From Patescibacteria group bacterium (lineage in GTDB: Bacteria; Patescibacteriota; Microgenomatia; UBA12405): a DNA stretch of 64,000 nt. Numbering within the stretch: the first letter of the stretch is position 1; every line of letters begins with the position of its first letter. The position numbers were made by a program, and so were the translations under genes. Location of the stretch: NCBI GenBank assembly GCA_018902845.1, contig JAHIPV010000009.1, forward strand, positions 8,950 to 72,949. Direction: 5' to 3'. The notes below the pieces were generated by a model. The model searched no databases. It saw nothing but the letters and a program-made list of their open reading frames with translations, and was not told the origin of the DNA. Shown here piece by piece: positions 1 to 64,000 of this stretch.

Positions 1-145
1 ATGGTAATGAATAAATATAAAAACGGATTAAAAATTTTATATTGTAAAGAAAAAAGAAAAAAATAAATTGTTTTGATAGTATGACCAGAAGGGAAAGAAC
101 CGGTATCGTACCAGGACTGAACCAGGCCTTTGGGAAGTTTCATTT

Positions 146-176
146 GCCCCCCTGCGGGTGACTGCGCTGGTGCTTG
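146..176. repeat. GC-rich repeat module (CCCCTGCGGGTGACTGCGCT type)
   Basis: The same module recurs at 20874-20905, 23925-23960, 30090-30110 and 53036-53070. Confidence 0.8.
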
Positions 177-433
177 TTTTTGATACATTGGCCGTTTCCA
201 GTATGTTTTGTTTTTTAGAAACTTTTCTATAAATTCAGCCAAAACAGTTGCCAGTAAAATTTGCCAAAAAGTGTTGGCGTCTTTTTTGATAAGTAAAAAA
301 GAAATAAAAAATAGAAAAATCCAAATTAAATAGTTGAGAATGACAATGAGATTTTGGCCGAATTTAGAAGAATTAAGTTTTTCAAAAAAATCGGTTTTTG
401 ATTGCCAAAAAAAAATGTTTTTCACTGGAGTTT

Positions 434-2089
434 TTATTTTATAAAAATTAAATATTGAGTTGAAGTGTTATCTTTTGAAATATCGCTTGCTTCAGAAGCT
501 TGGCTATTTTTGTAATCATTAAAAGTATAAGGTGTTTGATCAGTTTTTGAAATTATTGAATAATCTGAATAATCGTTTGTTGTAACGTATATGACTTGAC
601 CGGAAAGAGTTTTTGTGTAATCGGTTTGTTCGAGTTTCTGCCTGTGTAAATTTGGTATAAAATATTGAAGAGAATCATTGATTGAAACAAATTCTTTATG
701 AGCTTTATCTGTAAAATATAAAGTTTTATATTTGTTTTTTGGATCGATGGCTAATATTTTTTCTAATTTTTTTATAAAATTAAAATGAAGAGTTTGTTGG
801 CCTGAAAGCTTGGTGTTTAAATACTGGTTTTGATAGATATAGCCTGTAGATAAAAAAAAGATTAAGTAAGCACAAAGAATTTTTATTATATATTTATTTT
901 TAGTTATTTTTAATTTTTTTAATATTATTACAAAATTAGTGAAAAGAATGGGAAAAATAATTAGAGCGCGATGCAGACGATAATCAACTCCATAATAGCA
1001 ATAGCCGCGAGATATAACAGCAATAACCAAGACAGCAATTGCCCAAAGAGAGGCGAGACTATTTTGCCAAAAAAGGAAAAGTGGGGATAAAATTAAAAAA
1101 ATAAAGATAAAATTGAATACCGGTGAAACAAAATTTATCCCCATGGTTTGAAAAATAAGATGTTTAAAAGCCAATAGAAGGTCACTTGTTAATTCTGTAA
1201 TGTTTTTATCTCCGGTAATCTGAATGTCATTTCTAAATCCTAGAGAAATTAAAAAAAGAAGGAGAGATGAAATAAACAAAAAAATGAAAAAATATTTTTG
1301 TTTTTTATTGATGTTTTTATTAAAAAATAAACAGAAAATAATCATTAAGGAAAAAAAGAAAAGAGATAGGCTTGGTGTGTAAGAAAAAATGAGATAGTAG
1401 AGAATAAAAGCAAAAAGAAAAAGAGGGGTATTTTTTTTATCTTTTATATAATGAAGAAATAATCCACTAATTATAAGGGCAAAAGAAAAAGGGAAAATGC
1501 TCTGTTCAAAACTAAAAAGAAGACGGTTAAAAAAGTCAATGTGAAAAAAGGAGCTTAAAATTAATGCACCGACAAGATCGCCAAAAAGAGAAAAATTAAA
1601 ATATTTTAATATTGCTGAGGAGAAAATGATAAGACCTAAAATAAAATATAAAGCTCCCCCGGTATGAAGATTAATTAGGCTACGTCCAAAGAATAAAGAT
1701 GGTAAGGTCGGTAAAAAATATTGACGAGCAGGATAACCAAAAAGACAGGTTTGACGAAAACCTTTGTCCGGTGATTGTTCAATATGATTAAGAGCGCAGG
1801 CAATTTCTTGAGGGGTTTCTCCGCTTAGGTTTGTTGCTAAAGGAATATTTTTAAAAATAATAAAAAGCAAGAAAATAATTAAGGCTGAAGTAAAAATACT
1901 TTTTTTCTTTGGAATATAAAGGATAATTTCCCAAAAGCATTTACAGGCAAAAATAGCTACATAGAGATAAGAAAAAAACCATAAATAAGTTCCAAATTTG
2001 CCAAAAGGTAAAAATTTTATAGAAAAAATATCGATTATGACCAGTAAAATAAAAGTTAGATAACCGGTAGAAAGATATAGCTTTTTCAC
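434..2089 (-). CDS. GT-C fold membrane glycosyltransferase (ArnT/PMT-like)
   Basis: 551 aa with more than 10 predicted TM helices and a long N-terminal hydrophobic core, as in the GT39/GT83 superfamily. It sits in the glycosylation locus. Confidence 0.5.
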   Translation of the reverse strand: MKKLYLSTGYLTFILLVIIDIFSIKFLPFGKFGTYLWFFSYLYVAIFACKCFWEIILYIPKKKSIFTSALIIFLLFIIFKNIPLATNLSGETPQEIACALNHIEQSPDKGFRQTCLFGYPARQYFLPTLPSLFFGRSLINLHTGGALYFILGLIIFSSAILKYFNFSLFGDLVGALILSSFFHIDFFNRLLFSFEQSIFPFSFALIISGLFLHYIKDKKNTPLFLFAFILYYLIFSYTPSLSLFFFSLMIIFCLFFNKNINKKQKYFFIFLFISSLLLFLISLGFRNDIQITGDKNITELTSDLLLAFKHLIFQTMGINFVSPVFNFIFIFLILSPLFLFWQNSLASLWAIAVLVIAVISRGYCYYGVDYRLHRALIIFPILFTNFVIILKKLKITKNKYIIKILCAYLIFFLSTGYIYQNQYLNTKLSGQQTLHFNFIKKLEKILAIDPKNKYKTLYFTDKAHKEFVSINDSLQYFIPNLHRQKLEQTDYTKTLSGQVIYVTTNDYSDYSIISKTDQTPYTFNDYKNSQASEASDISKDNTSTQYLIFIK

Positions 2090-2107
2090 TAGTCAAGTAT
2101 ACTAGAT

Positions 2108-3334
2108 GTGATGAAAAGGATTTTGATTTCTTGTACTTATTATGAACCAAATATTTCTGGAGTGACTGTATACGCCAGAATTTTGGCTGAAAAGATGGTT
2201 GGTGAAGGCTTTGACATAACCGTATTAAGTTCCAGATTTCAAAAAAACTTGGCAAAACAAAAAACAAAAAATGGAGTGAAAATAAAAAGATCTAGGGTAC
2301 TGTTTAGACTGAGCAAGGGTGTTTTTATGCCATTTTTCTGGCTGGATGCAATAAAAGAAGTTAAAAAAACGGATATTGTCAATTGTCATTTGCCACAAGT
2401 GGAATCTTTTATTTTGGCCATATTGGCAAAAATTTTTAAAAAAAGATTAATAGTAACGCATCATTGTGAATTTGGAATTGATGGGCTTTGGCACAATAAA
2501 ATAATCGGCTTAGTCACCTACCCTTTTCATTTTTTAACTTACTTATTAGCTGACAAAATCGTTTCTTATACAAAAGATTACGCTTATGTCTCAATTTTTT
2601 TGAGATTTTTTAAGAAAAAACTTATTTTTGTTTTACCACCGGCAGTGGTGGGAAAAGAAAATAAATTAAAAATCAAAGAGATCCTTCGGTCGCTAGAGCT
2701 TCCTTGGGATGACGGCGAGAGCGTCATTCTGAGCGGAAGCGAAGAATCCCAAATGAAATGCTTAACTCCCACGGGATCCCTCGACTTCGCTCGGGATGAC
2801 AGTGTCAAAATAATCGGATATGTGGGTAGAATTGGGTGGGAGAAAGGGCTAAATTTTTTGATTATGGCATGTAAAAAAATTAACGAAAAAAGAAAAGTCA
2901 AACTAGTATTGGTAGGGCCATATGAAAATGTGGCCGGAGATGGGAGTTATAAAAAATTAAGAGGATTAATCAAAAAAAATAAAGACTTGGTGGTTTTGCT
3001 TGGAGCAATAGACCATGAGGATTTGGCTAATTTTTATAAAACTTGTGATTGCTTGGTTTTGCCAAGCACTAATAATTTGGAAACTTTTGGGATTGTACAA
3101 ATTGAGGCGATGGTGTCGGGATGCGGTGTAGTGGCGTCTGATTTACCTGGGGTAAGAATGCCGGTTAAATTAACCGGAATGGGAAAAATTGCAAAAATTG
3201 GGGATAGCAATGATCTGGCAAAAAAAATAGAACAAGTTTTGGAGAGTAAGTACAGCAAAAAACAGATTAAAAAAGCTAGGGAGATTTTTAGTTCGGAAAG
3301 ATTTATTAAAGAATATAAAAAGATTTTCTGGTAA
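2108..3334 (+). CDS. Glycosyltransferase family 4 (GT-B fold). The real start is probably the ATG at 2111. Carries an in-frame repeat insertion at 2681-2803.
   Basis: N-terminal Glyco_trans_4-like region and C-terminal Glycos_transf_1 region with motif ETFGIVQIEAMVSGCGVV. The middle segment ELPWDDGESVILSGSEESQMKCLTPTGSLDFARDDS is a translated repeat element. Confidence 0.8.
   Translation: MMKRILISCTYYEPNISGVTVYARILAEKMVGEGFDITVLSSRFQKNLAKQKTKNGVKIKRSRVLFRLSKGVFMPFFWLDAIKEVKKTDIVNCHLPQVESFILAILAKIFKKRLIVTHHCEFGIDGLWHNKIIGLVTYPFHFLTYLLADKIVSYTKDYAYVSIFLRFFKKKLIFVLPPAVVGKENKLKIKEILRSLELPWDDGESVILSGSEESQMKCLTPTGSLDFARDDSVKIIGYVGRIGWEKGLNFLIMACKKINEKRKVKLVLVGPYENVAGDGSYKKLRGLIKKNKDLVVLLGAIDHEDLANFYKTCDCLVLPSTNNLETFGIVQIEAMVSGCGVVASDLPGVRMPVKLTGMGKIAKIGDSNDLAKKIEQVLESKYSKKQIKKAREIFSSERFIKEYKKIFW
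2681..2803. repeat. ~123-bp composite repeat block inserted in frame in the GT4 gene
   Basis: Contains TCCTTCGGTCGC, GTCATTCTGAGCGGAAGCGAAGAATCCC and GGGATCCCTCGACTTCGCTCGGGATGACAG. Confidence 0.85.
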
Positions 3335-3344
3335 AATTGAGTAT

Positions 3345-3551
3345 ATGTATGATTGGAGTACTGACACAACAAGGCTAATAAAGGATAAAGATGCGTGGGA
3401 GAAATGGAAATTAGAGCAAATGATTAATTTTGGTTTAAACGGCAAAAAACTCTCAAAATTAAAATTAAAAAAGTATTGGGATGAATTAGATATAGATCCT
3501 GATAAAAGAAATTATTTAAAGTTTTTGCTATGGGAAGATCCTAATTATTGA
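3345..3551 (+). CDS. Hypothetical small Trp-rich protein
   Basis: 68-aa ORF immediately downstream of the GT4 gene. No recognisable motif. Confidence 0.3.
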   Translation: MYDWSTDTTRLIKDKDAWEKWKLEQMINFGLNGKKLSKLKLKKYWDELDIDPDKRNYLKFLLWEDPNY

Positions 3552-3582
3552 CTTTTGTTAATACTGAGTATATGATATTAAT

Positions 3583-3822
3583 ATGTTGCAATTAATAACA
3601 ATAACACCAAATTGGCAATTTTATATTCCAGGAAATATTAGAAAACAAATAAAATTAAACAGACCAACAAAAGCTAAAATAAGTGTAAAGAATAAAAAAA
3701 TCGTTATTGAACCAATTAAAAGTAAAATATTGACTGGTGCCGGTATGTTTGCCGGCTCTAAGCCAAACAGAAAGATCGATGTTGATAATATCCGGGATTT
3801 TATAGATTATTCGCAATGGTGA
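3583..3822 (+). CDS. AbrB/SpoVT-family antitoxin (VapB-like)
   Basis: 79 aa with a swapped-hairpin-like N-terminus (NWQFYIPGNIRKQIKL). Overlaps the downstream PIN gene by 7 nt. Confidence 0.55.
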   Translation: MLQLITITPNWQFYIPGNIRKQIKLNRPTKAKISVKNKKIVIEPIKSKILTGAGMFAGSKPNRKIDVDNIRDFIDYSQW

Positions 3823-4235
3823 AAATAAAAAAAGTTTTTATTGATACAAATTTTTGGATTCGTTATTTTACTAAAGACAACGAAATTCAATATAAGGCAA
3901 CGGTTGATTTGGTTGAAAAAATTGAGTCTGGTAAGTTTCGTCCTTTTATTTCTGCCATTGTTTTTCTTGAAATTAACTTCGTTCTTTCTCAATTGTACGA
4001 TAAAAATTTAAAGCAAATAAATAAATGCTTTGATTTGATAATGTCATTAAGAAACCTTGTTATTGTAAATAAAACTGATTTTGAAAAAGCTTTAAAATGG
4101 CATAGGAATTTGAAAATTAAACTACCAGATTGCCTAATCGCATCTTGTCTTCCAGATAATTGTGTTTTAGTAAGTTGGGATAAAGATTTTAATAAAATAA
4201 AAGAGATTGATAGTAAAAAACCTAGCGAGTTTTAA
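3816..4235 (+). CDS. vapC: PIN-domain toxin (VapC-like)
   Basis: N-terminal FIDTNFWIRYF motif with acidic residues typical of a PIN domain. 139 aa, translationally coupled to the upstream antitoxin. Confidence 0.7.
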   Translation: MVKIKKVFIDTNFWIRYFTKDNEIQYKATVDLVEKIESGKFRPFISAIVFLEINFVLSQLYDKNLKQINKCFDLIMSLRNLVIVNKTDFEKALKWHRNLKIKLPDCLIASCLPDNCVLVSWDKDFNKIKEIDSKKPSEF

Positions 4236-5029
4236 TTCTTTGTTGCAAATAAAAAGCCTATGTTATTGTGAATTGGGTTTGGGTGAGTTTTGATTTTAAA
4301 ACCATTTTTACTAAAAGTATTGATTAAATCTTTAAGCTTGTTTGTGGGATTAAATAAATGATATTCCATGATAATATTTTCGATTTTTTGATAAGTTTCT
4401 TTGTTTAAATTAAGAAAAATATCAAATTCGGCGCCTTCACAATCACATTTAAGCAAATTACAAGTTTTGATTTTGTTAACTTGAAAATATTTTGATAATG
4501 GCATTGATTTTACTCTCTCTCTCTCTCTCTCTCTCTCGATTCCGACTTCTTGAATTGTCCTCGTGTTTAGAAAGTTGGAACTGTTTATATTCAGAGTTAT
4601 ATTATTATTTGTGGCAATGGCAAGATTGTTTGTAAAAATATTTTTTATTTTATTTTGAGTTATATTTTTTTGTAAAAGTTTACATGATTCAAAGAAAGGT
4701 TCAATTGCATAAATTGTATTAGATTTAGATTTTTTGGCGGCAAAAATTGAAAAATCCCCCACTCCCGCCCCTATGTCAATTATTATCCAGTTTTTTTTAA
4801 TTTTTATTCCAAAAACTTCATAATCTTTTTTTAGATAAGTCTCTGTTAAAACCCACAAATCCATTATGTTTCGCAGTTGGAATTTTGTTTTGTCTTTTAA
4901 AACAATGGTCGTGTTTTTGCTTGTATGAAAAATTTGATTAAAAAATAATTTTGATAGAGAAAAAGTCGGATGTTTAATGTTTGTAAACAAAACAAATAAA
5001 GTTTGAAGATAATAAAATATTTTTTTCAT
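4232..5029 (-). CDS. FkbM-family SAM-dependent methyltransferase. Contains a (CT)12 microsatellite.
   Basis: Motif IIDIGAGVGDFSIFAA and downstream KCDCEGAEFDIF resemble FkbM. The ERERERER run is encoded by (CT)12 at 4513-4537. Confidence 0.7.
   Translation of the reverse strand: MKKIFYYLQTLFVLFTNIKHPTFSLSKLFFNQIFHTSKNTTIVLKDKTKFQLRNIMDLWVLTETYLKKDYEVFGIKIKKNWIIIDIGAGVGDFSIFAAKKSKSNTIYAIEPFFESCKLLQKNITQNKIKNIFTNNLAIATNNNITLNINSSNFLNTRTIQEVGIERERERERVKSMPLSKYFQVNKIKTCNLLKCDCEGAEFDIFLNLNKETYQKIENIIMEYHLFNPTNKLKDLINTFSKNGFKIKTHPNPIHNNIGFLFATKN
4513..4537. repeat. (CT)12 dinucleotide microsatellite inside the FkbM methyltransferase CDS
   Basis: Perfect CT repeat read directly from the sequence. 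It encodes ERERERER on the minus strand. Confidence 0.9.
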
Positions 5030-6936
5030 TTTTTCTTAAAAATTAAAACTTTGGGGTGGTCGTAGACGGTGAAGGCTTCTTCGGATGTGTCGTCGCGGAT
5101 GTAAATACCGGGGTATAGGCATTGGCTATCAATAGTAAACCATTTATTTGTTTTTTCTTTGTAAGGAAAATTGGTGGGGCCGAAATAATAACATTTTTTT
5201 AAAAATGGCAGGTTTATCCCTGGGTAAGAATTAATTTCTATTAATTTTGTAAAACTTAATTTTTCATCAAAGAGGTTTTGGTAAAATTTTGATGTTTGGG
5301 GATATTTGTTTGGTACTGGCGGGATGGAACCCCAAAGACGATTTGATGACATGATCATATAATCGGCATTATTTATAATTGGACTTAATCTTTGCCATTT
5401 TTCTGGTGTGTCTGGATCGTAAAGCGATAGCATTTGACCACTGTAACTGCTGGCAGTTTGTTTTGGTAAGTTTAATGGAAGAGGATCGTCCCAATATTCA
5501 TTTGTAATTAAGGATTCAATGGGAATATTTTTGTAAATCCAGTTTGATGCCTGAACGCGGGAATGAGGGCGGGAATAGATAGATAGAAAAGAAATGCAAA
5601 ATATAAAATGGAAAATAAAAGTAGTAAAAATGAATTTTAAATTAGAGGTTGGCTTGATAGCGAGCAAACATATAAATGGGTAGATTGGTAAAAAATAACG
5701 CATAGTAGTGACAAATTGAGAGCCCTGAAAAAAGAAAAGAAGGATAATCCAAGCCAACAAGAGAAAAACAATAGGATTGTGATTTTTTAAGATTTTGAGT
5801 TTTGTTCCAAAATCAGTGGTTATAAGATTCCTCGACTTCGCTCGGAATGACACGATTGTTTTGAGAGTGAAACTGATAATTTTAAAAAGTGAAATGAAAA
5901 ATAGGATTGATAGAGGTAAACCAATGCCCCAGAAAACAAGATTTTTTAGGGGGAAAAGAATGGGAGTTTTACTTAGCCATTGAACGGCTGGTGGAAACCA
6001 AGCATCTGGATCATTAAACGACTGAAGTGTTTTTAAATTGTCAATAAACTGAGGGTTGGGTTTGATAAGGGAAACAAAAGCGTATGGCTGAACAAGACGA
6101 AAAACAAGAAAAGTAGTTAGCAAAAAGTAAGATCCGAGAAAAATTAACTTGATTAAACGAATGATATTAAAAAAGTTTTTGGTTTTAAAAAAATAAAACA
6201 AAAAGAATAAAGCAATAACTGGAGAAAAAAGAAGAGCAGAAATTTTAGATGCCATGGCAAGACCAAAAAAAATTGGCGAGAGAAGTAAACTCCAGCTCTG
6301 CTGGAGACCTCGAACAAGTCGAGAGATCCCTCGACTACGCTCGGGATGACAGTTTCTTTTTGTTAGCCAGTGAGATAATAGTGTAAAAGTGGCGAAAATA
6401 AAGAAGTTTAAGAAAGTGTCAACGGCAAAAAAATGAGAGAGCTGAATTGGAAAAATACAGGTTGCGTAGAAAAGGCTGGGAAGAAAATATAATAACGGCC
6501 AGGTGTTTTTTGACTTGGGTGAGGTTTTGTTGCGACTGTATAATGGTTGTTTCTTGAAAATTAACTTTGAAATAAGATACAAGGAAAAAATGTTTAGGGA
6601 ATCAAAAAAAGCTGAAAGTGCGCGACCCAGAAAGTGAATTTTACCGTAAGAATCGAGATTTAGTATGGTGGCTAAATATTTTGTCAAAAAAATAGGAAAG
6701 GTGCCATAAACAAAAAACTGATATTCTTTATAGTTGTATGGATTTAGCGGAGAGATATTAGTATTTAGGTATTGTGTAAAGGAAATCGGAAGTTTTATTC
6801 TTTCGGTTACCATGGTCAAAAATCTTTCGTCTGGGTGGAGATGCTGATCGTTGTCCCAATTAATACCGTAAAGACGAAGAGACAAGGCAAAGAGGAAGAT
6901 AAGGATTAAAATTATTTTGTTTTTATGATTTTTCAT
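5026..6936 (-). CDS. GT-C fold membrane glycosyltransferase (PMT/ArnT-like) with two in-frame repeat insertions
   Basis: 636 aa, polytopic, with an HPDERF loop motif after TM1. Repeat-derived segments are HPERSRGISRLVRGLQ (6309-6352) and SFRAKSRN (5827-5854). Confidence 0.55.
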   Translation of the reverse strand: MKNHKNKIILILIFLFALSLRLYGINWDNDQHLHPDERFLTMVTERIKLPISFTQYLNTNISPLNPYNYKEYQFFVYGTFPIFLTKYLATILNLDSYGKIHFLGRALSAFFDSLNIFSLYLISKLIFKKQPLYSRNKTSPKSKNTWPLLYFLPSLFYATCIFPIQLSHFFAVDTFLNFFIFATFTLLSHWLTKRNCHPERSRGISRLVRGLQQSWSLLLSPIFFGLAMASKISALLFSPVIALFFLFYFFKTKNFFNIIRLIKLIFLGSYFLLTTFLVFRLVQPYAFVSLIKPNPQFIDNLKTLQSFNDPDAWFPPAVQWLSKTPILFPLKNLVFWGIGLPLSILFFISLFKIISFTLKTIVSFRAKSRNLITTDFGTKLKILKNHNPIVFLLLAWIILLFFFQGSQFVTTMRYFLPIYPFICLLAIKPTSNLKFIFTTFIFHFIFCISFLSIYSRPHSRVQASNWIYKNIPIESLITNEYWDDPLPLNLPKQTASSYSGQMLSLYDPDTPEKWQRLSPIINNADYMIMSSNRLWGSIPPVPNKYPQTSKFYQNLFDEKLSFTKLIEINSYPGINLPFLKKCYYFGPTNFPYKEKTNKWFTIDSQCLYPGIYIRDDTSEEAFTVYDHPKVLIFKKK

Positions 6937-8660
6937 AAAATTAAGTCTTCTATTTCTTCTTTTGATAAATAATTTTGTTTTTTGTAAATTCTTATAACAG
7001 GATGATCAAATACGGAAAAGGTTTCTTCGGCATTTTCATCTGATAAAAGGAACGGAAAAACTGAAAACTGTTTTAATTTTTCAAATCCCAGTTTACCAGA
7101 AAAAAGAGTTTGGTAATATTTCTGAGAGTATGGAAAAAGGGATCCTTCTCCCGCCACGGCGGGATCAGGATGACGACGGTATTGGTTTTTGAAGATACGG
7201 CGGGATGGTATAAGTATGTAATCACTCTGATGAATCTGTTCTACTAACAGTTTTGGTGAATCAGGATCGCTGTCCAAATTGTAAAAATCAAAATTGTGTA
7301 CGTCTAACTGATGCTGATTAACCGGTACGTTTATAACATTGCCGGCTTCAGAAAGAATTTTTGTATGAGGCAAGAGGTTATTTTTAAGCCAATCAGAGGC
7401 AGTTATGCGAATATCTGGTTTTAAATAAATTGAAAAAAATATAATTCCGGGTAATATTGAAAAAATGATTAATATTTTTGATAAAAATTTGTATTTTTTG
7501 ATCTGTTGAAAAAAAACGATTGATAAAAAAGGAAAAACAAAAAAAATCGGAGACATGAAACGAGACCATTTGGTGTAAAGAAAAGAATTGTAAAAAAAAT
7601 AGACAAGAGCAGGAATGAGAACGACTAGCCAGTTAATTAATGTGTCATCCCGCTTAGCGGGACGTGGTGATCTCGTAGGAAATGTAAAAGATGTGGTTGT
7701 AACTCCGGCGGGATTGCCACGTCGTAAAACTCCTCGCAATGACAGAATTGCTCCAATTATTGCAAATAGCAATACAGGCGGGCCGACGGCGTAGGGGAAA
7801 ATTTTGGTAAATTGAAAAAGAATTGGTGTGGAGTTTAAAAACTGGTTAGTGTAGAACATTTTAGTTTTTCCCATAGCAACAGAGGTTTCATAATTTAAGG
7901 TTGATCTAAAATCAGGTCCGGCAATAAGGTTGAATGGAGAAAAAATTATGAAAAATAGAGTGCTATTGAGTAAAAGAAAAGAAGTGAGAAGAAGTAGGTA
8001 ATTTTTTTTATTTTTTTTAAAAAAAGCAAAAAAAATAGACAAAAGCATTGGACCAAGAAAAAAAAGAGAAGTGATTTTTGAAGCCAAGCCAATACCGGTG
8101 ATAATCGAGGATAAAAATATACTTACCAGAGATTGATTTTGATAAAAATTGAGAGCCAAAAATATGTTTATGGCGAAAACGAAAATAAGCAAGGATTCGG
8201 TGGTACCAAAATGAGCTAATTGTATTAAGGCCGGTGTAAAAATTAAAAATAAAAGCAATAAAACACTTTGTTTAAATGAAAAAAATAATTTTTTGGAAAT
8301 TAAATAAAAAATGAAAACTGAAATTGAAGAAAAAAGAGATGAATAAAACCTCAGCATCAAAACAGAGTTAATAAAATTATTTGGTAGTTTTAATGAATAA
8401 AGAGTGAAAAAAGCCAGATAGAGAGGAAATTGACCATAAGCAAAAAAATGAGGGTTTAAGTCCGTTATTTTTAATTTTGATATAGCAGTGGCCATATTGT
8501 TTTCATCCGGATGAAAAAAATAAGAATCCGCCCAATCAAGTTTATAAAAACGAGTGAGGATAGTAAGAAAAAAGAGAAAAAAGATTAAAAATGTTTTTTT
8601 TGAGAAAAACGCTTCGCTAGATTTTTGGGGCTGTTTTTTAAATAACATAGATAATAGCAA
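6933..8660 (-). CDS. GT-C fold membrane glycosyltransferase (paralog) with an in-frame repeat insertion
   Basis: 575 aa, polytopic, with an FHPDEN loop motif similar to the neighbouring paralog. The segment RRGNPAGVTTTSFTFPTRSPRPAKRDDT is encoded by repeat modules at 7643-7745. Confidence 0.55.
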   Translation of the reverse strand: MLLSMLFKKQPQKSSEAFFSKKTFLIFFLFFLTILTRFYKLDWADSYFFHPDENNMATAISKLKITDLNPHFFAYGQFPLYLAFFTLYSLKLPNNFINSVLMLRFYSSLFSSISVFIFYLISKKLFFSFKQSVLLLLFLIFTPALIQLAHFGTTESLLIFVFAINIFLALNFYQNQSLVSIFLSSIITGIGLASKITSLFFLGPMLLSIFFAFFKKNKKNYLLLLTSFLLLNSTLFFIIFSPFNLIAGPDFRSTLNYETSVAMGKTKMFYTNQFLNSTPILFQFTKIFPYAVGPPVLLFAIIGAILSLRGVLRRGNPAGVTTTSFTFPTRSPRPAKRDDTLINWLVVLIPALVYFFYNSFLYTKWSRFMSPIFFVFPFLSIVFFQQIKKYKFLSKILIIFSILPGIIFFSIYLKPDIRITASDWLKNNLLPHTKILSEAGNVINVPVNQHQLDVHNFDFYNLDSDPDSPKLLVEQIHQSDYILIPSRRIFKNQYRRHPDPAVAGEGSLFPYSQKYYQTLFSGKLGFEKLKQFSVFPFLLSDENAEETFSVFDHPVIRIYKKQNYLSKEEIEDLIL

Positions 8661-9573
8661 TCATCATTAGTCCCCAGGAAAGTACAGAAATCAAAATTGG
8701 TATATCGGTGGCGATTATTTTTTCTGGTCTTTCGCCTTCCTGCATTTCAAAGATTATTTGACCATATCTCATGATACCGATTATGACAGGAAACAAAGTT
8801 ATCATATACCATTTGCGATTAAGGGCTTTTGGGATGTTATTTAAAAGAAATTGATGAATTAATCCATCAAAATGAACCGGTTCTTCAAAAAAAGTGAACA
8901 TAGCGTATGTAATAAGAGTGGCAACGGCAAAAATAGATGAATAAAAATTAAGCAAAGCTTTTGTATAGCCCTGTAAGGCTGGTCTGGTTTTTTTACCGGT
9001 ACCAACCAATTCGCTCCTGCGTTTACCACTGGCGATAAAAAGAGAAAGAAAAATAACCGTAAGCATTAACCAAACCGGAAGATGATAACCAGTGGCCAAT
9101 TCACCAGCATAGACACGAATGATAAAAAATAACGATATGCCCAAAATGTCGAAAAGTGCTTTCTTTTTGAAAACAAATGAGTACATAAATTGAAGACAAA
9201 TAAATAGAAGAGAAGTCACAAAAAATGAGATATTGATTGACAAAGAAATAAAAAGACCCAAGATTGCCAAGAGAAAAGAGACAAAGATAGCTTCGTTTTT
9301 TAATAAAACACCACGAGCCAAGGGGCGGTTACATTTGGTAGGGTGCATTTTATCTTTTTCTATATCTACAATATCGTTAACCAGATAAGACGAAGACGAT
9401 AAAAAAGAAAAAGTGCAAAAAGCCAGAATTGATTTTAACAAAAGACTGGAATCTAGTAGTTGACCGTTGATAATTAAAGCGGCAAAAAGACTGAGATTTT
9501 TTATCCATTGTGTTGGCCTTAAGGCCTCAAAAACGGACAAAAACTTAGAGTTTTTATTATTTTGACCCGACAC
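8638..9573 (-). CDS. UbiA-family prenyl-phosphate phosphoribosyltransferase (decaprenyl-phosphate phosphoribosyltransferase-like)
   Basis: Motif NDIVDIEKDKMHPTKCNRPLARG matches the NDxxDxxxDxxHPxKxxRPxAxG signature of DPPR synthase-type UbiA enzymes. About 8 TM helices. Confidence 0.7.
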   Translation of the reverse strand: MSGQNNKNSKFLSVFEALRPTQWIKNLSLFAALIINGQLLDSSLLLKSILAFCTFSFLSSSSYLVNDIVDIEKDKMHPTKCNRPLARGVLLKNEAIFVSFLLAILGLFISLSINISFFVTSLLFICLQFMYSFVFKKKALFDILGISLFFIIRVYAGELATGYHLPVWLMLTVIFLSLFIASGKRRSELVGTGKKTRPALQGYTKALLNFYSSIFAVATLITYAMFTFFEEPVHFDGLIHQFLLNNIPKALNRKWYMITLFPVIIGIMRYGQIIFEMQEGERPEKIIATDIPILISVLSWGLMMIAIIYVI

Positions 9574-9574
9574 A

Positions 9575-10417
9575 TTACAATAATATCAGAAGTCCTAGCA
9601 AGGAAACAATGGATCCAAATATCATTAAGCCCTTGGTGGGGAAGTCAACACCAGCATCGGGTAGAACTATTCTGGTTGGACTTGGACCTTGGGCTATATA
9701 GACAGGTGTATCGGTTGGTCTTGGAGTGCTGGTTGGCTGTGGAGTTCCTGTGGGGGTATTGGTGGGTGTGTTGGTTGGAGTATTAGTGGGTGTGTTAGTG
9801 GGCGTATTGGTTGGAGTGCTGGTAGGAGCGGTACAGCAAGTAAGGTAAGAAGGGTTGATAATACAAGCATCTTCAAATTGAGACATAGCACAGTAAGAGT
9901 TACCGTCATCAGTATCGATACAAATTAGACCAGATTGACAAGGATTAGACGAATCGTCGCAGGGAGTATAGCCACAGGCATTTGGTTCTGGAGTTGGGGT
10001 GTTGGTTGGAGTATTAGTGGGTGTGTTAGTGGGCGTATTGGTTGGAGTGCTGGTTGGGGCGGTACAACAAGTGATATAGGAAGGGTTGATAATACAAGTG
10101 TCTTCAAATTGAGACATAGCACAGTAAGAGTTGCCATCATCAGCATCGATACAAATTAGACCAGATTGACAAGGATTGGATGAATCATCGCAGGGAGTGT
10201 AACCACAAGCATTTGGCTTTGGAGTTGGAGCGACTACGGTAAAGTTTAAACTACAGGGCAGAGGTGCTTCTTGAGCCTGCGGTCTTTCCGGTACAGTTGG
10301 CTTAACTTCTTCCTGGCTAATTTGTTTTAGCCGTTGAGCAGTCAAAATTGCCACACCGGCCAGAATAATGGTGCTAATCAGGCTAATAATGATGGTTAAT
10401 TTTTTCTTTTTATTCAT
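9575..10417 (-). CDS. Secreted/anchored Cys-rich repeat protein with Thr-Pro linkers. The start is probably the internal Met at 10417.
   Basis: N-terminal TM/signal sequence (MNKKKKLTIIISLISTIILAGV). Two near-identical ~65-aa Cys-rich modules (NACGYTPCDDSSNPCQSGLICID...CC), each followed by TPTNTPTN linkers. Confidence 0.6.
   Translation of the reverse strand: MNKKKKLTIIISLISTIILAGVAILTAQRLKQISQEEVKPTVPERPQAQEAPLPCSLNFTVVAPTPKPNACGYTPCDDSSNPCQSGLICIDADDGNSYCAMSQFEDTCIINPSYITCCTAPTSTPTNTPTNTPTNTPTNTPTPEPNACGYTPCDDSSNPCQSGLICIDTDDGNSYCAMSQFEDACIINPSYLTCCTAPTSTPTNTPTNTPTNTPTNTPTNTPTGTPQPTSTPRPTDTPVYIAQGPSPTRIVLPDAGVDFPTKGLMIFGSIVSLLGLLILL
9735..10225. repeat. Two tandem ~240-bp near-identical repeats encoding the Cys-rich module plus TPTN linker
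   Basis: Long identical stretches, e.g. GGTTGATAATACAAG..TCTTCAAATTGAGACATAGCACAGTAAGAGTT.. appears twice. Confidence 0.85.
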
Positions 10418-10419
10418 AA

Positions 10420-11946
10420 TTATTGGGCTGCCCCCCAGGTGGTACAGTTGCCTTCCTTGCAAACACGGCATTGGACACTATAGGCACCAGGAATATCAAT
10501 AGTGATTGATTGAGAATCAGCCATCCAGTGGTCAGCGCCGGCATAATCAGCAAAACGTAAACTTGTAACAACCCAAGGAATATTATTGTAGTCTCCGGCA
10601 TCAATGTTATAGCGGAAGTCGAACCGATCGGGACCGTAGTTATTGGTGCCAGTATCAACACAAGTAAAATTAACTTCATCACCTAAACTCGGAGTACCAG
10701 ACGGATCCATGGTGATGTCAACACAAGCAAGTTCAGGTAGTGGTGTTGGCGTGGGGGTGTTAGTTGGAGTGCTGGTGGGAGCGGTACAACAAGTGATATA
10801 GGAAGGGTTGATAATACAAGCGTCTTCAAATTGAGACATAGAGCAGTATGAATTGCCATTATCAGCATCGACACAAATTAGACCAGGCTGACAAGGACTG
10901 GATGAATCATCGCAGGGAGTATAGCCACAGGCATTTGGTTCTGGAGTTGGAATTTGTGTAGGAGTATTGGTGGGGGTGGGAGTGGGAGTTCTGGTGGGGG
11001 TGGGAGTTAAGGTAGGGGTGCTGACTCTGGTTGGAGTAGGTGTTGGGATTCTGGTGGGGGTAGGAGTAGTAAGTGTGATGGTTTCAGTACAAACAGAGTT
11101 TGCCTGAGACGGCCAAGAATCGTTTGAAACAGCTGGATTTTTTACAACAACAGAGATATTAGTTCCGTTTAGATTGGCTATATTTGTAAATGTGTGAGTA
11201 GCGGTACAGATAATTTTTTTGGCTCTAGGATCATGACCCATAATTGCCCATGATTGAGTGGTACCGGTAGATGAATCGGGTTGGCAAGTTGATGTAATTC
11301 CTTCGTCTCCGGAAGTCATTGTGGTTGAACCCGATAAGGCAAACTTAAATTTAACTGCACTGCTATTCATAATAATTGAGGCGCAACCTTCGCCATGTGG
11401 ATCACTGATATCACTAGGACAAGCTAGTTTGCTTGTCGCCGGCAATTCACTATAACCTGTTGCTGTTATTGTCAAATTTTCTCCATCAATACGATATTGA
11501 ACATCGATACAATCGTCACAATTTGTGTCATTGTTTCTGTATAAACTGGCGGCACCGTAACCGCTATAAAATTGGTCTTTTTGAAGGGAAGAACATTTAA
11601 CGGGATAATTACCGTAGACATCGGTTGCTTCTCCGCCAACCTGACATGATCCTGGTGGTCCAAAATTTGGACCTCCTAGCGGAGGACTATTTTCACCGTC
11701 TTTTTTTATTCTAGTAATTGAATAGAAATTTGAAGTTTCTCTGCCACAAGGGCCAGAGATATTTCCATTGCACCAGAAACACCAATCCCAGTATTGATCC
11801 AAGGCAACATCGTATGCTTTGTCACGAATATCCTGTTTCTGTTTGACTAAAACAACGCCAGCGACTAGAGATAAGAATAAAAAAAATACCGACAGGACAG
11901 GATATAATTTTTCTGCTGATTTAAATTTTTCGAGTATTTTGGCCAT
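10420..11946 (-). CDS. Secreted Cys-rich surface protein carrying one copy of the same module
   Basis: N-terminal signal/TM, many Cys, a TPTPT linker region, and one copy of the NACGYTPCDDSSSPCQPGLICVD module shared with the downstream gene. Confidence 0.6.
   Translation of the reverse strand: MAKILEKFKSAEKLYPVLSVFFLFLSLVAGVVLVKQKQDIRDKAYDVALDQYWDWCFWCNGNISGPCGRETSNFYSITRIKKDGENSPPLGGPNFGPPGSCQVGGEATDVYGNYPVKCSSLQKDQFYSGYGAASLYRNNDTNCDDCIDVQYRIDGENLTITATGYSELPATSKLACPSDISDPHGEGCASIIMNSSAVKFKFALSGSTTMTSGDEGITSTCQPDSSTGTTQSWAIMGHDPRAKKIICTATHTFTNIANLNGTNISVVVKNPAVSNDSWPSQANSVCTETITLTTPTPTRIPTPTPTRVSTPTLTPTPTRTPTPTPTNTPTQIPTPEPNACGYTPCDDSSSPCQPGLICVDADNGNSYCSMSQFEDACIINPSYITCCTAPTSTPTNTPTPTPLPELACVDITMDPSGTPSLGDEVNFTCVDTGTNNYGPDRFDFRYNIDAGDYNNIPWVVTSLRFADYAGADHWMADSQSITIDIPGAYSVQCRVCKEGNCTTWGAAQ
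10745..10950. repeat. Third copy of the Cys-rich module repeat, in the adjacent gene
   Basis: GGTTGATAATACAAGCGTCTTCAAATTGAGACATAGAGCAGTATGAATTGCC is highly similar to the copies at 9735-10225. Confidence 0.8.
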
Positions 11947-12005
11947 ACTAATAATAGTTTTTTAGATATTTTAATCTTAGATTAATATTTTTTTTAATGC
12001 AAATG

Positions 12006-13337
12006 CTAGATTAATAGTAGTGCGATAATTATTGCAGGAATTGATAAAAGAAGAGGCAGGGTGGTTGGTAAGGTAAAACCGGTAGTTGGAACTTGCGAAT
12101 CAGTACTAGGCTTGGCGGTTCTGATAGTGATGGTTGGAGTTAGACTTGGAGTCTGGGTGGGTGTGGAAGTTGAGGTTGGACTAAGAGTGAGGACAGGAGT
12201 GGGAGTAAAGGTAGAGGTGGGGGTAAGGGTAGGGATATTGGTTGGTTGGGCCGATGAGGAAGCGGTGAACCCGGGATTATCTTGGGCCGCCAAAACAACA
12301 AAACTTTTTGTAATGCTCTCCTTTAATCCAGTTTTCGGATTAAGAAAACTTATTGTCAGACTGTGTTGCCCTGGTGACAGGGACTGGGGAGAGCTCCAGC
12401 GCCAATTTCCACTAGAATCGCTTTGAATTTCTGAATCGAACTGATCGGATGAGTGAAGTTCAATTTTTAGAATAACACCTTGCGGAGCAGTCCCAAAAAA
12501 TTCCGGTTGTTGTGTAGATAAAAATTCACCGTCTTTGGGGTTGATAATATCTAGCTCTTTTTCTATGGCTTGATCTGGCTGTTGTTGTGTAACGGGCATA
12601 TTGCCAATGTCTTGTTCTCTATTGTTATTTTCATCTGAAGAAAATCCGTGACCAATAATAATATCCGGTACCGGATTATTGTTTGATGTATTGCCTGTTA
12701 CTAAAGTAACCTGACCGTCTTTAGAAAGAACGGCAATCTCTTCCTCTACATTTTCCGGTGGGACAAACCAAGAACTTTTTTGAGTGTTATAGCTGATGCT
12801 TAGTGGAATATTCCAGTTACCTTCTGACGTAACAAAAGAGGACATAGGAGCGGAAGAAGGGATATTTAGATAAAGGATGGCGATAGAAGCCGGCTGTTGA
12901 TTTGACTGTATAATTTTTCCCCAGGCTAAATTTGAATCAGGAATAGGGCCATCAAGCTTAGCTGGGGTGCTTATAACAAATTGATCGTTTTCAATTTCCT
13001 TTCCGTTGGCAATGATGGTGTATTGGTAACTTGAATTTTCCTTAAGTCCATTTACCTGAAAATAATGTATTTGGCTTTGAGGTTCAATTAATTGAAAAGA
13101 ATCTAAAACAAGCTGATTGTTTATGCCAAGGTTAACCGAGCATTTCTCTGGCGTTAAAAAAGACAAATCGACAGAGTGATCCGTTAAATTAGTAATTTGT
13201 ATACTTATCGGACTGCAACCGTTACTTGCCTTAGAAGTAAAAATTGCAGTAAGTTTGGTTAAATAGGTAGTAACAAAAACAACAATGATCAAAATGAAAA
13301 TAGCTACAATGGTTGGTATTTTTTTTTCTTTACTCAT
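12006..13337 (-). CDS. Secreted Thr/Pro-rich protein with C-terminal hydrophobic anchor
   Basis: N-terminal TM, a long TPTSTFTPTP linker, and a C-terminal LPTTLP motif followed by a hydrophobic tail. This could be a sorting signal. Confidence 0.5.
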   Translation of the reverse strand: MSKEKKIPTIVAIFILIIVVFVTTYLTKLTAIFTSKASNGCSPISIQITNLTDHSVDLSFLTPEKCSVNLGINNQLVLDSFQLIEPQSQIHYFQVNGLKENSSYQYTIIANGKEIENDQFVISTPAKLDGPIPDSNLAWGKIIQSNQQPASIAILYLNIPSSAPMSSFVTSEGNWNIPLSISYNTQKSSWFVPPENVEEEIAVLSKDGQVTLVTGNTSNNNPVPDIIIGHGFSSDENNNREQDIGNMPVTQQQPDQAIEKELDIINPKDGEFLSTQQPEFFGTAPQGVILKIELHSSDQFDSEIQSDSSGNWRWSSPQSLSPGQHSLTISFLNPKTGLKESITKSFVVLAAQDNPGFTASSSAQPTNIPTLTPTSTFTPTPVLTLSPTSTSTPTQTPSLTPTITIRTAKPSTDSQVPTTGFTLPTTLPLLLSIPAIIIALLLI

Positions 13338-13635
13338 TTGGATTTATAGTCGGCTCCTCTTCTGACCCTAGCGTTGGCTGAAGTATTGAGGACGGAGAGG
13401 CAATAATACTGGGGCGACTAATTGGAACAGAGGTAAATTCATCTCGTTTTTCAATTTCCAACAAAGTGTCGATGTTAAGGTTGGGATCAATTTTTTGCAT
13501 AACTGAACTGGTTTTGATTTGCTGAGATGGACCAATCAGATTAGAGTAACTTTTTTGTACTATCAAGAAAAAAATTAAAAAGAGAGTAAAACTACTGATA
13601 AAAATAAGATATTTAGAGATTTTTTGTTTTTTCAT
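13330..13635 (-). CDS. Small secreted/membrane protein
   Basis: 101 aa with an N-terminal hydrophobic segment, in an operon with the surface proteins. Confidence 0.3.
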   Translation of the reverse strand: MKKQKISKYLIFISSFTLFLIFFLIVQKSYSNLIGPSQQIKTSSVMQKIDPNLNIDTLLEIEKRDEFTSVPISRPSIIASPSSILQPTLGSEEEPTINPNE

Positions 13636-14299
13636 CGTTTTCTGACCAATAGTAAATATTTGTTTTTATGCTGGCATTAAAGACGGCCTCGTCCTCCTGG
13701 CCAGATTGTTTGCTTTTTTTTTGGCTAAGCTCTATCCTGTCAATTTTTATAAGACGGCGATTATTGGAAAAATCCTGAACCAAAAAAGGGATTTTGGAAA
13801 AATTGGTAGTGTTGTCGTCAATGTTGACTGAATAAAAACTAGTCATATCAAAATCAGAAGAGGAAAATTCTTTTTCATCATTTAGATCAAATTTAATCTC
13901 GTTGAGATTAATATCGGAGTTGTGGGCAATATTTTTAAGCTGAATAGCGGCATGAGCAAATCGGGGACTACTGGGAAGACTTGATTCTATCAATGAATAT
14001 TTTTCCTGAATGTCAGAAAATGCATCCTGTGCATAAACCAAATCGTTTATTTTTGAACGCATTTGATCTGAAAGAGACTGTTTGGCACGGATTTCACCAA
14101 CAAGGCTGGAAATAGTGGTAATTGCCGGCCTGACGGCAGAAAAAAGAAAAACGGAAATTAAAAAGAAGGTGGCCGAAATTTCTACTGTTTGACCAAACCT
14201 TTTGTTTTCCCTCTGTTTTGCCAAAAACTCGGTCAGCGAACTGACCTGGGCAACGATGACATTTTTTTTAAGTGGTTTTGTTATTGTTGTTTGTTTCAT
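13613..14299 (-). CDS. Bitopic membrane protein (PilO-like or FtsB-like; uncertain)
   Basis: A single TM helix after about 50 aa, followed by a coiled-coil-rich periplasmic region. Confidence 0.3.
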   Translation of the reverse strand: MKQTTITKPLKKNVIVAQVSSLTEFLAKQRENKRFGQTVEISATFFLISVFLFSAVRPAITTISSLVGEIRAKQSLSDQMRSKINDLVYAQDAFSDIQEKYSLIESSLPSSPRFAHAAIQLKNIAHNSDINLNEIKFDLNDEKEFSSSDFDMTSFYSVNIDDNTTNFSKIPFLVQDFSNNRRLIKIDRIELSQKKSKQSGQEDEAVFNASIKTNIYYWSENDEKTKNL

Positions 14300-14852
14300 T
14301 TTTGAATTCGACTAGAATATCGATGAGGTAATCTCTAGTTTTTGGTTTTTTGCTTATTTTTTCAATAGTTACACTTTTTATATCTTGATTTAGATTTAGG
14401 TTGTCGATAAAATTTGCGATTAATTCGACTTTTGTTGTTGACACAGAAACAACGGCTAAAATTTTGTTATCCTTGGTCGAAAGTGAAAGATTTTTGTATA
14501 GAATATTCGGAGGAGTGCTTTCGGACAGACTAAGCAACTTTGAAGCATAGTCAATGTTGTTGTCGCTTAGTTCTTTTATAGCCTTTAACCTGGCTTGTAG
14601 AGTCGAGTAGTCAACCTCAAAAAGAGCCGTACTTTCCAAAATGGCTTTTTGTTGTCTGATTGACTCTGACAAATCTGAATTTTTCCTGTCCAACCAAAAA
14701 CGAGATACGAAAGCAGCAATAACTATTAATTCGGTAAAAATAATAACTACGCGACCAACCGTAGTTATCCAGCGAATCAGCTTGGCAGTAGATGAGTTAT
14801 TGTCTTGATCTTTAGGTAGAAGCGAAATTTCCCTTTTAAAATTGGCAGGCAT
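14268..14852 (-). CDS. Bitopic membrane protein (PilN-like; uncertain)
   Basis: One N-terminal TM helix followed by a coiled coil. Directly downstream of murJ. Confidence 0.3.
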   Translation of the reverse strand: MPANFKREISLLPKDQDNNSSTAKLIRWITTVGRVVIIFTELIVIAAFVSRFWLDRKNSDLSESIRQQKAILESTALFEVDYSTLQARLKAIKELSDNNIDYASKLLSLSESTPPNILYKNLSLSTKDNKILAVVSVSTTKVELIANFIDNLNLNQDIKSVTIEKISKKPKTRDYLIDILVEFKNETNNNNKTT

Positions 14853-14874
14853 ATATTTTTAAGTATATATGAAT

Positions 14875-16473
14875 TTAGGCAAGACGGTGGAATAAGAACC
14901 GACTAAAATCCTTGGACTCCTTGATATTGAACAAATTACAAATAAAATAGTAAACAAGAAAACCTAAAAATGATGAGGTAAGAAAAAGAGTGGTTAAATT
15001 GAGGGTTTTACTGGTATCTAAAATAAAAAGATCTAAAACTTTCATACTAAACCAAATCGACAAGCCCATGATTAGGGAAGCAAGAAAGATTTTTGATATT
15101 CTTTGGCAAATATGTTTTAAATTAATTTCTTCTACCTTAAGATAAAACAAAGCAAAAAGACCAAAAAGTTGTATGAGGTTTGAAATGGAAGCACTAATAG
15201 CAAGACCCAAAATACCAAGGTTGGTAAACCTAACAAAAAAGAAATTAGCAAAAAGATTAAAAAATACTGATATAAAGGAAACATAGAGCGGTGTTTTTGT
15301 ATTATGCATAGCATAAAAAGATCTGGCAAGAATCTGTGTTACGGATTGAGAAACTATGGTAGGTATCAAAAAAGCCAATGTTTTGGCAGTTAGTAAGGTG
15401 GCAGACCAGGGAAATTGTTTGGCTCCAAAAACTAACCTGACTATAGCAACACGGTGCACTAGCATCAGAACACTAATTGGCAAGATCAAAAAAAGACTTT
15501 GAATGATAGTGTTGATAACAGTTTTTCTAAATGTTTTTAATTTATTTTTAGCAATATTTTTTGAAAGAATAGGTAGAGAAGCTTGGGCTATGGTACTGCC
15601 AAAAATACGACTGGGGAAAAAAACCAGTTGAAGGGCAATGCTTAAAAGGGAAAAAGAACCAGCCGGCAAAAGACTGGCCCAAAGAAGAGTGAAGGTGTTT
15701 TCTATCTCTGTTAAACCTAAACTTATGGCTCTAGGAGCCATTAATCTTAATATTCTTTTAAAACCAGAAAGTTTAGTATCAATAGAAAAAGAGTATTTGA
15801 ACCCGAGTTTTTTTACGAGTGGAATTTGTATGAAAAAATGAAGAAAAGCACCGATAACTACCGAAAAACAGACACCACGCATCCCCCAAACAGGTGAAAT
15901 AAATATGATTCCAAATATGATTGATAAGTTGTAGAGTATGGGGGAGATGGCCGGAATAAGAAAAATTTGATGGGCTTGAATAATTCCCGTTAAAAAATTA
16001 CTAAAAAGGAAGAAAATTTGGGCCGTTAGCAAGATTCTTGTAAAAGAGCTCATTAATGATATCTGCTGTTGATTAAACCCCGGGGCAATCAATCTGGAAA
16101 AAGGAACAGCAAAAATAAAAATGAGCGAGAGAAGTAAAAATAAGGTGATCAAAAGAACATTTATGGTAGTGGTGGCAATTTTGTAAGCCGTTTTTTTGTC
16201 TTTGTGTAAATATCTTGAAAAAACAGGAATGAAAGAGGCAGACAAGGCGCCTGTGACCAAAAGTTTAAAAATCAAATCCGGTAAACGAAAAGCGGCGTTA
16301 TAGGCATCAAGCTGGTCGGCACAACAGGAGAAAAAACGGGATAATAGGAACCTATTGCGTAAAAAGCCCAAAAGAGCAGAGATTGCAAAAGTAATTGACA
16401 ATATCAATGAAGCCGAAAGAATTGTATCTTGTTTTTTTAGGCTGATTTTATTGATTAACTGACTTGGTGACAT
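14875..16473 (-). CDS. murJ: Lipid II flippase MurJ (MviN family)
   Basis: 532 aa with about 14 TM helices. The N-terminus is MviN-like and the overall length and architecture match. Confidence 0.65.
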   Translation of the reverse strand: MSPSQLINKISLKKQDTILSASLILSITFAISALLGFLRNRFLLSRFFSCCADQLDAYNAAFRLPDLIFKLLVTGALSASFIPVFSRYLHKDKKTAYKIATTTINVLLITLFLLLSLIFIFAVPFSRLIAPGFNQQQISLMSSFTRILLTAQIFFLFSNFLTGIIQAHQIFLIPAISPILYNLSIIFGIIFISPVWGMRGVCFSVVIGAFLHFFIQIPLVKKLGFKYSFSIDTKLSGFKRILRLMAPRAISLGLTEIENTFTLLWASLLPAGSFSLLSIALQLVFFPSRIFGSTIAQASLPILSKNIAKNKLKTFRKTVINTIIQSLFLILPISVLMLVHRVAIVRLVFGAKQFPWSATLLTAKTLAFLIPTIVSQSVTQILARSFYAMHNTKTPLYVSFISVFFNLFANFFFVRFTNLGILGLAISASISNLIQLFGLFALFYLKVEEINLKHICQRISKIFLASLIMGLSIWFSMKVLDLFILDTSKTLNLTTLFLTSSFLGFLVYYFICNLFNIKESKDFSRFLFHRLA

Positions 16474-16532
16474 AGATCTACCATTATAATACAGAGATGT
16501 ATAGACGTTGGGAATCAGGAATTAGCAACTTA

Positions 16533-16561
16533 TTGCTTAAGGTTGGAGCTTGAGATAAAAT
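16533..16561 (+). promoter_or_regulatory. Candidate sigma70-type promoter for rpsT-metG (TTGCTT-17-TAAAAT)
   Basis: Read directly from the sequence. The -10 element ends 9 nt before the rpsT ATG. Confidence 0.35.
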
Positions 16562-16570
16562 AGTTAAATT

Positions 16571-16870
16571 ATGCCTCTTACAAAATCAGTTAAAAAAAGT
16601 TTCAGACAATCGACTAGAAATCGAGGAAGAAATAAAGTATTAAAGGAAAAATTCAAAAAAGCCGTAAAGAAGTTTTTGACTGAAACTAATGAAAAGAATT
16701 TAAAGCCGGTTTATTCCTGTTTAGATAAAATAGGCAAAAACGGACTTTTTGCTAAAAATAAAGTGTCTAGATTGAAGGCTAAGTATGCCAGAAAAGTTAA
16801 GGTAAATAATACTGAAAAAAAGATAGTAAAAAAGACTAAAGCAAAAGAAACAAAGACTAAGAAAATGTGA
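16571..16870 (+). CDS. rpsT: 30S ribosomal protein S20
   Basis: 99 aa and basic. The N-terminal KSVKKSFRQSTRNRGRNK pattern is typical of S20. Confidence 0.75.
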   Translation: MPLTKSVKKSFRQSTRNRGRNKVLKEKFKKAVKKFLTETNEKNLKPVYSCLDKIGKNGLFAKNKVSRLKAKYARKVKVNNTEKKIVKKTKAKETKTKKM

Positions 16871-16880
16871 GGGTGTTTTT

Positions 16881-18302
16881 ATGGATAAACAAAAAAAATT
16901 TTATGTTACAACCCCGATCTATTATATAAATGATGTGCCTCATATCGGACACACCTGTACTACTGTAATAGCCGATGTAATGGCTAGATATAGACGACTT
17001 AAGGGAGACAGTGTTTTTTTCTTGACAGGAACTGACGAGCATGGGCAGAAAGTGGCCGAGTCGGCAGAAAAAGATGGTTTAGAACCTCAAGTATATTGCG
17101 ATAAAATTGCCCCAAGATTTAAGAAAGCATGGGTTGATCTTAACATCGGTTTTGATTTTTTTATCAGAACTACTGATTCTAGACACAAAAAGGTAGTTTG
17201 TGATTTACTGCAGAAAGTTTACGACAATGGTGATGTTTATAGGGGAAAATACGAAGGATTGTATTGTGTCGGTTGTGAGAAGTTTCTGACTGAAAGCGAC
17301 TTGGTAGATGGGAAATGCCCTATCCATCCGCCCGAAAGAACTATAGAACAGGTGGAGGAAAATTGGTTTTTTAAATTATCAAAATACGTACCCCAACTGA
17401 TTAAACTTATAGAGAACGATAAGACTAATTACATTTTTCCTGAAGGCAAAAGAACTGAGGTATTATCAAAACTAAAGGGCGGTGTTAATGATATTTCCAT
17501 TTCTAGAGCTAATGTAAAGTGGGGGATTCCTGTGCCTTGGGACAAGACTCAAACAATTTATGTTTGGTTTGATGCTTTGATTAATTACTATAGCGCTACT
17601 CAGTTTGTGGATAAGAAAAAAGATTTTTGGCCAGCTGATTTACATTTATTAGGTAAGGAAATTTTGTGGTTCCATACAGTAATTTGGCAAGCAATGCTGC
17701 TGTCTGCCGGTTTGTTTTTACCCAAAAAAGTCTATATCCATAGTTTTTATATGATTGACGGACAAAAAATGTCAAAGTCGCTTGGAAACATGATCAGTCC
17801 TGGGCAATTGACTGATCTTTTTGGCATAGACGGGACAAAATATTTAATTATGTCTTCCTTTCCGGGTGAAAATGACAGCGATGTGGGAATTGAGAGATTT
17901 AAAGAGAAATATACGGCTGATTTGGCCAATAATTTGGGAAATTTGATATCCAGAGTGGCTAAGCTATCAGAAGGATTGAGTTTTAAAACAGAAAAAGTTG
18001 GGGTGTTTGACAAAAAATTTGATGAATTTTTTGAAAAATTCGATTTTTGTGGAGCAATTAAATATATTTTTGATAAATGGATTGATACTTCAAACGCAGA
18101 ATTAAATAAAATTCAGCCGTGGAAACTAAAAAAGGATGATAAAAAAAGAGTTGAGGTTTTGGAAAAATGTGTAAAAAACTTAAGAAAAACGGCTTTCCAT
18201 TTAAGCGTGATTATGCCAAGTACCGGTGAAAGAATTGAAGAAATTTTTGAGGGAGAAATTAAAGCCCTAAAAAATCCGTTGTTTCCGAGAATAAAAAAAT
18301 AA
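16881..18302 (+). CDS. metG: Methionine--tRNA ligase (compact form)
   Basis: Class I aminoacyl-tRNA synthetase motifs PHIGHTCT (HIGH) and KMSKSLGN (KMSKS). The N-terminus TTPIYYINDVPHIGH is MetRS-like. Confidence 0.85.
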   Translation: MDKQKKFYVTTPIYYINDVPHIGHTCTTVIADVMARYRRLKGDSVFFLTGTDEHGQKVAESAEKDGLEPQVYCDKIAPRFKKAWVDLNIGFDFFIRTTDSRHKKVVCDLLQKVYDNGDVYRGKYEGLYCVGCEKFLTESDLVDGKCPIHPPERTIEQVEENWFFKLSKYVPQLIKLIENDKTNYIFPEGKRTEVLSKLKGGVNDISISRANVKWGIPVPWDKTQTIYVWFDALINYYSATQFVDKKKDFWPADLHLLGKEILWFHTVIWQAMLLSAGLFLPKKVYIHSFYMIDGQKMSKSLGNMISPGQLTDLFGIDGTKYLIMSSFPGENDSDVGIERFKEKYTADLANNLGNLISRVAKLSEGLSFKTEKVGVFDKKFDEFFEKFDFCGAIKYIFDKWIDTSNAELNKIQPWKLKKDDKKRVEVLEKCVKNLRKTAFHLSVIMPSTGERIEEIFEGEIKALKNPLFPRIKK

Positions 18303-18349
18303 ATCTAAAATTTAAAATCTAAATTTCCAAATAAAACTAGAATAATAAC

Positions 18350-18700
18350 TTAGGGAGTTTTTGTGAAGCCTGGAGGAGCGTTAGGGTCAATAATTACTTG
18401 CTGGCCAAAAATACCTGATTCGCCACGACAAACAGCCTGTTTACCTTGGGGTGCCGATGGTTGAGCTGCTAAAGCTTTTTGCCTTTTTCTATCTTGTGTC
18501 GCTATTACATGATCTGCTCCAGCAACGACTTGTGCTCGTGGTTGAGTCGGCCTGAGCTGAGCTGTTGCTTGTCTTTGTTGATCTTGTGCTTGCATTGCTG
18601 CATCAAACTGTTCGCGTTGTTGGGCTGTAAGTGGCATGGTGATATTATAAGGTGTTGTAGATGAAAAAACCATGTTTTGTTGTTGTGAGAATATGGACAA
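18350..18700 (-). CDS. Hypothetical Gln/Ala-rich protein (GC-elevated)
   Basis: 116-aa low-complexity ORF. Local GC is clearly higher than the surrounding sequence. Confidence 0.3.
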   Translation of the reverse strand: MSIFSQQQNMVFSSTTPYNITMPLTAQQREQFDAAMQAQDQQRQATAQLRPTQPRAQVVAGADHVIATQDRKRQKALAAQPSAPQGKQAVCRGESGIFGQQVIIDPNAPPGFTKTP

Positions 18701-18715
18701 AAGACTGGACTGACT

Positions 18716-18752
18716 CCGACGGGATCCTTCGTTATACTCAGGATGACGATGA
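18716..18752. repeat. GC-rich repeat module (GGGATCCTTCG...CAGGATGACG type)
   Basis: Matches modules found at more than 30 sites in the window. Confidence 0.8.
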
Positions 18753-18777
18753 TATTGTTAAATGATAAAATTTTCAA

Positions 18778-19596
18778 ATGATTGATACCCATGCACATTT
18801 GACTGGAATGTTTTGCGACCTGCCTACCGGCAGGCAAGCTGGGAAGGGAGTGGTGGAAGAGGCGAAAATGGCAAGATTGTGGGCTATTGTGTTGGCGGCT
18901 AGTAATATAGAAGAATCCGTGGAAAATATTAAATTGGCTAAAAATTATGACGGGTTTCTGTTTGCTGCTGCCGGTATTCACCCTCAGCAAACTGATGTTG
19001 AAAATAAAGATTCTATTGATAAACAAATAGCTCATTTAGATGAGTTAATAGGCAAAAACAAGAAAAATATAGTGGCTGTTGGTGAGTGCGGACTAGATTA
19101 CTCCCCTGCTCCGGCAGGTGAAAAAGACAGAAGTAGGAGAGGTCAGGAAAAATTGTTTAGAAAACAAATTTGTTTGAGTATGAAATATAAATTGCCTTTA
19201 ATTATTCATGCCAGAAAAGCAATGGACCAAGTTATTGAAATTTTGAGTGAATATAAAAATTTAAAGGGAGTTTTTCATTGTTATGCCGGAGGGAAAAAAA
19301 GGATTAAAAAGGTGTTAGGTTTGGGAGAAGATTGGTATTTTGGAATTGACGGGAACTTGACTTATGATGATGGACTAGTGGAAGTGGTTAAAAAAATACC
19401 AAGAGACAGGTTAATTCTAGAAACGGATTCCCCTCTTTTGACGCCTGAACCTTTTAGAGGAAAGGAAAACAAACCGGCGTATGTTAAGTATGTATATAAA
19501 AAGGTAAGTGAAATATGGGGGGTGGAATTTAAAGAATGCGAGAAATTAATAGACGAGAATGCCAGAAAAATGTTTGGGATTAATCCGTCATCCTGA
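18778..19596 (+). CDS. tatD: TatD-family metal-dependent hydrolase/DNase
   Basis: N-terminal IDTHAHL and GECGLDY motifs. The stop codon lies inside a repeat module. Confidence 0.8.
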   Translation: MIDTHAHLTGMFCDLPTGRQAGKGVVEEAKMARLWAIVLAASNIEESVENIKLAKNYDGFLFAAAGIHPQQTDVENKDSIDKQIAHLDELIGKNKKNIVAVGECGLDYSPAPAGEKDRSRRGQEKLFRKQICLSMKYKLPLIIHARKAMDQVIEILSEYKNLKGVFHCYAGGKKRIKKVLGLGEDWYFGIDGNLTYDDGLVEVVKKIPRDRLILETDSPLLTPEPFRGKENKPAYVKYVYKKVSEIWGVEFKECEKLIDENARKMFGINPSS

Positions 19597-19676
19597 ATGA
19601 AATGAAGGATCCCGTTGGAGTATAACTAATCTCTTTGGGATTCTTCTCCCGCCAAAGGCGGGATCAGAATGACGAG
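19586..19676. repeat. Composite GC-rich repeat block
   Basis: Contains CGTCATCCTGA, GGATCCC and CCCGCCAAAGGCGGGATCAGAATGACG modules. Confidence 0.8.
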
Positions 19677-19693
19677 GTGTGTCAAGAATAACG

Positions 19694-19939
19694 TTATCGA
19701 TTTAGATAATCAGAAAGGATTTGTTCTAGTTCTTTGATATCCGGATATTGATCAATTAGGATTGGTTTGTTATTAATCAATAGAATGGTTTCTCCCTGTA
19801 TACCTAATTCATAGACTCTATGCATATTGGTAATGTGTTCTGGGTCTCGGTCAATTTGGTAGGATTTACATATAGTTTCTATATCTTTAAATAGTTTTTT
19901 ACCTTTGGATGTGCCTCGATCGTAAAGTTGGATATACAT
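19694..19939 (-). CDS. Small thioredoxin-fold protein lacking the CxxC motif
   Basis: 81 aa. The pattern resembles small thioredoxin-like proteins (K-I-E-V...G-V...P-A-L-V-I-N-G), but RGTSKG occupies the position where CxxC is expected. Confidence 0.35.
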   Translation of the reverse strand: MYIQLYDRGTSKGKKLFKDIETICKSYQIDRDPEHITNMHRVYELGIQGETILLINNKPILIDQYPDIKELEQILSDYLNR

Positions 19940-19991
19940 ATGATTTAAATTCTAAATTCTAATATCTAAATTCTAAACAAATTTCTAAAAT

Positions 19992-20975
19992 TTATTTTTC
20001 CGCTAGTTGGCGGAGTGGTAATCCCGACGAGATCGCCACGTCACTTCGTTCCTCGCGATGACAGGTAGAATTTTGCCAGATTTTGAATACATTGGAAAGG
20101 AGCATGGCAATAGTCATGGGGCCGACACCACCAGGAACAGGGGTGATAAAACTGCAGTTATCTGCAACTGATTTAAAATCGACGTCTCCGACTAATTTGG
20201 AAGTTTGGGGATCTTTGTTTGTACCAACATCAATAACTATAGAATTATTTTTGACATAATCGGCAGTTATGAAATTTGGTTTACCGACAGCCGAAATTAA
20301 AATATCTGCTTTTTGGCAAATTTGAATTAAATTCTTTGTATGAGAATGACAAAGGGTGCAGGTGCAATTTTCTGCGTTTAACAGAGCCAAGAGTGGCAAA
20401 CCAACCTCTAAACTTCTTCCAATAATTACCGCATTTTTACCTGATAAAGAAATTTTATAATTTTTTAGGAGTCTGATAATTCCTAATGCCGTAGCCGGGA
20501 TGATGGCGATAGGATCTTGCTGGAATAATAATCCGAGATTAGTGGAGGTCAGACCGTCAGCGTCTTTGTTTGGATTGATTGAATTTAGAATCTCTAATTT
20601 ATTTAGATATTTTGGTAAAGGAAGCTGGACCATAATGGCGGTAATAGAGGGATCTTGATTGAGTTTTTTAATAAGTTTTATGAGATTCGCTTCGCTAGAT
20701 TCTTCACATTCATTCAGAATGACGGGCTGATTGTCGGAATTGATTTGGTTTGAAAAATTATGAACTTTGGTATTTATGCCTATTTGTTTGGCATTTTTTT
20801 GTTTCATTTCAACATATTTTTTGGAAGCTGGGTCAGAGCCGACTAAAATTATGTCAAGTTTAATATTCGTTTGTCCCCCTGCGGGTGACTGCGCTGACGT
20901 TTGCTTTTTTTTAATATCAGTTTTAAGGGTTTCTAGGATTTTTTGAGATAGTTTTTGACCGTCTAGGATTTGCAT
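19992..20975 (-). CDS. folD: Bifunctional methylenetetrahydrofolate dehydrogenase/cyclohydrolase with in-frame repeat insertions
   Basis: MQILDGQKLSQKI N-terminus and FolD-like core. Repeat-encoded segments lie at 20874-20905 (SAQSPAGGQT), at 20688-20725, and in the C-terminal tail (19998-20068). Confidence 0.8.
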   Translation of the reverse strand: MQILDGQKLSQKILETLKTDIKKKQTSAQSPAGGQTNIKLDIILVGSDPASKKYVEMKQKNAKQIGINTKVHNFSNQINSDNQPVILNECEESSEANLIKLIKKLNQDPSITAIMVQLPLPKYLNKLEILNSINPNKDADGLTSTNLGLLFQQDPIAIIPATALGIIRLLKNYKISLSGKNAVIIGRSLEVGLPLLALLNAENCTCTLCHSHTKNLIQICQKADILISAVGKPNFITADYVKNNSIVIDVGTNKDPQTSKLVGDVDFKSVADNCSFITPVPGGVGPMTIAMLLSNVFKIWQNSTCHREERSDVAISSGLPLRQLAEK

Positions 20976-21011
20976 GATTTATTGTAACAGTATGGTTTTT
21001 AATCTCCATAG

Positions 21012-21170
21012 TTTGTCATTCCGACTCCTTCGACTCCGCTCAGGATAAATTCCATGGAGGAATCTCTGAACTTGTTTCAGAAATCCCGCTGTGGCGGGAT
21101 ACCTCAGACAAGCTGAGAGATCCCTCGACTTCGCTCGGGATGACAAGTGCTTCGCTGGCAATGACAAACA
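21012..21170. repeat. Dense composite repeat cluster (~160 bp). A near-identical ~115-bp copy is at 44463-44578.
   Basis: The string TTTGTCATTCCGAC...TTTCAGAAATCCCGC..GGCGGGATACCTCAGACAAGCTGAGAGATCC is shared between the two loci. Confidence 0.85.
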
Positions 21171-21172
21171 TT

Positions 21173-21949
21173 TTATAGTTTGGTTAAGGTTTCGTGACCG
21201 GTGTTGGTAATTAAAACGGTGTGCTCGAATTGAGCCGAAAGGGCATTGTCGATAGTGCGAACCGTCCAACCGTCGTTTTTGTCTATTTCTATTTGCCAAT
21301 TTAAAGAAGCGTTAATCATCGGTTCGACGGTAAAAATCATGCCCGGTTTTAGTATCGGATTTGACGTTGGGTTACTCTTTTTTTCTCGTAGCCAGTGGTG
21401 AAATACAAAAGGTTCTTCGTGAAATTCCAGCCCTACACCATGTCCTCCCAGCTGTCTGACAGAACTAAAGCCAAATTTTGATACGTAGTTTTCTATGGTT
21501 TTGCCGACACAATTATTGAGTAATTTACCTGGTTTTAGGGATTTAATAGCCAGATTCATGACCTTTTTTGTAACATTAATAAGTTTTTGAGTTTGGGGTG
21601 AAATTTTTCCAACCGGAAAAGTAATGGAAGTGTCACCATAAAAACCATTAAGAATAGTGGTAATGTCGATATTTATAATATCTCCTTTTTTTAGGATATC
21701 TTTAGATGAGGGGATGCCATGGCAAACAACGTTGTTAATAGCCACAGAAATACTTTTGGGGAAACCTTTGTAATTTAGAGGAGCTGGAATGGCCTTATTT
21801 TTGATGATAAATTTATGAGCGATCTTGTTTAATTCTTCAGTCGAAATTCCAGGTTTTATATATTTTTTGGTATGAAGTAATATTTTTCTAGCCAATTTAC
21901 AAGATTTCCTGATTTCGTCTATTTGTTTTGGTGTTTTTATAACAATCAC
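21173..21949 (-). CDS. map: Type I methionine aminopeptidase
   Basis: 258 aa with metal-binding MAP-like motifs (FHHW, VFTVEPMI) and a MIVIKTPKQIDEIRK start. Confidence 0.85.
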   Translation of the reverse strand: MIVIKTPKQIDEIRKSCKLARKILLHTKKYIKPGISTEELNKIAHKFIIKNKAIPAPLNYKGFPKSISVAINNVVCHGIPSSKDILKKGDIINIDITTILNGFYGDTSITFPVGKISPQTQKLINVTKKVMNLAIKSLKPGKLLNNCVGKTIENYVSKFGFSSVRQLGGHGVGLEFHEEPFVFHHWLREKKSNPTSNPILKPGMIFTVEPMINASLNWQIEIDKNDGWTVRTIDNALSAQFEHTVLITNTGHETLTKL

Positions 21950-22199
21950 TGGTTGAATTATACTATTTTGGTGATATAATTATTTGTATATGCGAAGACT
22001 AAGAATACCGGTGAAAGGATTTAATGAAAGATGGACGGCTGTTGGAATAGTTGCTTCTGATACAGGTGGTATGTATCCCATATTGAGATACAGTCATGCA
22101 CCAAAACTGGGCGGTGTAGGAGCAGCAATGGATATCAAAGGTGTAAAAGAGTTGATAAGACAAGGCAATGGTTTGCTGCCTGTAGCACGAAGAGGGGGC

Positions 22200-22820
22200 T
22201 TAGTTACCAAAAGAAAGGCAGACTTGGGAGATGTCAAGAAGAGCGAAGCCCTGGTGTTTTAATGTTTTTGTAATTTTTTTGAATAATTTTGACGGATTTT
22301 TTGAATCAACATTTTCGACTAATATAGATGAATTGACGTTTTTTAACAGAGGAACAGGATCGATTGGTTTTAGGGCATAACCAAATGGTGTTGATTTTGT
22401 TTTTGTACCTGTTTTGGTGGTCGGACTAGCTTGTCCAGTGGTCAAACTGTAAAGATGGTTATTGGCAACAAAAACTTTGATGTCATAATTAGCACGAACA
22501 GCAGTAATTAAATGATTGAGACCTTCTCCGTAAGCTCCCCCATCCCCTACTACAACCACAACCGTTAATTTTGGGTTAGCCAATTTAACACCAATGGCGG
22601 TAGGAATAGCCCGACCATGAAGTGAATGAATTCTGTAAGTATTTAAGAAATTGGATATATTGCCGGCACAACCGATATCAGAAACGACCACTATGTTGTG
22701 ATTGGGAATTTTTAATTTAGCAAAGGCTTGTTGAAGACCGGTTAAAAGAAGAAAATTGGGACAGCCCGGACACCAAGTAGGAACTACCTTAGATTTATAA
22801 TTGTAAATTTGGTTTTTCAT
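22200..22820 (-). CDS. 2-oxoacid:ferredoxin oxidoreductase beta (TPP-binding) subunit
   Basis: The PTWCPGCPNF and GDGGAYGEG motifs are characteristic of POR/KOR beta subunits. Confidence 0.75.
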   Translation of the reverse strand: MKNQIYNYKSKVVPTWCPGCPNFLLLTGLQQAFAKLKIPNHNIVVVSDIGCAGNISNFLNTYRIHSLHGRAIPTAIGVKLANPKLTVVVVVGDGGAYGEGLNHLITAVRANYDIKVFVANNHLYSLTTGQASPTTKTGTKTKSTPFGYALKPIDPVPLLKNVNSSILVENVDSKNPSKLFKKITKTLKHQGFALLDISQVCLSFGN

Positions 22821-24535
22821 TTTAATTTTTTAATTAACTCTTCTGGGAAGAAGGGTCGACCGTTGAATTTTAAAATAGTGGCAGTTGGGCTGAAACTGAA
22901 AAGCGACTTGAGTAAAAACCCTAGCCGTGAAGTTTGACTGTTTTCTATGATAATAGTTTTTTTGTATTTTTTGATTGTTTTTTTTATAGAATCATGAAGA
23001 GGCCAAAGAGTTCTTATTTGTAAAAAGGCAAAATTGTCTAGTTTTTTTAGGGCCTCTAAAATAATACCCTTGTTAGAACCCCAGGAAATAATAAGGCTGT
23101 CGGCTTGTTTATTGCCAAAAAGTCTTGGTTTTGGAGCCAATATCTTGGCAGTTTTTAACTTTTTGGCCCTTTTTTGTTGCATTTTGACAGCAACAATTGA
23201 ATCATCAGATGAAAAACCGAATTGGTTATGCTCGGAACTATTGGCTAAAAACTGGCCATTAGTTGTACCCGGCAGGCAACGGGGAGATACTCCTGACCGC
23301 GTAATCCAATTGTAGCGTTTAAAATTTTTTGTAACTGAATTTAAAATTTTGCCACGATTTACTATGACTTTCTCTTTTGATAAATCTGTAGTTGAAGCAC
23401 TGGATTCGGCAATGAATTTGTCGCTTAAAACAATAATTGGCGTCTGTAATTGATCAGCAAGATTCAGTCCGATATTGGCAAAATCAAAACTTTCCTGCTG
23501 ATCGCCGGGAGCGATTACAACTTTAGGGAATTCACCGTGTCCGGAAAAAATAGCATAAAGCAGGTCAGATTGACTGGTCCAAGTCGGCATACCGGTAGCG
23601 GGACCGGGGCGAGAAACCAGATAATAAAGCATGCCGATTTCACTCATTCCGCAAAAGGAAACAGTTTCGTTCATCAAAGCAAAACCTCCACCGGAAGTAC
23701 CAACTGCTGATCTGGCGCCGGCAAAAGCGGCGCCTGCGCTTAAACTGGCGGTGGCTATTTCATCTTCTGGGTGAACAACCGTAATGTTGTAATCTTTGGC
23801 CCTAGAGGCTAAAAAGTGAAGTGTCCCGCTTGATGGGGTCATGGGGTAGGCGGCATAAAAATTTCCTTTACCTTGTAAAAACCCGTAAGCAAAAGCTTGG
23901 TTGCCATCATTAAAACTAGTTAATCTTCCCCCTGCGGATGACTGTGCTTTCGCTTGGTTCGCTTGTTTGGGGATTTTTAGGGTTTGTTGATATTGTTTCA
24001 AATTTTGCTGAGCGTAAATATAACCGATATCAAAAGCGATCAAATTAGTTTTTGTGTTTTTTGAAAAAACTTTTGAAATAAGTGATGTAGCCTGACTTTT
24101 GTCTTGATTTAGAAGAAAAGCTATGATTCCGAAACAAATAATATTAGCGGACAAAGGATTACCAGCTTGAGAAGAAAGTTGAGAAAGTGGCAAATTGATA
24201 AATTTGCCTTTTGAAACTGGATTTTTTTTGTCTGAAAATACAAGAGTGTTTGGGTGAAATTCGTTTTGATGCTGTCGGCAGTGGCCCGGTTTTAACGAGA
24301 AAAAGTAATCTATTTTTTGGTGGGGAGCGTGAACTTTTTGGTATCCGTAGGTGGCTTGATATGTGTTGTGTCCGCCACGAACAAGTGATGGATATTCTGT
24401 ATAATCATGAAAATAAAAACCTAAGGATTGGAAAAATTTTGAAAATAGTTGACCGCCTGATTTGATGCCCATACCTGCCGGACCGGCAAGTTTGATGGAA
24501 AAGTCTTCTTTTATCATTTTGTTTGATTTTAACAT
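22817..24535 (-). CDS. 2-oxoacid:ferredoxin oxidoreductase fused gamma-alpha subunit, with an in-frame repeat insertion
   Basis: N-terminal gamma-like GPAGMGIKSGGQ and alpha-like YPMTPSS. The AQSSAGGRLTSF segment is encoded by a repeat at 23925-23960. Confidence 0.75.
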   Translation of the reverse strand: MLKSNKMIKEDFSIKLAGPAGMGIKSGGQLFSKFFQSLGFYFHDYTEYPSLVRGGHNTYQATYGYQKVHAPHQKIDYFFSLKPGHCRQHQNEFHPNTLVFSDKKNPVSKGKFINLPLSQLSSQAGNPLSANIICFGIIAFLLNQDKSQATSLISKVFSKNTKTNLIAFDIGYIYAQQNLKQYQQTLKIPKQANQAKAQSSAGGRLTSFNDGNQAFAYGFLQGKGNFYAAYPMTPSSGTLHFLASRAKDYNITVVHPEDEIATASLSAGAAFAGARSAVGTSGGGFALMNETVSFCGMSEIGMLYYLVSRPGPATGMPTWTSQSDLLYAIFSGHGEFPKVVIAPGDQQESFDFANIGLNLADQLQTPIIVLSDKFIAESSASTTDLSKEKVIVNRGKILNSVTKNFKRYNWITRSGVSPRCLPGTTNGQFLANSSEHNQFGFSSDDSIVAVKMQQKRAKKLKTAKILAPKPRLFGNKQADSLIISWGSNKGIILEALKKLDNFAFLQIRTLWPLHDSIKKTIKKYKKTIIIENSQTSRLGFLLKSLFSFSPTATILKFNGRPFFPEELIKKLK

Positions 24536-24540
24536 CCCAA

Positions 24541-24662
24541 CGGAATTGTTTCGTCATTCTGAGCGGGAGCGAAGAATCCCAAAGTGAGTTTTGATTCCTA
24601 TGGGATCCTTCGGTCGTAAGACTTACTCAGGATGACGGGGGTGTATTCAGGATGACGGATGG
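24541..24662. repeat. Composite GC-rich repeat block
   Basis: Contains GTCATTCTGAGCGGGAGCGAAGAATCCC, GGGATCCTTCGG and two CAGGATGACGG modules. Confidence 0.85.
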
Positions 24663-24670
24663 CAAGTTGT

Positions 24671-26401
24671 TTAATCTTTTCGTGATTGGAGTTGCCAGAA
24701 ACGGGAGTAAAGACTGTCAGGGTTTTTTAGAAGCTGGTAATGAGAACCAATTTCTTTTATTTTCCCATGCTTCATAACAACAATTTTTTCAGCTTTGATA
24801 ACAGTAGAAAGACGATGAGCAATAATAAGGGTGGTTTTGTTTTTGGTAGCTTTCCAAAAAGCATCCTGAATTTGTTTTTCCAAGACAGAATCAAGTTGGG
24901 AAGTGGCTTCATCAAAAATAACAATATCGGGATTTGACAAAATCATTCGGGCAATGGCCAATCGTTGTTTTTGACCTCCGGAAAGTTTAACACCCCTTTC
25001 CCCTACCCTGGTTTTATATTTCTTTGGCAAGGTTGAAATAAAATTGTGTAAATTGGCCATTTTGGCGGCAGAAACAACTTCTTTTTGGGTTGTTTTGTCT
25101 CTGCCATAAGCAATGTTGTAGGCAATGCTGTTGTTAAACATAATTGGTTCTTGTGGCACTACCCCTATGAAAGATCGAAGTTGATTTTTGCTAAATTTTT
25201 TTATATTAATGTTATCCAATAATATTTCTCCTTTATCCGGATCATAAAAACGCATCAAAAGCTTGATTAGGGTAGTTTTTCCCACTCCGGAACGGCCAAC
25301 AAAAGCAATAGATTGACCCTGCCGAATTTTTAAATTTATATTTTTGACGGCTTTTTTGGTGGTTTCCGGATATGTAAAAGAGAGATTTTTGAATTCGATT
25401 TCTCCTGTGGCCGATATTTTTTTGACCGGATTAACCGGATCTTTGACTAGAGTATCTTTGTCTAAAACTGAAAAATATTTCTTTAGATCGGTTTGGTCTT
25501 TGGCAATATTTCGAAATTGATAAACCAATTCAAAAAAATTCTCATAAAAAACGGTAATAAAACCAAAAATCATTAGATATTCTCCCGGTGAAATAATGGA
25601 ATTTGTTAATTGTTTTAAAGCAACTAACAATGTTAAAAAAAGCATCAGATTGCCCAAGATACCAACCGTTACTCCTATAACTCTGAAAGAATTGGCAAAA
25701 TTCCAAAACTTTTTCATCCAAGTAATATAGAGATTCTTTAATCTTTTTAACTCCCATGTTTCTTTGGCAAAGAGTTTGACTGTTTCAAAATTAATAAGAT
25801 TATCGACTATTGCATGAGAAAGACGGTCTTCTTCTTTATTAAACTCCCGTCTTGTTTTTATGTTGTGCCTAATTAATAAACGAGCCAGGAATATATTTCC
25901 AATAAATGACAGAATTAAAAAAATCGAGATTTGCCAATTGATATTAAAAAAGAAAAAAAGGACAACAAAAAATTTTATTGCTATTCTGGTTAATCTTATA
26001 TTGATACTATGGTGAAAACTCCAAAATGCGTTGTCTCCTCTTTTTATAGCGCTAATAAGTGAACCGGTGCTTTTGCTTAAGTGGAAAGCAAAGTCCAAAT
26101 CTTGGATTTTTTTGAAAACTGTTAATCTGGCATCTCTGACCGCAAGGGAAAGAAACTTGTCTCCCAACCAATAAGTGAGATTGTCAAAAAGCAGGCTTAA
26201 TAAACGAATAAAAACAAATAATATTAATGTTTTGAAAAGTATTTCAAAATTTTGACTCGAAATGTTATCAGTGAAAAGTTTTAGGAAATAAGGTTGGATA
26301 CTTTCGGTAATACTAAGACCGATTAGGGCGAAAAGAAAAAGAAAGAATTGTTTCTTGTAGCGAAAAATGAAGCGGTAGTAATTTTTGTAAACTTTGAACA
26401 T
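24671..26401 (-). CDS. ABC transporter permease/ATP-binding protein (MsbA-like exporter)
   Basis: An N-terminal 6-TM domain, then Walker A GRSGVGKTT, the signature LSGGQKQR and Walker B IVIFDEATS. Confidence 0.85.
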   Translation of the reverse strand: MFKVYKNYYRFIFRYKKQFFLFLFALIGLSITESIQPYFLKLFTDNISSQNFEILFKTLILFVFIRLLSLLFDNLTYWLGDKFLSLAVRDARLTVFKKIQDLDFAFHLSKSTGSLISAIKRGDNAFWSFHHSINIRLTRIAIKFFVVLFFFFNINWQISIFLILSFIGNIFLARLLIRHNIKTRREFNKEEDRLSHAIVDNLINFETVKLFAKETWELKRLKNLYITWMKKFWNFANSFRVIGVTVGILGNLMLFLTLLVALKQLTNSIISPGEYLMIFGFITVFYENFFELVYQFRNIAKDQTDLKKYFSVLDKDTLVKDPVNPVKKISATGEIEFKNLSFTYPETTKKAVKNINLKIRQGQSIAFVGRSGVGKTTLIKLLMRFYDPDKGEILLDNINIKKFSKNQLRSFIGVVPQEPIMFNNSIAYNIAYGRDKTTQKEVVSAAKMANLHNFISTLPKKYKTRVGERGVKLSGGQKQRLAIARMILSNPDIVIFDEATSQLDSVLEKQIQDAFWKATKNKTTLIIAHRLSTVIKAEKIVVMKHGKIKEIGSHYQLLKNPDSLYSRFWQLQSRKD

Positions 26402-26476
26402 AAGTTAGATATAAAATGTACTTTTGATAATATCATTGTTTTAGATATTTTTTGGAACGTAATAAATTTTTTGAAT

Positions 26477-27670
26477 TTAAACGTACTTTGAATTTTTTAG
26501 TTTGTCTGGTAGCAAATTGGTGTTTTTATCTGGATATTTTTTATAGCCTTTGCCATATCCGATTTCTTTCATCAGTTTAGTTGGAGCATTGCGTAAATTA
26601 AGCGGAATGGGAAGATTGCCAAAGTTTTTTACATCTTCTTGGGCGGAACGGAGGGCGTCGTAGCAGGAGCGATTTTTGGGGCTTTTGGCTAAATAGATAA
26701 CAGCATGGGCCAAATTGATAGCACACTCGGGATAACCAATTTTTTCAACAGCTTGAAAAGTTTGATTAGCAAGCATGAGAGCTGATGAATTGGCAATACC
26801 TATATCCTCTGAAGCAAAAATAATCATACGGCGGGCAATGAATTTTGGATCCTCTCCTGCGTCAACCATTCTGGCAAGGTAGTAAATGGCGGCATTACAA
26901 TCAGAAGCCCGCATGGATTTTATAAAAGCTGAAATGGTGTTGTAATGCTCCTCCCCTTTTTTATCAAAACGCAGAAACTTGTTTTGAAGAGTTGAAACAA
27001 AATTTTTTAGACTAAGATCGTTATAAAGGGTAAAAGTATTGTCAATCATGGTAATGGTTTGACGGGCGTCACCATTGGCCATTTGGATCAACCAGTCCCT
27101 GGCTGGTTTGGTTATTTTTATAGATTTTGCAGTAGCCGAATGACGGTTTATTTCTGAAATTACTCGATTTATGATTTGACCTATTTCTTTGTCAGAAAGC
27201 TGATTTAAAATAAAAACCCGACAACGAGAAAGAAGTGGAGAAATAATTTCAAAACTGGGATTTTCGGTAGTGGCACCAATTAAAGTGAGTTGACCTGACT
27301 CAACATAAGGCAAGAGAAAATCCTGCTGAGCCTTGTTAAACCGGTGGATTTCATCCAAAAATAATACTTTTGAAATGAGAGACGGCTGTGAAACCTGGTC
27401 TGAATTTAATATTTTTTTGATATCGTTTTTTCCGGCTGAAACAGCTGAAAGCTGATGGATTTGAACACCCGCATTTTTGGCCAAAATTTTGGCTAAGGTG
27501 GTCTTGCCTACTCCCGGCGGTCCCCAAAAAATCAGGGAAAATAAAAGTTGTTTGTCGTAAACGATACGGATAGGTTTATCAAGTCCAACTAAGTGTGATT
27601 GTCCTATAAATTCGTCTAAATTTTTGGGGCGGATTAAATCGGCCAAGGGCTGATGAGTATTGAGAGGCAT
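26477..27670 (-). CDS. rarA: Replication-associated recombination protein A (AAA+ ATPase)
   Basis: FWGPPGVGKTTLAKILA Walker A and an MgsA-type C-terminal domain. Confidence 0.85.
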   Translation of the reverse strand: MPLNTHQPLADLIRPKNLDEFIGQSHLVGLDKPIRIVYDKQLLFSLIFWGPPGVGKTTLAKILAKNAGVQIHQLSAVSAGKNDIKKILNSDQVSQPSLISKVLFLDEIHRFNKAQQDFLLPYVESGQLTLIGATTENPSFEIISPLLSRCRVFILNQLSDKEIGQIINRVISEINRHSATAKSIKITKPARDWLIQMANGDARQTITMIDNTFTLYNDLSLKNFVSTLQNKFLRFDKKGEEHYNTISAFIKSMRASDCNAAIYYLARMVDAGEDPKFIARRMIIFASEDIGIANSSALMLANQTFQAVEKIGYPECAINLAHAVIYLAKSPKNRSCYDALRSAQEDVKNFGNLPIPLNLRNAPTKLMKEIGYGKGYKKYPDKNTNLLPDKLKNSKYV

Positions 27671-28644
27671 TGATTAGTTTAGCATGGAGTTTGGTAAATA
27701 TTCGGGTGAGGTATAATCCCTCTATGGATATTTACTACAAGTCAGTCAACGACAAGGAGCTAAAGTCTATAGAACAGACAAGAAAGGGAGTATGGATTGA
27801 TTTTCAAAATATTTCCAAAAAAGATTTAAAGCAAATTGTTTTACTAACAGGTCTCAAGCACGAAGATGTGGATGATGCCTTGGATAGGTTTGAATTGCCA
27901 AGAATCGAAAAAAGAGGTGGCAATATTATAATTTTTTTGAGAGTTCTTGACGATAATCCGAACGACCGGGTGACTGAAACCTTTGTTGTCATTTTGACTG
28001 ATGAAATACTTATTACGGCTTGTACAGGAGAAAACGAATTGGTAAAAAGAATGCTTGAAAGAAAAGACGAGGACTTAAATACTACCCAAAAATCGAAATT
28101 GCTTTTGCAAATTTTGTCAGAATTGTCCCGAGATTACACCAAAGAAATAAAAAACATTAATAACCAAGTATTAAAGCAAAGAAAGGAAATTGAACAAGCT
28201 GATGAAAGCGACATAAAAAGACTTTTGATAAATGAAGAAAAACTAAATCAGTTGTTGTCTTCGCTGATACCGACAAAGAATGTTTTTGAGGCCATTATTC
28301 AGAAAAAATATGTCAGGTTTTATGAGTACGACAGAGATTTGTTTGAGGATGTTTTTATAAATATTAAACAATCAGTTGATACTTGTTTGGTTAATTTAAA
28401 AAGTGTGATCAGTATCAGGAGCGCTTATCAGACAATTGACAGCAATAGATTAAACCAGACAATGAAACTGCTGACTTCATTTACGATTATATTGACAATT
28501 CCGACGATATTGTCGAGTTTTTACGGAATGAATGTAAAACTGCCAGTTGATCAAAATCCGTTAGCTTGGTTGTTTTTGATGGGACTGGCTATTTTTGTGT
28601 CCTTACTGACTTATGCGGTTTTTAGATTAAAGAGGTGGTTGTAA
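27670..28644 (+). CDS. corA: CorA-family Mg/Co transporter
   Basis: C-terminal YGMN motif (FYGMNVKLP) followed by two TM helices. Confidence 0.8.
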   Translation: MISLAWSLVNIRVRYNPSMDIYYKSVNDKELKSIEQTRKGVWIDFQNISKKDLKQIVLLTGLKHEDVDDALDRFELPRIEKRGGNIIIFLRVLDDNPNDRVTETFVVILTDEILITACTGENELVKRMLERKDEDLNTTQKSKLLLQILSELSRDYTKEIKNINNQVLKQRKEIEQADESDIKRLLINEEKLNQLLSSLIPTKNVFEAIIQKKYVRFYEYDRDLFEDVFINIKQSVDTCLVNLKSVISIRSAYQTIDSNRLNQTMKLLTSFTIILTIPTILSSFYGMNVKLPVDQNPLAWLFLMGLAIFVSLLTYAVFRLKRWL

Positions 28645-28697
28645 AATTAGCTAGTTGATTTTTTCCAAAGAATTTAAGATTTTTGAGATTTGTCTTT

Positions 28698-29000
28698 TTA
28701 GTTTTGGAAGGTCTTTTTTTCATAGATAACTTTTTGCTCTTTTAATATGATATCTCTTAGCAATGGATGGATGGATTTGTATGTTAGAAGATCGACTTTT
28801 TTTCCCAATTCGTCTTCCAGGGCGAACTGTAATCTAACCAAGTCAAGCAAGCTCTTTCCATCCTCAAGTTCAACCAACAAGTCAATATCGCTGGTATTTT
28901 TTGCTTCTTTTCTGACCACAGAACCAAAGAGAGCAGCCTTTAACGCCCCTTGAGATTTTAGAATGGGAGTAATCTTATTGCTAATATCTTGGATTGTCAT
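28698..29000 (-). CDS. Nucleotidyltransferase (MNT-like), solo
   Basis: The GSVVRKEAKNTSDIDLLVE motif is of the minimal nucleotidyltransferase type. No adjacent HEPN partner of at least 60 aa was found. Confidence 0.6.
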   Translation of the reverse strand: MTIQDISNKITPILKSQGALKAALFGSVVRKEAKNTSDIDLLVELEDGKSLLDLVRLQFALEDELGKKVDLLTYKSIHPLLRDIILKEQKVIYEKKTFQN

Positions 29001-29081
29001 GATTAAATTTTAGCACGAAAGAAAGAAGAGATAGACATTAATGAGATTGGGCGGAGAATGTAAAATGTAAGATTGATTCCA

Positions 29082-29160
29082 ACGGGATTGCTACGTCGTG
29101 AGATTCCTCGCAATGACAGCAAAGGTTTTGGGGTTGGAGTTGGGTTGGAGTTGGGTTAGA
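29082..29160. repeat. GC-rich repeat module plus a short tandem GGGTTGGAGTTG repeat
   Basis: CCACGTCGTGAGATTCCTCGCAATGACAG followed by (GGTTGGAGTTGG)-like units. Confidence 0.7.
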
Positions 29161-29161
29161 G

Positions 29162-30034
29162 TTAACTGGGTATTTTTCTTTTTTGGAAGAATTTTATGAC
29201 TAGGAAAATTACTATTAGTATCGGCGAGTAGACAAGAGCCCAGATAAATAAATTGCCCAGTGATCTTAAGTTTAAAATTAGAGATCTGACGGCTGTTTTG
29301 AAAATTACTTTTGGCCTCCAAGCTTTGGTGGGACTGTAGGGCAATTCAAGTTCGTCAGTTGATAAATAAACCATGATTTTGGTTAGTTTGGCAGATTGGC
29401 TTAGATATTCCTGACGACCCCTGAGGCTGTCTATTTGCTGTTGCAGGCTAACCAATTCTCTTTGAACATTAAGAAGATCTGGAATTTTACTAGCCTGAGA
29501 AAAAATTTCTTCAAATTTTGATTTCGTTTTGTAGAGAACCTCCAACTTTGCGTCCAAATCTTCATATTCATCTGTAACATCACGGCCGTAAACTGTTTCT
29601 GAAACTACCTTTACTGCCATGGATCTGAGCTGGTCTAAAATCTGCTGGCGATTATCTGACGGAACACGAATGGTGATATTGCCTGAATCAGCGCCTTCCG
29701 GCGAAGAAAGATGGGAATCAACCATGTAGCCGTTTGTTTGTGTGGCCATGTTTTCAATTTCATCGATCGTCTGCCTGACATTTTTTACCAAAAGCGAAAG
29801 GTTGGTGTCTTTTGTAACCATCCTAGGCTGGCTTTGACTTGGGGGTGTTTCGGGAAGCATTTTTGAGGAAGATTCCAGCAAGGCAAAATTTGAGCCAGAA
29901 TCGGTTGATTGAAGTGATGAGGCTGATTGGAATGCTTGAGCTTGTTTAATTAAATAGGCGATGATAATAAGTAGTGTGAGGGTAAACCAGTTTTTTTTGA
30001 GCCATTTAATAATGGACATGTTTAAGTTTAACAC
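29162..30034 (-). CDS. DUF4349-like membrane-anchored protein
   Basis: N-terminal TM, a central coiled-coil/alpha-beta region and a C-terminal TM. The architecture matches the DUF4349 family pattern. Confidence 0.5.
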   Translation of the reverse strand: MLNLNMSIIKWLKKNWFTLTLLIIIAYLIKQAQAFQSASSLQSTDSGSNFALLESSSKMLPETPPSQSQPRMVTKDTNLSLLVKNVRQTIDEIENMATQTNGYMVDSHLSSPEGADSGNITIRVPSDNRQQILDQLRSMAVKVVSETVYGRDVTDEYEDLDAKLEVLYKTKSKFEEIFSQASKIPDLLNVQRELVSLQQQIDSLRGRQEYLSQSAKLTKIMVYLSTDELELPYSPTKAWRPKVIFKTAVRSLILNLRSLGNLFIWALVYSPILIVIFLVIKFFQKRKIPS

Positions 30035-30063
30035 ATTATTTAAATTATTAACCGAAAGTGTTT

Positions 30064-30225
30064 GGTTCCCAGGGGATCCTTCTCCCCCTGCGGGTGATCA
30101 GGATGACGGATAGCAAGCGTCATTCTGAGCGAGAGCGAAGAATCTCAAAGTAAGTTTTGAATTCTATGGGATCCTTCTCCCCCTGCGGGTGATCAGGATG
30201 ACGGGTGATTCGCAATGACAGGTAT
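30064..30225. repeat. Dense composite repeat cluster
   Basis: Two copies of GGGATCCTTCTCCCCCTGCGGGTGATCAGGATGACGG flank a GTCATTCTGAGCGAGAGCGAAGAATCTC module. Confidence 0.85.
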
Positions 30226-30379
30226 GTTAGAATATTTTATGTTTTTGAAAAACTTAAGCCCTTTGCTATCTGTTGTTTTTGGAATTTTGGTTTTATTGAA
30301 TCCAAAATTATTGTCGACTTTAATCGGAATTTATCTGATTATTGTTGGTCTTTTGGGACTTGGTTTAATTAATTTTTAG
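30224..30379 (+). CDS. Small membrane protein (DUF3096-like)
   Basis: About 51 aa (or 46 aa from the second ATG). The hydrophobic segment LIGIYLIIVGLLGL resembles DUF3096. It is below the ORF-track size cutoff. Confidence 0.4.
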   Translation: MLEYFMFLKNLSPLLSVVFGILVLLNPKLLSTLIGIYLIIVGLLGLGLINF

Positions 30380-30383
30380 TTTT

Positions 30384-30866
30384 TCAGGCGAGTTTTGACA
30401 GTGCGAGTTCGATTTTGTCTGTGGCCTTTTCTATTGAAGTATGTGATAAAAAAGCTAATTCTTCGGCAAGCTGTTTTAAGGCTAATTTAAAGATATTTTT
30501 TCTGCTGGTAGCAAAAGGCCTGGTGGGATCTTTTTGTTCTATCCAAAGTCTTTTTAAGATTGAAACGGTTTGATTGATGTCGTTGGAATCAAGTAGGTTT
30601 CTGGCTGTATTGATGTCAAGTGGCAAAGCTAATTCTCTTTTGACTGATAAAAATTTTATTGCTTCGTTTATTTCCTTTCTGGTAACAGGTTTTCTTATAT
30701 TAGTTTTGGAGATACTTGAAATGGGAATTGAAGAAGTTAAAAGCGTGTCTTTGTCTTCTTTAAAGAACGGTTCAAAAAAAATAATATCTTTTTTGATTTT
30801 GTAGATTTTGTATACCCGTCCTCCGTCGACCAGTTTATCTCCCATTTTAAACGAAATTTTGTCCAT
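30384..30866 (-). CDS. CarD/CdnL-family RNAP-binding transcription regulator
   Basis: 160 aa with an N-terminal MGDKLVDGGRVYKI Tudor-like start. The C-terminal ILKRLWIEQKD...ELAFL segment resembles the CarD C-terminal domain. Confidence 0.55.
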   Translation of the reverse strand: MDKISFKMGDKLVDGGRVYKIYKIKKDIIFFEPFFKEDKDTLLTSSIPISSISKTNIRKPVTRKEINEAIKFLSVKRELALPLDINTARNLLDSNDINQTVSILKRLWIEQKDPTRPFATSRKNIFKLALKQLAEELAFLSHTSIEKATDKIELALSKLA

Positions 30867-30886
30867 TCTTTGTTATTCTAACACAG

Positions 30887-31639
30887 TTAAACGGCCGGTC
30901 TCCAAAATTCGAAATACATTGTCGTATTTTCTGCAATTGGTTGCAAAAGATTGAGAATTTTTTCGATATTTTGCAAATAGAAAGGAGAAGATGCTCCAAA
31001 ATTATTTTTACTGAAGGCCAATCCGGGAGCAACATAAATCATGCTGTGGATACGGCAGGGGGGAATATTGTTTAAGCGGGGGTTTTCGTACTTAACAGTA
31101 AAGAAAATGTGATCGCCAAATCTTAAATTGCTGGGTCTTTTAATTTTTTGATAATTATCAATGACAAAATTGACGTGGTCTTCGTTTGTCTTTTTTAACC
31201 TATCAATATAATCCGGGTTGTGAAAAAGTATGGCCGAAGAATGAGGCCCGGTAAGAAGAGACAATTCGGCCCTAGCATAACCGTAAAGTTTCCTTAAATG
31301 TTTTGGCAATAACTCTTTGACACGAATTTTGATGTTTTTTGGTGAATTTTTACTAGCTTTTTTGACCGATAAATTGGTAATTTCCAAATTAGAACAATAT
31401 ATACCCTTAAAAAGAGGCTCATTTCTCTTGAGTAAAAGACGATCGGTGTTACTTAAAAGTTTTTCTGGTGGATTCTCAATCGCTTTAAGTTTTTGCGGTT
31501 TTATTTGTAGCTTGACAAGGCCCGGATTTTGAAGCCATTGAGATGGCAACCCCAGCTCCATTTTTTGGGCTTGGTGTTTATCAAAAGTGACAGGTTGTGA
31601 TTTGAAAGGCCTGGAGTTAAAAATAGGATCAATTGACAT
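30887..31639 (-). CDS. Hypothetical protein
   Basis: 250 aa with no recognisable motif, immediately downstream of the Cas4-like nuclease. Confidence 0.35.
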   Translation of the reverse strand: MSIDPIFNSRPFKSQPVTFDKHQAQKMELGLPSQWLQNPGLVKLQIKPQKLKAIENPPEKLLSNTDRLLLKRNEPLFKGIYCSNLEITNLSVKKASKNSPKNIKIRVKELLPKHLRKLYGYARAELSLLTGPHSSAILFHNPDYIDRLKKTNEDHVNFVIDNYQKIKRPSNLRFGDHIFFTVKYENPRLNNIPPCRIHSMIYVAPGLAFSKNNFGASSPFYLQNIEKILNLLQPIAENTTMYFEFWRPAV

Positions 31640-31674
31640 TAATGCTTATTTTAACATTTTTTTTGGCTTTTTGC

Positions 31675-32541
31675 TTAAAAAATTGTACTTTCTTTTTTGT
31701 CAGGCGTAGAAATAGGCAAAATATAGACATCGCTACCGTAATTATCGGTGGCAACAAGTTTTCCCTTCTTTTGTAAAATAGCTTCAAAGGGTTTGCAGGC
31801 AAAACAACCACCTTCTTTGTGGCATTTGAAGCTTTGCAATTGGCGAGCCAGTTTAATTTTTTTGGCAATTTGTAGAACTTTTTGTTCAGATTTTTTTAGA
31901 TTTGGCAGTTTTTTTGGCACCAGTTTATCACTTAAATCAAGATACCAATAGCTGGCTTTTTTGACTTTTCTTTTTTGGCAATTGTGAACCAAAAGATGAT
32001 AAATCGGTAATTGGAGAGAATCGGAGTCTTGCCTGCTTTTGCCGGTTTTAAAGTCAATTAAGTGAACCGAATCAATGTCAGGCAAATATTCCAACCAATC
32101 GATTTTACCGCAGAGAATAATGTTGTCTTTTTCCGATAACCAGAAATAAGGCAAATCCTCTGTGATTTTTACAGCTAGTTTTTGAATCGGCCCGGGGTTG
32201 TCAATCACCCTTTGAATCATTTTTTGGCCACGGATTTTATATTTTAGTTCAACATCAGGATCAGTAAAACCACCTTTTTCTCCAGATACCTGCTTCCATG
32301 CTTGTTCGAATTTCTCTAAAAGAGGTTGTTTGAAACGTTTATTAACAGGCAAAAGAGAAAGTGACTCTATGACTTTGTGGACTGCTTGACCCAAGCTCAT
32401 GGCCGGATTAATTATTTTAATTTTGTGGTTAGTGACAGGATCTTTGTAAACATTTTTTAGATAGTAGGCGCGGGGACATTGAAGGTAATCATTTATGGAA
32501 GAATGAGAAACCCAAACGGCAGTGTATTTGTCTTGAGGCAT
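31675..32541 (-). CDS. Cas4/RecB-like PD-(D/E)XK nuclease with Fe-S cysteines (orphan)
   Basis: One N-terminal Cys (YLQCPRAY), then a GKIDWLE Asp, an IDFKTGK E/DxK motif, a QLPIYHLL QhxxY motif, and a C-terminal CHKEGGCFAC three-Cys cluster. Confidence 0.65.
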   Translation of the reverse strand: MPQDKYTAVWVSHSSINDYLQCPRAYYLKNVYKDPVTNHKIKIINPAMSLGQAVHKVIESLSLLPVNKRFKQPLLEKFEQAWKQVSGEKGGFTDPDVELKYKIRGQKMIQRVIDNPGPIQKLAVKITEDLPYFWLSEKDNIILCGKIDWLEYLPDIDSVHLIDFKTGKSRQDSDSLQLPIYHLLVHNCQKRKVKKASYWYLDLSDKLVPKKLPNLKKSEQKVLQIAKKIKLARQLQSFKCHKEGGCFACKPFEAILQKKGKLVATDNYGSDVYILPISTPDKKESTIF

Positions 32542-32584
32542 GAGTTTATATTAACATGACTGGTTTGTTGATTTTGATGTAATA

Positions 32585-33835
32585 TTGGACATTGATATGA
32601 CTAAAAAATCCGATGAGTTTTTAAATTTTGCCGATATTTTAAACAACAAAGAAACTGATGAATTGTTAAGAAAAATTAAGCTTGGTCGCAAAGATGATTC
32701 TGCTAGTAAGAAAAAAATAAAAATTAAAGATTTATGCAGAATGAGGGATTATAGATTACAGGCGCTGGTGAATTGGGTTAAGTTGTTTGGTAAAAAGGGG
32801 TATTGGGATTATAAGTGGTTGCTGAGATATGGATGGGAATGGATAAGACCAAAGTGGATAAACAAAAATGGTAGAGAAATTTCTTGGCGATTGATATTGT
32901 TTCCAAATTCAGAGGTCAGGAGATTCCTCCACTTCGGTCGGAATGACAAGATTAATAAATTTTCTCGGATTTTTGATTTAAGGGATATTGGGAGGGTTAG
33001 GAAAGAAGTACTAAAATTGGGTAAATTTGATCCTCTGTGGTTTGCCAGAATTTTTGAGCCAGAAACTAAGGGAATCAGAGCTTGGGAATATGGAATGTTG
33101 TTAAATTATTTCAAAAAGAAAAACAAAAAGATATTAGATATCGGTAGTGGCGGAAGTTTACTGCCTGATTTTTTGGCTAGTAGCGGGGCGAAGGTGACCA
33201 GTATTGATATTGAGAAACCAATGGAAAAAAGACCCGTCTTTGCCAAAGGCTACGACGAGGCAAAGGAAAAAAAACTGGCGAAGGTGGAGTTTGTGGTTGG
33301 GGATATGACGAAATTACCATTTAAAAAAAATAGTTTTGATGCAGTAATTTGCATTTCGGCTATCGAACATTTGGACACAAAAATGGAAGGTGGTTTTTAT
33401 TCCAAAAAAGAATATTGGAATAGGACAATAAGAGCATTGAGAGAAATGGCGAGAGTGACTAAAAAAAATGGGTTGTTTTATTTGACAACTGATTTTTATT
33501 TAAAAAGACAGAAGACGGACAATTGGAGTGATTTAAATAAATTGATGAATAAAGATGATTTTGATTACGACGGGATCCTTCTCCGCCAACTGGCGGATCA
33601 GGATGACGGTGTGAAAAGACAGGGTGACGGTGTGAAAAGACAGGGTGACGGTGTGAAAATTAGAGGGGCGTATGAGTGGAAGAGATTAAAAATGTTTTTG
33701 AGTGAATTAAATAAAGCAGAGTTAAAAATTAAGACAGATGTTGATAAATATAAAAAATTATTAATGAAAGATAAAAATAGATCGAATTATAGAGGCAGGT
33801 ATTTTACTACCGTAGCTTTTGTTGGCCTAGGATGA
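32585..33835 (+). CDS. Class I SAM-dependent methyltransferase with in-frame repeat insertions
   Basis: ILDIGSGGSLLPDFLA motif I and a VVGDMTKLPF..FDAVICISAIEHL segment. Inserted segments are EVRRFLHFGRNDK (32912-32950) and DGILLRQLADQDDGVKRQGDGVKRQGDGVK (33568-33668). Confidence 0.65.
   Translation: MDIDMTKKSDEFLNFADILNNKETDELLRKIKLGRKDDSASKKKIKIKDLCRMRDYRLQALVNWVKLFGKKGYWDYKWLLRYGWEWIRPKWINKNGREISWRLILFPNSEVRRFLHFGRNDKINKFSRIFDLRDIGRVRKEVLKLGKFDPLWFARIFEPETKGIRAWEYGMLLNYFKKKNKKILDIGSGGSLLPDFLASSGAKVTSIDIEKPMEKRPVFAKGYDEAKEKKLAKVEFVVGDMTKLPFKKNSFDAVICISAIEHLDTKMEGGFYSKKEYWNRTIRALREMARVTKKNGLFYLTTDFYLKRQKTDNWSDLNKLMNKDDFDYDGILLRQLADQDDGVKRQGDGVKRQGDGVKIRGAYEWKRLKMFLSELNKAELKIKTDVDKYKKLLMKDKNRSNYRGRYFTTVAFVGLG
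32912..32950. repeat. 39-bp repeat element, in frame in the methyltransferase (same element as 53611-53650)
   Basis: GAGGTCAGGAGATTCCTCCACTTCGGTCGGAATGACAAG against GAGGTCAGGAGATCCCTCGACTTCGCTCGGGATGACAAG. Confidence 0.85.
33606..33668. repeat. Three 21-bp tandem repeats (GACGGTGTGAAAAGACAGGGT), in frame
   Basis: Read directly from the sequence. Encodes three DGVKRQG heptads. Confidence 0.85.
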
Positions 33836-34373
33836 TGATGATGTCGCTGGTGTTACTGTCGGGCAGTGTTTCTTTTTGATTAATTAAAAAGTTTTTTTCT
33901 ATTATTTGATAAATCGAAGTTTTTAGGTTTTCGGGTATAAAGCTTTTACTTTTGACTATAGTATTTTGAGAATTATCGGTGTTGCCAATTTGAGTAACAA
34001 GGATTTGCTGGTTTTTTTCTAGTTCTTCTTTTAGCCCGGAAGCAATACCGGAAATGCCACTGGCATTAAAAATTTGAACAGTAAACTGAACGGTTTTGCT
34101 TGTGACGGTTGGAGTGGTTATTTTATCAGAATCGGGTTGGACGGATGCCTGTTCTGTGTTGTTGTTTTCGAAACTAAAAGGAGTTTTGGATTCCGAAAAT
34201 TCAATGGCCTTTTTGAATAAAGACAGGTCTATATCTATGCCGTTTTCTTCAAATATTTTTTTATTTGTAGGTTTTCTTTCTATGGAAAAATAATAAAAGA
34301 ACATAAAAATATTGAAAATAATAGTAAAAGATCCAAAAGCAGTTATTATCAATAATTTAAGTCTGGTATTCAT
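33807..34373 (-). CDS. LytR_C-domain protein (cell envelope-related)
   Basis: N-terminal TM. The C-terminal VQIFNASGISGIASGL...IIILGQ segment matches the LytR C-terminal domain pattern. Confidence 0.5.
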   Translation of the reverse strand: MNTRLKLLIITAFGSFTIIFNIFMFFYYFSIERKPTNKKIFEENGIDIDLSLFKKAIEFSESKTPFSFENNNTEQASVQPDSDKITTPTVTSKTVQFTVQIFNASGISGIASGLKEELEKNQQILVTQIGNTDNSQNTIVKSKSFIPENLKTSIYQIIEKNFLINQKETLPDSNTSDIIIILGQQKLR

Positions 34374-35017
34374 TAATAAAAACTGTCATTAACATATAAA
34401 TTGGCTTTTATAATGAGGTCAGCGTTTGATACAAAAGAATCGGTGCTTTTTAGTGATATATTTTCTATTTCAATTAAAAAATCAGCATCTAAAAAAGATT
34501 CTAAAAAAGAAATAATTTTGGTTGGTTTGGCTGTGGCTTCCAAAATAAAGGGGAGATATTTTTGTTTTTTATTAGCAATCGGCTCATCTGACTCAAAACT
34601 CAATTCCAATTTTTCAAAGGAAGAAGAAGCCTTGTTTATGGAGCTAATGAGGTCAATTAATTTTTCTTGATTAGGAAAAAGCTTGTCTAGGCCGTCAGTT
34701 TTTTTCAAAAATTCTTTTGAAAAACCATTTTTGCTTAATTCCTGCTGAAAATCAAAGGCTGATTTTGTTTGGGCATAATCATCTAAGACTCTTTTGGAAA
34801 TAAGGACGAAAACAATGTTAAGAAAAATGATTAAAAATAAAGTGATGAATGTGAAAAATGAATGTTTGGCTGATTTTACTATTGACTGATTTTGTTTTAT
34901 TTTGTTGGCAACTTTAACAGGACTATTATCTGTTAATTTTATCGACGGTTCCGTTGTTGTTTTGGCGGAATCATTGTTAGTAGTTACCGATTGAACTGGT
35001 TTTATTTTTTGGATCAT
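34373..35017 (-). CDS. PilO-like bitopic membrane protein
   Basis: One TM helix at about residue 55 and a periplasmic domain. Adjacent to pilM. Confidence 0.4.
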   Translation of the reverse strand: MIQKIKPVQSVTTNNDSAKTTTEPSIKLTDNSPVKVANKIKQNQSIVKSAKHSFFTFITLFLIIFLNIVFVLISKRVLDDYAQTKSAFDFQQELSKNGFSKEFLKKTDGLDKLFPNQEKLIDLISSINKASSSFEKLELSFESDEPIANKKQKYLPFILEATAKPTKIISFLESFLDADFLIEIENISLKSTDSFVSNADLIIKANLYVNDSFY

Positions 35018-35020
35018 TTT

Positions 35021-36421
35021 TTACAATGTTTTTAATACTAACTTCATTCTAAACTCTACCTGGGAAGCTTTTTCTAAAGAGGAAACCGGAAGAGTAACTT
35101 GATTGATAAAATCTTTTTCTTCCAAGGTTTCTTTTAATTTAAGTAGATCTAGTCTTGTTTTGGCTCTTCCCGTAAATATAAATTCTTTTTTGGCAGAGTC
35201 AAAGTTAATACCAGTGATCTCTATGTTGTCAAAAGAAGATGCTAAAAATTCTTTTATTGTTTGGATCAAAAGGTTGTTTTGATCCGAAATTTGATTAACA
35301 AGAGATATTTTGTTTTTGTAAAAAGAAAATTTGTCAATACTAGCTGTAACAGAAGAATAGACTGGGTCCAGATTTTCTTTCAGGTTTTTGTTTTTGTTTT
35401 GGCAATTGAAATAAAGAAAAAGCAGAAAAAAACTCAAGAAAGAAACGGAGACGATAAAAAAGAGAGAAAAACTGTTTATAAGCCTATCTTTGGATAAATT
35501 TTTGTATTTTTGAGAAAGTGAATATGGCAAGATGTTAATAGTTTTTGTATCTTCAGGAAGAGTAACGTTTTTTTGGGCTAAAGAAATTAAAACTGCCAGT
35601 TCGGATTCTCTATTACTGGGGATGTTTTTTATTTTATTGGAAAGAAGAATGGTTTCCAGATTTAGTTTTTCTTTAATTTCTTTTAGAAGTGAATCAGAAC
35701 ACTTTTTGCCACAGAGATAGATTTTAGGAGGATTTTGTTTCCTTTTTTTTAGGTAAAAATTTTTCATTTCCTGAATAGTGTCCATGAAATGATTGTTTTT
35801 TCCAACCACAGAACAAGCCTTGATACTTGTTTTGCTACCTAAAACCAAAACCGTAGAAATTTCGTCAATTTCGGCAACAAAACTTAGTTTTTGATTTTCT
35901 TTTGGCAAAAGTCGAAAAAGAGAAATCGCGGTGCTTTCAAAGGCTACCGGCTTTAAACCTGCTTTGATAAGAATTTTGGTAAAGGCATTAATTATTTTTT
36001 TGGGAACAGCACTAACAACAATGTTTAGCTTGTTTTCTTTTTTTTTGGTCAACATCCAGTCAAGATACAGTTTTTGATATGAAATAGGCAAAAAAGTATC
36101 TGCCTGAAATTTGATAGCCTGATCAATTTCTGATAGTTCAATATCCGGCAGAGTTAAAGTGTGGACAAAGGCCTTGACTTCCGAAATACCAACAATAACG
36201 GAGGCATCGTCAATTTTTAGTTGGGACTTAATTTGTTCCAAAACAGAAAGAAGCTGAACGCTATCTTTTATTTGACCATTTTGGATGGTTTGTTCGGATA
36301 AGGGAAATTCGTAAAAAAGCTCCAGACTGTCCCCTCTTTTGTTTAATTTGGCAACTTTTATGTTTTGATCCGTAAAAAGAAAGGCTAAATATCTTTTTTG
36401 GGCTCCCCTAAATGCATCCAT
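35021..36421 (-). CDS. pilM: Type IV pilus assembly protein PilM fused to a PilN-like C-terminal segment
   Basis: An actin-like ATPase-fold N-terminal ~300 aa is followed by a TM helix and a ~130-aa periplasmic tail. Confidence 0.65.
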   Translation of the reverse strand: MDAFRGAQKRYLAFLFTDQNIKVAKLNKRGDSLELFYEFPLSEQTIQNGQIKDSVQLLSVLEQIKSQLKIDDASVIVGISEVKAFVHTLTLPDIELSEIDQAIKFQADTFLPISYQKLYLDWMLTKKKENKLNIVVSAVPKKIINAFTKILIKAGLKPVAFESTAISLFRLLPKENQKLSFVAEIDEISTVLVLGSKTSIKACSVVGKNNHFMDTIQEMKNFYLKKRKQNPPKIYLCGKKCSDSLLKEIKEKLNLETILLSNKIKNIPSNRESELAVLISLAQKNVTLPEDTKTINILPYSLSQKYKNLSKDRLINSFSLFFIVSVSFLSFFLLFLYFNCQNKNKNLKENLDPVYSSVTASIDKFSFYKNKISLVNQISDQNNLLIQTIKEFLASSFDNIEITGINFDSAKKEFIFTGRAKTRLDLLKLKETLEEKDFINQVTLPVSSLEKASQVEFRMKLVLKTL

Positions 36422-36446
36422 GGTAGATAAATCTTAACACGCGCAA

Positions 36447-36830
36447 CTAGTTTAGTTTTTTAAAGTCTTTGTCAAAGGAGAAAACTTCGGCTTGGTTAGT
36501 CTGGGCGCAGACAAAAAGATATGCATCTACTAAATCAATATTTTTGTTTTGATAAATAACCGTAGCTTGTTTTAACTCTTCTTTGTTATTAATTACCAAA
36601 AAATTCATACTCAAAATGATTTTTAGATGAGTAACAACATCCTTTTTGTTTCTTTTGTAAACACTTTTTAATACGTAAGCGAATTCAAAAAGAATTTGTG
36701 GAATTGTAAATAATTTACAATTATTTTTTTGGGCTTGCAAAAAATATTTTCGGGCTAAATTGGATTGTCTTGTATTGTCGTTTAAAAAATATCTTAAAAA
36801 AACGTTAGTATCCACGTATAGCTTTTTCAT
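36447..36830 (-). CDS. vapC: PIN-domain toxin (VapC-like), paralog of 3816-4235
   Basis: MKKLYVDTNVFLRYF N-terminus; 127 aa. Confidence 0.7.
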   Translation of the reverse strand: MKKLYVDTNVFLRYFLNDNTRQSNLARKYFLQAQKNNCKLFTIPQILFEFAYVLKSVYKRNKKDVVTHLKIILSMNFLVINNKEELKQATVIYQNKNIDLVDAYLFVCAQTNQAEVFSFDKDFKKLN

Positions 36831-37102
36831 TTTTGCTTATTGGAAAATTTCTTTAAAACATAGTTTTGAGCGGCCGTTTCTTCGATTTTGATTACCTGAT
36901 CTGTAGATTTGTTTTTTATTGCTAAACCGGATAAAGATCCCTGCATGTCTAATAAATTTGGAATTGGCTGAATAATAATCTTTCCATCAAGAATTGTCAT
37001 AAAAAAATTCGATGGAATTTTTATGCCTAATTTTTTCCTGATTTTGGCTGGAATACTGATTTGTCCTTGCCTGGTAATTCTGCCTGTACTTACTGCGATC
37101 AT
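36827..37102 (-). CDS. AbrB/SpoVT-family antitoxin
   Basis: The GRITRQGQISIPAKIRKKLGI segment is a swapped-hairpin motif. Overlaps the PIN gene by 4 nt. Confidence 0.6.
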   Translation of the reverse strand: MIAVSTGRITRQGQISIPAKIRKKLGIKIPSNFFMTILDGKIIIQPIPNLLDMQGSLSGLAIKNKSTDQVIKIEETAAQNYVLKKFSNKQK

Positions 37103-37148
37103 GTAATGAGTTTACATAAATTTAATGCGTTTGTCAAGTTGCATTAAA

Positions 37149-37529
37149 TTATCTTTCTTCTATTGGTGAGAATTGGTAGGTGCCGGAGGAGAAGGTAACC
37201 GTAAGACCAACCATGCGAGAACGTTGGTTTTGCTGACAAAATGAATTAATGTCTTTACCTCCTGTTATGTCGCTAACTTGAGTGGTGCAAGAGATATTGT
37301 CTTCATTAATAGTTTCCCCTGCAAAAGTAGGATCGCGAAGACTCCTTAGGGCGGCGTTTTCTAGATGACCCTCGGCTCTATTTAATAAAATCAAGCCTTG
37401 ACTGTATTCGTTGTCAAGGCTTAACGAAGAAAGACTAAAAGCTGAAGTTTGAAGAATCAAGGAGGTAATAATGGCACTAACAAAAACAAGAATAATCATT
37501 GCCTGTCCCGATTGTTTTTTGTATTTCAT
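37149..37529 (-). CDS. Minor pilin/pseudopilin-like protein
   Basis: N-terminal hydrophobic helix following GQAMIILVF. 126 aa, in the pilin gene run. Confidence 0.4.
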   Translation of the reverse strand: MKYKKQSGQAMIILVFVSAIITSLILQTSAFSLSSLSLDNEYSQGLILLNRAEGHLENAALRSLRDPTFAGETINEDNISCTTQVSDITGGKDINSFCQQNQRSRMVGLTVTFSSGTYQFSPIEER

Positions 37530-37990
37530 GGTAAGGTGGTGGCACTTTGAAAGTGATAGGAGTAAGTTCTGCCTGTCAGATCAAAGCTAATTTTAACAGT
37601 AGGGTGATTTGCGGAAGGACCAAAATGAGTAAAGGTAAGATTTTTGACTTGAACCAAGCTGTCGGTGAGTTTAAAAGTTTGGCCATCTTCGGTTTTTTCT
37701 AAGGCATTGTCGTCGTCTAATTGATAAGTAGTGGCGCCGGCGTTGAGAAAAAGATAGTCGTCACTCTCCCCAATAGTTGGGTAATTTACAGAATTGGCTT
37801 TTTTGACTGTTTGGTGAAAATCAAAAAGAATTCTTTGTCCATTAGTGTAAATTTCAGCCCGAGCTAATTGATTAACTCTCTGTATGGTGATTTGAGAGTA
37901 AAAAGAGTAAAGAGCTACCATGATCGTTACTAACAGGGCAGAGTAGATTATCATTTCGATGATGGTAGTACCTTTGTTTTTATAGCTCAT
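37526..37990 (-). CDS. Type IV pilin-like protein
   Basis: Prepilin-like N-terminus KGTTIIEMIIYSALL with Glu at +5. Confidence 0.55.
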   Translation of the reverse strand: MSYKNKGTTIIEMIIYSALLVTIMVALYSFYSQITIQRVNQLARAEIYTNGQRILFDFHQTVKKANSVNYPTIGESDDYLFLNAGATTYQLDDDNALEKTEDGQTFKLTDSLVQVKNLTFTHFGPSANHPTVKISFDLTGRTYSYHFQSATTLP

Positions 37991-39540
37991 GGTGAATAGT
38001 TGACTGAAAAATCATAAAGAATGGGGGTGTTTTGGCCATCAATACTTTTTAAAAATGCCTTATATCTAAAATAGCGACCAATATTGGCACCTAAATAAAT
38101 CCCCTGCCCCTCTGAATCAGTATAAAGATCGTCGGAAAGATCAGTGCCGGCAGGACCATGATAAAGCCATGGACCATCTGCGTTTTCAGAGATAGCCGTT
38201 TGGAAACCGATCAAGGTATTTGGAAATGTTTGGCCAGAAAAACTGATTCTATTAAAAGCAGAAGATTGATTGGTATCCAAAACTGAAGAAATTAAGGTGC
38301 CTTCTGTAAAAAATCCTCCAACCCCGCCGGTTAAATCCATGGCATCAACATAAAAAATAAGAGTTGGGTCTGAATGATCCATTATTTTGGAAAAATATAT
38401 GGCTTCTAAATTATTTTCATAATCTTCCCCTATTTGTTCGTAATCTAAGCTGATTTCTGTCCAAGTTACAGGGGGTATAGTGATAGTCCTCTCGTCCCAT
38501 TGGCCATAAACAGCCGTAACATCTATTTCAATTTCATCTGGAGTGGGATTATAGGCATAAAAATGAAGATTGCGAAAACCGATGGTACAGATCTCATCAT
38601 AATTAAAAATTTTTACCCACGATCGCCATGAACCGGAACTGGGGGAATAAAGTTGGATTTTCATGGAATAACTTGATTCATTGTAAGTAAAATCGGCGGA
38701 GTTGGTGGATATAACACCATTAGAAAAAAATGTTAAAAATTTACACAAAAGCCATTCCCAAAAACCAAGTCCGCTACAATTGGTGCGCCAACCGTTTTGT
38801 AATTGGTCATCATAGATAAGAGATTCAGGTGAACCTCCCTGGCAACCTCCAAGAAGTTCTATTTCCCCGTTATTTATTGTGGGATCAGTGATTTTTACCA
38901 GATCCATTTGACCACCTTCGAAATCGGAAACCGTGCTTTGCTGCCAGGATAAATTATCGTAATAGCGAGTTAAATATTTACTTTGGGTAATTTGACTCGG
39001 ATGTAAACCTGTCCACGAACAGGTGGCTGCTATTTTTTTTGTTGACAAATCAAGGGTTCCGGAAGAATCAACAATGTCACCATTTTGATTGCGATAAACA
39101 GGACTAATGTCTATATAACGGGTAAAATTATCGACAAGCTCCCCGCTGGTAGTAGAGACAAGAGATAAAATTCCACCATCTTCATTAATAATGTAACGAC
39201 CGTTATTTAACAAATTCCAGTCAGCGTGTTGAATATTTTTTGTTTTTTCTAAATATTCAAGATTTAGAGCCGTGGCTTTGGTTTTTTCTTTACCAATCTC
39301 GGCAGTTTCTTGAGAGACAAAAAATAGTCTGGTGACGGCAAAAATAATTGTTGATAAAACTCCTATACATACAAGTATTTCTACTATTGAAAAAGCAAAT
39401 TGCTTGTCATTGCGAGGTAGTCTTTTAGTTCGTTTCAGAAATCCGCCTTTGGCGGATACTTCGCATTCGCGAGAGATCCCTCGACTTCGCTCGGGATGAC
39501 AGAATGGTTTGCTCGGGATGACACTAGTTTTATTTTTCAT
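37987..39540 (-). CDS. Large pilin-like protein whose leader region is encoded by repeat elements
   Basis: FAFSIVEILVCIGVL is a prepilin-like helix. The preceding ~45 aa (HPERSRGISRECEVSAKGGF...) are a translation of repeat modules at 39406-39525. Confidence 0.5.
   Translation of the reverse strand: MKNKTSVIPSKPFCHPERSRGISRECEVSAKGGFLKRTKRLPRNDKQFAFSIVEILVCIGVLSTIIFAVTRLFFVSQETAEIGKEKTKATALNLEYLEKTKNIQHADWNLLNNGRYIINEDGGILSLVSTTSGELVDNFTRYIDISPVYRNQNGDIVDSSGTLDLSTKKIAATCSWTGLHPSQITQSKYLTRYYDNLSWQQSTVSDFEGGQMDLVKITDPTINNGEIELLGGCQGGSPESLIYDDQLQNGWRTNCSGLGFWEWLLCKFLTFFSNGVISTNSADFTYNESSYSMKIQLYSPSSGSWRSWVKIFNYDEICTIGFRNLHFYAYNPTPDEIEIDVTAVYGQWDERTITIPPVTWTEISLDYEQIGEDYENNLEAIYFSKIMDHSDPTLIFYVDAMDLTGGVGGFFTEGTLISSVLDTNQSSAFNRISFSGQTFPNTLIGFQTAISENADGPWLYHGPAGTDLSDDLYTDSEGQGIYLGANIGRYFRYKAFLKSIDGQNTPILYDFSVNYSP
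39406..39525. repeat. Composite GC-rich repeat block inside the 5-prime end of a pilin-like gene
   Basis: Contains GTCATTGCGAGG, AAATCCGCCTTTGGCGGAT and GAGATCCCTCGACTTCGCTCGGGATGACAG modules. Confidence 0.85.
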
Positions 39541-40001
39541 TCTATATTTACAATTCCTAATTTATTAATTGATATTAATTTACTTTGGCCAGTGGTTATA
39601 TCCCGTAAAGTAAAATTTGACGGAGAAGAGTAATTATTTAAATAACCGCTTACTTTGACAAAGGTGGCTGTTTGGTTTGGTAAATTTATATCGACTATTT
39701 GAAGTGTAGAAGGCAGTGTTTTTTCTTGATTCTCGGGATCTGTGGGGGAAAAAGTTTCCCCCCTAAAAAGAACGTAACGACTGGAATCTAAATAAAGGGC
39801 GGACTGGATGCCATTAATTGTCTGGCTTTTGGCCTGATAAATAGTAGACTTGATTTCTGTAGCAAAAAGCTCCAGTTGGTTTTTTCTTTCTAGATTAGAA
39901 AAAGAAAGAATACTAATACCAAAAAGAACGGCCATAAATGACATGACCAGAACAACTTCAACCATGGTAACTCCTCTGTTTTTATTTATTTTAATTTTCA
40001 T
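39537..40001 (-). CDS. Type IV pilin-like protein
   Basis: RGVTMVEVVLVMSFMAVL is a class III signal sequence with Glu at +5. Confidence 0.6.
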   Translation of the reverse strand: MKIKINKNRGVTMVEVVLVMSFMAVLFGISILSFSNLERKNQLELFATEIKSTIYQAKSQTINGIQSALYLDSSRYVLFRGETFSPTDPENQEKTLPSTLQIVDINLPNQTATFVKVSGYLNNYSSPSNFTLRDITTGQSKLISINKLGIVNIE

Positions 40002-40020
40002 TGGTCATTATGAATTATTG

Positions 40021-40101
40021 CCGTCATCCTGAATTTAATTCAGGATCCTTTCGAGATCAAAACTTCCCTTGGGATCCTTCACTGTGTTCAGGATGACGTT
40101 G
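40021..40101. repeat. GC-rich repeat block
   Basis: CGTCATCCTGAATTTAATTCAGGATCC plus GGGATCCTTCAC..TTCAGGATGACG. Confidence 0.8.
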
Positions 40102-40111
40102 TAATTTTGTT

Positions 40112-41326
40112 TTAGTTGGGTTGCAGTTTGCCAATAAGGCTATAAATTGGCGAAATAAATGTTAGAACCATAAAGCCAACGGCAATGCCAACAATAATCA
40201 TCAAAATAGGTTCGAGAAGAGTGATGAAATTCTTTAAGGAATTTTCTACTTCCTCCTGATAAAAAGTAGCAGTGTCTAGCAAAGTTTTTTCTAGGGTTCC
40301 GGTTTTTTCTCCAACGGCAACCATTTGGGTCATTAATGAAGGAAAAATTTTTGCCCGCAAAAAAACTTCGGTGAGAGAAGTTCCTTGTGAAATTTCTTTG
40401 GCAAATTGGTCGGCTAGTTTTTTTTTGCCAGGAAGAATCAAGGACTGACAAGCAATTTCCAGTGATTCCCCTATAGAAACGCCCCCTTTAAGCAGGGCAG
40501 AAAGGCTTTGGTTAAAACGAGTTAGGTTGTAATGAAGCAGAATATCCTTAAGGACGGGCAACTTGCTGGTTATCAAATAGATTAATCTTCCTCCTTTTTT
40601 GCTTCTGAAAAAAAGTGTTAGAAGAAATATTAATACAGGAACAGAAAGAAGAACAGCGAGACTGTTTTTTTGCATAAAAAGGCTGATGTTTAATAAAAGC
40701 TTAGTTAAAGGAGGAAGCTCTACATTAAGATTAGTAAAAACCTTGCCAAGTCGGGGAAGAACAAAAGTTAGCATGAGCAGACCAATGGCAAGCATAAGGC
40801 TGATAATTATGGCCGGATAAAGAAGAGAGCCTATAACTTTTTTGCGTAAATCTTCTTCCCTTTTGAATTGAATGGATAAATGGTTAAAAGACTGGTCTAA
40901 TGTCCCAGATATTTCACCTGTTTTAACCATGGCAAGAAATATATCGTCAAAAAACTTTGGATATTTTCCGAAACTGGAATGAAGGGAAGAACCTTTTCTG
41001 ATAGAAAAACTTATATCTTGAAGTACTTTTTTGACAGTTTTGTTTTCTGTACCCTTGATTAAAAGATTGACCGATTCTTCCAAAGGTAGGCCGGCATTCA
41101 TCATGGTGGAAAGATAGCGACAAATAGAGATTTTTTCTTTAACAGGAAATTTACCCGAAATTTTTATGTCTGCTGACAGAGAGCCTTCTTTTTGTTCTTT
41201 TAAAACAAGGACCTGATAACCTTTGTCCTTGAGGAGGGACTCGGCTTCTTTTTCCGATGAAGCATTGATGATATCGGCGATCAATTTTCCTTTTTTGTCA
41301 GTGGCTTTGTACTTAAAAAGGGGCAT
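40112..41326 (-). CDS. pilC: Type IV pilus assembly platform protein PilC (GspF family). The start is probably the internal Met at 41326.
   Basis: MPLFKYKATDKKGK N-terminus, two T2SSF-like repeats and three TM helices. The track ORF extends 25 codons further upstream. Confidence 0.85.
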   Translation of the reverse strand: MPLFKYKATDKKGKLIADIINASSEKEAESLLKDKGYQVLVLKEQKEGSLSADIKISGKFPVKEKISICRYLSTMMNAGLPLEESVNLLIKGTENKTVKKVLQDISFSIRKGSSLHSSFGKYPKFFDDIFLAMVKTGEISGTLDQSFNHLSIQFKREEDLRKKVIGSLLYPAIIISLMLAIGLLMLTFVLPRLGKVFTNLNVELPPLTKLLLNISLFMQKNSLAVLLSVPVLIFLLTLFFRSKKGGRLIYLITSKLPVLKDILLHYNLTRFNQSLSALLKGGVSIGESLEIACQSLILPGKKKLADQFAKEISQGTSLTEVFLRAKIFPSLMTQMVAVGEKTGTLEKTLLDTATFYQEEVENSLKNFITLLEPILMIIVGIAVGFMVLTFISPIYSLIGKLQPN

Positions 41327-41362
41327 TAAATAAGAATAGCATGGGAATAAGTTTTTTGGGTG

Positions 41363-41391
41363 TTGACTAAGAATACGGATTGTTGTAGAAT
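41363..41391 (+). promoter_or_regulatory. Candidate promoter TTGACT-17-TAGAAT with a TTGTACAA palindrome, upstream of abiEi
   Basis: Read directly from the sequence. The AbiEi ATG at 41403 is about 12 nt from the -10 element. Confidence 0.4.
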
Positions 41392-41402
41392 TGTACAACA
41401 AA

Positions 41403-42002
41403 ATGAAATATATAGATTTTTTAAGACATTTTGATAAGAGACAAATAATATCTACCCAAAATGTTAGAAATAAATTTGGAAATATAGATAGGCATCATTT
41501 TAGCGTTTGGGTTAAAAAAGGCTGGCTTGTTGCAATTAAAAAAGGTTTTTATGCTTTACCGCAGAAAGATTTAGACGTGCATTTAATTGCAAACAGAGTC
41601 AATAAATCATATATATCTTTGGAATATGCTTTGTCTTTTTACCAAATAATTCCCGAAATAACTCGCGTGATTACCAGTGTTTCTTGCGAAAGAGCAGAAA
41701 AATTTGAAAATGATTTTGGGACTTTCAGTTATTATAAAATTAAGTCTGATTTGTTTACCGGTTATGTAAAGAGAGAGTCAAAACTTAAGGATGTGTTTTT
41801 TAAAATAGCAAGCCCTGAAAAGGCGTTGTTTGATTTGGTTTATTTTAGGGACGATTTAAGAAGTAAAAATGACTTAATAGAATTAAGGTTAAATTTAGAA
41901 AAAAAAATAGATTTGAGAAAAGTCTATAGTTATGTTGAATTAATTCAATCAAAAATAATAAAAAAACGATTATTAAATTTTTTTGATTACTTAAATGCTT
42001 GA
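41403..42002 (+). CDS. AbiEi-family antitoxin/transcriptional regulator
   Basis: N-terminal wHTH-like region and the segment NRVNKSYISLEYALSFYQIIPE. Paired with the downstream AbiEii gene. The track start at 41391 is a TTG. Confidence 0.55.
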   Translation: MKYIDFLRHFDKRQIISTQNVRNKFGNIDRHHFSVWVKKGWLVAIKKGFYALPQKDLDVHLIANRVNKSYISLEYALSFYQIIPEITRVITSVSCERAEKFENDFGTFSYYKIKSDLFTGYVKRESKLKDVFFKIASPEKALFDLVYFRDDLRSKNDLIELRLNLEKKIDLRKVYSYVELIQSKIIKKRLLNFFDYLNA

Positions 42003-42834
42003 TTTTAAAGAGATAAAAAAATATTTTCCTTTAAATGAGTCCCGTTTAGACAGGGCGGTATTAGTGGAATATTTGCAATACAAAATATTAGAGATTTTGT
42101 TTGAATCTAAATTTGGTGAAAAATTGGTTTTTATGGGTGGAACTAGCGCGAGAATTATTTATGGAAATGATAGATTTTCTGAAGATTTGGATTTAGACGG
42201 ATATGCTTTAAAAAAAGATGATTTTGGTTTGATGATAAAAAATTTAGCGTTGAATTTAAAAAGAGAAGCCTTTGAAGTTGAATATAGAAATGTTTATAAA
42301 GGAGTGTTTAGGTGCTATTTAAAATTTCTAAATTTATTGCAAAAATTTAATTTGACAGATTATGAAACTGAAAAAATATTGATACAACTTGATATTAATC
42401 AAAAAAAGGGAAAAGTAAAATTTGAAACAAGAATTATTAATAAATTTGATGTTTTTGCTGAAATTAGAGTATATCCAATAGACATGCTTTTATCTCAAAA
42501 AATAATTGCACTTTTAAACAGAAAGCGACCTAAAGGCAGAGATATTTATGATATTGTTTTTTTGTTTTCAAAAACACAACCTGAGTGGAATTTATTGAAA
42601 AAAGAAATTGGTATAGAAGGAAAGTCAGAATTGAAAGAAAAATTTGAAATTTTTTGTGAAAAAAATGATTTGAAAAAATTGGCTAGAGATGTAGAGCCTT
42701 TTTTGATTAAATCAAAAAAAATTATTCAGGTGGAAAAATTTAGAGATTGGGTAAAAACAAGTTATTCTTTGGTGGCGGCGAAGATTTCTTCGATAGTAGT
42801 AAATCCAGAGGCAATTTTGTCAAAACCGTCTTGA
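41995..42834 (+). CDS. AbiEii/AbiGii-family nucleotidyltransferase toxin (DUF1814)
   Basis: The motif MGGTSARIIYGNDRFSEDLDLD is typical of AbiEii. The 3-prime end overlaps the pilB 3-prime end by 73 nt on the opposite strand. Confidence 0.7.
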   Translation: MLDFKEIKKYFPLNESRLDRAVLVEYLQYKILEILFESKFGEKLVFMGGTSARIIYGNDRFSEDLDLDGYALKKDDFGLMIKNLALNLKREAFEVEYRNVYKGVFRCYLKFLNLLQKFNLTDYETEKILIQLDINQKKGKVKFETRIINKFDVFAEIRVYPIDMLLSQKIIALLNRKRPKGRDIYDIVFLFSKTQPEWNLLKKEIGIEGKSELKEKFEIFCEKNDLKKLARDVEPFLIKSKKIIQVEKFRDWVKTSYSLVAAKISSIVVNPEAILSKPS

Positions 42835-44456
42835 AGCATGGTTACCATACCAGCCTTGACAGCGGCTTTTTTGATTTCTTCTTCGTTGGTCATTTTGAGA
42901 GTAAGTTGGCGAATCTCATCGTTAACTTCCATAACCTCGTAAATACCGACCCGCCCCCTGTATCCAGTTTGATTACATTTTTCACAACCCTTGCCTTTGT
43001 AAAACTTTTGTTTGTCAAAATTTTTACCAAGAGATTTATTGATATGGTCTAATGTTTCTTGACTGGGTTTGAATTCTCCAACACAAGCGGGACAAATACG
43101 GCGGACAAGTCTTTGGGCAATAACTATATTGATAGTGGAAGATAGTAAATATCCTTCGGTACCCATATCCAAAAAACGGGGAATTGCGCCAGGAGCAGAA
43201 TTAGTGTGAAGTGTAGAAAGAACCAGATGGCCGGTAAGAGCCGAATGGACGGCCATATTGGCAGTTTCGGTATCTCTAATTTCACCGACCATGATAATGT
43301 CAGGATCGTGCCTAAGTAAAGATCTAAGACCAACATTAAAATCTAAACCTGTTTTGTGATTGACCTGGATTTGACTGATACGAGGCATACTATACTCAAC
43401 CGGATCCTCAATGGTACAAATTTTGACCTTGATTGTATTAAGAATGTTTAAAATACTATAAAGAGTAGTGGTTTTGCCTGATCCTGTGGGTCCGGTAACC
43501 AGAATCATACCGTTAGGTTTTTTGATGTTTCTTTTGACTATTTCCAAACTAACTGCCGATAAACCGAGTTCTTCTAAATTTAAGGGGCGCGAAGAGGTTG
43601 GTAGAAGTCTTAAAACAATATTTTCTCCAAAAAAACTGGGTATAATAGAAACACGTATACCTATTGAGATTTCATCTACCTTGAATTTGAAACGACCATC
43701 TTGAGGCACCCTATGTTCGTCAATTTTTAGATTAGATAAAACTTTTATTCTGGCAACTATAGCCGGCTGAATGTCTTTGGGAAGAATCAAAACATCAGAC
43801 AATACACCGTCAACTCTCAATCTAACAATAAGAGAGTCTGATTGGGTTTCAAAATGAAGGTCGGAAGCATTTTCGGCGGCAGCATATTCAAGTATGGCAT
43901 CTAAAATTTTTACTACCGGCAAATTGGTAGCTACTTTAAGCAACTTTTCTACCGTGTCTTTTTCTGTAACAGAACCGGCTTTTTTTATATTTTGGGTAAT
44001 AATATCTTTAAACTTTTTTTTGATGTCACGCTTATATTGGTTTAAAGCTCTGGCAAGGTCAGCCGGACTGGTAAAAAAAACAGAAACAGGAAGGTCAACT
44101 TGACGTTTGGCGGTTTCTAGGGCTTCAAAGTTTTGCGGATCTTCCATGGCCAAAGACAGTCCCTTGTCGGTTTTTTCAAATGGAATCATGCGATAACGAC
44201 GGGCTAGGTTTTCCGGTATCAGATCTAATATTTCATCAGGGATTAAGTAGTTTTTTAGCGGTACATAGGGAAGATTTAAGCTTTCTGCGACAAGACGGGT
44301 CAAAACCTCTTCTGACAAAAGACCCCTAAAAACAAGCGTATCGGCCAAAGATCTGTCTAAATCCTTGGAGGCTTTATAGGCTTCTTCCAAATCTTGACTT
44401 GAAAGAAACTTGTTTTTTTTTAAAATTTCGTAAAGTGTTTCTTCGTATTTTTTCAT
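42762..44456 (-). CDS. pilB: Type IV pilus assembly ATPase PilB (GspE family)
   Basis: GSPII_E N-terminal domain, Walker A VTGPTGSGKTTT, Asp box, and a C-terminal CxxC zinc motif pair (CPAC, CEKC). Confidence 0.9.
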   Translation of the reverse strand: MKKYEETLYEILKKNKFLSSQDLEEAYKASKDLDRSLADTLVFRGLLSEEVLTRLVAESLNLPYVPLKNYLIPDEILDLIPENLARRYRMIPFEKTDKGLSLAMEDPQNFEALETAKRQVDLPVSVFFTSPADLARALNQYKRDIKKKFKDIITQNIKKAGSVTEKDTVEKLLKVATNLPVVKILDAILEYAAAENASDLHFETQSDSLIVRLRVDGVLSDVLILPKDIQPAIVARIKVLSNLKIDEHRVPQDGRFKFKVDEISIGIRVSIIPSFFGENIVLRLLPTSSRPLNLEELGLSAVSLEIVKRNIKKPNGMILVTGPTGSGKTTTLYSILNILNTIKVKICTIEDPVEYSMPRISQIQVNHKTGLDFNVGLRSLLRHDPDIIMVGEIRDTETANMAVHSALTGHLVLSTLHTNSAPGAIPRFLDMGTEGYLLSSTINIVIAQRLVRRICPACVGEFKPSQETLDHINKSLGKNFDKQKFYKGKGCEKCNQTGYRGRVGIYEVMEVNDEIRQLTLKMTNEEEIKKAAVKAGMVTMLQDGFDKIASGFTTIEEIFAATKE

Positions 44457-44462
44457 GATAGT

Positions 44463-44578
44463 TTGTCATTCCGACCGAAGTGGAGGAATCCCTGAATTTA
44501 TTTCAGAAATCCCGCCATAGGCGGGATACCTCAGACAAGCTGAGAGATCCTTCGGCTACGCTCAGGATGACGGAGGCA
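44463..44578. repeat. Composite repeat element, second copy of the 21012-21170 family
   Basis: Near-identical string shared with 21012-21170. Confidence 0.85.
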
Positions 44579-44930
44579 GGTAATTTTTGATTTTTTCCAA
44601 CAGTTCAAGCGGATTTAAGTCTGCTTTTAATATAAATTCTTTGGCTCCGTTTTCTAGAGCCTCTTTTTTGGCATCTTGGCTCATTAGATTAGTATAAAGC
44701 AGGACGGTTGTATTTTTGTTTATTCCTTTTTTGATTTCTTTAAGAAGATTTAAGCCGTCAATTTTTGGAAGCATGATATCAAGCAAGATCAGATCAAACT
44801 TATCCTTTATTTTTTCTAAAGCATCTTGTCCGTCTAAAGACAAGTGAACTTGGTGCTGATCTTTTTGCAATTTGGTGGAATATATTTTGGAATTAAGCAT
44901 GTCGTCGTCGACGATAAGGAGTTTAGCCAT
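44562..44930 (-). CDS. Single-domain response regulator (REC only)
   Basis: LLIVDDD...LILLDIMLPKIDGLNLLKEIKK receiver motifs; 122 aa. Confidence 0.75.
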   Translation of the reverse strand: MAKLLIVDDDMLNSKIYSTKLQKDQHQVHLSLDGQDALEKIKDKFDLILLDIMLPKIDGLNLLKEIKKGINKNTTVLLYTNLMSQDAKKEALENGAKEFILKADLNPLELLEKIKNYLPPSS

Positions 44931-45111
44931 GAATTGTGGTGTTTTTTATTAAATTAATTAAATCCTGATTAGAATCATAGGCTTTTTGAAGTAGATTGGA
45001 GTTTTTGTCTGATTGTTTTTTGTCATCCAAAATAAGAGCCAAGCAATTTTTTATAATAGATAATTTTCCCAAAAAATCGTGAGAGTTTACTTTTATATTC
45101 ATGTTGTTTCT

Positions 45112-45177
45112 AAAATCCGCCCTTGGCGGATATCTCGCATTCGCGAGAGATCCCTCCGCTACGGTCGGGATGACAAT
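45112..45177. repeat. GC-rich repeat block
   Basis: AAATCCGCCCTTGGCGGAT plus GAGATCCCTCCGCTACGGTCGGGATGACA. Confidence 0.8.
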
Positions 45178-45179
45178 AA

Positions 45180-45572
45180 CTAATTAATTTTTAAAAAACG
45201 GTTAACATTTTCGATAAACTCACCTGGAGTTAGGTCGCTTTTGATAAGATAGCCGGCTACTCCCATAGCAACACTATCTGCAATGGCGGTATCTTTGCTC
45301 AGGTTGGTTAAAACCACAATTTTGCCATTGGCTTTTTTTGGTTTGGGATCATTTTTTAACTTTTTTAAGATTTCTAGGCCATCGATTTTGGGAAGCATGA
45401 TATCAAGTAAGATCAGATCATAACCACCTTTTAAAATAGCCAAATAACCATCGTAGCCATTGGCAGCTTGATCAACGGAAAAACCTTCTTCGGTCAAAAT
45501 GTCAACATAAAGCTCCCTTAAATAAATTTCATCTTCAACAACTAGTATTTTTTTGTTTGATAAGTTAGTCAT
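45180..45572 (-). CDS. Single-domain response regulator (REC only)
   Basis: KILVVEDE...LILLDIMLPKIDGLEILKKLK; 130 aa. Confidence 0.75.
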   Translation of the reverse strand: MTNLSNKKILVVEDEIYLRELYVDILTEEGFSVDQAANGYDGYLAILKGGYDLILLDIMLPKIDGLEILKKLKNDPKPKKANGKIVVLTNLSKDTAIADSVAMGVAGYLIKSDLTPGEFIENVNRFLKIN

Positions 45573-47709
45573 TGTATTTTGGAAGAGAAAAAATAAAAGT
45601 GCTTCCTTCGCCTACTTTTGATTGTACCCATATTCTACCCTTATGCAAACCAATGATTTGTTTTGCTATATAAAGACCCAGTCCAGTACCGGGAGTTTCG
45701 GCTAGTTTGGCAAACGAGCCACCAAGGCGTCCAAATTTTTTGAAAAGGTTTGGCATGCTTCTTTTGGGAATTCCGGGGCCGGTATCCTTGATACTGGTTT
45801 CTATTTTGCCATTTTTGTCTTGGAAAAAAATCTGGACAGAGCCTTTTGGCGGGGTGAATTTAATGGCATTGCTGATTATGTTTTGGAGGACTTCTGTTAT
45901 TTTGTGTTCGTCGGCTCTGGTAAAAGATTTAAACTCTGGTTTTTCAAAAGAGAATTTTATTTGCTTTTCGTCGGCTTTTATTTTTAGTTCATCAAAAACT
46001 TGCTTGGCCAATAAGGCAAGATCTAATTTGACAAAGTTAAGATCAAGACGACGGCCTTCGATTCTGGAAATAGTAAGCATATCTTTAACTAGGGTTATTG
46101 TTCTTTCGGTTGATATATAAGCCCTGTTTAGATTTGTTGTGAGTTTTTGGCTGAGTTCTTTTTTGTGTTTATTAAGCGCCAGCCATAAGTAGCTTTTTAT
46201 GGCGGTCATTGGAGTTCGAAGTTCATGAGAAGCAATTGAAACAAATTCGTCTTTTAGAGAAGATAATTCTTTTAATCTTAAATTGGCTTTTTTAAGCTTA
46301 AGAGTAGCTTTGTCGATTTCTCCTCTAAGGGTTTCACTAAATTGCTGAATTTCGTAATAAGCCAGTGAGTTTTGGATAGCTACTGCCATTTGAGAAGCCA
46401 AAATTTCTAAAATCTCTATATCTTGTGATGAGTAAATATCACCAGAAGATTTTTCTCCTAAAAGTAAAAGTCCTATTTTCTTGTTTTCGATTTTTAAGGA
46501 AATTGAAAAAGCAGTTTGGGTCTGGTACATGGCTTTTTTACTTGATGTTTCATCCAGTTCTTCTAAAACGATGACATTTTTGGGAGATTTGTAAAGGGTT
46601 AATATGCTTTTTTCATTAAGATTTATATTATCAGGATAAGTGTGAAGAGATAACTTCTTGGATAGGTTTTTATTTTTAAGAAAAATAGCTCCGTAAGAAA
46701 TTTTCATTTCTTCAGTTAGTTTCTGTAAAAAAAATTGATTTAAATCTTTTAGAAGAATGGTAGAAGACATGAGTTTTCCCATGTTTTTTAAAAGTTTTTC
46801 CGGGTGATACCTTTTTTTATAAAATATCTCATCGGTGTTTTTTTCTAAGTAGCTTCTTAGTGGTTGAAAAGAGAAAGCCATTATTAGAGATAAAAAGGTG
46901 GAAAGTATAAACTCTTGTTTACTGGTCATATTGACCATAAGAAAATTACCAAGAATAGAAAAGGTTCCGGCATAAAGACCGGCGAGAATGGTTAAAAGGA
47001 GAAAATAAATGAGAAGTTTGACAAAGATAAGGCGAATATCAAGAAGCCTGTGTTTAATTATGGCATAGCTAATAATGGCGATCATAAAGGTGATAAATAT
47101 AGGGCCTATGTGAATATATTTGTAGTTACCAAAAAGAGGAAGAAAAATATTAAAAGGAAGAGCACCTATTAAAGGAAAAAAAACAGACAAAAGAATAAGA
47201 CGAAGTTGAGCTTTTTGAAAACCTCGAGAATTAAGGAATTTTTTAACAAGTTTGATTACAGCCCAAGCAAAAAAAATACAAAAATAAAGAATCCAAAAAG
47301 GATAGATTGGCCCAAGAGAAACTACTGGGCCGTGAGGACTTGGATTTATTTTTTGAATAAAAAAATTTGAAAAGATGAGAAGATAGATTATAAAAGTGGG
47401 TATGCCGGCAAATACAAGGTTTTGGTTTTTTGAAGGTAGTTTTTTTTCAGTAAGAATATGAGCGAAATAAACAAAAGAAGACGGAACTAAAGTGCCTGAA
47501 ATATAAATAAGTCGATCCCAAAACAGAGCCACGGGGATGTTGGTAGAAGCGCGAAAAAAGGCAATGGAAAGTGGCCAAAGAGAAGCATTAAGAATAAAAA
47601 TAGCAAAGGAACTATTGGTGGTATTTTTTTGATTACGAAAATATACGATAAAAGCAAGGACTAGGTTAACGAAACTAATGAAAAGAAGAAAAAGACTAAT
47701 AAAATCCAT
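45565..47709 (-). CDS. Sensor histidine kinase with a polytopic N-terminal sensor domain and a GAF-like region
   Basis: About 8 N-terminal TM helices, a central GAF-like region, the HisKA H-box SHELRTPMTAI, and HATPase_c with G-boxes. Confidence 0.8.
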   Translation of the reverse strand: MDFISLFLLFISFVNLVLAFIVYFRNQKNTTNSSFAIFILNASLWPLSIAFFRASTNIPVALFWDRLIYISGTLVPSSFVYFAHILTEKKLPSKNQNLVFAGIPTFIIYLLIFSNFFIQKINPSPHGPVVSLGPIYPFWILYFCIFFAWAVIKLVKKFLNSRGFQKAQLRLILLSVFFPLIGALPFNIFLPLFGNYKYIHIGPIFITFMIAIISYAIIKHRLLDIRLIFVKLLIYFLLLTILAGLYAGTFSILGNFLMVNMTSKQEFILSTFLSLIMAFSFQPLRSYLEKNTDEIFYKKRYHPEKLLKNMGKLMSSTILLKDLNQFFLQKLTEEMKISYGAIFLKNKNLSKKLSLHTYPDNINLNEKSILTLYKSPKNVIVLEELDETSSKKAMYQTQTAFSISLKIENKKIGLLLLGEKSSGDIYSSQDIEILEILASQMAVAIQNSLAYYEIQQFSETLRGEIDKATLKLKKANLRLKELSSLKDEFVSIASHELRTPMTAIKSYLWLALNKHKKELSQKLTTNLNRAYISTERTITLVKDMLTISRIEGRRLDLNFVKLDLALLAKQVFDELKIKADEKQIKFSFEKPEFKSFTRADEHKITEVLQNIISNAIKFTPPKGSVQIFFQDKNGKIETSIKDTGPGIPKRSMPNLFKKFGRLGGSFAKLAETPGTGLGLYIAKQIIGLHKGRIWVQSKVGEGSTFIFSLPKYND

Positions 47710-47744
47710 TAAGAAATTTTAGCATGAGAAGAAAATAACTTGCC

Positions 47745-48707
47745 TTAACTCAATGTAACTCTAGCTACAACGGATTGGTCAAAAAGGGTTTTGCCGACTT
47801 CTTCTACTTTTAAGCCTCTTTGTCCGAGTTCTTCTTTAAGTTCTGCAACCGTCCACAAAGGTGAATATCGTTGAAATTTTTCGCCAAAATTAATCATTGC
47901 GGGAACAGCAAATAACGCTCGCAAAGTTTGTCTTGTTTTACCGGGTTTGGCTATATCTCTAGGAAAAATTTGGGTCATAAATGCAATACCGAGTGCTTTT
48001 GAATCAAACTTGCCGGCTTCAAGCATGTGGAGCCAAAATTCCTCCGCAGTACTGCCGTTTTTGATTGCACCTTTAATAATTCTTGTCATAGTCTCTGGAT
48101 CAGTGTAGGTTAATGCCCAACTGCTATAATCGAGTGCTGGCGCCCCTGGGTGTTGCTCTGAAATTCTTCTGCGCTTTTCTACTGGAAATGGATCATAGAA
48201 ATTATAATCGACAATTTCATGTGGCATTCCAAGTCTATCAAGTCTTGTTCTCGCCAAGCCATTGGCTCCTCTGCTATCATCGTAGCTCAAATATTTAACT
48301 GGCTGAGATTTTCTAAAATATCTGGCGTCAAAACCACCTCCATCTCCCCAAGAAGAAACAATGCTTCCTTTTCTTGGTTTAATGTGTCCAACCATTTGAG
48401 CTCCTACCCCAAGAACCTGCATCATATCTGCAAATTTCGGTTTACCTTGACCCTCTTCACCCATTCTAAATCCAACGATATCTTGGTTCCAAAATTGACG
48501 AGTTTCTGCTCTAATTCTGGCTTCGACAAGTTCCCTATCTCCCCCAACCAGATGGTGAATTTTAGACAGCTCTCCTACACCAAGACCGTCAATTCCTTTT
48601 GTATTATAAAGCCTAAGCAATCCTTGTACGTCTGTTGGTCTGGGTGGTAGTGTTGTTTTTTCTTTTCCGAACATCAGCTTATAGCTAAGATTATAGCACA
48701 GCCCCAA
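47745..48707 (-). CDS. Hypothetical protein, GC-elevated (~42% against ~32% locally)
   Basis: 320 aa with no recognisable motif. Composition is atypical relative to its neighbours. Confidence 0.35.
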   Translation of the reverse strand: MGLCYNLSYKLMFGKEKTTLPPRPTDVQGLLRLYNTKGIDGLGVGELSKIHHLVGGDRELVEARIRAETRQFWNQDIVGFRMGEEGQGKPKFADMMQVLGVGAQMVGHIKPRKGSIVSSWGDGGGFDARYFRKSQPVKYLSYDDSRGANGLARTRLDRLGMPHEIVDYNFYDPFPVEKRRRISEQHPGAPALDYSSWALTYTDPETMTRIIKGAIKNGSTAEEFWLHMLEAGKFDSKALGIAFMTQIFPRDIAKPGKTRQTLRALFAVPAMINFGEKFQRYSPLWTVAELKEELGQRGLKVEEVGKTLFDQSVVARVTLS

Positions 48708-48735
48708 AAAAGCGAGGCGATTGAAATAAGAAACC

Positions 48736-48765
48736 GAAAAGAGAGGATTACTCCTCTCTTTTTAA
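48736..48765. terminator. Bidirectional rho-independent terminator hairpin downstream of the major pilin gene
   Basis: AAAGAGAGGA-TTAC-TCCTCTCTTT is a 10-bp stem, flanked by T-runs on both strands. Confidence 0.55.
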
Positions 48766-48806
48766 AGTCTAGACAGCCACGGAGGACTATCCCTACATTG
48801 TCTTCT

Positions 48807-49259
48807 TTATCTGGTAGCACTAATAGTGGTTGTGGCCAATTCTGTTCCTGGTGCGCTGACTGTAATACGATTTGCAGTAGCATCGGCTATACAAATATCA
48901 TACAAAGTATCAGCGGCAGTACCATTAACCGGATCCATTGGAATATCGGCAACGTAAGTTGGGGCTACAACAGCACCTAAATCAGCGCCTCCCACGGCTG
49001 TACCAATATTATCGGCTCCAACGGAACAAAGTGTAGCAATTCCGGCTGGAAGAGCACCGTTGTTGACCGGATCAGCCATATAAGCACTGACTGCAGTGAT
49101 AATAGTGTTAACGTCGGCTCTTCTTTGTGTGTCTCTGGCTTGAGCCATTTGTCTAGCTGGATTGACAGCTACTAAAACAACGGCGGCTAAAATTCCCAAG
49201 ATACCAATAACAACCAAAAGTTCAACTAATGTAAAAGCTTTTTGTTTTTTTATAATCAT
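48807..49259 (-). CDS. pilA: Type IV major pilin (PilA-like)
   Basis: KAFTLVELLVVIGILGILAAVVLVAV is a class III signal sequence and N-terminal helix with Glu at +5. 150 aa, with a GGAGGTG RBS 8 nt upstream. Confidence 0.8.
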   Translation of the reverse strand: MIIKKQKAFTLVELLVVIGILGILAAVVLVAVNPARQMAQARDTQRRADVNTIITAVSAYMADPVNNGALPAGIATLCSVGADNIGTAVGGADLGAVVAPTYVADIPMDPVNGTAADTLYDICIADATANRITVSAPGTELATTTISATR

Positions 49260-49370
49260 AATCTAAGAATTTTCACCTCCCTTTATATATTTTTAAGCAA
49301 ACGGAAATGTTAAAAAAGTTTGCGGGTCTGTATTTAGAGTAAAGCCAAGAAGGGTAGGTTGTCAAGGGTT

Positions 49371-49820
49371 TTATAGGTTTAGTGACTGTTCTTTTTCTAT
49401 TCTTTGATGAATTTTGATTAGTTTTTCTGGAATTTTTTGGTTGGATTTGGAAAGATAATCGTAAACGGCTTGGGCAAAGGCGTCAATGGCCAGCAGAGAA
49501 CAATGAATTTTAATCGGAGGAAGACCACCGAGTGATTTTACGATAGTGGATTTGTTGATTTTTAGGGCCTGATTGACGGTTTTGTTTTTGGCAAGTTCGG
49601 TTATGATACTGCTGTTGGCAATGGCGGCAGCGCAACCAAGAGTCTGGAATTTTATGTCTTTAATGATGGGTTGATTTTTTTTGTTTTTGGCTATTTTTAT
49701 ATAAAGGTACATGACGTCGCCACAAACTATATTACCAACCTTACCTATCCCGTCTGGATTTTTTATTTGACCACGATTGCGTGGGTTTTGAAAATGGTCT
49801 AAAACTTTTTTTGAATACAT
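49371..49820 (-). CDS. iscU: Fe-S cluster scaffold protein IscU/NifU-like
   Basis: YSKKVLDHFQNPRNRGQI, GDVMYLYI and three conserved Cys positions (CGD, C, C). Confidence 0.8.
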   Translation of the reverse strand: MYSKKVLDHFQNPRNRGQIKNPDGIGKVGNIVCGDVMYLYIKIAKNKKNQPIIKDIKFQTLGCAAAIANSSIITELAKNKTVNQALKINKSTIVKSLGGLPPIKIHCSLLAIDAFAQAVYDYLSKSNQKIPEKLIKIHQRIEKEQSLNL

Positions 49821-49839
49821 ATATTTAAAATTTAAAAAA

Positions 49840-50107
49840 CGCTTCGCTAGATCCTTCGATCGTAAAACTCACTCAGGATGACGAAATTTTGTCATTGCGA
49901 GGATCCGCTAGCTGGCGGAGACGTGGCAATCCCCGCCTGCAACGCTGTAGCAACTGCGGGCAGGCCGTTGGGATTTTGATCACGTTTTTTTACATTTCCG
50001 ACGGGATCACCACGTCACTTCGTTCCTCGTGATGACAGCGGCTTGTCATTGCTACGTCTACGGGCGACCGCAAGGGTCGCCCCTACAAAGGGTCGGCAAT
50101 GACAGCT
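49840..50107. repeat. Dense array of at least 8 concatenated GC-rich repeat modules (~270 bp) between iscU and iscS
   Basis: Contains GCTTCGCTAGATCCTTCG, CAGGATGACG, GTCATTGCGAGG, CCACGTCACTTCGTTCCTCGTGATGACAG, GGGCGACCGCAAGGGTCGCCCC and others. Confidence 0.85.
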
Positions 50108-51249
50108 TAAAAAGGGGAAAGCCGGCGGAGGTCTTTGATTATTTTTGGTAAAACTTTGATTAAATAATTAATTTCTTTTTTGGTAGTCCAACGACCAAAA
50201 CTGATTCTTATTGATCCGTGAGTTTGAGAAGGTTTCAGTCCACAAGCAAGAAGGACGTGAGAAGGTTTTAAATTATTTGAAGAACAGGCAGAACCGGTTG
50301 AAACAGCGATTCCCAGCTGATCAAGTTTTAACAAAATTGATTCGCCTTCAACGTTATCGAAACGAAAACTGGCAATGTTTGGGAGAGAGAATTTGAGATG
50401 GCCATTAAGATGAGAATTGGGAATTTTTTTGAGAATATTTTTTATAAGATGATGGCGGAGTTTGAACAATCTTTGGGATTCTGAAACAAGTTCAGAATGA
50501 CGAATGGTTGCTGTTTTGGCAAAGGCCGAAACAAGAGGAAGATTTACAGTTGAAGACCTTAAGGTATTTTCGTGACCGCCACCGTGTAAAAGTGGGGTAA
50601 TATTGGTTCCTTTTTTGATATAAAGCAGGGCAATTCCTTTGGGGCCATAAACTTTGTGAGATGAAGCTGTCAAAAGATCAATATTCATTTTTTTTACATT
50701 TATGGGAATTTTGCCAAAAGTCTGAGAGGCGTCGGTGTGAAAATATATATTAAGTTTGCAACAAATTTTTCCAATTTCTTCTATAGGCTCTATGGTTCCA
50801 ATTTCGTTATTGGCGTGCATGATAGAAACTAAAATTGTCTTTTTGGTGATAGATTTTTTAACATCACTAGGATTAACCCGACCAAATTTATCAACGGGAA
50901 TTTTGGTAATTTTGAATCCTTGAGTTTTTAGCCAATCGGCTGAGTTTAAAATACAGTCATGTTCGATAGAAGAAATGATGATGTGATTGCCTTTGTTTTT
51001 GTTGGCAAAAGCAATGCCCTTTAGAACAGTATTATTTGACTCGGTGGCCGAAGAAGTAAAAATTATCTCCGATGGGTCTGCTTTAATAAATTTGGCTATA
51101 TTTTTGCGATTTTTTTCTAAGATTTTTTTGGCTTTTTGACCAGATTGGTGCAAAGAAGAAGTGTTGGCAAAGTTGGAAAAATATGAAGAAAGGTGTTTTA
51201 TGATAATTGGATCAATTGGGGTGGTGGAAGCGTAATCTAAGTAAATCAT
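50107..51249 (-). CDS. iscS: Cysteine desulfurase (IscS/NifS family)
   Basis: MIYLDYASTTP N-terminus, the PLP-lysine region SSHKVYGPKG, and the active-site GSACSS. Confidence 0.85.
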   Translation of the reverse strand: MIYLDYASTTPIDPIIIKHLSSYFSNFANTSSLHQSGQKAKKILEKNRKNIAKFIKADPSEIIFTSSATESNNTVLKGIAFANKNKGNHIIISSIEHDCILNSADWLKTQGFKITKIPVDKFGRVNPSDVKKSITKKTILVSIMHANNEIGTIEPIEEIGKICCKLNIYFHTDASQTFGKIPINVKKMNIDLLTASSHKVYGPKGIALLYIKKGTNITPLLHGGGHENTLRSSTVNLPLVSAFAKTATIRHSELVSESQRLFKLRHHLIKNILKKIPNSHLNGHLKFSLPNIASFRFDNVEGESILLKLDQLGIAVSTGSACSSNNLKPSHVLLACGLKPSQTHGSIRISFGRWTTKKEINYLIKVLPKIIKDLRRLSPF

Positions 51250-51623
51250 GCGTCAGCTAGAGTCAATGAATTAAGAGAAGAAAACCAAGTTTTGTAAATT
51301 TTGAACCAAATTTTTTTGGCTTTACAGACTGATTGTTTAGGGCAGATATTTTCCATACAAGCAACCGGAAGAATTTTTTTTTCTAGGGCTTTGATTATTT
51401 GTCCAATTTTTATTTGATTGGCCGGTTTAGACAAAAAATAGCCACCCGTAGTTCCCCTTTTTACTTTTAACAAACCAGCTTTTTTGAGTGTGAGGAAAAT
51501 TTTGGCCAAATAATTTTCCGGAATTTTTTCTTCTTTTGAAATTTTTTTTATAGAAGAAAGTTTATTGTCTTTTAGATAAATCATGGCTATAAGGCCATAA
51601 CGGGTTTTGGTTGATATTTTCAT
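51246..51623 (-). CDS. iscR: Rrf2-family transcriptional regulator (IscR-like)
   Basis: KISTKTRYGLIAMIYL N-terminal wHTH and three Cys near the C-terminus (CMENICPKQSVC). Confidence 0.75.
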   Translation of the reverse strand: MKISTKTRYGLIAMIYLKDNKLSSIKKISKEEKIPENYLAKIFLTLKKAGLLKVKRGTTGGYFLSKPANQIKIGQIIKALEKKILPVACMENICPKQSVCKAKKIWFKIYKTWFSSLNSLTLADA

Positions 51624-51696
51624 ATATTTGAATTACGACTATTTTTGTCAGGATTAGTTTAGCAAAGACGACTGTTTTGGTCAAGTATTGACTGAT

Positions 51697-53178
51697 TTAT
51701 TCTGAAAAAAGTTGGACGGTGTAGATAAAGATTTCTGTTTTAGGATCAAGATAACAGTCTGAGCGCAGACCCATTTTTTGAGAGCAAAGCTGGGAGAGAA
51801 ATTCTTTTTTTGTCCAGCCGGTTTCTGTGGCCACTTGGGGCAAAAAAGTACCGGTACAATTGACATACTTTAGATAAACTCCGTGTTTGCCCATTTTAAT
51901 CTGCTTAATAGAATTAATTTTTTTTAGAGGTGAGAGAATAGAAATTTCTATTTTTATATCTTTTAGCTCTTGTTTTGTTAACGGAGGAAAACGAGGATCA
52001 TGAAAAGCCGAAGCTATGGTCGTTTTGGCTATTGTAGGCAGGAGTGTTCGATTAGCGACAAAACTGCCTATACAGCCTCTTAGTTGGCCATGTTTTTTTA
52101 GAGTAATAAAGATTCCTCTTTTTTTGGAACGTAATAAATTCTTCGAATTTAAACGTTCCTTTGGGGTTTTCCCTGTTTTTGTATAAGTTTCCAGGACTTG
52201 GCGGGAGTAATTTAAAAGAAATTTTTGTTCTTGAGAGGAGAGTTCGTGGGATTTATGTTCCGATGGGATTGCCGCGTCGTTGCGGGCGACCGCAAGGGTC
52301 GCCCCTACAGAAGACTGACTACTGCTCTTGTAAAAAGCGATAGAGGCGTAGCCGACTACCCTGTTTCCGTCCCCTGTTATTTTTCCGGAATTAGTGAGAT
52401 GCAGTAATTTACTTTTATTTATTTTTAAATTCTTGGCTACCAGTAAAGCAACCTCTATAGGTTGGCTGGCACAGGCGAAAGTATCAACATTTGGATAAGT
52501 TTGTTTTAGTTGAGAGAGTGTGTTTACGAATCGTTTGTGTTTAAGAGTCAGAATTGCATCAGTGGTTTTTTTGTCTACAATTTGGGCGGTTTTTTGTTTA
52601 GGATAATGAGAAAGATCGGAGGAAATAATTAAGAGGGTATTGTTGTTCAAATTGTCTGAAATTTTTTGAGCTAGTAATTTAAGATCTTTTTGGCTGGCTT
52701 GGCCGATTAGGATGGGAATGATTTGGAAATTTTTTAATACTTCTTGCAAAAAAGGTAGTTGAACTTCCAAAGAATGTTCTTGTTGATGGGCTTGTTTATC
52801 AACAAAAATGTTTTTGTCTGTAAGCTTGGCAATAAAATTTTTGCTGATTTTGATTTTGCCTAGTGGCGTTTGCCAAAAATCACTGTCATCTATGGCAATT
52901 CCTCTGAAAAAAGCTGAATGACTAACACCTAGAAGAACAATGTGCTTAAAATTATAGTTTTCGATTTGACGAAAGGCATGAGCCGCCACTTGGCCGGAAT
53001 AATCATAGCCGGCGTGAGGGACTATAAGAATTTTGGGGGGCTTCCCCCTCCGGGTGACTGCGCCAAGGCTTGTGTTTTTGATATTAACTTTATTTAAAAA
53101 TTTTTGAATAGTGGAAGAAAGTTTTTTGGCCGAATTGGGATAAAACTGGCCGGCAACAACAGGCTGACGAATTAGCAT
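51697..53178 (-). CDS. AmmeMemoRadiSam system fusion: Memo-like protein B N-terminal domain plus AMMECR1 protein A C-terminal domain, with in-frame repeat insertions
   Basis: ILIVPHAGYDYSG is Memo-like. GCIGSF...DPRFPPLT is the AMMECR1 signature. The linker SSVGATLAVARNDAAIPS is encoded by the repeat at 52262-52320. The N-terminal SLGAVTRRGKPPK is encoded by the repeat at 53036-53070. Confidence 0.7.
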   Translation of the reverse strand: MLIRQPVVAGQFYPNSAKKLSSTIQKFLNKVNIKNTSLGAVTRRGKPPKILIVPHAGYDYSGQVAAHAFRQIENYNFKHIVLLGVSHSAFFRGIAIDDSDFWQTPLGKIKISKNFIAKLTDKNIFVDKQAHQQEHSLEVQLPFLQEVLKNFQIIPILIGQASQKDLKLLAQKISDNLNNNTLLIISSDLSHYPKQKTAQIVDKKTTDAILTLKHKRFVNTLSQLKQTYPNVDTFACASQPIEVALLVAKNLKINKSKLLHLTNSGKITGDGNRVVGYASIAFYKSSSQSSVGATLAVARNDAAIPSEHKSHELSSQEQKFLLNYSRQVLETYTKTGKTPKERLNSKNLLRSKKRGIFITLKKHGQLRGCIGSFVANRTLLPTIAKTTIASAFHDPRFPPLTKQELKDIKIEISILSPLKKINSIKQIKMGKHGVYLKYVNCTGTFLPQVATETGWTKKEFLSQLCSQKMGLRSDCYLDPKTEIFIYTVQLFSE

Positions 53179-53215
53179 ATGATAATAGTATAGTTGAATT
53201 CTGCAAAGCAGAATA

Positions 53216-53260
53216 TCTCGAACAAGTCGAGAGATCCCTCCGCTTCGGTCGGGATGACAA
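53216..53260. repeat. GC-rich repeat module in the divergent promoter region of the AmmeMemoRadiSam genes
   Basis: CTCGAACAAGTCGAGAGATCCCTCCGCTTCGGTCGGGATGACAAT; compare 6309-6352. Confidence 0.85.
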
Positions 53261-53280
53261 TAATATCTGTATTAAAAAAA

Positions 53281-54330
53281 ATGAAAAAAGCAAAGACATT
53301 GTACAAAAAATTAGATAAGAATACGGTGCAGTGCAGGGCTTGCAATTGGTATTGCAAGATTAAAGAAGGAAATGTGGGGATATGTGGAGTAAGGCAAAAC
53401 AATAGTGGAGAGTTGTGTTTGTTGGTGGATGGAAAAATAATTAGCTTAGCGGTAGATCCGATTGAAAAAAAGCCTTTGTTTCATTTTTTGCCGGCAAGTA
53501 AAACTTTATCTTTTGGAACTTTGGGGTGTAATTTTGGTTGCGCTTTTTGCCAGAATTGGCAACAATCGCAAGGAATAAAGGGGAAATTATGGTTGCTTTT
53601 AAATTATTCAGAGGTCAGGAGATCCCTCGACTTCGCTCGGGATGACAAGACTCCTAAAGAGATTGTAGAAAAAGCCGAGAAATTGGGGTGTGAGTCAATT
53701 GCTTATACCTACAACGAGCCAACGATTTTTGTTGAATATGCTTATGAAACGATGAAGCTGGCAAAAAAGGCGGGTATAAAAAATGTATGGGTGTCTAATG
53801 GATTCATGTCAGATGAGAGTTTTGAGCTAATAAAAGATTTGATTGACGGCATTAATATTGATTTAAAAAGTATAAATAGTGACTTTTATAGAAAAATTTG
53901 TAAAGGAAAATTAGAACCGGTTTTGAAAAATATTAAGAAATTTTATAAGGCTGGAATTTGGATAGAGTTGACTACTATGATAATTGCCGGCGAAAACGAC
54001 TCCCCTGCTGAGTTAAAAAAAATTGCTGAGTTTATTGCTAATCTTTCTTGCGACATTCCTTGGCACGTAACCGCTTTTCATCCTGATTATAAAATGATGG
54101 ACAAAGAAGCTACTAGCTTGGAAAAATTGGAAGAGGCATGGCAAATTGGTAAAAAATCTGGCTTAAAGTATATTTATACCGGCAATGTTTGGGGTGGAAA
54201 AAATTCAACATATTGTGTGGAATGTGGAAATTTGCTAATAGATAGGGGGGATTATGGATCAGGAAAAGTTTTGGGGTTGGCAGATGGAAAATGTGAAGAG
54301 TGTGGCCAGAAAATTAGTGGAGCGTGGTAG
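53281..54330 (+). CDS. AmmeMemoRadiSam system radical SAM enzyme, with an in-frame repeat insertion. The ATG at 53281 is preferred over the TTG at 53194.
   Basis: GTLGCNFGCAFCQNW is a radical-SAM Cys motif. The segment EVRRSLDFARDDK is encoded by the repeat at 53611-53650. The upstream extension from 53194 only reads through a repeat. Confidence 0.75.
   Translation: MKKAKTLYKKLDKNTVQCRACNWYCKIKEGNVGICGVRQNNSGELCLLVDGKIISLAVDPIEKKPLFHFLPASKTLSFGTLGCNFGCAFCQNWQQSQGIKGKLWLLLNYSEVRRSLDFARDDKTPKEIVEKAEKLGCESIAYTYNEPTIFVEYAYETMKLAKKAGIKNVWVSNGFMSDESFELIKDLIDGINIDLKSINSDFYRKICKGKLEPVLKNIKKFYKAGIWIELTTMIIAGENDSPAELKKIAEFIANLSCDIPWHVTAFHPDYKMMDKEATSLEKLEEAWQIGKKSGLKYIYTGNVWGGKNSTYCVECGNLLIDRGDYGSGKVLGLADGKCEECGQKISGAW
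53611..53650. repeat. 39-bp repeat element, in frame in the radical SAM gene
   Basis: See 32912-32950. Confidence 0.85.
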
Positions 54331-54742
54331 AAAGTAATTTTTCTAATTTGTTTATACAAGATTGGGTGTTGATAAAAAGAATGGTGGTTATGCCAAGTTC
54401 TTGGGCTGAGTCAATGTTTCGAGTTATGTCATCAACAAAAATACATTGATCTGGACTAAGATTGAGCTTGTTTAGGGCTAGTTGAAAAATTTTGTGATTT
54501 GGTTTAAAAAGACCGGTTTCTTGGGAGATAAAAATTTGATCAAAAAGATCATCTAGGGAAAAATTTGAAAGTCGTTTGAATTTTTGCCTAATGGTGGATG
54601 AAGTGTTTGATATGACAACGGTTTTTACACTGGCCTTCTTTAGTTTTTTTATTGTTTGTATTAATTCTAAATTAGGACGGGAATTTGGCAAAATCAAAAC
54701 ATTGCTAATATCAAAAATAACGGCCTTGTAGTCTGTTTTCAT
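54314..54742 (-). CDS. HAD-superfamily hydrolase (small)
   Basis: AVIFDISNVLI motif I-like start and VDD near the C-terminus; 142 aa. Confidence 0.5.
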   Translation of the reverse strand: MKTDYKAVIFDISNVLILPNSRPNLELIQTIKKLKKASVKTVVISNTSSTIRQKFKRLSNFSLDDLFDQIFISQETGLFKPNHKIFQLALNKLNLSPDQCIFVDDITRNIDSAQELGITTILFINTQSCINKLEKLLSTTLH

Positions 54743-54744
54743 TA

Positions 54745-55086
54745 AAAAATTAAAAATACTTTGACAAAACGATCCAGAAAAGAATTATAAAAATATAGGC
54801 TATTAGCCAGATGGTAGTGCTGATAACCAGTTTTATGGCTTTGACAGTCTGCTTTTTTTTCCAAAAAAGAATGAATGGATAGCCTAAGGTTAACAGGGCT
54901 GAAATTAAAGCGGAGACGACAAAAAGAATAAGAAATAGAAGCGGGCCAAGAAAATTTGGTGCTTTGCCAAAAAGGTTGTTTCCGTATAAAAAAAGAAGAC
55001 CGATTAAAGAACAGTAGGCAAATAGTCCAGTAGCTTGTAAAAAAGCAATGAGATTTAAAGACAGTTTCTTTTTGTTTCTGATAAGT
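54745..55086 (-). pseudogene. Polytopic membrane protein ORF (~113 codons) with no in-frame ATG/GTG start. Possible pseudogene or fragment.
   Basis: The open frame LIRNKKKLSLNLIAFLQATGLF...IILFWIVLSKYF contains no Met. It lies between the HAD gene and the left boundary of the insertion cassette. Confidence 0.25.
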
Positions 55087-55132
55087 TATGATAACAAATA
55101 TTGAGCTGAAAGGCTGTTTTATAGGAAAAAGG

Positions 55133-55190
55133 AATAACGCTTCGCTAGATCCTTCGTCCGATCAATCGGACTCAGGATGACAAATAGGGG
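55133..55190. repeat. GC-rich repeat block abutting the left direct repeat of the cassette
   Basis: GCTTCGCTAGATCCTTCGTCCGATCAATCGGACTCAGGATGACA. Confidence 0.8.
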
Positions 55191-55193
55191 TTG

Positions 55194-55220
55194 TTCGTAA
55201 CGGAGGGCGTCGATGGGATT
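55194..55220. repeat. Left 27-bp direct repeat (TTCGTAACGGAGGGCGTCGATGGGATT), copy of the FtsX permease 3-prime end
   Basis: Identical to 57982-58008. The reverse complement encodes NPIDALRYE but lacks the stop codon. Confidence 0.9.
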
Positions 55221-55235
55221 ACTCTGATTTTAAGC

Positions 55236-55526
55236 TTAAAATTGTACTGAAGCCTTACCCTGTACAAACTGGCGAATTAAAGCATTTAACAATGTTTGAT
55301 ATGGAACATTGTTTCTTTTCGCTTTTGCCTTTACTTTGATTAAGTCTCCTTGATTAACACGGATTGTTATTCTTTTTGATTTTTGCAATTCTTCGTAATT
55401 TTTGACTGCTTCTTTAAAAAGATTTTTAGCATGACTTAGATTAGAAGTACTGACAAATTCTTCTCTTTGTAAGGCTTTTTCGATTCTTTTTTCTTGTTTG
55501 TCTAATTTTGGATTAATTTTTTTCAT
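55236..55526 (-). CDS. BrnA-like antitoxin (CopG/RHH-like)
   Basis: C-terminal ITIRVNQGDLIKVKAKAKRNNVPYQTLLNALIRQ resembles BrnA; compare DVPYQSLLKIFL in 61840-62118. Confidence 0.5.
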   Translation of the reverse strand: MKKINPKLDKQEKRIEKALQREEFVSTSNLSHAKNLFKEAVKNYEELQKSKRITIRVNQGDLIKVKAKAKRNNVPYQTLLNALIRQFVQGKASVQF

Positions 55527-55531
55527 GATTT

Positions 55532-55816
55532 TTATTTCCTTTTTAAATATTTATTTGTTAATACTCTACTCGGATAAACTGTCTTTAAGAAAATTGTTTT
55601 TTTTCTTTTATCGATTACATAAGGTACAGCATAAATATAATTTTTAATCTTAATTATTAATATTCTTTGTTTTGGATACTTTTTTTTATTTTTGTGTTTT
55701 AAGTTATCGAGAATTTTATTATTCTTAATGGCGTTAATTACTTGATCAAAACCAACGCCTCGAGTTTGTTGAAGTAATAAATTTTTTTCTTCACTAAACT
55801 CTATACTTAAATTCAC
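55532..55816 (-). CDS. BrnT-like toxin (DUF497-like), GTG start
   Basis: IEFSEEKNLLLQQTRGVGFDQV resembles the BrnT N-terminal FEWDxxKxxxNxxKHGVxFEE. Gene order is toxin first, then antitoxin. Confidence 0.45.
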   Translation of the reverse strand: MNLSIEFSEEKNLLLQQTRGVGFDQVINAIKNNKILDNLKHKNKKKYPKQRILIIKIKNYIYAVPYVIDKRKKTIFLKTVYPSRVLTNKYLKRK

Positions 55817-55823
55817 TGTTTAT

Positions 55824-55852
55824 ATTTTAGCATTGTGTACATCCGTTGTCAA
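55824..55852 (-). promoter_or_regulatory. Candidate promoter TTGACA-17-TAAAAT (minus strand) for the BrnT-like gene, with a TGTGTACA palindrome in the spacer
   Basis: Read directly from the sequence. Confidence 0.4.
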
Positions 55853-55921
55853 TACGTTAAATAAATTAAAAAGAGAAGTTGAAAAAACTAAAGTTTTTTT
55901 TTAGTTGAGTTAAAATAGGTT

Positions 55922-56746
55922 ATGTTAATGGACGTTAAAGAAGGATTGAAAAACTTAAAAGAACAAGAGAGACAGATACCTGAAATTGAAAGAAAAGCAG
56001 TGGTAGGTTTAGTTAGAGAAATGACTATGCCCTTGAACCTAAGAGATGGTCTTTTTGATACAGCCGTAACGAGATTTACAGACGTGTGTGACCATTTGAG
56101 AGTTGTTTTTGTTTTTCCTGTTCCTGGTGAAGTGCCGGACTTAACGATAGTTGAAGATGATGGGTTATCAAAAATTGTAGTGGAAGAACATAAAATAGCA
56201 AAATCCCAAGTGGAAACAAACAATCTTTTTGGGCCTAAGGTTGATGAAGTAATAACGTTAATTAAGATTAGAGATGATTTATCATTAGCTGAACTTGGGA
56301 AATTGATAAAAACTATTAGAGAACTAAGCAAGTCTCCTTTGTGGAGTGGAAAAGATCAACAGCAGGCTGATGAATGGCAGGAGGGAGTTAGAGAGTATAG
56401 CTCAAACTTGAGATGGGCCGGATTGGCCATGATGGAGGTACAAAAACAAGCAAATGGAAAACAAGCAAAAGAAACGAGCGATTTTGACGATTTTTATCGT
56501 AAATCAGTTGAGATTGTTTTTAAATTAGGCCAAGCTATTGATTTAGATCGAAGGAACGGTTCAGTCCCGACCTTGGATGAAGCTTGTGAAGAATTAAAGA
56601 GAAATAAAACGGATGAATATGGAGAAGCATTGCAACAGGGTTTGCAATATGCCAGATATGCGGGTAAATCAAAAAGACAATTAGAGTTTGCTGATATGGC
56701 TAGGCTTTATCAGAGAGTAAAGAAGAATAAAAGAATTGCCTGTTGA
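55922..56746 (+). CDS. Hypothetical protein (cassette gene 1)
   Basis: 274 aa, acidic, no TM and no recognisable motif. Overlaps the next gene by 11 nt. Confidence 0.4.
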   Translation: MLMDVKEGLKNLKEQERQIPEIERKAVVGLVREMTMPLNLRDGLFDTAVTRFTDVCDHLRVVFVFPVPGEVPDLTIVEDDGLSKIVVEEHKIAKSQVETNNLFGPKVDEVITLIKIRDDLSLAELGKLIKTIRELSKSPLWSGKDQQQADEWQEGVREYSSNLRWAGLAMMEVQKQANGKQAKETSDFDDFYRKSVEIVFKLGQAIDLDRRNGSVPTLDEACEELKRNKTDEYGEALQQGLQYARYAGKSKRQLEFADMARLYQRVKKNKRIAC

Positions 56747-57401
56747 TTTTGCAGAAGCTGTGGTTTTGCGAGGAATAGAACAGATGTATCAAGAGTTGCC
56801 AGTACCAAAATGGGTTAAGGCTTTAATAAGGGCTGATTTAGAAGATGAAAATCAACTAAAACAAATTACTCAAGCAATTGATCAGGAACTTGGATCAGGA
56901 GTGGTTGGACAAATAATTCACGAGTTTTTGAGTTATGAAAAGTATCAACGGTATTGTTTTGATGAAAATGAGAAAAAAAAAGAAGACGTAAAATTAATGG
57001 AGTTACTAATAAAAAATGAAAGTAAAAAAGATATCAAGGCGTTGTTAATTAGATATCAAGACCACTTACAAAGCCTGGGATTAGGTAAAGATAATATTGT
57101 CCGGTTTAGCGACTGGCTAGAAGACCCTGAGTTTTTTGATAAAGAGAAGAAAGCCAAATTATTAAGAGAGTCGAGTAAAAAGTTTGGATGGGAAAAAGAT
57201 AAGAATGTTAGAAACCTCGATGATGTGAATGGTTATTATCAAAATCTCTTAAAAACAGCGGATGAAGAAGAAATAAGAGAGTTATTAAAGGAACAAACTC
57301 GCTTTCAAAAAACCATGATGATTATGATTGTTGATGAAATGAGAATTAATTATGGTGGCTGGGAAGGACTTTGTTGTTGGCTAGGTCTGCTATGGCATTA
57401 G
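56736..57401 (+). CDS. Hypothetical protein (cassette gene 2)
   Basis: 221 aa with no recognisable motif. Overlaps the next gene by 31 nt. Confidence 0.4.
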   Translation: MPVDFAEAVVLRGIEQMYQELPVPKWVKALIRADLEDENQLKQITQAIDQELGSGVVGQIIHEFLSYEKYQRYCFDENEKKKEDVKLMELLIKNESKKDIKALLIRYQDHLQSLGLGKDNIVRFSDWLEDPEFFDKEKKAKLLRESSKKFGWEKDKNVRNLDDVNGYYQNLLKTADEEEIRELLKEQTRFQKTMMIMIVDEMRINYGGWEGLCCWLGLLWH

Positions 57402-57988
57402 GGATAAATCTTGAAAAAATTAGTGGTGCTGATACTTTTGGTCACACGACGCTATCTGTTAAATGGGCTGATGGTGATGAAAATGTTGTGGAGGCAAGTG
57501 CTTATAAAGGAAGTGAGCTGGTTGATATAAAAGAAGTTGCAGATCCAAATGGACTACTGCAAAAAGGAGAAAGAGTCGTAAAAAGATTGAGTGGTAAAAG
57601 ATATCTTTTGGTTGATATTCGAAAATATCTTGCTTCTCGTGTTTTAGTAAATTTACAAATTTGCTTGGATACGAATTCTTTGTTGAAAAAATTTCAGCAA
57701 GAAATTTTTTTCAACTCAGCTGATATAAATAATTGGTTCGCCGATAGACACAGTCAGGGACATAAAACTATGGCGAGTATTACCAGAGCTACTGGTAAAA
57801 AGAAAGATGAAATCGATCGGATGCTTGATAGATTAACGTTTTTGTGTCCAAATTATTATAGAGCCAGTGGAGAAGGAGATGAATTATCTGGAGAGTATTC
57901 TGATTACCCTGATTTCCAGAAAATGATGAGAAGGTTGTTTAAAGAAAGAAGTGAGGAGAAAGGAGAAAAGAATAGGTTTTATTCGTAA
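57371..57988 (+). CDS. Hypothetical protein (cassette gene 3)
   Basis: 205 aa with no recognisable motif. Its stop codon lies inside the right direct repeat. Confidence 0.4.
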   Translation: MLLARSAMALGINLEKISGADTFGHTTLSVKWADGDENVVEASAYKGSELVDIKEVADPNGLLQKGERVVKRLSGKRYLLVDIRKYLASRVLVNLQICLDTNSLLKKFQQEIFFNSADINNWFADRHSQGHKTMASITRATGKKKDEIDRMLDRLTFLCPNYYRASGEGDELSGEYSDYPDFQKMMRRLFKERSEEKGEKNRFYS

Positions 57989-59166
57989 CGGAGGGCGTCG
58001 ATGGGATTTAGCTCTGAAGCTTTTTTGGCTGGATACCAGCCAAAAAGCAGACCGACGGCGGCCGATACACCGACAGCCAAAAGAATTGATTTTAGACTAA
58101 CTATAAAATGTATACCCATAGCGGTAGAAGCAAAATATGTCAAAACCGCTCCGATTATGACTCCAAATATTCCTCCAAACAAAGTTAAAACCAGCGATTC
58201 GATTAAGAATTGAGATAAAATATCTTTTCTTTTGGCTCCGATGGCCTTAAGAAGGCCAATGTCTTTGGTCCTTTCTGTGACAGTAACCAGCATTATATTC
58301 ATAATTCCGATTCCTCCGACCAAGAGCGATATGGCGGCAATTCCGGATAATACGGTGGTCAAAACTCCGGTAACACTACTCATTGATTCAATCATTTGCT
58401 GAGGACTTCTAAGATCAAAGTCTGCATTATCAGGATCACTTATTTCATGTCTTTCCAGAAGTAAGTTTTCAATATTTGTTAAAGTTTGCTCCATTATTTG
58501 GTTGTCAATTACTCTGACGGAAATACTACTGTAGTAATCGTGTCCAAATAATATTTTTTGAGCTGTAGATATGGGTATTATGACACTGGAGCTGTCTTTG
58601 ATAACTCCTACAATTTTGAAAGTCTTGCCGTCAATTCTGATTTTTTGGCCAACTACCATAGCTCCTTGGCCAAATAAATCTTCAACAAGCTCATCGCCCA
58701 GTACTACACTTCTGGTCATACTATATATACTACTTTGATTCAAAAAATCGCCCTGAGAAAACTCTAATGATTGAATTTGAGCATAGTCGTATTCGACTCC
58801 ATTTATGGAAGAAGAGGTGGAATTTTCTTCAAAAACTAGATTTTTTTGACCACTGACTATTCCACTGACCGCTTCTATGTTTGGCAATTCTAAAATAGCC
58901 GTAGTATCTTCTTTTACCAATGTATCAAAGGTTCCGCCTGTCATGCCCGGTCCCCTTCTGGCTCTACCCGGAGATACGGTTATGACATTGGTTCCAAAAG
59001 TAGAAATTTGATCAACAATTGACTGAGTGGAACCTTCTCCCAGGGACATAATGGTAATGACAGATCCAATGCCGATAACAATTCCCAACATTGTCAGCAT
59101 GGTTCGGGCAAGGTTGCTTTTGAGTTCGGTTAAAGCCAATATTATTAATTCTTTTATATCAATCAT
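57979..59166 (-). CDS. ABC transporter permease (MacB/FtsX family)
   Basis: N-terminal TM, a large periplasmic domain and a C-terminal FtsX-like 3-TM bundle; 395 aa. Confidence 0.8.
   Translation of the reverse strand: MIDIKELIILALTELKSNLARTMLTMLGIVIGIGSVITIMSLGEGSTQSIVDQISTFGTNVITVSPGRARRGPGMTGGTFDTLVKEDTTAILELPNIEAVSGIVSGQKNLVFEENSTSSSINGVEYDYAQIQSLEFSQGDFLNQSSIYSMTRSVVLGDELVEDLFGQGAMVVGQKIRIDGKTFKIVGVIKDSSSVIIPISTAQKILFGHDYYSSISVRVIDNQIMEQTLTNIENLLLERHEISDPDNADFDLRSPQQMIESMSSVTGVLTTVLSGIAAISLLVGGIGIMNIMLVTVTERTKDIGLLKAIGAKRKDILSQFLIESLVLTLFGGIFGVIIGAVLTYFASTAMGIHFIVSLKSILLAVGVSAAVGLLFGWYPAKKASELNPIDALRYE
57982..58008. repeat. Right 27-bp direct repeat, the native 3-prime end of the FtsX permease gene
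   Basis: The reverse complement encodes PIDALRYE followed by a stop. Confidence 0.9.
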
Positions 59167-59887
59167 GTGTAATAAAACTGGCGGTTTTTAATTTATAATC
59201 ACGGCTCTCGACTAGTCCGTCTGTAATTTTTATTATTCTTTTGGCAAAGGCAGCAATGTCATCTTCGTGTGTAATTACAACAACAGTACTGCCTTTTTTG
59301 TTTAATTGAACAAGAAATTTCATAACTTCATGAGCCGTCTTTGTATCTAAATTACCTGTTGGCTCATCGGCCAAGATTATGGATGGATTCATGGTTAAGG
59401 CTCTGGCTATAGCTACTCTTTGTATTTGTCCTCCTGATATATGATTGGATAAATTGGAAGCCTTGTCTGCTAGACCTACAATTTTTAGCACTTCCATAGC
59501 TCTTTTTTTTCTTTTTTCTTCCGGGTATCCGGCATAAAGCATGGGCCTTTCTACATTTTTTAATACTGTAGTTCTGGGCAGGAGGTTATAAGATTGAAAA
59601 ATGAAACCTATTTGTTTGTTTCTAATTTCAGCTAATTCGTCAGGGTTATAATGAGAAATATTTTTTCCATTTAAAAAGTATTTTCCTGAAGTTGGAGAAT
59701 CAAGAGCTCCCATCAAATTCATAATGGTTGATTTGCCCGAGCCTGAGTGTCCGATGATAGCCACAAATTCCCCTTTGTTGATTTTTATATCTATTCCTTT
59801 TAATGCCTGATATTTAACTGGTCCGGTTATATAAGTTTTTGTTATTTGTTCAAACTTAATGATTGGATTGTTTTTGTTTTTTTTCAT
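59159..59887 (-). CDS. ABC transporter ATP-binding protein (MacB/LolD-like)
   Basis: Walker A GHSGSGKST, signature ISGGQIQR, Walker B ILADEPTGNLD. Confidence 0.85.
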   Translation of the reverse strand: MKKNKNNPIIKFEQITKTYITGPVKYQALKGIDIKINKGEFVAIIGHSGSGKSTIMNLMGALDSPTSGKYFLNGKNISHYNPDELAEIRNKQIGFIFQSYNLLPRTTVLKNVERPMLYAGYPEEKRKKRAMEVLKIVGLADKASNLSNHISGGQIQRVAIARALTMNPSIILADEPTGNLDTKTAHEVMKFLVQLNKKGSTVVVITHEDDIAAFAKRIIKITDGLVESRDYKLKTASFITHD

Positions 59888-61077
59888 CTCATTCCGCCCA
59901 TGGGCAATATCCCTCCGCTACTGCCGGAGTCTTGGGATGAATCAGTTGTTTGGCTTGTAATTATTTCATCTCCCTCGGATATGCCTTTTAGTATTTCTGT
60001 TTTGCTATCACCCACTATGCCTATTTCAACGGGTATATATAACAATTCTCCGCTTTTTTTGTCCAAAACTTGGACGGCTTTTTCACCTTGATAAGTTTTT
60101 ATAGCGCTATTGGTGACAGCCAGAACATCTTGGGCACTTTTTGTTTCTATATCAATCTGAACCGTCATACCAGCTTTTATATTTTCTTCAACTTGGCCCA
60201 AATTTACATAAATATTATAGGTAATAATACCCGATGTGTCAGTGCCAATATCGTCAACTCTGTCAACTATGCCTTCAATTTCGGATCCCTTTAAGGCGTC
60301 AACAATGACAGTGGCTTTTTGGCCGGCTTGAATATCGCTTATGTCACTTTCAGATACTGCTAGTTTTGCCCAAGAATCAGAGTTGTTTTTTATCATTAGG
60401 GCTATGGTTTCAGGGTTAACTTCCTGTCCGGCTGAAAGAGCTAAATTAGCTATTGTTCCGCTTATTGGCGATTTTATTATTCCGCTGGTTACCTCCTGAT
60501 AGCTTAGCCAAGCTGCGCTTAGGGCCACTTGGGCTTTTTTTATAACTTGCTGTTGATTAAGATAATTGGCTTCTGCGGCCAGCCAATCGGCATGTTGTTG
60601 AATGTAAGTGGGATCATTTTCCAATAAATCACGAGCAACGGCATCGTTTATAAATTTTTGGTTGGCTGAAAAAGAATTTGATTGAAGTGTATATTGAGCA
60701 GACTTGGCTGATTCCAGAGTATTTTTGGCTCCCAGGTAAGACGAATAAGCCGTGCTTTTTTCGGCTTGACTAGCGGTACTTTTTACTTTGAACAATGATT
60801 GTCCGCTTTTTACCATGTCTTGATTTTTTACATATACTTCTTCCACCACACCGGTGATAGTTGAGTTGATATCCGCTTTACCGCTGGTTAAAATTTCACC
60901 AGTTTCAGACACTAGGCTAACTACATTGCCTTTTTTAACTTTTTCAGTTTTGTAAGTTACCGCTTCTTTTTTGCTACCTAAGGTTTTGCTTAGCAAAATT
61001 GCTATTAACACTAAGCCGATTAGCAGTAATATTTTGTTTCTTTTTGATAGCTTTTTGAATTTTTCAATTATTTTCAT
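59884..61077 (-). CDS. HlyD/MacA-family periplasmic adaptor subunit
   Basis: N-terminal TM, coiled-coil hairpin, and biotinyl/lipoyl-like and beta-barrel domains; 397 aa. Confidence 0.7.
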   Translation of the reverse strand: MKIIEKFKKLSKRNKILLLIGLVLIAILLSKTLGSKKEAVTYKTEKVKKGNVVSLVSETGEILTSGKADINSTITGVVEEVYVKNQDMVKSGQSLFKVKSTASQAEKSTAYSSYLGAKNTLESAKSAQYTLQSNSFSANQKFINDAVARDLLENDPTYIQQHADWLAAEANYLNQQQVIKKAQVALSAAWLSYQEVTSGIIKSPISGTIANLALSAGQEVNPETIALMIKNNSDSWAKLAVSESDISDIQAGQKATVIVDALKGSEIEGIVDRVDDIGTDTSGIITYNIYVNLGQVEENIKAGMTVQIDIETKSAQDVLAVTNSAIKTYQGEKAVQVLDKKSGELLYIPVEIGIVGDSKTEILKGISEGDEIITSQTTDSSQDSGSSGGILPMGGMR

Positions 61078-61111
61078 GTTTGATTTTGAGACTGTTAAGA
61101 TACGGCGCTTT

Positions 61112-61157
61112 GCGCCTAGATTCTTCCCCCGCCATGGCGGGGTCAGAATGACGTAGA
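61112..61157. repeat. GC-rich repeat module
   Basis: CGCCTAGATTCTTCCCCCGCCATGGCGGGGTCAGAATGACG. Confidence 0.8.
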
Positions 61158-61158
61158 G

Positions 61159-61476
61159 TTATGGATGCATTCGCATTATACCCCTGCCCATCGGAAACAT
61201 ACCGGATCCTTCCGAAGGCCTTTCTCCGCTATCCATTCTTTGTTGACGCATGTCCTGCATTTTTTGGTTGATTTCTTCTTCCGTTAATCCATCTTCTCGC
61301 CACTTTTCCATCATTATATCTCTTTGCTTTTGCATCAACTCCCTTCTGGCTGCCAAAATTTTTTTGGATTTATAAAATTTGTAGCCTGCTAAAACCGTTA
61401 ATACAATAAGCCCTGTTAATAGCCATTTTAACCAAGGTTTTTTTGTGCTTTTTTCTTTTGTCATAATTTGAATCAT
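61159..61476 (-). CDS. Small membrane-anchored periplasmic protein, possible Spy/CpxP-like (LTXXQ-like motif)
   Basis: N-terminal TM, Gln/Met-rich, and an LTEEEINQKMQDMRQQ segment. Confidence 0.35.
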   Translation of the reverse strand: MIQIMTKEKSTKKPWLKWLLTGLIVLTVLAGYKFYKSKKILAARRELMQKQRDIMMEKWREDGLTEEEINQKMQDMRQQRMDSGERPSEGSGMFPMGRGIMRMHP

Positions 61477-61522
61477 TTTATCACTAAAAAACTGAGAAAA
61501 AGCTGAAAGATTTTCTTACTTG

Positions 61523-61560
61523 TTGACAACACTTGTTTTGTATATTATGATAATATACAA
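61523..61560 (+). promoter_or_regulatory. brnTA promoter TTGACA-17-TATGAT with an overlapping 8-bp inverted repeat operator (TTGTATAT-N7-ATATACAA)
   Basis: Read directly from the sequence. The palindrome spans the -10 element and reaches the start codon. Confidence 0.55.
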
Positions 61561-61853
61561 TGGATTTGTTAAGTAAACTAGAAGGTTTCGACTGGAACAG
61601 AGGAAATGTTAAAAAAAATTGGATAAAACATAAAGTAAATGCAAAAGAAGCTGAAGAAGTTTTTTTTAATAAACCATTGCTTGTTAATTTTGATCAAGAA
61701 CATTCGAAAAAAGAAAAAAGATTTCGAGTGCTTGGCAGAACCAATAAGAAAAGAAGATTATTTATTTCTTTTACTTTAAGAAAGAAAAAAATTAGAATTA
61801 TTTCTGCTCGAGATATGAGCAAGAAAGAAAGGATAAATTATGAAAAAGTTTAA
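61560..61853 (+). CDS. brnT: BrnT toxin (DUF497)
   Basis: FDWNRGNVKKNWIKHKVNAKEAEEVF and IRIISARDMSKKER are the hallmark BrnT motifs. Confidence 0.75.
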   Translation: MDLLSKLEGFDWNRGNVKKNWIKHKVNAKEAEEVFFNKPLLVNFDQEHSKKEKRFRVLGRTNKKRRLFISFTLRKKKIRIISARDMSKKERINYEKV

Positions 61854-62118
61854 AAAGATACCAAAATTTAAAAATGAGAATGAAGAAAGAGAGTTTTGGG
61901 CGACTCATGATTCTACTGAATATGTTGACTGGAGTAAGGCTGTTAAAAATCCGGTTTTCCCCAATCTCAAGCCTTCTACTGAAACTATTTCTTTGAGACT
62001 GCCAAAATATTTATTAGCAAGGCTCAAAGAATTGGCCAATTCTAAAGATGTTCCCTATCAATCATTGTTGAAAATATTTTTGTCTGAAAGAATAGATAAA
62101 GAAATCCAGACGGCCTGA
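61840..62118 (+). CDS. brnA: BrnA antitoxin
   Basis: ISLRLPKYLLARLKELANSKDVPYQSLLKIFL is a BrnA-type RHH C-terminus. Overlaps brnT by 14 nt. Confidence 0.7.
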   Translation: MKKFKKIPKFKNENEEREFWATHDSTEYVDWSKAVKNPVFPNLKPSTETISLRLPKYLLARLKELANSKDVPYQSLLKIFLSERIDKEIQTA

Positions 62119-62169
62119 AAAAACAAAAACACCCTCATTGAAAGAGAGTGTTTTTGTTAGAGACAGGTA

Positions 62170-62607
62170 TTATTTGAAAAATTTTCTTCCTCTGTTACCA
62201 AAGGAATGAAATAATTCCATATCAATACCATTTTCTTCTGCCCATGTACGCATTTCTTGTTGATGCTGTTTTCCGGCTTCGCCACATTCGGCCATAAGTT
62301 CTTCCTTTTTGGCTAGAAAAGCTTCTTTTTGTTCCTGAGTAATTTTGCCGTCAGAGACAGCTTGGTCTAGTCTTTCTTCTAAACCGGCTCTCATCTGTTG
62401 TTGTCTTTGTTGTCTGTGCTCATCAAAAACCTGTTTAACTTCATCTCCGTTTAAATTGAAACGATCGATAAGTTTTTGGACTAATGGCGGATAGGTGCTG
62501 TCGTCGTTGGCGTTAACTACTTTGATTCCAAAAACCATGACTGAAACTAAAAGGGCTAAAACCAAAGTTGTAATAGCGAGTTTCTTTGTGTTCATTTGTT
62601 CCCTCAC
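62170..62607 (-). CDS. Periplasmic LTXXQ-motif (Spy/CpxP-like) protein
   Basis: Signal/TM, Gln-rich helices and a KITQEQKEAFLAKKEEL segment; 145 aa. Confidence 0.4.
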   Translation of the reverse strand: MREQMNTKKLAITTLVLALLVSVMVFGIKVVNANDDSTYPPLVQKLIDRFNLNGDEVKQVFDEHRQQRQQQMRAGLEERLDQAVSDGKITQEQKEAFLAKKEELMAECGEAGKQHQQEMRTWAEENGIDMELFHSFGNRGRKFFK

Positions 62608-62666
62608 CTCCTTTTATTTATTAATTGCTAATAAGAGGATGATAGGAAAGGAAACTGAGAAGAGGC

Positions 62667-63668
62667 TTAAGAAAGCGGGAGGCGGAGGGTGAAGGTGGAG
62701 CCGTGACGGATTTCGCTTTTTACACTAATTGAGCCTTGGTGTTGGGTGATTATTTTTTTTGCTAATGATAAGCCTAATCCAAAACCCATTTGTTTTGATC
62801 GTGAAACGTCTACACGATAAAAACGATCGAAAATGTGAGGAATATGTTGTTTTGAAATTCCAATACCAGTATCTTTGATTTTTAATATTAAGTATTTTTT
62901 GGTCGTTTGGGTTGCGACAAGGACTGAGCCTTTTTTTGGCGTATATTTTATGGCATTGTCCAGCAATATTATTAAGAGTTCTGTTAGCAAATCGCTATCT
63001 CCTCTTACTGTTTGGTTTTTTGGTTCTGGGCTTATACGGACTTTAATTTTTTTCTGTTTGGCTAAAGGATCAATGCTTTTTAAGGCTTTGTTGACAACAT
63101 CGGCGATTTTTGTTGTTTTTAATTTTAGGTTGTTACTATTATCATCCTGTTTGGCAAGACGCAAAAGATTGTTTGTTAAAGAATTTAAATTATTTACATC
63201 ACTTAAATTACTTTTTAATATTTCTTTGGTTTGTTTTGAAAGTTTTTTGGTTCGTAAATCTACCTCCATGGAAGTTTTTAGAGCTGTTAAGGGAGTACGA
63301 AGTTCGTGGGAAGCGTCGGCTATAAATGTTTTTTGTTTTTTCATTGCTTTTTCTATTGGCTTTAGAGTTTTGCCTGCCAAAAAATAACCGGCAGTAGCAG
63401 AAAAAAACAATATGACTCCGTTGGTGTAGATCAAAAGAAAAAGGAGACTTTTTTGGGCATTTTTTAAATCCTGATCCAAAAGGCTGTGCAAAGGCGGAGG
63501 GACTCTTTCTGTGTTAAATCTTCTTTCGATATTGGTAAGGCTTCTTTTGAGTTGAAAATTGACTCTGGTGTAAATGAACAAGGAAAAAACACCCGAAATA
63601 ATCATGATGATGACTAGATAGTAGATGGTTAGTTTGATTCTGGCTGATTTAAACATTCTGTTTATCAC
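62667..63668 (-). CDS. Sensor histidine kinase (two TM helices, HisKA, HATPase_c)
   Basis: SHELRTPLTAL H-box, N-box LDNAIKYTP, and G-boxes DTGIGI and GFGLGLSLAKKI. Confidence 0.8.
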   Translation of the reverse strand: MINRMFKSARIKLTIYYLVIIMIISGVFSLFIYTRVNFQLKRSLTNIERRFNTERVPPPLHSLLDQDLKNAQKSLLFLLIYTNGVILFFSATAGYFLAGKTLKPIEKAMKKQKTFIADASHELRTPLTALKTSMEVDLRTKKLSKQTKEILKSNLSDVNNLNSLTNNLLRLAKQDDNSNNLKLKTTKIADVVNKALKSIDPLAKQKKIKVRISPEPKNQTVRGDSDLLTELLIILLDNAIKYTPKKGSVLVATQTTKKYLILKIKDTGIGISKQHIPHIFDRFYRVDVSRSKQMGFGLGLSLAKKIITQHQGSISVKSEIRHGSTFTLRLPLS

Positions 63669-64000
63669 TAATTTTGTAACCGAAACCTCTGATGGTGTGA
63701 ATTAGGGGTTTTTTGTTTTTAAAGGCCTTGTCGAGCTTATTTCTCAAATAACCGACATAAACTTCGACCGTATTGGGTAAAACATCGGCATCATAATTCC
63801 AAACATGATTAATAATTTGGTCTTTGCTTAAAATTTGTTCTTTGTGCTGTAAAAAATATTGTAATAAGGCGAATTCTTTTTTTGATAAATTTATGTTTTT
63901 TTGTCCGCGTTTTACTTGGTAAGTTATTGTATTAAGTGTCAGGTCAGATACTGAAAGTATGGATCCTGTATTGTTTTTTGGTCTTCTGGATAGGGCCTTG
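63649..64000 (-). CDS. OmpR-family response regulator (C-terminal part only; the start lies beyond the window end)
   Basis: Reverse translation gives ...LSKDQIINHVWNYDADVLPNTVEVYVGYLRNKLDKAFKNKKPLIHTIRGFGYKISDK, a winged-helix DNA-binding domain. Overlaps the kinase start. Confidence 0.7.
   Translation of the reverse strand, partial: KALSRRPKNNTGSILSVSDLTLNTITYQVKRGQKNINLSKKEFALLQYFLQHKEQILSKDQIINHVWNYDADVLPNTVEVYVGYLRNKLDKAFKNKKPLIHTIRGFGYKISDKQNV

Follow-up and report, generated by a model that had tools for sequence, protein, structure and literature searches.

In-frame hairpin repeats matching CGTC-tagged REPs in the genes of a groundwater Patescibacterium

CGTC-tagged REPs have been described within genes before (Di Nocera, De Gregorio and Rocco 2013, BMC Genomics 14:522, PMC3733652). 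Elements of this superfamily carry an unpaired CGTC or TGTC tag at one end of a hairpin whose stem opens with complementary AT; each arm has ~9 positions, the loop 4 nt and the tail 3 nt. They form inverted dimers, lack a flanking transposase, and have genic copies that encode 8-30 aa. Rickettsia RPE-4 was assigned to CGTC-4 and RPE-6 to CGTC-1 (PMC3733652). The RPEs (RPE-1 and the short RPE-4 and RPE-6) are palindromic repeats in frame within conserved, functional genes. They encode hydrophilic peptides at tolerated positions, some at N- or C-termini. For RPE-1 the description goes no further than a longer palindromic insertion, and the comparison with RPEs here is by description. GTAG-tagged REPs and REPINs, which are mobilised by RAYT (Y1/HUH) transposases, are short hairpins with a tag; two in inverted orientation frequently form a pair able to fold into one larger hairpin. 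They are strand-specific single-strand substrates and sometimes give neighbouring genes stop codons. The hallmarks of classical MITEs are terminal inverted repeats and target-site duplications derived from an insertion sequence. The in-frame MITEs of Coxiella burnetii are reported to be small non-autonomous repeats in the coding sequences of a reduced genome (PMC5896051).

Apart from the RAYT transposases, the greater length of RPE-1 and the features that define classical MITEs, these have counterparts in the DNA examined here. The window, the whole stretch of 64,000 nt that was analysed, comes from a groundwater Patescibacteria (CPR) MAG with a small genome, whose nearest named relatives are Shapirobacteria. 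A head-plus-hairpin scan of the window gave 45 sites, ~40 of them convincing. These ~40 short hairpin units are GC-rich (54% GC vs 35% GC in the genome) and occur singly, nested or as inverted pairs. The pattern GTCATYSYGA-N6-24-RGSRATC had 14 exact matches, with 0.00 expected (100 shuffles). ORFs cover 89% of the window, and about half of the units overlap coding sequence, spread over 12 of the ~62 genes. An earlier note on this DNA had placed repeat modules in at least 12 host genes. Repeat families were found where it had placed them, all of its listed segments lie in intact ORFs, and 12 hosts were counted, namely the ten it had listed plus a cysteine desulfurase and a response regulator. 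Pfam confirmed GT4, PMT_2 GT-C, FolD, POR/KorA, class I methyltransferase, Memo+AMMECR1, radical SAM enzyme and TatD as hosts. The second GT-C gene is without a Pfam match, but homologs of it carry the annotation glycosyltransferase family 39. One gene assignment was corrected: the ORF at 21173-21949 is methionine aminopeptidase, and tatD is 18778-19596. The copies are as follows.

2678-2714, 2720-2753 and 2760-2803, no strand assigned: three adjacent units inside the GT4 gene (2108-3334, + strand), encoding EILRSLELPWDD..SVILSGSEESQ..CLTPTGSLDFARDDS
5802-5878, - strand: unit TGTCATTCCGAGCGAAGTCGAGGAATC with flanks inside GT-C gene 1 (5026-6936, - strand), encoding ..IVSFRAKSRNLITTDFG..
6296-6353, - strand: unit TGTCATCCCGAGCGTAGTCGAGGGATC with a CTCGA..TCGAG hairpin inside GT-C gene 1, encoding CHPERSRGISRLVRGLQ
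7139-7176, - strand: nested unit, TCCCGCCGTGGCGGGA between CGTCATCCTGA and GAAGGATCC, inside GT-C gene 2 (6933-8660, - strand), encoding RHPDPAVAGEGS
7643-7755, no strand assigned: inverted unit pair (TGTCATCCCGCTTAGCGGGACGTGG.. and ..CCACGTCGTAAAACTCCTCGCAATGACA) inside GT-C gene 2
19586-19612, + strand: unit CGTCATCCTGAATGAAATGAAGGATCC at the end of tatD (18778-19596, + strand), giving its last codons (..PSS) and TGA stop
19945-20068, - strand: ~123-nt block at the 3' end of folD (19992-20975, - strand), unit TGTCATCGCGAGGAACGAAGTGACGTGGCGATC plus a CTCCGCC..GGCGGAG hairpin
20683-20750, - strand: unit CGTCATTCTGAATGAATGTGAAGAATCTAGCGAAGCG with flank inside folD, encoding ..INSDNQPVILNECEESSEA
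20874-20903, - strand: 30-nt insert GCAAACGTCAGCGCAGTCACCCGCAGGGGG with a small TCACCCGCAGGGGGA hairpin inside folD, encoding QTSAQSPAGG
23919-23961, - strand: small hairpin CAGTCATCCGCAGGGGG, of the same type as the 30-nt folD insert, inside korA (22817-24535, - strand), encoding ..AKAQSSAGGRLT
32901-32953, - strand: ~50-nt unit (TGTCATTCCGACCGAAGTGGAGGAATC plus CTCCTGACCTCTGAA) inside the methyltransferase (32585-33835, + strand), antisense, encoding LFPNSEVRRFLHFGRNDK
33572-33659, - strand: nested unit CGTCATCCTGATCCGCCAGTTGGCGGAGAAGGATCC inside the methyltransferase, encoding GILLRQLADQDDGVKRQGDGVKRQGDGV
39406-39522, no strand assigned: 117-nt composite (39 codons) with GTCAT...ATGAC ends in the leader of a pilin-like protein (37987-39540, - strand)
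44463-44579, no strand assigned: five-hairpin composite bounded by inverted tagged units at the end of the response regulator (44562-44930, - strand), whose stop codon lies within the unit at 44562-44579
50476-50502, - strand: unit CGTCATTCTGAACTTGTTTCAGAATCC inside the cysteine desulfurase (50107-51249, - strand), encoding RHSELVSES
52262-52320, - strand: GTAG-headed hairpin (GTAGGGGCGACCCTTGCGGTCGCCC) and partial ..ACGACGCGGCAATCCC unit in the Memo / AMMECR1 linker (gene 51697-53178, - strand)
53035-53077, - strand: small hairpin (TCACCCGGAGGGGGA) near the Memo domain N-terminus, encoding NTSLGAVTRRGKPP
53596-53654, - strand: ~50-nt unit (TGTCATCCCGAGCGAAGTCGAGGGATC plus CTCCTGACCTCTGAA), antisense within the radical SAM gene (53194-54330, + strand), encoding LLNYSEVRRSLDFARDDKTP
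139-181, 18722-18748, 19637-19675, 24552-24657, 29079-29119, 30061-30204, 40022-40098, 45106-45179, 53208-53266, 55133-55182 and 61117-61153: intergenic copies
21014-21166, no strand assigned: intergenic composite in the map-folD spacer
49835-50104, no strand assigned: intergenic cluster in the NifU-IscS spacer

The repeat at 53208-53266 precedes the likely start of the radical SAM gene (MKKAKTLYKK, ~53281) and is therefore intergenic.

The basic unit is ~29 nt long, with an unpaired C/TGTC tag (TGTC 25, CGTC 19), two 9-position arms, a 4-nt loop and a C-rich 3-nt tail, mostly CCC or CTC. Stem positions 1-2 are AT in all units, and positions 6-7 of the arms form a tandem G·A mismatch. Other forms hold another small hairpin within the loop, are inverted pairs with the tags outward, or are chains with spacer hairpins. 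The ~50-nt unit that bears CAGAGGTCAGGAGAT resembles the CTGAA...TTCAG spacer hairpin of composite elements. Among 14 equal-length units, compensatory changes were seen in three stem pairs, 90% of cells pair, and the pairing score was reached by 0/500 shuffles. The encoded peptides CHPERSRGI, SFRAKSRNL, SLDFARDD and RHSELVSES resemble tabulated intragenic CGTC REP peptides (CHSRESGNP, SFPRKRES, DSRFRGND and RHSELVSGS); RHSELVSGS, nearly identical to the cysteine desulfurase peptide, is listed for a Sulfurovum CGTC-2 REP (PMC3733652).

Judged from their architecture and coding potential, the modules match REP-type palindromic elements of the CGTC-tagged superfamily, which includes Rickettsia RPE-4 and RPE-6 and Neisseria dRS3. 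The parallel with Rickettsia RPEs drawn in the earlier note was apt, since architecture and encoded peptides match the superfamily that holds RPE-4 and RPE-6 (PMC3733652). There are also differences. The published tail is CCA, and the tandem G·A step, unlike the published stem, is a feature here; the stem and loop lengths fit CGTC-tagged REPs only when this step is counted in the stem. Many units here have a nested loop hairpin or form spacer-hairpin chains. The host is a Patescibacterium, whereas PMC3733652 covers 5 phyla, mostly Alphaproteobacteria, and the share of affected genes (12/~62) looks much higher than in any genome of that study. RPE families were described in Rickettsia, whereas the 26-nt core of the present units recurs in at least 12 phyla. 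One module (GTAGGGGCGACCCTTGCGGTCGCCC) bears a GTAG head as in GTAG-tagged REPs and REPINs, but the main tag is C/TGTC. The window is without a RAYT or IS200-like gene, and at 120 loci of other genomes none recurs beside the motif. Unlike MITEs, the units have a possible target duplication at one site only, and no parent insertion sequence is evident. An Rfam search returned no family at the gathering threshold or at E<=5, and we found no earlier report of such repeats in the Patescibacteria/CPR lineage.

Orthologs 75-83% identical to the host proteins and without the segments were found for folD, both GT-C genes, Memo-AMMECR1, GT4 and the methyltransferase. Since close orthologs lack them, these comparisons support the segments as lineage-specific additions and not ancestral protein parts. 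In GT-C gene 1, the ortholog in relative L129 (83% protein identity) lacks a net 84 nt (77+7) at 5802-5878 and a 48-nt insert at 6296-6353, where the empty site reads ..AGTCATCC/ATGGAG. In GT-C gene 2, a 51-nt stretch (7705-7755) is missing from L129, and a near-identical copy of the 7643-7755 unit sits elsewhere in that relative, in an intergenic position. The folD gene of L005 has an exact 30-nt gap at 20874-20903, which is flanked by a CAAACG direct repeat, and a net 45 nt (15 aa) at 20683-20750 is missing from P0003/L005 and PDB FolD proteins. L007 has a variant of the latter unit with compensatory stem changes. The folD 3' block, which gives a C-terminal tail, TCHREERSDVAISSGLPLRQLAEK and stop, is missing from L005, where folD ends WQNN; a 1-nt difference in L006 and L007 puts the tail in another frame (NLSSRGTK). 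The Memo segment at 53035-53077 is a net +21 nt vs L131 and 10 aa extra vs human MEMO1 (3bcz). In protein alignments, the GT4 insert is 32 aa longer than P0358 (57% identical), and GT4 homologs align as two stretches that skip ~residues 195-230. Methyltransferase 32901-32953 lies within a ~30-aa insert missing from all homologs, and the 33572-33659 region is ~38 aa longer than in distant homologs. The pilin composite sits between MKNKTS and KQFA/FSIVEILV; neighbouring pilin paralogs have 8-11 aa leaders, and without the 39 residues of the composite this leader would be 10 aa. The composite has an intergenic copy at 45106-45175, with 87% identity over 70 nt (family D14). Intergenic copies also vary: L005 is without the map-folD composite, and the NifU-IscS cluster contains a 67-nt stretch that a relative lacks, and in it a 61-nt palindromic composite (50044-50104).

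The earlier note held that module length preserves the reading frame. This stood for the net differences from orthologs, which are multiples of 3, and failed for its listed intervals, which mostly are not. The intragenic net differences measured on DNA are 30, 45, 48, 84, 51 and 21 nt, all multiples of 3; for the pilin composite, a codon count in the window gave 117 nt with no remainder. Of the intergenic differences, those of 67, 7 and 22 nt break this rule, and one of 33 nt follows it; the gaps in the NifU-IscS cluster vs L132 (67, 33 and 7 nt) thus do not all follow the rule. The units are not more stop-free than composition-matched shuffles (3.8 vs 3.9 open frames of 6). The host proteins presumably contain the inserts as additional segments, most of them hydrophilic.

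Insertions were located in interdomain linkers, low-confidence loops, the prepilin leader and gene ends. The elements in GT4, korA and Memo-AMMECR1 lie between Pfam domains, which stop and resume at residues 177 and 230 (GT4, the linker between two Rossmann domains), 172 and 220 (korA, the POR / POR_N linker) and 280 and 323 (Memo-AMMECR1). Structure mapping, which the earlier note had proposed, placed all three repeat-derived segments of the FolD AlphaFold model (29-34, 77-92 and 306-327) at pLDDT <50, the sole other low stretches being N-terminal residues 1-3 and loop 143-158. As the note had also claimed, the tatD stop codon lies inside a repeat, the TGA being supplied by the unit at 19586-19612, and the right end of the composite at 44463-44579 likewise gives the response regulator ..PSS and its stop codon.

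Active insertion, another claim of the note, was upheld in part. Copies are present or absent between relatives ~20% diverged in DNA, but relatives 95-100% identical share copies, and the only differences noticed among these are one nucleotide that changes a frame and the number of copies in a tandem tail. The tag is on the - strand in 29/40 units, + strand host genes included, and singletons share one chromosomal orientation; GC skew is positive in 29/32 2-kb bins. No transposase or other candidate mobilising gene was seen among the window ORFs scanned, and no gene family recurred beside the motif in the 120 loci. Insertion borders are untidy, and the only clean possible target duplication is that of the folD 30-nt insert.

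Many copies may have arisen by local template switching or gene conversion that overwrites an existing hairpin or patch, with tag-end slippage extending units; as a full account we regard this as possible but doubtful. Orthologous units keep the tag and outer stem while their inner hairpins differ, each perfectly palindromic, and the swapped hairpins match subfamilies elsewhere in the genome; the 7139-7176 site, for example, is occupied in L129 with a different inner hairpin (GTCCGAGTTATCGGAC, RHPESELSDEGS). The cysteine desulfurase unit replaces 9 codons with length unchanged, and L132 has CGTCATTCTGAGCATAGCGAAGAATCC at its position. In GT-C gene 1, inserted CTCCAG pairs with adjacent host CTGGAG. 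Tandem duplications at the tag end were seen both here and in other phyla (11/127 hits vs 4/127 in the upstream control). On its tag side, methyltransferase unit CGTCATCCTGATCCGCCAGTTGGCGGAGAAGGATCC has 2.9 copies of a 21-nt tandem repeat that begins with the unit's tag end, and P0264 (98% identical methyltransferase) has one copy fewer. However, clean gains at element-free sites (folD 30 nt; GT-C gene 1 48 nt and 84 nt) need true insertion, and the first arrival in a gene is not explicable by conversion. Conversion and template switching therefore complement the turnover of inserted REPs and do not replace it.

Elements homing to a preferred target would explain shared flanks and reused loops, and we think this unlikely. 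Relatives hold different units at matching loops or intergenic spots: the radical SAM loop (with another hairpin, ACCCCGCCAAGGCGGGGT, and a sequence shorter by 21 nt in L131), the methyltransferase loop (P0266, 74% identical, holds a different element peptide, EILKQVQDDG), the Memo linker (L131 ends in different units) and the radical SAM upstream region. The GT-C gene 1 empty site reads GTCATCC, the element head, and one unit sits within another directly after TGTCATTG. Yet selection for tolerant positions, or the replacement of old copies, accounts for loop reuse just as well, and recovered empty sites have no evident common motif beyond A/T richness (65% A+T genome). The earlier note had read a target preference from the CAGAGGTCAGGAGAT context shared by the methyltransferase and radical SAM copies. 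That reading fell: the flank is missing from orthologs along with the hairpin, and a third copy in GT-C gene 1 has a related version of it (family D5), so it is part of the ~50-nt unit and belongs to the inserted block.

An intron- or intein-like excision from the transcript or the protein, which would leave the proteins free of the elements, is very improbable. The rRNA and tRNA genes of Patescibacteria are reported to contain many intervening sequences. However, a unit length of 27-50 nt falls far short of any group I/II intron or intein, and the Rfam result argues the same way. Removal needs no frame preservation, yet the intragenic differences measured on DNA are all stop-free multiples of 3 and several intergenic ones are not; moreover, two genes get a stop codon from a unit and folD gets a tail.

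Still less credible is that the segments are ancestral protein parts that are merely alike, such as common low-complexity loops. In its favour, the genes korA and cysteine desulfurase differ little or not at all in net length from PDB homologs despite their element sequence (<=6 aa vs 6n2n; gapless alignment to A. fulgidus IscS2 4r5f), and plain insertion does not account for either. The 7139-7176 and tatD-end units are common to relatives, the latter conserved at 25/27 in L005 (81% identity). Against it, all more distant homologs, like the close orthologs, are without the segments in folD, GT-C gene 1, GT-C gene 2 (7705-7755), Memo, GT4 and the methyltransferase. The likeness is also at the DNA level, in various reading frames, on both strands and in intergenic copies. 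By these alignments the ancestral reading is already refuted for most sites.

Repeats misjoined into genes by assembly or binning are the least probable source, for although contigs L131 and L132 of a related organism break exactly at the Memo-AMMECR1 linker element, and repeats thus disturb assembly, the identical FolD protein is on 10 contigs from NCBI, ENA and JGI assemblies, five other host proteins are identical across several MAGs and sources (Logan assemblies are also among the sources of identical host proteins), and the host ORFs are all intact.

The best explanation as a whole, which we hold with good confidence, is that CGTC-tagged REPs are turned over in this lineage and that frame-preserving genic copies survive selection. 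Copies would be gained, lost and remodelled over the timescale of species divergence. The mobilising activity is, at best guess, a single-strand, replication-coupled process acting on the hairpin, together with gene conversion between copies. Many new copies would land in genes because the genome is gene-dense. Selection would purge copies that shift the frame, introduce a stop or upset the fold. Survivors would add whole codons in interdomain linkers, surface loops, the cleavable prepilin leader and gene ends, and some would supply a new stop codon or C-terminal tail. The surviving genic copies are probably nearly neutral. Genic hairpin repeats are a known phenomenon, found here at unusually high density.

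Repeat finding recovered the repeat families at every place named in the earlier note, and the repeats are real elements. A pattern of head, stem and closing stem gave 14 exact matches in the window and none in 100 shuffles. When the window was scanned for GTCAT heads with an adjoining hairpin that starts and ends in AT, 45 sites were returned, about 40 of them convincing. The units have a G+C content of 54% compared with 35% for the genome; the window as a whole is also at 35%.

The basic unit is about 29 nt long, for example CGTC-ATTCTGAGC-GGGA-GCGAAGAAT-CCC or TGTC-ATCCCGAGC-GAAG-TCGAGGGAT-CTC. The unpaired tag was TGTC at 25, CGTC at 19 and AGTC at one of the 45 head-plus-hairpin sites. 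Each arm has 9 positions, and the two outer pairs, A-T and T-A, are invariant in 14/14 aligned units, an AT start and AT end having been demanded by the 45-site scan itself. Arm positions 6-7 form a G·A/A·G step, the loop is 4 nt, and the innermost pair is often unpaired (22-nt class). Two units, at 40023 and 50501, have perfect stems of 8-9 bp. The tails are C-rich (CCC 18, CTC 11, CTA 4). Among 14 units of equal length three stem pairs change in a compensatory manner and 90% of cells pair; 0/500 shuffles matched the observed covariation.

In some variants the loop itself contains another small palindrome, for instance TCCCGCC..GGCGGGA or TCACCCGCAGGGGGA; in such nested units 19-21 nt lie between outer stems of 5 bp. 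A further type reads TGTC-ATTGCGAGG...GACGTGGCAAT, and the small hairpins are also found alone. Individual units are 27-41 nt long, or up to 50 nt when longer units are included. Units also combine into inverted pairs with the tags facing outward and spacer hairpins linking them; these composites, two of which are 117 nt long, terminate in inverted units (GTCAT...ATGAC).

Inverted pairs in the window:
2678-2753, inverted pair
19586-19675, inverted pair
24552-24637, inverted pair
30116-30204, inverted pair
39406-39522, inverted pair, 117-nt composite
40022-40098, inverted pair
44463-44579, inverted pair, 117-nt composite

Tandem duplication of the tag end (..GRATGAC with a further 10-20 nt) is frequent, in the window at 33599-33659, 24632-24657 and 39496-39523, and in other phyla at loci L034, L052, L053, L078, L088 and L112.

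About 89% of the window lies inside ORFs of at least 100 aa, the majority on the minus strand. Twelve genes have verified coding sequence that overlaps repeat intervals; 21 of the 40 intervals are involved. Most of the gene identities proposed from sequence alone were upheld by Pfam; GT-C gene 1 lacks a Pfam match and its homologs are annotated GT39. A protein identical to FolD occurs on a 99-kb contig in the NCBI MAG GCA_018895715.1 as well as in ENA and JGI contigs; NCBI lists the proteins under Patescibacteria group bacterium, and the closest named homologs of one host protein belong to Candidatus Shapirobacteria. No tRNA genes were found in the window.

Genes and gene groups referred to in the text:
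3816-4235, 36447-36830 and 41391-42834, two PIN-domain genes and an AbiEii-type nucleotidyltransferase toxin gene with a partner ORF upstream
5026-6936, GT-C gene 1
18778-19596, tatD
19992-20975, minus strand, folD
21173-21949, ORF, methionine aminopeptidase
51697-54330, AmmeMemoRadiSam system, with the Memo-AMMECR1 fusion gene divergent from the radical SAM gene

The Memo-AMMECR1 fusion is named AmmeMemoRadiSam system protein B by NCBI. The PIN and AbiEii-type genes, whose annotation suggests toxin-antitoxin modules, sit amid a type IV pilus cluster (PilM, PilO-like, PilC/T2SSF, PilB/T2SSE and pilins). Tandem or low-complexity repeats with periods of 12, 24, 36 and 231 nt occupy 9700-12220 in three successive minus strand ORFs; they have no relation to the hairpin units. 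Translated, those in the ORF at 9575-10471 give TPTN linkers and a Cys-rich module present twice, in what is probably a surface protein.

The earlier note proposed that the repeats are inserted in frame into conserved genes, and this was confirmed with minor corrections, since orthologs lack the segments and the net differences are multiples of 3. Compared with a relative that is 81% identical (locus L005, protein P0003), folD in the window is longer at three places: by exactly 30 nt, which encode QTSAQSPAGG; by a net 45 nt, which contain PVILNECEESSEA; and by a 3'-terminal block of about 123 nt. A gene without the 3' block ends in WQNN and a stop; with the block, reading enters a unit and 24 residues are added. 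Two relatives 92-95% identical in FolD have the block with a 1-nt difference that shifts it to another frame, so that they end in NLSSRGTK and a stop. FolD proteins in the PDB also lack the three segments. In the AlphaFold model pLDDT falls below 50 at the repeat-derived residues 29-34, 77-92 and 306-327, and elsewhere only at residues 1-3 and loop 143-158. The 30-nt insert is flanked by a CAAACG direct repeat. It is the sole site at which a flanking repeat was seen, and other junctions are untidy.

Predicted peptides spanning an insert junction:
FolD, ..NQPVILNECEESSEANL..
GT4, ..SLDFARDDSVK..

The glycosyltransferase genes gave similar results. In GT4, three units side by side lengthen the segment between the two Rossmann domains by 32 aa; nearly all of 150 homologs skip this region and align in two stretches. 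GT-C gene 1 has unit-bearing inserts of 48 nt and 84 nt that are missing in an 83%-identical ortholog. Two more in-frame extras relative to its closest ortholog, at 6496-6534 (39 nt) and 6133-6150 (18 nt), have no recognisable unit inside. GT-C gene 2 has 51 nt that are missing in the relative; its unit at 7139-7176 is common to both, with a different inner hairpin. In Memo-AMMECR1 a small N-terminal hairpin accounts for a net gain of 21 nt over the relative and 10 aa over human MEMO1, and a second element lies in the linker joining both domains.

The two unit-bearing regions of the methyltransferase exceed those of homologs by about 30 and 38 aa. In its model the N-terminal half has pLDDT below 50 and the first insert is not placeable; the second insert (310-360) and the window-specific segment 210-231 are low-confidence amid an otherwise folded core. 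The ORF also has an N-terminal extension of 52 residues (32585-32740) that is missing in every homolog less than 90% identical. These homologs begin at MRDYRLQ, and the true start may be internal. In the pilin-like gene a composite of 39 whole codons (117 nt, counted within the window) separates MKNKTS from KQFA/FSIVEILV, while leaders of neighbouring pilin paralogs are 8-11 residues long. No copy without the leader insert was found among cluster members at least 90% identical.

As had been noticed for tatD, a repeat can supply the stop codon: the stops of tatD and of the response regulator both come from CCGTCATCCTGA, giving ..PSS and a stop. The korA element lies in an interdomain linker whose length is within 6 aa of that in PDB entry 6n2n, and the alignment leaves insertion or replacement undecided. 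A perfect CGTC unit in the cysteine desulfurase gene (50476-50502, RHSELVSES) aligns gap-free to an archaeal IscS structure, and the relative (contig L132) has another inner sequence across those 27 nt. There is no net change in length, and simple insertion is no explanation there. The repeat at 53208-53266 lies upstream of the probable radical SAM start and is intergenic. Comparison of the radical SAM protein with the PDB gave a single weak match, with the insert outside its span. ORFs and N-terminal extensions built of units at 53194-53280, 20979-21299 and 18505-19035 are probably spurious; they include a 106-aa ORF spanning the map-folD spacer and the radical SAM gene's TTG start.

The repeat intervals listed in the earlier note are mostly not multiples of 3. 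The frame is kept nonetheless: all net intragenic differences on DNA are multiples of 3 (30, 45, 48, 84, 51 and 21 nt). Intergenic differences included 67, 7 and 22 nt, with one of 33 nt. This pattern is expected from selection on intact genes. Units do not avoid stop codons: 3.8/6 frames were open, compared with 3.9 in shuffles and 3.5 in 32-mers drawn at random from the genome. Host genes read them in either orientation, and at least 5/6 frames are used.

A target preference had been proposed because the methyltransferase and radical SAM copies share flanking sequence. The two copies are 87% identical across 53 nt including the CAGAGGTCAGGAGAT stretch, and a related form of that stretch occurs in a third copy, within GT-C gene 1. 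However, this stretch is missing along with the hairpin in orthologs of both genes, so it is part of a longer unit rather than a target, and the proposal was not supported. The recovered empty sites have nothing obvious in common except A/T richness; one reads GTCATCC, the element head.

The units were compared with known element classes. CGTC-tagged REPs have a terminal CGTC, often TGTC or CCTC, stems of 8-9 bp almost always opening with complementary AT, loops of 4-5 nt and 3-nt tails (consensus CCA); they form inverted dimers and have no dedicated transposase (Di Nocera et al. 2013, PMC3733652). They also occur inside genes, most in R. conorii, where they equal RPE-4 and RPE-6, and their tabulated peptides include CHSRESGNP, SFPRKRES, DSRFRGND, VIPAKAGI and, from Sulfurovum CGTC-2, RHSELVSGS (PMC3733652). 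The window units share the C/TGTC tag, the AT/TA outer pairs, inverted pairing and, among the window ORFs scanned, the lack of a flanking transposase. Their peptides are alike in style and one is near-exact (RHSELVSES versus RHSELVSGS). They differ in tail consensus, the G·A step, frequent nesting and chaining, host lineage and density. Because features and peptides match, both the phenomenon and the element class are already known. The suggested parallel with Rickettsia RPEs held up in that architecture and peptides fit CGTC-tagged REPs, RPE-4 and RPE-6 included; the link would run through the published assignment of these two to CGTC families and the peptide resemblance. An RPE-containing guanylate kinase of Rickettsia has reportedly been expressed with and without its insert, and activity and stability compared. 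Our literature search found no paper linking REPs with CPR bacteria and none containing the core sequences.

MITEs have terminal inverted repeats and a fixed-length target-site duplication; the window composites end in inverted units, and a flanking direct repeat was seen at the folD 30-nt insert only. REPIN/RAYT systems have a GTAG tag and a RAYT gene, whereas the window has C/TGTC tags, no Y1_Tnp-type gene and only one minor GTAG-headed module. A self-splicing intron, an intein or a known RNA family was rejected, since Rfam scans of the units at the gathering score and at E<=5 gave no RNA family and the units are just 27-50 nt long.

Comparison with relatives revealed turnover at fixed places. 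The places where a relative has a different unit are, within coding sequence, the radical SAM loop, one loop of the methyltransferase, GT-C gene 2, the cysteine desulfurase gene and the Memo-AMMECR1 linker, and outside it the NifU-IscS spacer and a spot 5' of the radical SAM gene. In these swapped pairs the tag and outer stem are identical, and the inner part differs at many positions with each version still palindromic and matching subfamilies elsewhere in the genome. Element identity (73-81%) is near that of the coding flanks (78-87%). The swaps point either to evolution that preserves the hairpin or to replacement by other copies. One composite adjoins another unit within the stretch missing from the relative, and in the methyltransferase gene a 21-nt tandem repeat starting at a unit's tag end has 3 copies in the window and 2 in a 98%-identical strain. 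The related organism's contigs (L131 end and L132 start, Ga0180007) break exactly in the unit-bearing Memo-AMMECR1 linker, indicating that units fragment metagenome assemblies.

The tag is on the minus strand in 29/40 units, and those oriented plus are nearly all inverted-pair partners. Units within plus strand genes (methyltransferase, radical SAM, GT4) are still minus oriented, so orientation tracks the chromosome strand and not transcription. We infer that this would fit a single-strand, replication-linked process. Such a process is known for IS200/IS605 and has been proposed for REPs. Plus strand GC skew is positive in 29/32 bins of 2 kb, with a maximum of +0.36, yet about three quarters of the window ORFs are on the minus strand. 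An unusual strand composition disparity is reported for a Microgenomates genome (PMC7143001).

A strict 26-nt core, GATYCYTCSRCTWCGSTCRGRATGAC, was found in at least 120 stretches of species representatives from at least 12 phyla, for a chance expectation of about 0.07 in 596 Gb by our own calculation from information content. The phyla include Verrucomicrobiota, Acidobacteriota, Bacteroidota, Bacillota, Chloroflexota, Planctomycetota, Pseudomonadota and three CPR lineages. Among 133 listed matches in other phyla the base after ..GATGAC was A in 89 and G in 25, corresponding to TGTC and CGTC tags. An inverted partner lay within 120 nt in 45/127 listed other-phyla matches (about one third), and the tag end was tandemly duplicated in 11/127 (about 9%) compared with 4/127 (3%) for an upstream control. 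Only 1/21 listed matches in low-G+C genomes was deep inside a long ORF, and the intragenic habit thus seems particular to this gene-dense genome. Phage records gave no match, and Sinorhizobium megaplasmids gave only weak ones (E=0.2).

No transposase family was detected in any scanned window ORF, and an all-against-all comparison of 3,376 ORFs from 120 listed core-bearing loci gave no recurrent neighbour gene family. A small GIY-YIG nuclease ORF lies between inverted units in a Kiritimatiellae MAG (L012, about 4690-5150), one unit being directly 5' of its ATG, and similar ORFs occur at L110, L115 and L058. It may point to a gene that mobilises the units or is associated with them; with just 3-4 of the 120 listed loci and none in the window, the lead was too weak to be accepted. 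A core near-unchanged in at least 12 phyla, no transposase, one orientation and swapped inner hairpins could reflect, instead of a selfish transposase, a host process that is universal and takes single-stranded hairpins at the replication fork as its substrate, with cassette-like conversion between copies. We consider this unlikely. If true, gene-dense CPR genomes would have a large part of their proteome continually rewritten by such a process, in surface loops, in tails and at stop codons.

For annotation, the units yield spurious small ORFs and N-terminal extensions and break MAG contigs. The related MAGs with filled, empty and swapped sites are a natural data set on the spread of CGTC-type REPs without a transposase, a question dating from 2013. 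Patescibacteria are otherwise seen as genomically streamlined. What is notable here is the density of units in a streamlined CPR genome and their site-conserved, hairpin-preserving turnover. In about one gene in five of the window, REPs have supplied residues, the stop codon or a new tail. If this density holds genome-wide, the organism's proteome may contain more residues of REP origin than those of the genomes tabulated in 2013.

Follow-up and report, generated by a model that had tools for sequence, protein, structure and literature searches.

A perfect (GA)12G tract with natural ON and OFF length alleles as a proposed contingency switch of an FkbM-family methyltransferase in a Patescibacteria bacterium

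The window, i.e., the whole 64-kb stretch of Patescibacteria DNA analysed here, carries a minus-strand operon that ends in the gene of an FkbM-family SAM-dependent methyltransferase, and within this gene lies a perfect dinucleotide repeat that we propose to be a slippage-prone switch. The methyltransferase gene and its neighbours are arranged as follows.

2108..3334, plus strand: GT4 glycosyltransferase (PF00534, E=1e-30)
4232..5029, minus strand: FkbM-family SAM-dependent methyltransferase, 265 aa (PF05050, TIGR01444), last gene of the putative glycosylation operon
5026..6936, minus strand: 636-aa protein with no Pfam match, distantly paralogous to the neighbouring PMT_2 GT-C (tblastn cross-matches at 23-27% identity)
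6933..8660, minus strand: GT-C glycosyltransferase, PMT_2 / protein-O-mannosyltransferase-like (PF13231, 32.9 bits, cut-off 26.1)
8638..9573, minus strand: UbiA-family enzyme resembling decaprenyl-phosphate phosphoribosyltransferase (PF01040, E=8e-25; NF008978, 197 bits, under the 207-bit cut-off)
9575..11946 (10420-11946 and 9575-10471), minus strand: two Thr/Pro-rich (TPTNTPTN…), Cys-rich secreted/anchored proteins, recognised from their translations, at the head of the operon

The two Thr/Pro-rich proteins, whose region (9575..11946) contains an internal 231-nt duplication, are candidate glycosylation substrates, and the UbiA-family enzyme likely makes a lipid-linked pentose donor. Going by sequence resemblance, the GT-C, UbiA/DPPR-synthase-like, GT4 and Thr/Pro-rich neighbours point to surface glycosylation as the role of the operon. 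The gene of the 636-aa protein overlaps the start of the methyltransferase gene by 4 nt, and the GT4 gene neighbours the methyltransferase in all related loci (synteny in contigs L003, L009, L010, and L019). Moreover, the order of UbiA, two GT-C, FkbM and opposite-strand GT4 genes is kept around Patescibacteria orthologs of ca. 48% identity (L010 and L019), and this conserved gene order suggests that the methyltransferase is integral to a surface-glycosylation module. The earlier note had set the gene among glycosyltransferases and next to Thr/Pro-rich proteins, a setting confirmed by the GT4, the PMT_2-type GT-C, the UbiA enzyme and the two Thr/Pro-rich proteins. As no operon gene lies beyond the methyltransferase gene and the next gene along, that of a PIN toxin, is convergent, polar effects are unlikely. 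No MutS or MutL domains were found among the ca. 43 window ORFs scanned.

The 265-aa protein is an exact match to P0001 (NCBI MBU4264713.1, 'FkbM family methyltransferase [Patescibacteria group bacterium]'), and its ORF exceeds the curated cut-offs of both family profiles, i.e., Pfam PF05050 Methyltransf_21/FkbM (52.7 bits, cut-off 22.7) and TIGR01444 fkbM_fam (93.5 bits, cut-off 37.7). Its two conserved motifs lie on opposite sides of the repeat.

4751..4777, minus strand: DIGAGVGDF at residues 85-93, the SAM-binding motif, which precedes the tract and is kept in OFF products
4513..4537, minus strand: perfect dinucleotide tract, read as (GA)12G in the coding direction and as (CT)12.5 on the plus strand, encoding ERERERER at residues 165-172
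4415..4450, minus strand: KCDCEGAEFDIF at residues 194-205, the family-signature motif, which follows the tract and is absent from the product of every OFF allele, such products ending at residues 171-185

In an alignment of 38 sequences, residues D85, I86, G87, G91, and F93 of the first motif and K194, D196, C197, E198, G199, E201, and I204 of the second are invariant, and the combination of DIGAGVGDF with KCDCEGAE (the K-x-D-x-E-G-x-E segment), a trait of the FkbM family, is found across the 38 homologs. An AlphaFold (AF2) model is likewise of the class I methyltransferase Rossmann-type fold (mean pLDDT 91.9, pTM 0.90). Sequence and fold searches of the PDB gave no clue to the substrate, returning only generic class I methyltransferases (CbiT, Trm5/TYW2, RlmCD) at TM values of ca. 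0.4-0.5.

On the plus strand, positions 4513..4537 read CTCTCTCTCTCTCTCTCTCTCTCTC, i.e., 25 nt or 12.5 CT units at 100% purity, and on the coding strand the tract is read as ATC (GAG AGA)4 GTA, giving I-ERERERER-V, with ERERERER ending 22 residues before KCDCEGAEFDIF. The perfect CT tract that the earlier note had described here, encoding ERERERER in frame and upstream of a conserved motif, is thus present in every particular (25 nt, 12.5 units, pure; residues 165-172 versus 194-205 in the translation). In dinucleotide-preserving shuffles of the window, a 12-nt CT run is expected only 0.01 times, and the observed count was reached in none of 100. The tract is also the sole dinucleotide repeat of more than 4 units in the 64 kb, where the longest homopolymers do not exceed 9. 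We considered it as a promoter or regulatory element of a neighbouring gene and rejected this, as it lies inside an ORF and the next gene (PIN toxin) is convergent.

Several observations bear on whether the encoded peptide itself matters. GAG is the minor choice for Glu (21%), AGA accounts for 44% of Arg codons, and no second ER repeat occurs in the 13.6k residues of the window; the uncommon GAG codon and the lack of another ER repeat indicate a feature of the DNA and not a selected peptide. In the 38-sequence alignment, the ER repeat sits in a length-variable, unconserved segment, and most of it falls in the loop that forms the least confident block of the model (residues 161-170, mean pLDDT 58), which suggests that the peptide is tolerated rather than required. 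Dipeptide repeats of three units or longer are absent from all of ca. 90 homologs outside the two tract-bearing lineages (the window's and a sister lineage described below), and relatives of 57-59% identity have TDKNGRRLQ or NKNKARLQ at this position. The tract is hence not a conserved linker, and the finding that was named beforehand as evidence against a switch, i.e., the same tract kept in orthologs as an in-frame low-complexity linker, did not materialise when the orthologs were compared.

The effect of tract length on the reading frame was followed in silico for alleles of 13-35 nt. The frame is kept at 13, 19, 25, and 31 nt (ON), i.e., only at steps of three units, and the remaining odd lengths between 15 and 35 nt lead to a stop at 169-187 aa, giving products without the invariant C-terminal motif. 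The claim that gain or loss of a single unit shifts the frame and truncates the enzyme is therefore correct, with the exception of changes in multiples of 3 units. Three features shortly past the tract determine the OFF products.

4510..4512, minus strand: TAA stop right after the tract, read at 25+2 or 25-4 nt, in the OFF frame of the 27-nt and 21-nt alleles
4502..4504, minus strand: internal ATG (M176), 8 nt past the tract, where P0098 and P0100 begin (MPLSKYF…)
4476..4478, minus strand: TAA that closes the second OFF frame (…SKINAIIKIFSS, then stop), that of the 17-nt and 29-nt alleles, seen in the P0099 and P0003 sequences and in the in-silico alleles

In OFF alleles, gene callers place a separate C-terminal ORF of 90 aa at M176, a fragment that is devoid of the SAM-binding half. 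As a matter of annotation, genes with such tracts come out split and contigs broken in MAGs (P0098/P0099, L007, L008), and the pieces are annotated as fragments or pseudogenes.

Public assemblies that encode this methyltransferase or its fragments formed our comparison set. The tract lies between the unique flanks …GGAATC and TAAAATCAATGCC…, and five length alleles were recovered.

25 nt, window's lineage: ON; the window, L001, L002, L005, L006 and four contigs with an identical protein, 99.96-100% identical
21 nt, window's lineage: OFF (GAG-TAA); L009, 1 mismatch in 3,722 nt relative to the window (99.87%)
17 nt, window's lineage: OFF (…SKINAIIKIFSS, then stop); L004, gene otherwise 0/798 nt different, flanks 99.07%
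29 nt, sister lineage (87% nt identity): OFF; L003
27 nt, sister lineage: OFF, in another frame than the 29-nt allele; L008

The earlier note had suggested checking read data for length heterogeneity, and length polymorphism is present among public assemblies, with 25 nt ON against 17, 21, 27, and 29 nt OFF. Thus, tract length differs between near-identical genomes and both states are represented, as in a contingency locus. The observed changes (-8, -4, +2, and +4 nt) are all frame-shifting, and all three reading frames occur among the five alleles. In the window's lineage, the gene of L004 is annotated by NCBI as two adjacent genes (MBU1088317/8); in the sister lineage, L003 and L008 have no mismatches in 3,987 nt and differ solely by one GA unit. 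In every pairwise alignment the tract is the only indel, even in the ca. 3 kb aligned between the two lineages, with 380 substitutions at 13% divergence.

Every complete ON allele in this lineage of the window has a length of exactly 25 nt. Contig JAHIMY010000014.1 of GCA_018895715.1 matches the first 11 kb of the window at 100% identity, and many of the ON contigs, being 100% identical over kilobases, probably represent one population that was sampled repeatedly. An exact look-up of ten other predicted allele products of the window's lineage (13-35 nt) in a collection of 15 billion proteins found none of them, which implies few independent length-change events. A flank-pattern scan of GTDB species representatives returned no matches and a protein-based GTDB scan only a 48%-identical ortholog, so that the species representative adds no further allele.

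Given a long perfect SSR beyond what composition would yield, a unit length that is not a multiple of 3, and these natural alleles, we consider it probable (roughly three in four) that the (GA)12G tract acts as a slipped-strand ON/OFF contingency switch of the FkbM-family methyltransferase, a reading that so far draws on sequence comparison. The same phase-variation interpretation had been put forward in the earlier note as a candidate, and the ON and OFF length alleles of near-identical public assemblies now support it. Slipped-strand mispairing during replication would alter the number of GA units. At 25 nt (and presumably at 19 or 31 nt) the 265-aa enzyme would be made, with the ER dipeptides in a tolerant loop, and any change other than by three units or a multiple thereof would bring a stop at residues 169-187, leaving out the half with K-x-D-C-E-G-x-E. 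The truncated methyltransferase would be inactive and a methyl group would be missing, presumably from a sugar of a lipid- or protein-linked surface glycan, and the terminal position in the operon would leave the other operon genes unaffected by switching. If, as we infer, length changes are frequent and reversible, i.e., the switching rate is high, cells with and without surface-glycan methylation would coexist in one population, and the surfaces of these subpopulations would be chemically distinct, with possible consequences for phage receptors or host-cell attachment.

The alternative that survives best, though we regard it as unlikely, is that the tract is a mutational hotspot without adaptive switching, the OFF alleles being one-way steps towards the loss of a dispensable accessory gene. 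Such a process would fit with both sister-lineage contigs being OFF, with the failure of the exact look-up to find in-frame 19- or 31-nt variants in the 15-billion-protein collection, and with the homologs outside the two tract-bearing lineages that manage without a tract. However, a decaying gene is not what the rest of the sequence looks like. There are no secondary lesions in any OFF allele, the tract is perfectly pure in both lineages, and resetting it to 25 nt in the sister-lineage gene restores an intact 265-aa ORF. Relative to the window, this gene has a dN/dS of 0.23 overall and of 0.16 downstream of the tract, i.e., in the very part that both sister-lineage contigs (L003 and L008) carry out of frame. 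The low downstream value shows that the out-of-frame part stayed under purifying selection, and together with the intact reset ORF it implies that the OFF states are recent and that gene function has been kept since the lineages parted. Purifying selection on a gene whose OFF alleles are free of secondary lesions is likewise a mark of contingency loci. Slippage is, besides, inherently bidirectional.

A further argument against one-way loss comes from another clade of Patescibacteria, where an unrelated dinucleotide tract arose in the syntenic ortholog and persisted. Here, an (AC)n tract occupies codons 28-33 (N-THTHT-L). It is (AC)9, in frame and ON, in UBA1372 (L010) and in ten contigs encoding P0113 (L019-L025), and (AC)11 and OFF in a single contig (L011), whose product stops after 42 residues and where the gene caller restarts at an internal Met (P0019). 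L011 and L019 are 99.43% identical over 1,941 nt, the sole gap in their alignment being the 4 nt by which the tracts differ, and L010 and L019 share an identical, pure (AC)9 across a dS of 0.93 (omega 0.105). That orthologous genes carry two different dinucleotide tracts, at separate positions and both with ON and OFF alleles, is an argument that selection may act on the switchability of the methyltransferase itself. In the course of these comparisons, N-terminally short homologs (P0010, 11, 15, 27, 29, 30, and 39; ca. 205-216 aa) were also suspected to be frameshift products. P0015 (L012-L015) and P0027 (L016-L018) were discarded, as an intact N-terminal ORF upstream marks them as start-codon miscalls, and the sole true frameshift among the short homologs checked was P0019 in L011. 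A split GT-C gene in L016, considered as a second variable gene, was also discarded because scaffold N-gaps cause the split.

We regard as quite improbable, and about half as credible as gene loss, that artefacts of sequencing or assembly (PCR stutter, low coverage) account for the length differences and that the true tract is always 25 nt. Dinucleotide runs do stutter in amplified Illumina libraries, the (AC)11 OFF contig L011 has a coverage of just 2.46x, and two contigs break at or beside the GA tract: L007, which matches the window at 100% over 3.3 kb, stops inside it and L008 begins 24 nt upstream of it, although such contig ends also fit, as an indirect hint, population heterogeneity in assembly graphs. 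Typical stutter is, however, of -1 unit, and the variants found here differ by -4, -2, +1, and +2 units. Furthermore, the 25-nt ON allele was reproduced in at least eight contigs from various assemblies and pipelines, and an OFF allele comes from each of the NCBI, ENA, and JGI records. In L003 and L009, whose names refer to k141, tracts of at most 29 nt are shorter than the final k-mer, and k-mer collapse is thus unexpected in those two.

Two further explanations we deem highly implausible. A neutral low-complexity ER linker that drifts in frame, with no regulatory meaning, would suit the variable, low-confidence loop but not the observed differences, all of which are out of frame and truncate the protein before invariant catalytic residues, nor the uniform GAG/AGA codons, which go against the genomic preference. 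The other is rescue of OFF alleles on the GA run, either through slippage in transcription or through frameshifting by the ribosome; the enzyme would then always be made and the tract would tune its amount. RNA polymerase can slip at repetitive runs, mostly homopolymers, in some systems, but nothing supports such a rescue directly, and in one of the OFF frames a TAA follows immediately after the tract.

A slipped-strand contingency switch remains, in our view, the best account of the (GA)12G tract. If the locus truly switches, CPR cells would vary their surface glycans stochastically, with a bearing on host attachment and phage escape, and tract length would provide a PCR-sized marker that is trackable in existing metagenomic time series without cultivation. 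For uncultivated organisms, evidence from natural variation is seldom as direct as it is here.

The logic of SSR contingency is already known, and such loci are textbook cases in Neisseria, Haemophilus, Campylobacter, and Helicobacter, in which they are usually attributed to pressure from immunity or phages within an animal host. The SSRs of Campylobacter jejuni are mostly poly-G homopolymers, at many loci per genome, unlike the dinucleotide tract described here, one such locus in the 64 kb examined. RfbT of Vibrio cholerae is a methyltransferase that acts on the terminal O-antigen sugar. A full-text literature search yielded no description of SSR phase variation of the frameshift type in Patescibacteria/CPR/Saccharibacteria, and by this search the device is so far undocumented in Patescibacteria/CPR, its nearest counterpart being an in-frame repeat of a Gracilibacterium.

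In the oipA gene of Helicobacter pylori, the number of CT units changes by slipped-strand mispairing and shifts the frame ON or OFF (PMC10564699). The tract reported here resembles the CT-repeat genes of H. pylori (oipA; also sabA, babB, and hopZ) in its CT/GA unit and in lying inside the coding sequence. Unlike these, which are outer-membrane adhesins with the tract in the 5' signal-peptide region, it lies mid-gene (codons 165-172) in a predicted cytoplasmic methyltransferase known from sequence alone, and it belongs to an uncultivated Patescibacteria bacterium instead of a host-adapted pathogen. In C. jejuni, hypermutable SSRs switch capsule- and LOS-modifying enzymes and generate surface diversity within populations (PMC8437040), and here too the SSR lies in the gene of an enzyme that is, by prediction, a decorator of surface glycans. 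In V. cholerae O1, loss-of-function mutations in rfbT (wbeT), frameshifts among them, convert the serotype between Ogawa and Inaba (PMC3727987). The loss of a methyltransferase by frameshift is shared by both cases, as an analogy only, since our protein scores 20.1 bits against the RfbT family PF05575 (cut-off 27.9 bits) and is not a member of it; rfbT is, moreover, inactivated by assorted mutations and has no dedicated long SSR. Within the CPR, the gene of a PTD-repeat surface protein in a Gracilibacteria genome is hypervariable, fragmented the assembly and was tied to surface interactions (PMC6851277). It is, like ours, a repeat-associated variable locus of a CPR bacterium, but its array consists of in-frame 9-mers with synonymous nucleotide variation and without frameshift ON/OFF.

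Considering the (GA)n and (AC)n tracts together, we tentatively postulate, at slightly less than even odds, that dinucleotide repeats which shift the frame recur in Patescibacteria as a selected device for stochastic methyl switching on surface glycans, and that the two tracts were independently acquired. If this is true, contingency loci would extend from host-adapted pathogens to ultrasmall, uncultivated episymbionts, and the selective agent would be a phage or the bacterial/archaeal host cell and not an immune system.

Two public contigs carrying the methyltransferase locus, L007 from the window's own lineage (positions 1..19) and L008 from the sister lineage (1..51), end within the GA tract of the switch gene or 24 nt away from it, and outside these ends both are 100% identical to their relatives. 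Such ends fit a sample in which the tract varies in length and so breaks the assembly graph.

In another Patescibacteria clade, the syntenic FkbM ortholog carries at codons 28-33 a dinucleotide repeat of another composition, (AC)n, which is independent of the GA tract. UBA1372 and 10 contigs that encode the homolog P0113 have it in frame, as (AC)9, and this (AC)9 tract is kept unchanged across a dS of 0.93. It is frameshifted as (AC)11 in one contig that is 99.4% identical, at a coverage of just 2.46x.

Positions of the (AC)n tract in three contigs of that clade
L010 (UBA1372), 6071..6088
L019, 3083..3100
L011, 385..406

In several database entries of this methyltransferase family, the annotated start is an internal Met, the conserved one in MDLW. 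The homologs P0015 and P0027 (contigs L012-L018) are truncated only in appearance, through this systematic start-codon miscall, as the N-terminal ORF upstream of the MDLW Met is full and intact.

The methyltransferase is separated from the GT4 glycosyltransferase gene by a three-gene insertion that is found in both GA-tract lineages, while the syntenic loci L010 and L019 are without it, and the methyltransferase stop overlaps the PIN-domain toxin gene by 4 nt. Directly upstream, the gene of the 636-aa GT-C paralog shows an abrupt loss of identity (window 5765..6018 versus L004 1..150 and L003 1..876): L004, from the window's lineage, falls from 99% to 81% identity to the window over ~130 nt, and L003, from the sister lineage, gives a gapped alignment at 72.6%. 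Judging from these alignments, the pattern suggests a recombination breakpoint or a mosaic, fast-evolving segment.

Genes around the methyltransferase in the window
2108..3334, plus strand, GT4 glycosyltransferase
3345..4235, insertion of a 68-aa ORF, a 79-aa putative antitoxin and a 139-aa PIN-domain toxin (VapBC-like)
4232..5029, minus strand, FkbM-family methyltransferase
5026..6936, minus strand, 636-aa GT-C paralog

Strand asymmetry is strong across the window (1..64000), third codon positions having more G than C on the plus strand in either gene orientation (coding-strand GC3 skew of +0.35 for plus-strand genes and -0.34 for minus-strand genes). Of the 56.8 kb of coding sequence, 45.6 kb (~80%) lie on the minus strand. 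If the G excess marks the leading strand, most genes of the window, the switch gene included, would be head-on to replication.

Elsewhere in the window, a 416-aa ORF with a SAM-methyltransferase domain (32585..33835) carries near its C-terminus a 21-nt in-frame tandem repeat (33599..33659; 2.9 copies, 97% identical) encoding DGVKRQG three times. A type IV pilus cluster (35021..44456) is interrupted by an opposite-strand AbiEii-type toxin (279 aa), preceded upstream by a 203-aa partner ORF, likewise opposite to the pilus genes.

Type IV pilus cluster
35021..36421, PilM-like
40112..41401, PilC-like (T2SSF), flanking the AbiEii pair
41391..42834, interruption by the AbiEii-type toxin and its 203-aa partner ORF, strand opposite to the pilus genes
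42762..44456, PilB-like (T2SSE), flanking the AbiEii pair

Both Thr/Pro-rich proteins (9575..11946) share a Cys-rich module (…EPNACGYTPCDDSSNPCQSGLICID…CCTAPTSTPTNTPTN…), which in the 298-aa protein has undergone a 231-nt tandem duplication (repeat 9763..10228, 91% identical). The 298-aa protein closes with LPDAG and then a hydrophobic tail, an ending similar to a sortase-type sorting signal.

Follow-up and report, generated by a model that had tools for sequence, protein, structure and literature searches.

Three copies of a small cysteine-rich module, joined by Thr/Pro-rich linkers, are spread over two adjacent genes on a contig of an uncultured member of the Patescibacteria (CPR), and the locus raises the question of what this module is, what it contributes to the proteins that carry it and how its copies arose. 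We analysed a 64-kb stretch of DNA, referred to below as the window, in which two tandem copies lie in a gene that we call g1 and one in the upstream gene, g2. Both genes are on the minus strand (Table 1), and the window contains no module copies beyond these three.

From its N-terminus, g2 consists of a signal anchor, a 12-Cys head, a Thr/Pro linker, the module, a second Thr/Pro linker and an FN3-like C-terminal domain with 5 Cys. It has 25 Cys overall and is identical to NCBI MBU4264717.1 (hypothetical protein, Patescibacteria group bacterium). Its N-terminal hydrophobic segment is predicted to be a signal peptide or signal anchor, and its head matched no family in Pfam or NCBIfam. The AF2 model of the C-terminal domain is all-beta, with six long strands and one short strand (pLDDT 69.5), and the top Foldseek matches to it are FN3 domains (E = 7.8e-4, probability 1.0, TM 0.59-0.61); an FN3/Ig-like fold is predicted from this model, which is of only moderate quality. 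Pfam fn3 gave no match to g2.

The g1 protein begins with an N-terminal anchor and a CxLxFxV motif, followed by module a, a Thr/Pro linker, module b, a further Thr/Pro linker and an LPDAG signal, and its 17 Cys are distributed as 1 + 8 + 8. Its start is most likely the ATG at 10417 rather than 10471, as the same gene was called as 280 aa in the sister assembly GCA_022013015.1. We considered Cys55 of g1 as a lipobox and dropped it for want of an L-[AS]-[GA]-C context. A sequence-only reading of this stretch had taken both genes to encode surface proteins, a view borne out by the N-terminal hydrophobic anchors and Thr/Pro linkers of both and by the LPDAG and hydrophobic tail of g1; the two products are thus probably exposed at the cell surface.

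Table 1. Positions in the window of the two module-bearing genes, their parts and the neighbouring gene g3.
Feature	Position	Strand	Basis or remark
g1, 280-aa stalk protein	9575..10417	-	ATG 2 nt after g2 stop
g1 N-terminal hydrophobic segment	10337..10402	-	aligns with L006 orthologue
g1 CSLNFTVV motif, sole extra Cys of g1	10232..10255	-	conserved motif in family
Module copy a, g1 (8-Cys core)	10064..10207	-	in-register alignment and window scan
Thr/Pro linker between modules a and b (TPTN repeats, 12-nt period)	9977..10063	-	
Module copy b, g1 (8-Cys core)	9833..9976	-	in-register alignment and window scan
g1 Thr/Pro linker 3	9665..9832	-	first 54 nt identical to linker after module a
g1 C-terminal sorting-type signal (putative)	9578..9664	-	LPDAG at 9650-9664 plus 24-aa tail
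g2, 508-aa anchorless surface protein (predicted)	10420..11946	-	ORF
g2 N-terminal hydrophobic segment LYPVLSVFFLFLSLVAGVVLVK	11842..11907	-	conserved in P0064 and L006 orthologue
g2 head domain, about 248 aa, 12 Cys	11071..11814	-	48% identity to L006 orthologue
g2 Thr/Pro linker 1	10942..11070	-	8-aa insertion here in 99%-identical strain
Module copy in g2 (8-Cys core, C340-C387)	10786..10929	-	in-register alignment and window scan
g2 Thr/Pro linker 2	10732..10785	-	
g2 C-terminal FN3/Ig-like beta-sandwich (predicted), 5 conserved Cys (QCxxC...C..W)	10423..10731	-	
g3, 443-aa surface protein (predicted)	12006..13337	-	Ig-like region, Thr/Pro linker, VPTTG and hydrophobic tail

The repeats themselves were recovered by two programs. 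Tandem Repeats Finder delimited the g1 repeat at 9763-10228 (period 231 nt, 2.0 copies, 91% matches), and a repeat search of the window returned a 261-nt family of three copies at 9789-10049, 10020-10280 and 10742-11002, the third copy being 722 nt away. The sequence-only reading had located the repeats and quoted the module peptide correctly, with 8 Cys in every copy, but its module length of about 65 aa needs revision, as the g1 unit is 77 aa, made up of a 48-aa Cys core and a 29-aa Thr/Pro linker. Its description of the DNA as near-identical was also too strong. In register, the three copies share 86.9-89.9% identity over 198 nt and 86.4-90.7% over the 162-nt core, the longest identical runs between them are only 40-54 nt, and their synonymous divergence (dS) is 0.31-0.63. 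Identities of only 86-91% and such dS values mean that the duplication did not happen very recently, and the identity lies below the level of about 95% above which tandem DNA is regarded as recombination-prone. The dN/dS among the copies is 0.04-0.16, meaning that the module peptide is under strong purifying selection.

Because the window is part of a metagenome-assembled genome, and related assemblies break at the repeat, the duplication could in principle be an artefact of assembly. We give this explanation next to no credence: the copies show 20-26 differences over 198 positions, mostly synonymous and all in frame, two separately deposited assemblies have the identical structure, and multi-copy architecture is common across the family.

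Module number varies among relatives from 0 to 4, and among orthologues it is 0, 1 or 2. The gene pair at locus L006 has no module in either gene; its g2 head is 48% identical to that of the window, and residues 293-405 of g2 are simply missing from the orthologue, which keeps the head and the FN3-like domain. Proteins P0064 and P0012 share the same head type and have one module and two, respectively. There are also signs of exchange between copies. Site patterns along the three window copies are mosaic, and an identical run of 54 nt covers the linker after both g1 modules, the cores of which have a dS of 0.63. In a 99%-identical strain (contig L030), we found an 8-aa linker indel and a first g1 module that is a mosaic of the two window alleles, a mosaic that could also be an assembly chimera given that the L030 contig ends inside the repeat.

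These observations divide the earlier proposal of recent duplication or gene conversion: the mosaic sites, the shared linker run and the L030 allele favour exchange, while the synonymous divergence goes against recent duplication. The orthologues with 0, 1 and 2 copies fit the proposed expansion and contraction. There is no sign of rapid change resembling phase variation, and two independent assemblies with 99.99% identity have the same 2+1 copy number. A stronger form of the idea would make this a contingency locus, in which frequent homologous recombination or slippage between copies and TPTN repeats changes stalk length or shuffles domains inside populations, as in the size variation of Rib/alpha-C. 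Such a locus would fit the tandem copies with a third copy close by, the 12-nt TPTN periodicity, the indel and mosaic module of the L030 strain and the contigs of several related assemblies that break at the repeats. We nevertheless consider it improbable, because the copies are no more than 86-91% identical with identical runs of at most 54 nt, the TPTN arrays are imperfect (74-78% matches in Tandem Repeats Finder), the 2+1 structure is the same in both assemblies, and a dS of 0.3-0.6 indicates long coexistence without homogenisation of the cores.

Amino acid identity is 87-93% among the window copies, compared with 38-72% between tandem modules of other family members, so that the duplication or homogenisation here is lineage-specific. 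We propose that module number (0-4) shifts over evolutionary time through duplication, loss and inter-copy gene conversion in the linker DNA. Here, an expansion particular to this lineage may have given g2 one copy and g1 two, and these copies would since have diverged mostly at synonymous sites.

To define the family, we took as the module a 48-residue core with the pattern C-x4-C-x6-C-x5-C-x9-C-x8-C-x8-CC. Its 8 invariant Cys presumably form four disulfides. A profile search returned relatives in 124 representative protein clusters at E <= 1e-3 (52 at E <= 1e-10), and all named sources are Patescibacteria (Roizmanbacteria, Woesebacteria and unclassified) or contigs resembling them. We delimited 170 module domains in 123 proteins, of which 89 have one copy, 24 have two, seven have three and three have four. 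Exactly 8 Cys are present in 163 of the 170 domains, and 68 of these 163 have the canonical spacing. When the three window copies served as query, scans of genome and metagenome contigs recovered no relatives, as the query patterns were too specific; scans with a 12-sequence sub-alignment yielded 15 loci, and g2 as query yielded the orthologue at L006. Most of the conserved positions are occupied by Cys, Gly, Pro or Tyr, and they include a near-invariant Tyr before Cys5 and an Asn-Pro-Ser stretch (consensus NPS), while surface residues vary widely and net charge ranges from -16 to +4. Reading IDADDGNSY as a calcium-binding 'DxDxDG' motif was dropped, since the D-G turn is the only part of it that family members conserve.

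The AF2 model of the module has a beta-hairpin followed by two short helices (pLDDT 94, pTM 0.77), and a compact fold is confidently predicted. Neither g1 nor g2 had a relevant match in Pfam or NCBIfam, and among 119 full-length members no domain family matched more than 3 proteins. When 75 isolated modules were compared with Pfam, only sub-threshold matches to DX (8 members, E at least 0.0055), Toxin_22 and Squash appeared. A phmmer search against PDB sequences gave a best E-value of 0.1, to antibody light chains, and Foldseek found nothing at E <= 0.001 among PDB and BFVD structures. The best Foldseek neighbour, the IGFBP4 N-domain (2dsp_B; E = 0.87, TMq 0.52), is not significant, and the N-terminal hairpin bears a weak likeness to knottins, the IGFBP N-domain and CBM1 (TM 0.4-0.5). 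The earlier impression that this is not a recognisable domain thus holds, and the module family is not catalogued in the databases that we searched (Pfam, NCBIfam and PDB).

Knottin/ICK peptides and the IGFBP N-domain are, like the module, small disulfide-rich folds with a central beta-hairpin, and the module motif 'CG..(x)C....PC..GL.C' is reminiscent of the IGFBP N-domain. The module differs from both in its eight Cys, which end in a CC pair, and in its C-terminal two-helix half. We asked whether it could be a surface-displayed knottin that resembles protease inhibitors or toxins and serves for defence or for action on a host. A few members do have sub-threshold Pfam matches to Squash inhibitors, Magi, ion-channel toxins and the metallocarboxypeptidase inhibitor, and spider ICK toxins are among the Foldseek neighbours (TM about 0.5), but all of these matches are below curated thresholds or have E > 0.8. 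Eight rather than six Cys, a helical half that is missing from ICK peptides, the lack of a conserved reactive-site loop and the location of the module in long stalks beside an anchor all make this explanation very improbable.

The position of the module is consistent across the family: Thr/Pro-rich linkers always surround it, and a C-terminal sortase-type signal ([LIV]P-x-[TAS]-G followed by a hydrophobic tail) almost always comes shortly after it. Among 102 complete anchored proteins, the median distance from the end of the last module to the C-terminus is 48 aa (IQR 39-89), and 68% of residues in the 30-aa segment that precedes the first module are Thr, Pro or Ser. By a crude test, 99 of 124 members have a motif followed by a hydrophobic tail. 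Motif counts across the family are 18 for IPxAG, 14 for LPxSG, 13 for LPxAG, 11 for LLxTG and 5 for LPxTG, and a K or R occurs among the final 8 residues in only 11 of the 124. One member, P0009 (LPQTG), is named by NCBI as an 'LPXTG cell wall anchor domain-containing protein'. In g1, the pentapeptide is LPDAG, with Ala in place of the Thr of LPXTG; the 24-aa tail that follows is VDFPTKGLMIFGSIVSLLGLLILL, in which the last 16 residues are hydrophobic, and the protein ends in ...LLILL with no positively charged end. The signature 'PTRI[VI]LPxxG[VIF][DEN][FL]P' is common to a subfamily comprising g1, P0064, P0012, P0035, P0038, P0078 and P0022. NCBIfam anchor models did not match g1, and the sortase-like TLxTC motif is absent from all ORFs of the window. 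A complete Microgenomates genome, Ch65, encodes a sortase (PMC7143001), and the pentapeptide and tail of g1 suggest that it may be processed by a sortase at LPDAG.

This layout resembles the LPXTG stalk proteins of Gram-positive bacteria (Rib/alpha-C, Aap/SasG), which also combine a secretion signal, a distal variable domain and repeated small domains, with Pro/Thr-rich segments next to [LIV]PxxG and a hydrophobic tail and with copy numbers that vary among relatives. It differs from them in that the repeat is a four-disulfide mini-domain, unusual for Gram-positive wall proteins, the signals are mostly LPxAG, IPSAG or LLQTG with no basic tail, the DNA repeats are 86-91% rather than nearly 100% identical and the host is a CPR bacterium. 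Because the module is embedded in Thr/Pro-rich sequence and placed before a sortase-type signal, we read it as a spacer, that is, a rigid, disulfide-locked and mostly acidic 'bead' in the wall-proximal stalk. Judging from its position and its dispensability, the bead would keep variable heads at a distance from the cell wall. Our best explanation overall, to which we assign a probability of roughly 0.55, is a rigid wall-proximal spacer module that is gained, lost and converted within a g2-g1 pair of head and anchored stalk.

The conservation of the module and the strong purifying selection on it would suit a binding unit equally well. The module could itself be adhesive or bind a ligand, as a knottin-like, CBM1-like or hevein-like binder of carbohydrate or host surface, with copies that tune avidity; the near-invariant Tyr and the NPS stretch, the weak hairpin likenesses and the sub-threshold DX, Squash and Toxin_22 matches are in keeping with this. 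Fungal and bacterial cellulases likewise join a small disulfide domain, CBM1, through O-glycosylated Thr/Pro-rich linkers, and 1cbh is among the weak Foldseek neighbours of the module, but similarity is not significant and the neighbour of the module is an anchor signal, not a catalytic domain. Another parallel comes from the large Cys-rich extracellular proteins of the Peregrinibacteria, which average 1,655 aa, are weakly similar to Myxococcus Cys-rich repeats, vary between strains and have been proposed to serve attachment or rigidity in organisms whose genomes encode a sortase (PMC4736985). Like g1 and g2, these are extracellular Cys-rich CPR proteins, but the 48-aa module, the Thr/Pro linker architecture and the head/stalk pair are not described there (PMC4736985). 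Against a binding role, there is no significant structural match (best E = 0.87), the conserved residues are mostly those of a typical scaffold, the module adjoins the anchor rather than the distal end, surface residues and net charge are variable, and the orthologous L006 pair dispenses with the module entirely while keeping the head and FN3-like domain. We therefore regard a binding module as a credible but unlikely explanation, and we favour the spacer.

The spacer reading places the module in a two-gene context that recurs. In 10 of 11 loci (the window, L006, L007, L008, L009/L010, L024, L026, L027, L028 and L029), a g2-type gene, anchorless and ending in the FN3-like 5-Cys domain, lies directly upstream of a g1-type gene, defined by the conserved CxLxFxV motif at the N-terminus; at the exception, L018, the g1-type gene is behind a pgk-like gene. 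The same 5-Cys C-terminal domain is found in P0102, P0120 and P0099 and in the upstream partners at L006, L009, L024, L026, L027 and L029. In 17 family members, the first Cys is that of the motif, C-x-[LIV]-x-[FYW]-x-[LIV], and the total number of Cys in each of them is odd. Odd counts are thus found in 17/17 g1-type proteins, and also in 6/7 g2-type proteins, compared with 37/100 other family members; the L026 partner has an even count (20). The g1 orthologue at L006, which has no module and keeps the motif, and the L007 partner have exactly one Cys each, that of the motif.

Odd Cys counts in both partner types suggest a disulfide-linked pair of head and stalk. One unpaired Cys in each of g2, the anchorless head, and g1, the anchored stalk with CxLxFxV, appears likely; Cys parity and adjacency together indicate that a single intermolecular disulfide probably holds g2 to g1, and we propose the CSLNFTVV motif of g1 as a docking or disulfide site. 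As a tentative extension, which we put forward as a possibility rather than an expectation, the pair may represent an undescribed surface-display cassette of two genes across Microgenomates-type Patescibacteria, in which an anchorless head protein with a 5-Cys FN3-like domain at its end is coupled by one intermolecular disulfide to a sortase-signal stalk with a module-tuned length. Coupling would take place at the N-terminal 'APxAPxSxPAA...C-x-L-x-F-x-V' element of the stalk, possibly with beta-strand complementation. We also considered whether g2 and g1 arose by the splitting of an ancestral fused gene, of which P0064 at the syntenic locus L003 would be the representative, and dropped this because L006 shows the g2/g1 pair to be conserved without modules.

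The neighbouring gene g3 has no module, and its Pfam Big_13 match is below threshold; a 424-aa gene occupies the corresponding position at L003. A promoter/terminator scan was uninformative, and on the minus strand the interval from g3 to a UbiA gene gave no terminator-like site. UbiA and PMT_2 genes adjoin the locus, from which O-glycosylation of the Thr/Pro linkers is only a guess. No thioredoxin-like or DsbA-like CxxC protein was found in the window.

Patescibacteria (CPR) account for a large part of bacterial diversity and are usually recovered from anoxic groundwater. To our knowledge, every member in culture lives attached to other microbes, and we know of almost no annotation for their surface proteins apart from type IV pili. 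The signature of the module family and its consistent position provide an annotation handle on more than 100 clusters of 'hypothetical' surface proteins. Four-disulfide extracellular domains in organisms of anoxic groundwater raise the question of how and where the bonds form. The head-plus-stalk pair offers a concrete hypothesis for how variable, probably host-facing domains are mounted on the wall, and the two-gene arrangement could help explain how such tiny bacteria build their surface.

Three copies of the 8-Cys module lie in the window, two in the anchored stalk gene g1 (280 aa) and one in the anchorless head gene g2 (508 aa). The sequence-only reading had described these Cys-rich repeats as near-identical and recently duplicated or gene-converted. 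The repeat is real: each copy encodes one core (CGYTPCDDSSNPCQSGLICIDADDGNSYCAMSQFEDTCIINPSYITCC and two variants), and the window held no further copy. Tandem Repeats Finder reported a 231-nt unit at 9763-10228 (2.0 copies, 91% matches) and imperfect 12-nt TPTN-type arrays, and a repeat search recovered a 261-nt family at 9789-10049, 10020-10280 and 10742-11002. Near-identity was overstated, since the copies share 86-91% DNA identity (pairwise 86.9-89.9% over 198 nt), and their longest identical runs are 40-54 nt. Differing codons are mainly synonymous (14:4, 13:7 and 17:7), and over the 54-codon core dS is 0.31-0.63, dN 0.024-0.057 and dN/dS 0.04-0.16.

A longer g1 ORF starting at 10471 was set aside; it overlaps g2, and a sister assembly calls the other form. 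A scan found no terminator-like site separating g3 (a neighboring surface protein gene), g2 and g1 from each other or from UbiA and PMT_2 downstream. Contig JAHIMY010000014.1 (GCA_018895715.1, 'Patescibacteria group bacterium') is 100% identical to the window, and a contig of GCA_022013015.1 is 99.99% identical with the same 2+1 module structure.

Features of the module locus and its surroundings
Feature	Position	Strand	Remarks
636-aa protein without Pfam match, FkbM methyltransferase and GT4 genes	2108-6936		envelope genes past PMT_2
PIN-domain gene with small upstream ORFs	3816-4235	+	among envelope genes; precomputed annotation of identical contig
UbiA-family prenyltransferase and PMT_2 (GT-C) glycosyltransferase genes	within 6933-9573	-	directly downstream of g1, no gap
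GC-rich insert, ~100 nt	7640-7745	-	in frame within PMT_2-type glycosyltransferase gene (6933-8660)
g1	9575-10417	-	ATG 2 nt past g2 stop
8-Cys cores	10064-10207, 9833-9976, 10786-10929	-	one per repeat copy
g2	10420-11946	-	deposited at NCBI as hypothetical protein
g3	12006-13337	-	co-directional with g2 and g1
g3, 101-aa protein, PilO-like and PilN-like genes	12006-14852	-	upstream of g2; PilN/O-like follow MurJ

Neither g1 nor g2 matched Pfam, NCBIfam or PDB sequences. A profile built from the three window copies and searched against 1.84 billion representative proteins matched 124 clusters at E <= 1e-3 (52 at E <= 1e-10), and local HMM iteration delineated 170 domains across 123 proteins, of which 89 carry one module, 24 two, seven three and three four. 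Exactly eight Cys are present in 163 of the 170 domains, with the consensus TPxPxxCGxxxCDNxTNPCxSGLxCVxAxDGxxYCSxPEYxxACxxNPSxxSCCTAP; the window spacing, 4-6-5-9-8-8-0, is the most frequent (68/163). Modules are mostly acidic (net charge -6 to -7 in the window copies, family median -2). Against Pfam, 75 isolated modules gave only sub-threshold matches, to knottin-type families, and no curated family recurred in more than three of 119 full-length members. Named hosts are Patescibacteria group bacteria, Candidatus Roizmanbacteria (six species representatives) and Candidatus Woesebacteria. Six module-bearing contigs from TPA MAGs labelled 'uncultured Gammaproteobacteria/Pseudomonadales' (L012, L018, L020, L021, L022 and L024) encode Patescibacteria-type module proteins at 35-44% GC. 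The labels of L012 and L020-L022 are probably wrong because these contigs show 52-68% translated identity to Roizmanbacteria/Patescibacteria loci over about half of their length; the sole match of L018 and L024 is a weak and partial one to the Woesebacteria locus L023. The module is a Patescibacteria domain family uncatalogued in the curated databases searched.

AlphaFold2, given a 75-sequence alignment, confidently predicted a compact module (pLDDT 94.0, pTM 0.77) with a beta-hairpin (21-25/31-35) and helices at 36-44 and 48-52. Foldseek retrieved nothing from PDB or BFVD at E <= 0.001; the top neighbors were the IGFBP4 N-domain (E = 0.87, TMq 0.52) and spider ICK toxins.

Family members share a plan: a hydrophobic N-terminal segment, a variable, often Cys-rich head without known domains, Thr/Pro linkers, 1-4 modules, a short linker and, at the C-terminus, a [LIV]P-x-[TAS]-G motif plus hydrophobic tail. 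Thr, Pro or Ser make up 68% of the 30 residues preceding the first module, and the last module lies a median of 48 residues from the C-terminus (IQR 39-89; 102 complete anchored proteins). The C-terminal signal, LPDAG in g1, is similar to sortase sorting signals, and one member is annotated at NCBI as an LPXTG anchor protein, but the signal mostly lacks the basic tail. No sortase motif was found in the window; sortases have been reported from one complete Microgenomates genome (PMC7143001) and from Peregrinibacteria genomes (PMC4736985). Single-chain members in Roizmanbacteria-type loci (L017, with two such genes in tandem, L019, L020, L021 and L025) open with a conserved cytoplasmic stretch, 'M(D/E)NFTPLK…KKKK', that precedes the membrane segment, and end in 'TPTEIILAK…LLQTG' plus tail. 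One subfamily (P0009, P0007, P0010, P0020, P0024 and others) carries an additional small domain with 6 Cys, 'CNDxCxxNxDCxNxSHICYNGRCRLDxNPE…C', between the modules and an LPxTGP-type signal.

g2 lacks a C-terminal signal; its last domain has five conserved Cys (…C…FxC…QCxxC…C..W) and is predicted as an all-beta sandwich (pLDDT 69.5), with FN3 domains as its closest structural neighbors (E = 7.8e-4, probability 1.0, TM ~0.6). g1-type proteins share a conserved stretch past the N-terminal segment, APxAPxSxPAA…C-x-L-x-F-x-V. In the window, L006, L007, L008, L009/L010, L024, L026, L027, L028 (fragment) and L029, the gene directly 5' of the g1-type gene is of g2 type; L018 is the sole exception. 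There are 25 Cys in g2 (12+8+5) and 17 in its L006 orthologue (12+5); g1 has 17 (1+8+8), and the L006 g1 orthologue and the L007 partner exactly one each. Among representatives, totals are odd in 17/17 g1-type, 6/7 g2-type and 37/100 other proteins; the L026 partner has an even count. Odd counts and adjacency fit one intermolecular g2-g1 disulfide, and we infer that this single bond may tether the anchorless head to the anchored stalk. On three unrelated contigs (L009, L026 and L027) the pair is followed by genes for a YknX-like membrane-fusion protein and a MacB/FtsX-type ABC transporter, which could be its export or processing partner.

Modules differ in number between related loci. The JGI contig L006 encodes a gene pair orthologous to g2/g1, in which the g2 orthologue (head 48% identical, C-terminal domain 28%) lacks the linker-module-linker stretch of g2 residues 293-405 and the 159-aa g1 orthologue has no module, while retaining the N-terminal segment, motif, Thr/Pro linker and an LPEAG signal. 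The window-syntenic L003 runs from MurJ and PilN-like through a 206-aa unannotated gene (at the PilO-like position) and a 424-aa gene (occupying the position of g3) to UbiA and PMT_2, and has a single gene at this site, P0064, carrying one module and a signal like that of g1; in P0012 the same head type is combined with two modules. Tandem modules within other family proteins are just 38-72% identical to each other, and in P0011/P0016 positional orthologues are 80-90% identical versus 40-53% for neighbors. At 87-93% identity, the window copies therefore mark a lineage-specific event. Site patterns along these copies are mosaic (g1b+g2 at the 5' end, mostly g1a+g2 in the 3' part), and the linkers following both g1 modules share 54 identical nt. 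In L030, a 99% identical strain contig, the g2 linker has an 8-aa indel and the first g1 module consists of four blocks that match window alleles a and b in alternation; this mosaic may be an assembly chimera because the contig ends inside the repeat. The recombination proposed from sequence alone is partly supported on evolutionary timescales, but a rapid contingency locus is unlikely with copies only 86-91% identical.

The L003 module gene is followed by the same envelope-gene order as g1, and the upstream order from MurJ to the g3 position is also kept; synteny with UbiA/PMT_2 is confined to close relatives. Speculatively, UbiA/PMT_2 and the adjoining envelope genes might O-glycosylate the Thr/Pro linkers, much as actinobacterial Pmt does. 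g3 (443 aa) has an Ig-like region (sub-threshold Big_13 match), a Thr/Pro linker and VPTTG plus hydrophobic tail. The PMT_2 orthologue in L003 is 532 aa, versus 575 aa for the window ORF (571 aa called in sister assemblies). The GC-rich insert in this gene encodes 'SLRGVLRRGNPAGVTTTSFTFPTRSPRPAKRDD', and its core, GTCATTGCGAGGAG-N5-CGACGTGGCAATC, has another occurrence, carrying 2 mismatches, at 29086-29117 (-), against a chance expectation of none. The insert resembles a small, palindromic repeat element tolerated in coding sequence. The PIN-domain gene and its small ORFs are likely a toxin-antitoxin pair.

The strong purifying selection on the module would suit a binding role, which is possible. 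On the most economical reading, the module would serve as a rigid, disulfide-locked spacer bead in a wall-proximal stalk, with modules added, lost and converted inside repetitive Thr/Pro-coding DNA over evolutionary time, not within populations. The family is a variation on a known theme, that of repeat-bearing, sortase-type surface proteins, to which it adds a testable head-stalk hypothesis.
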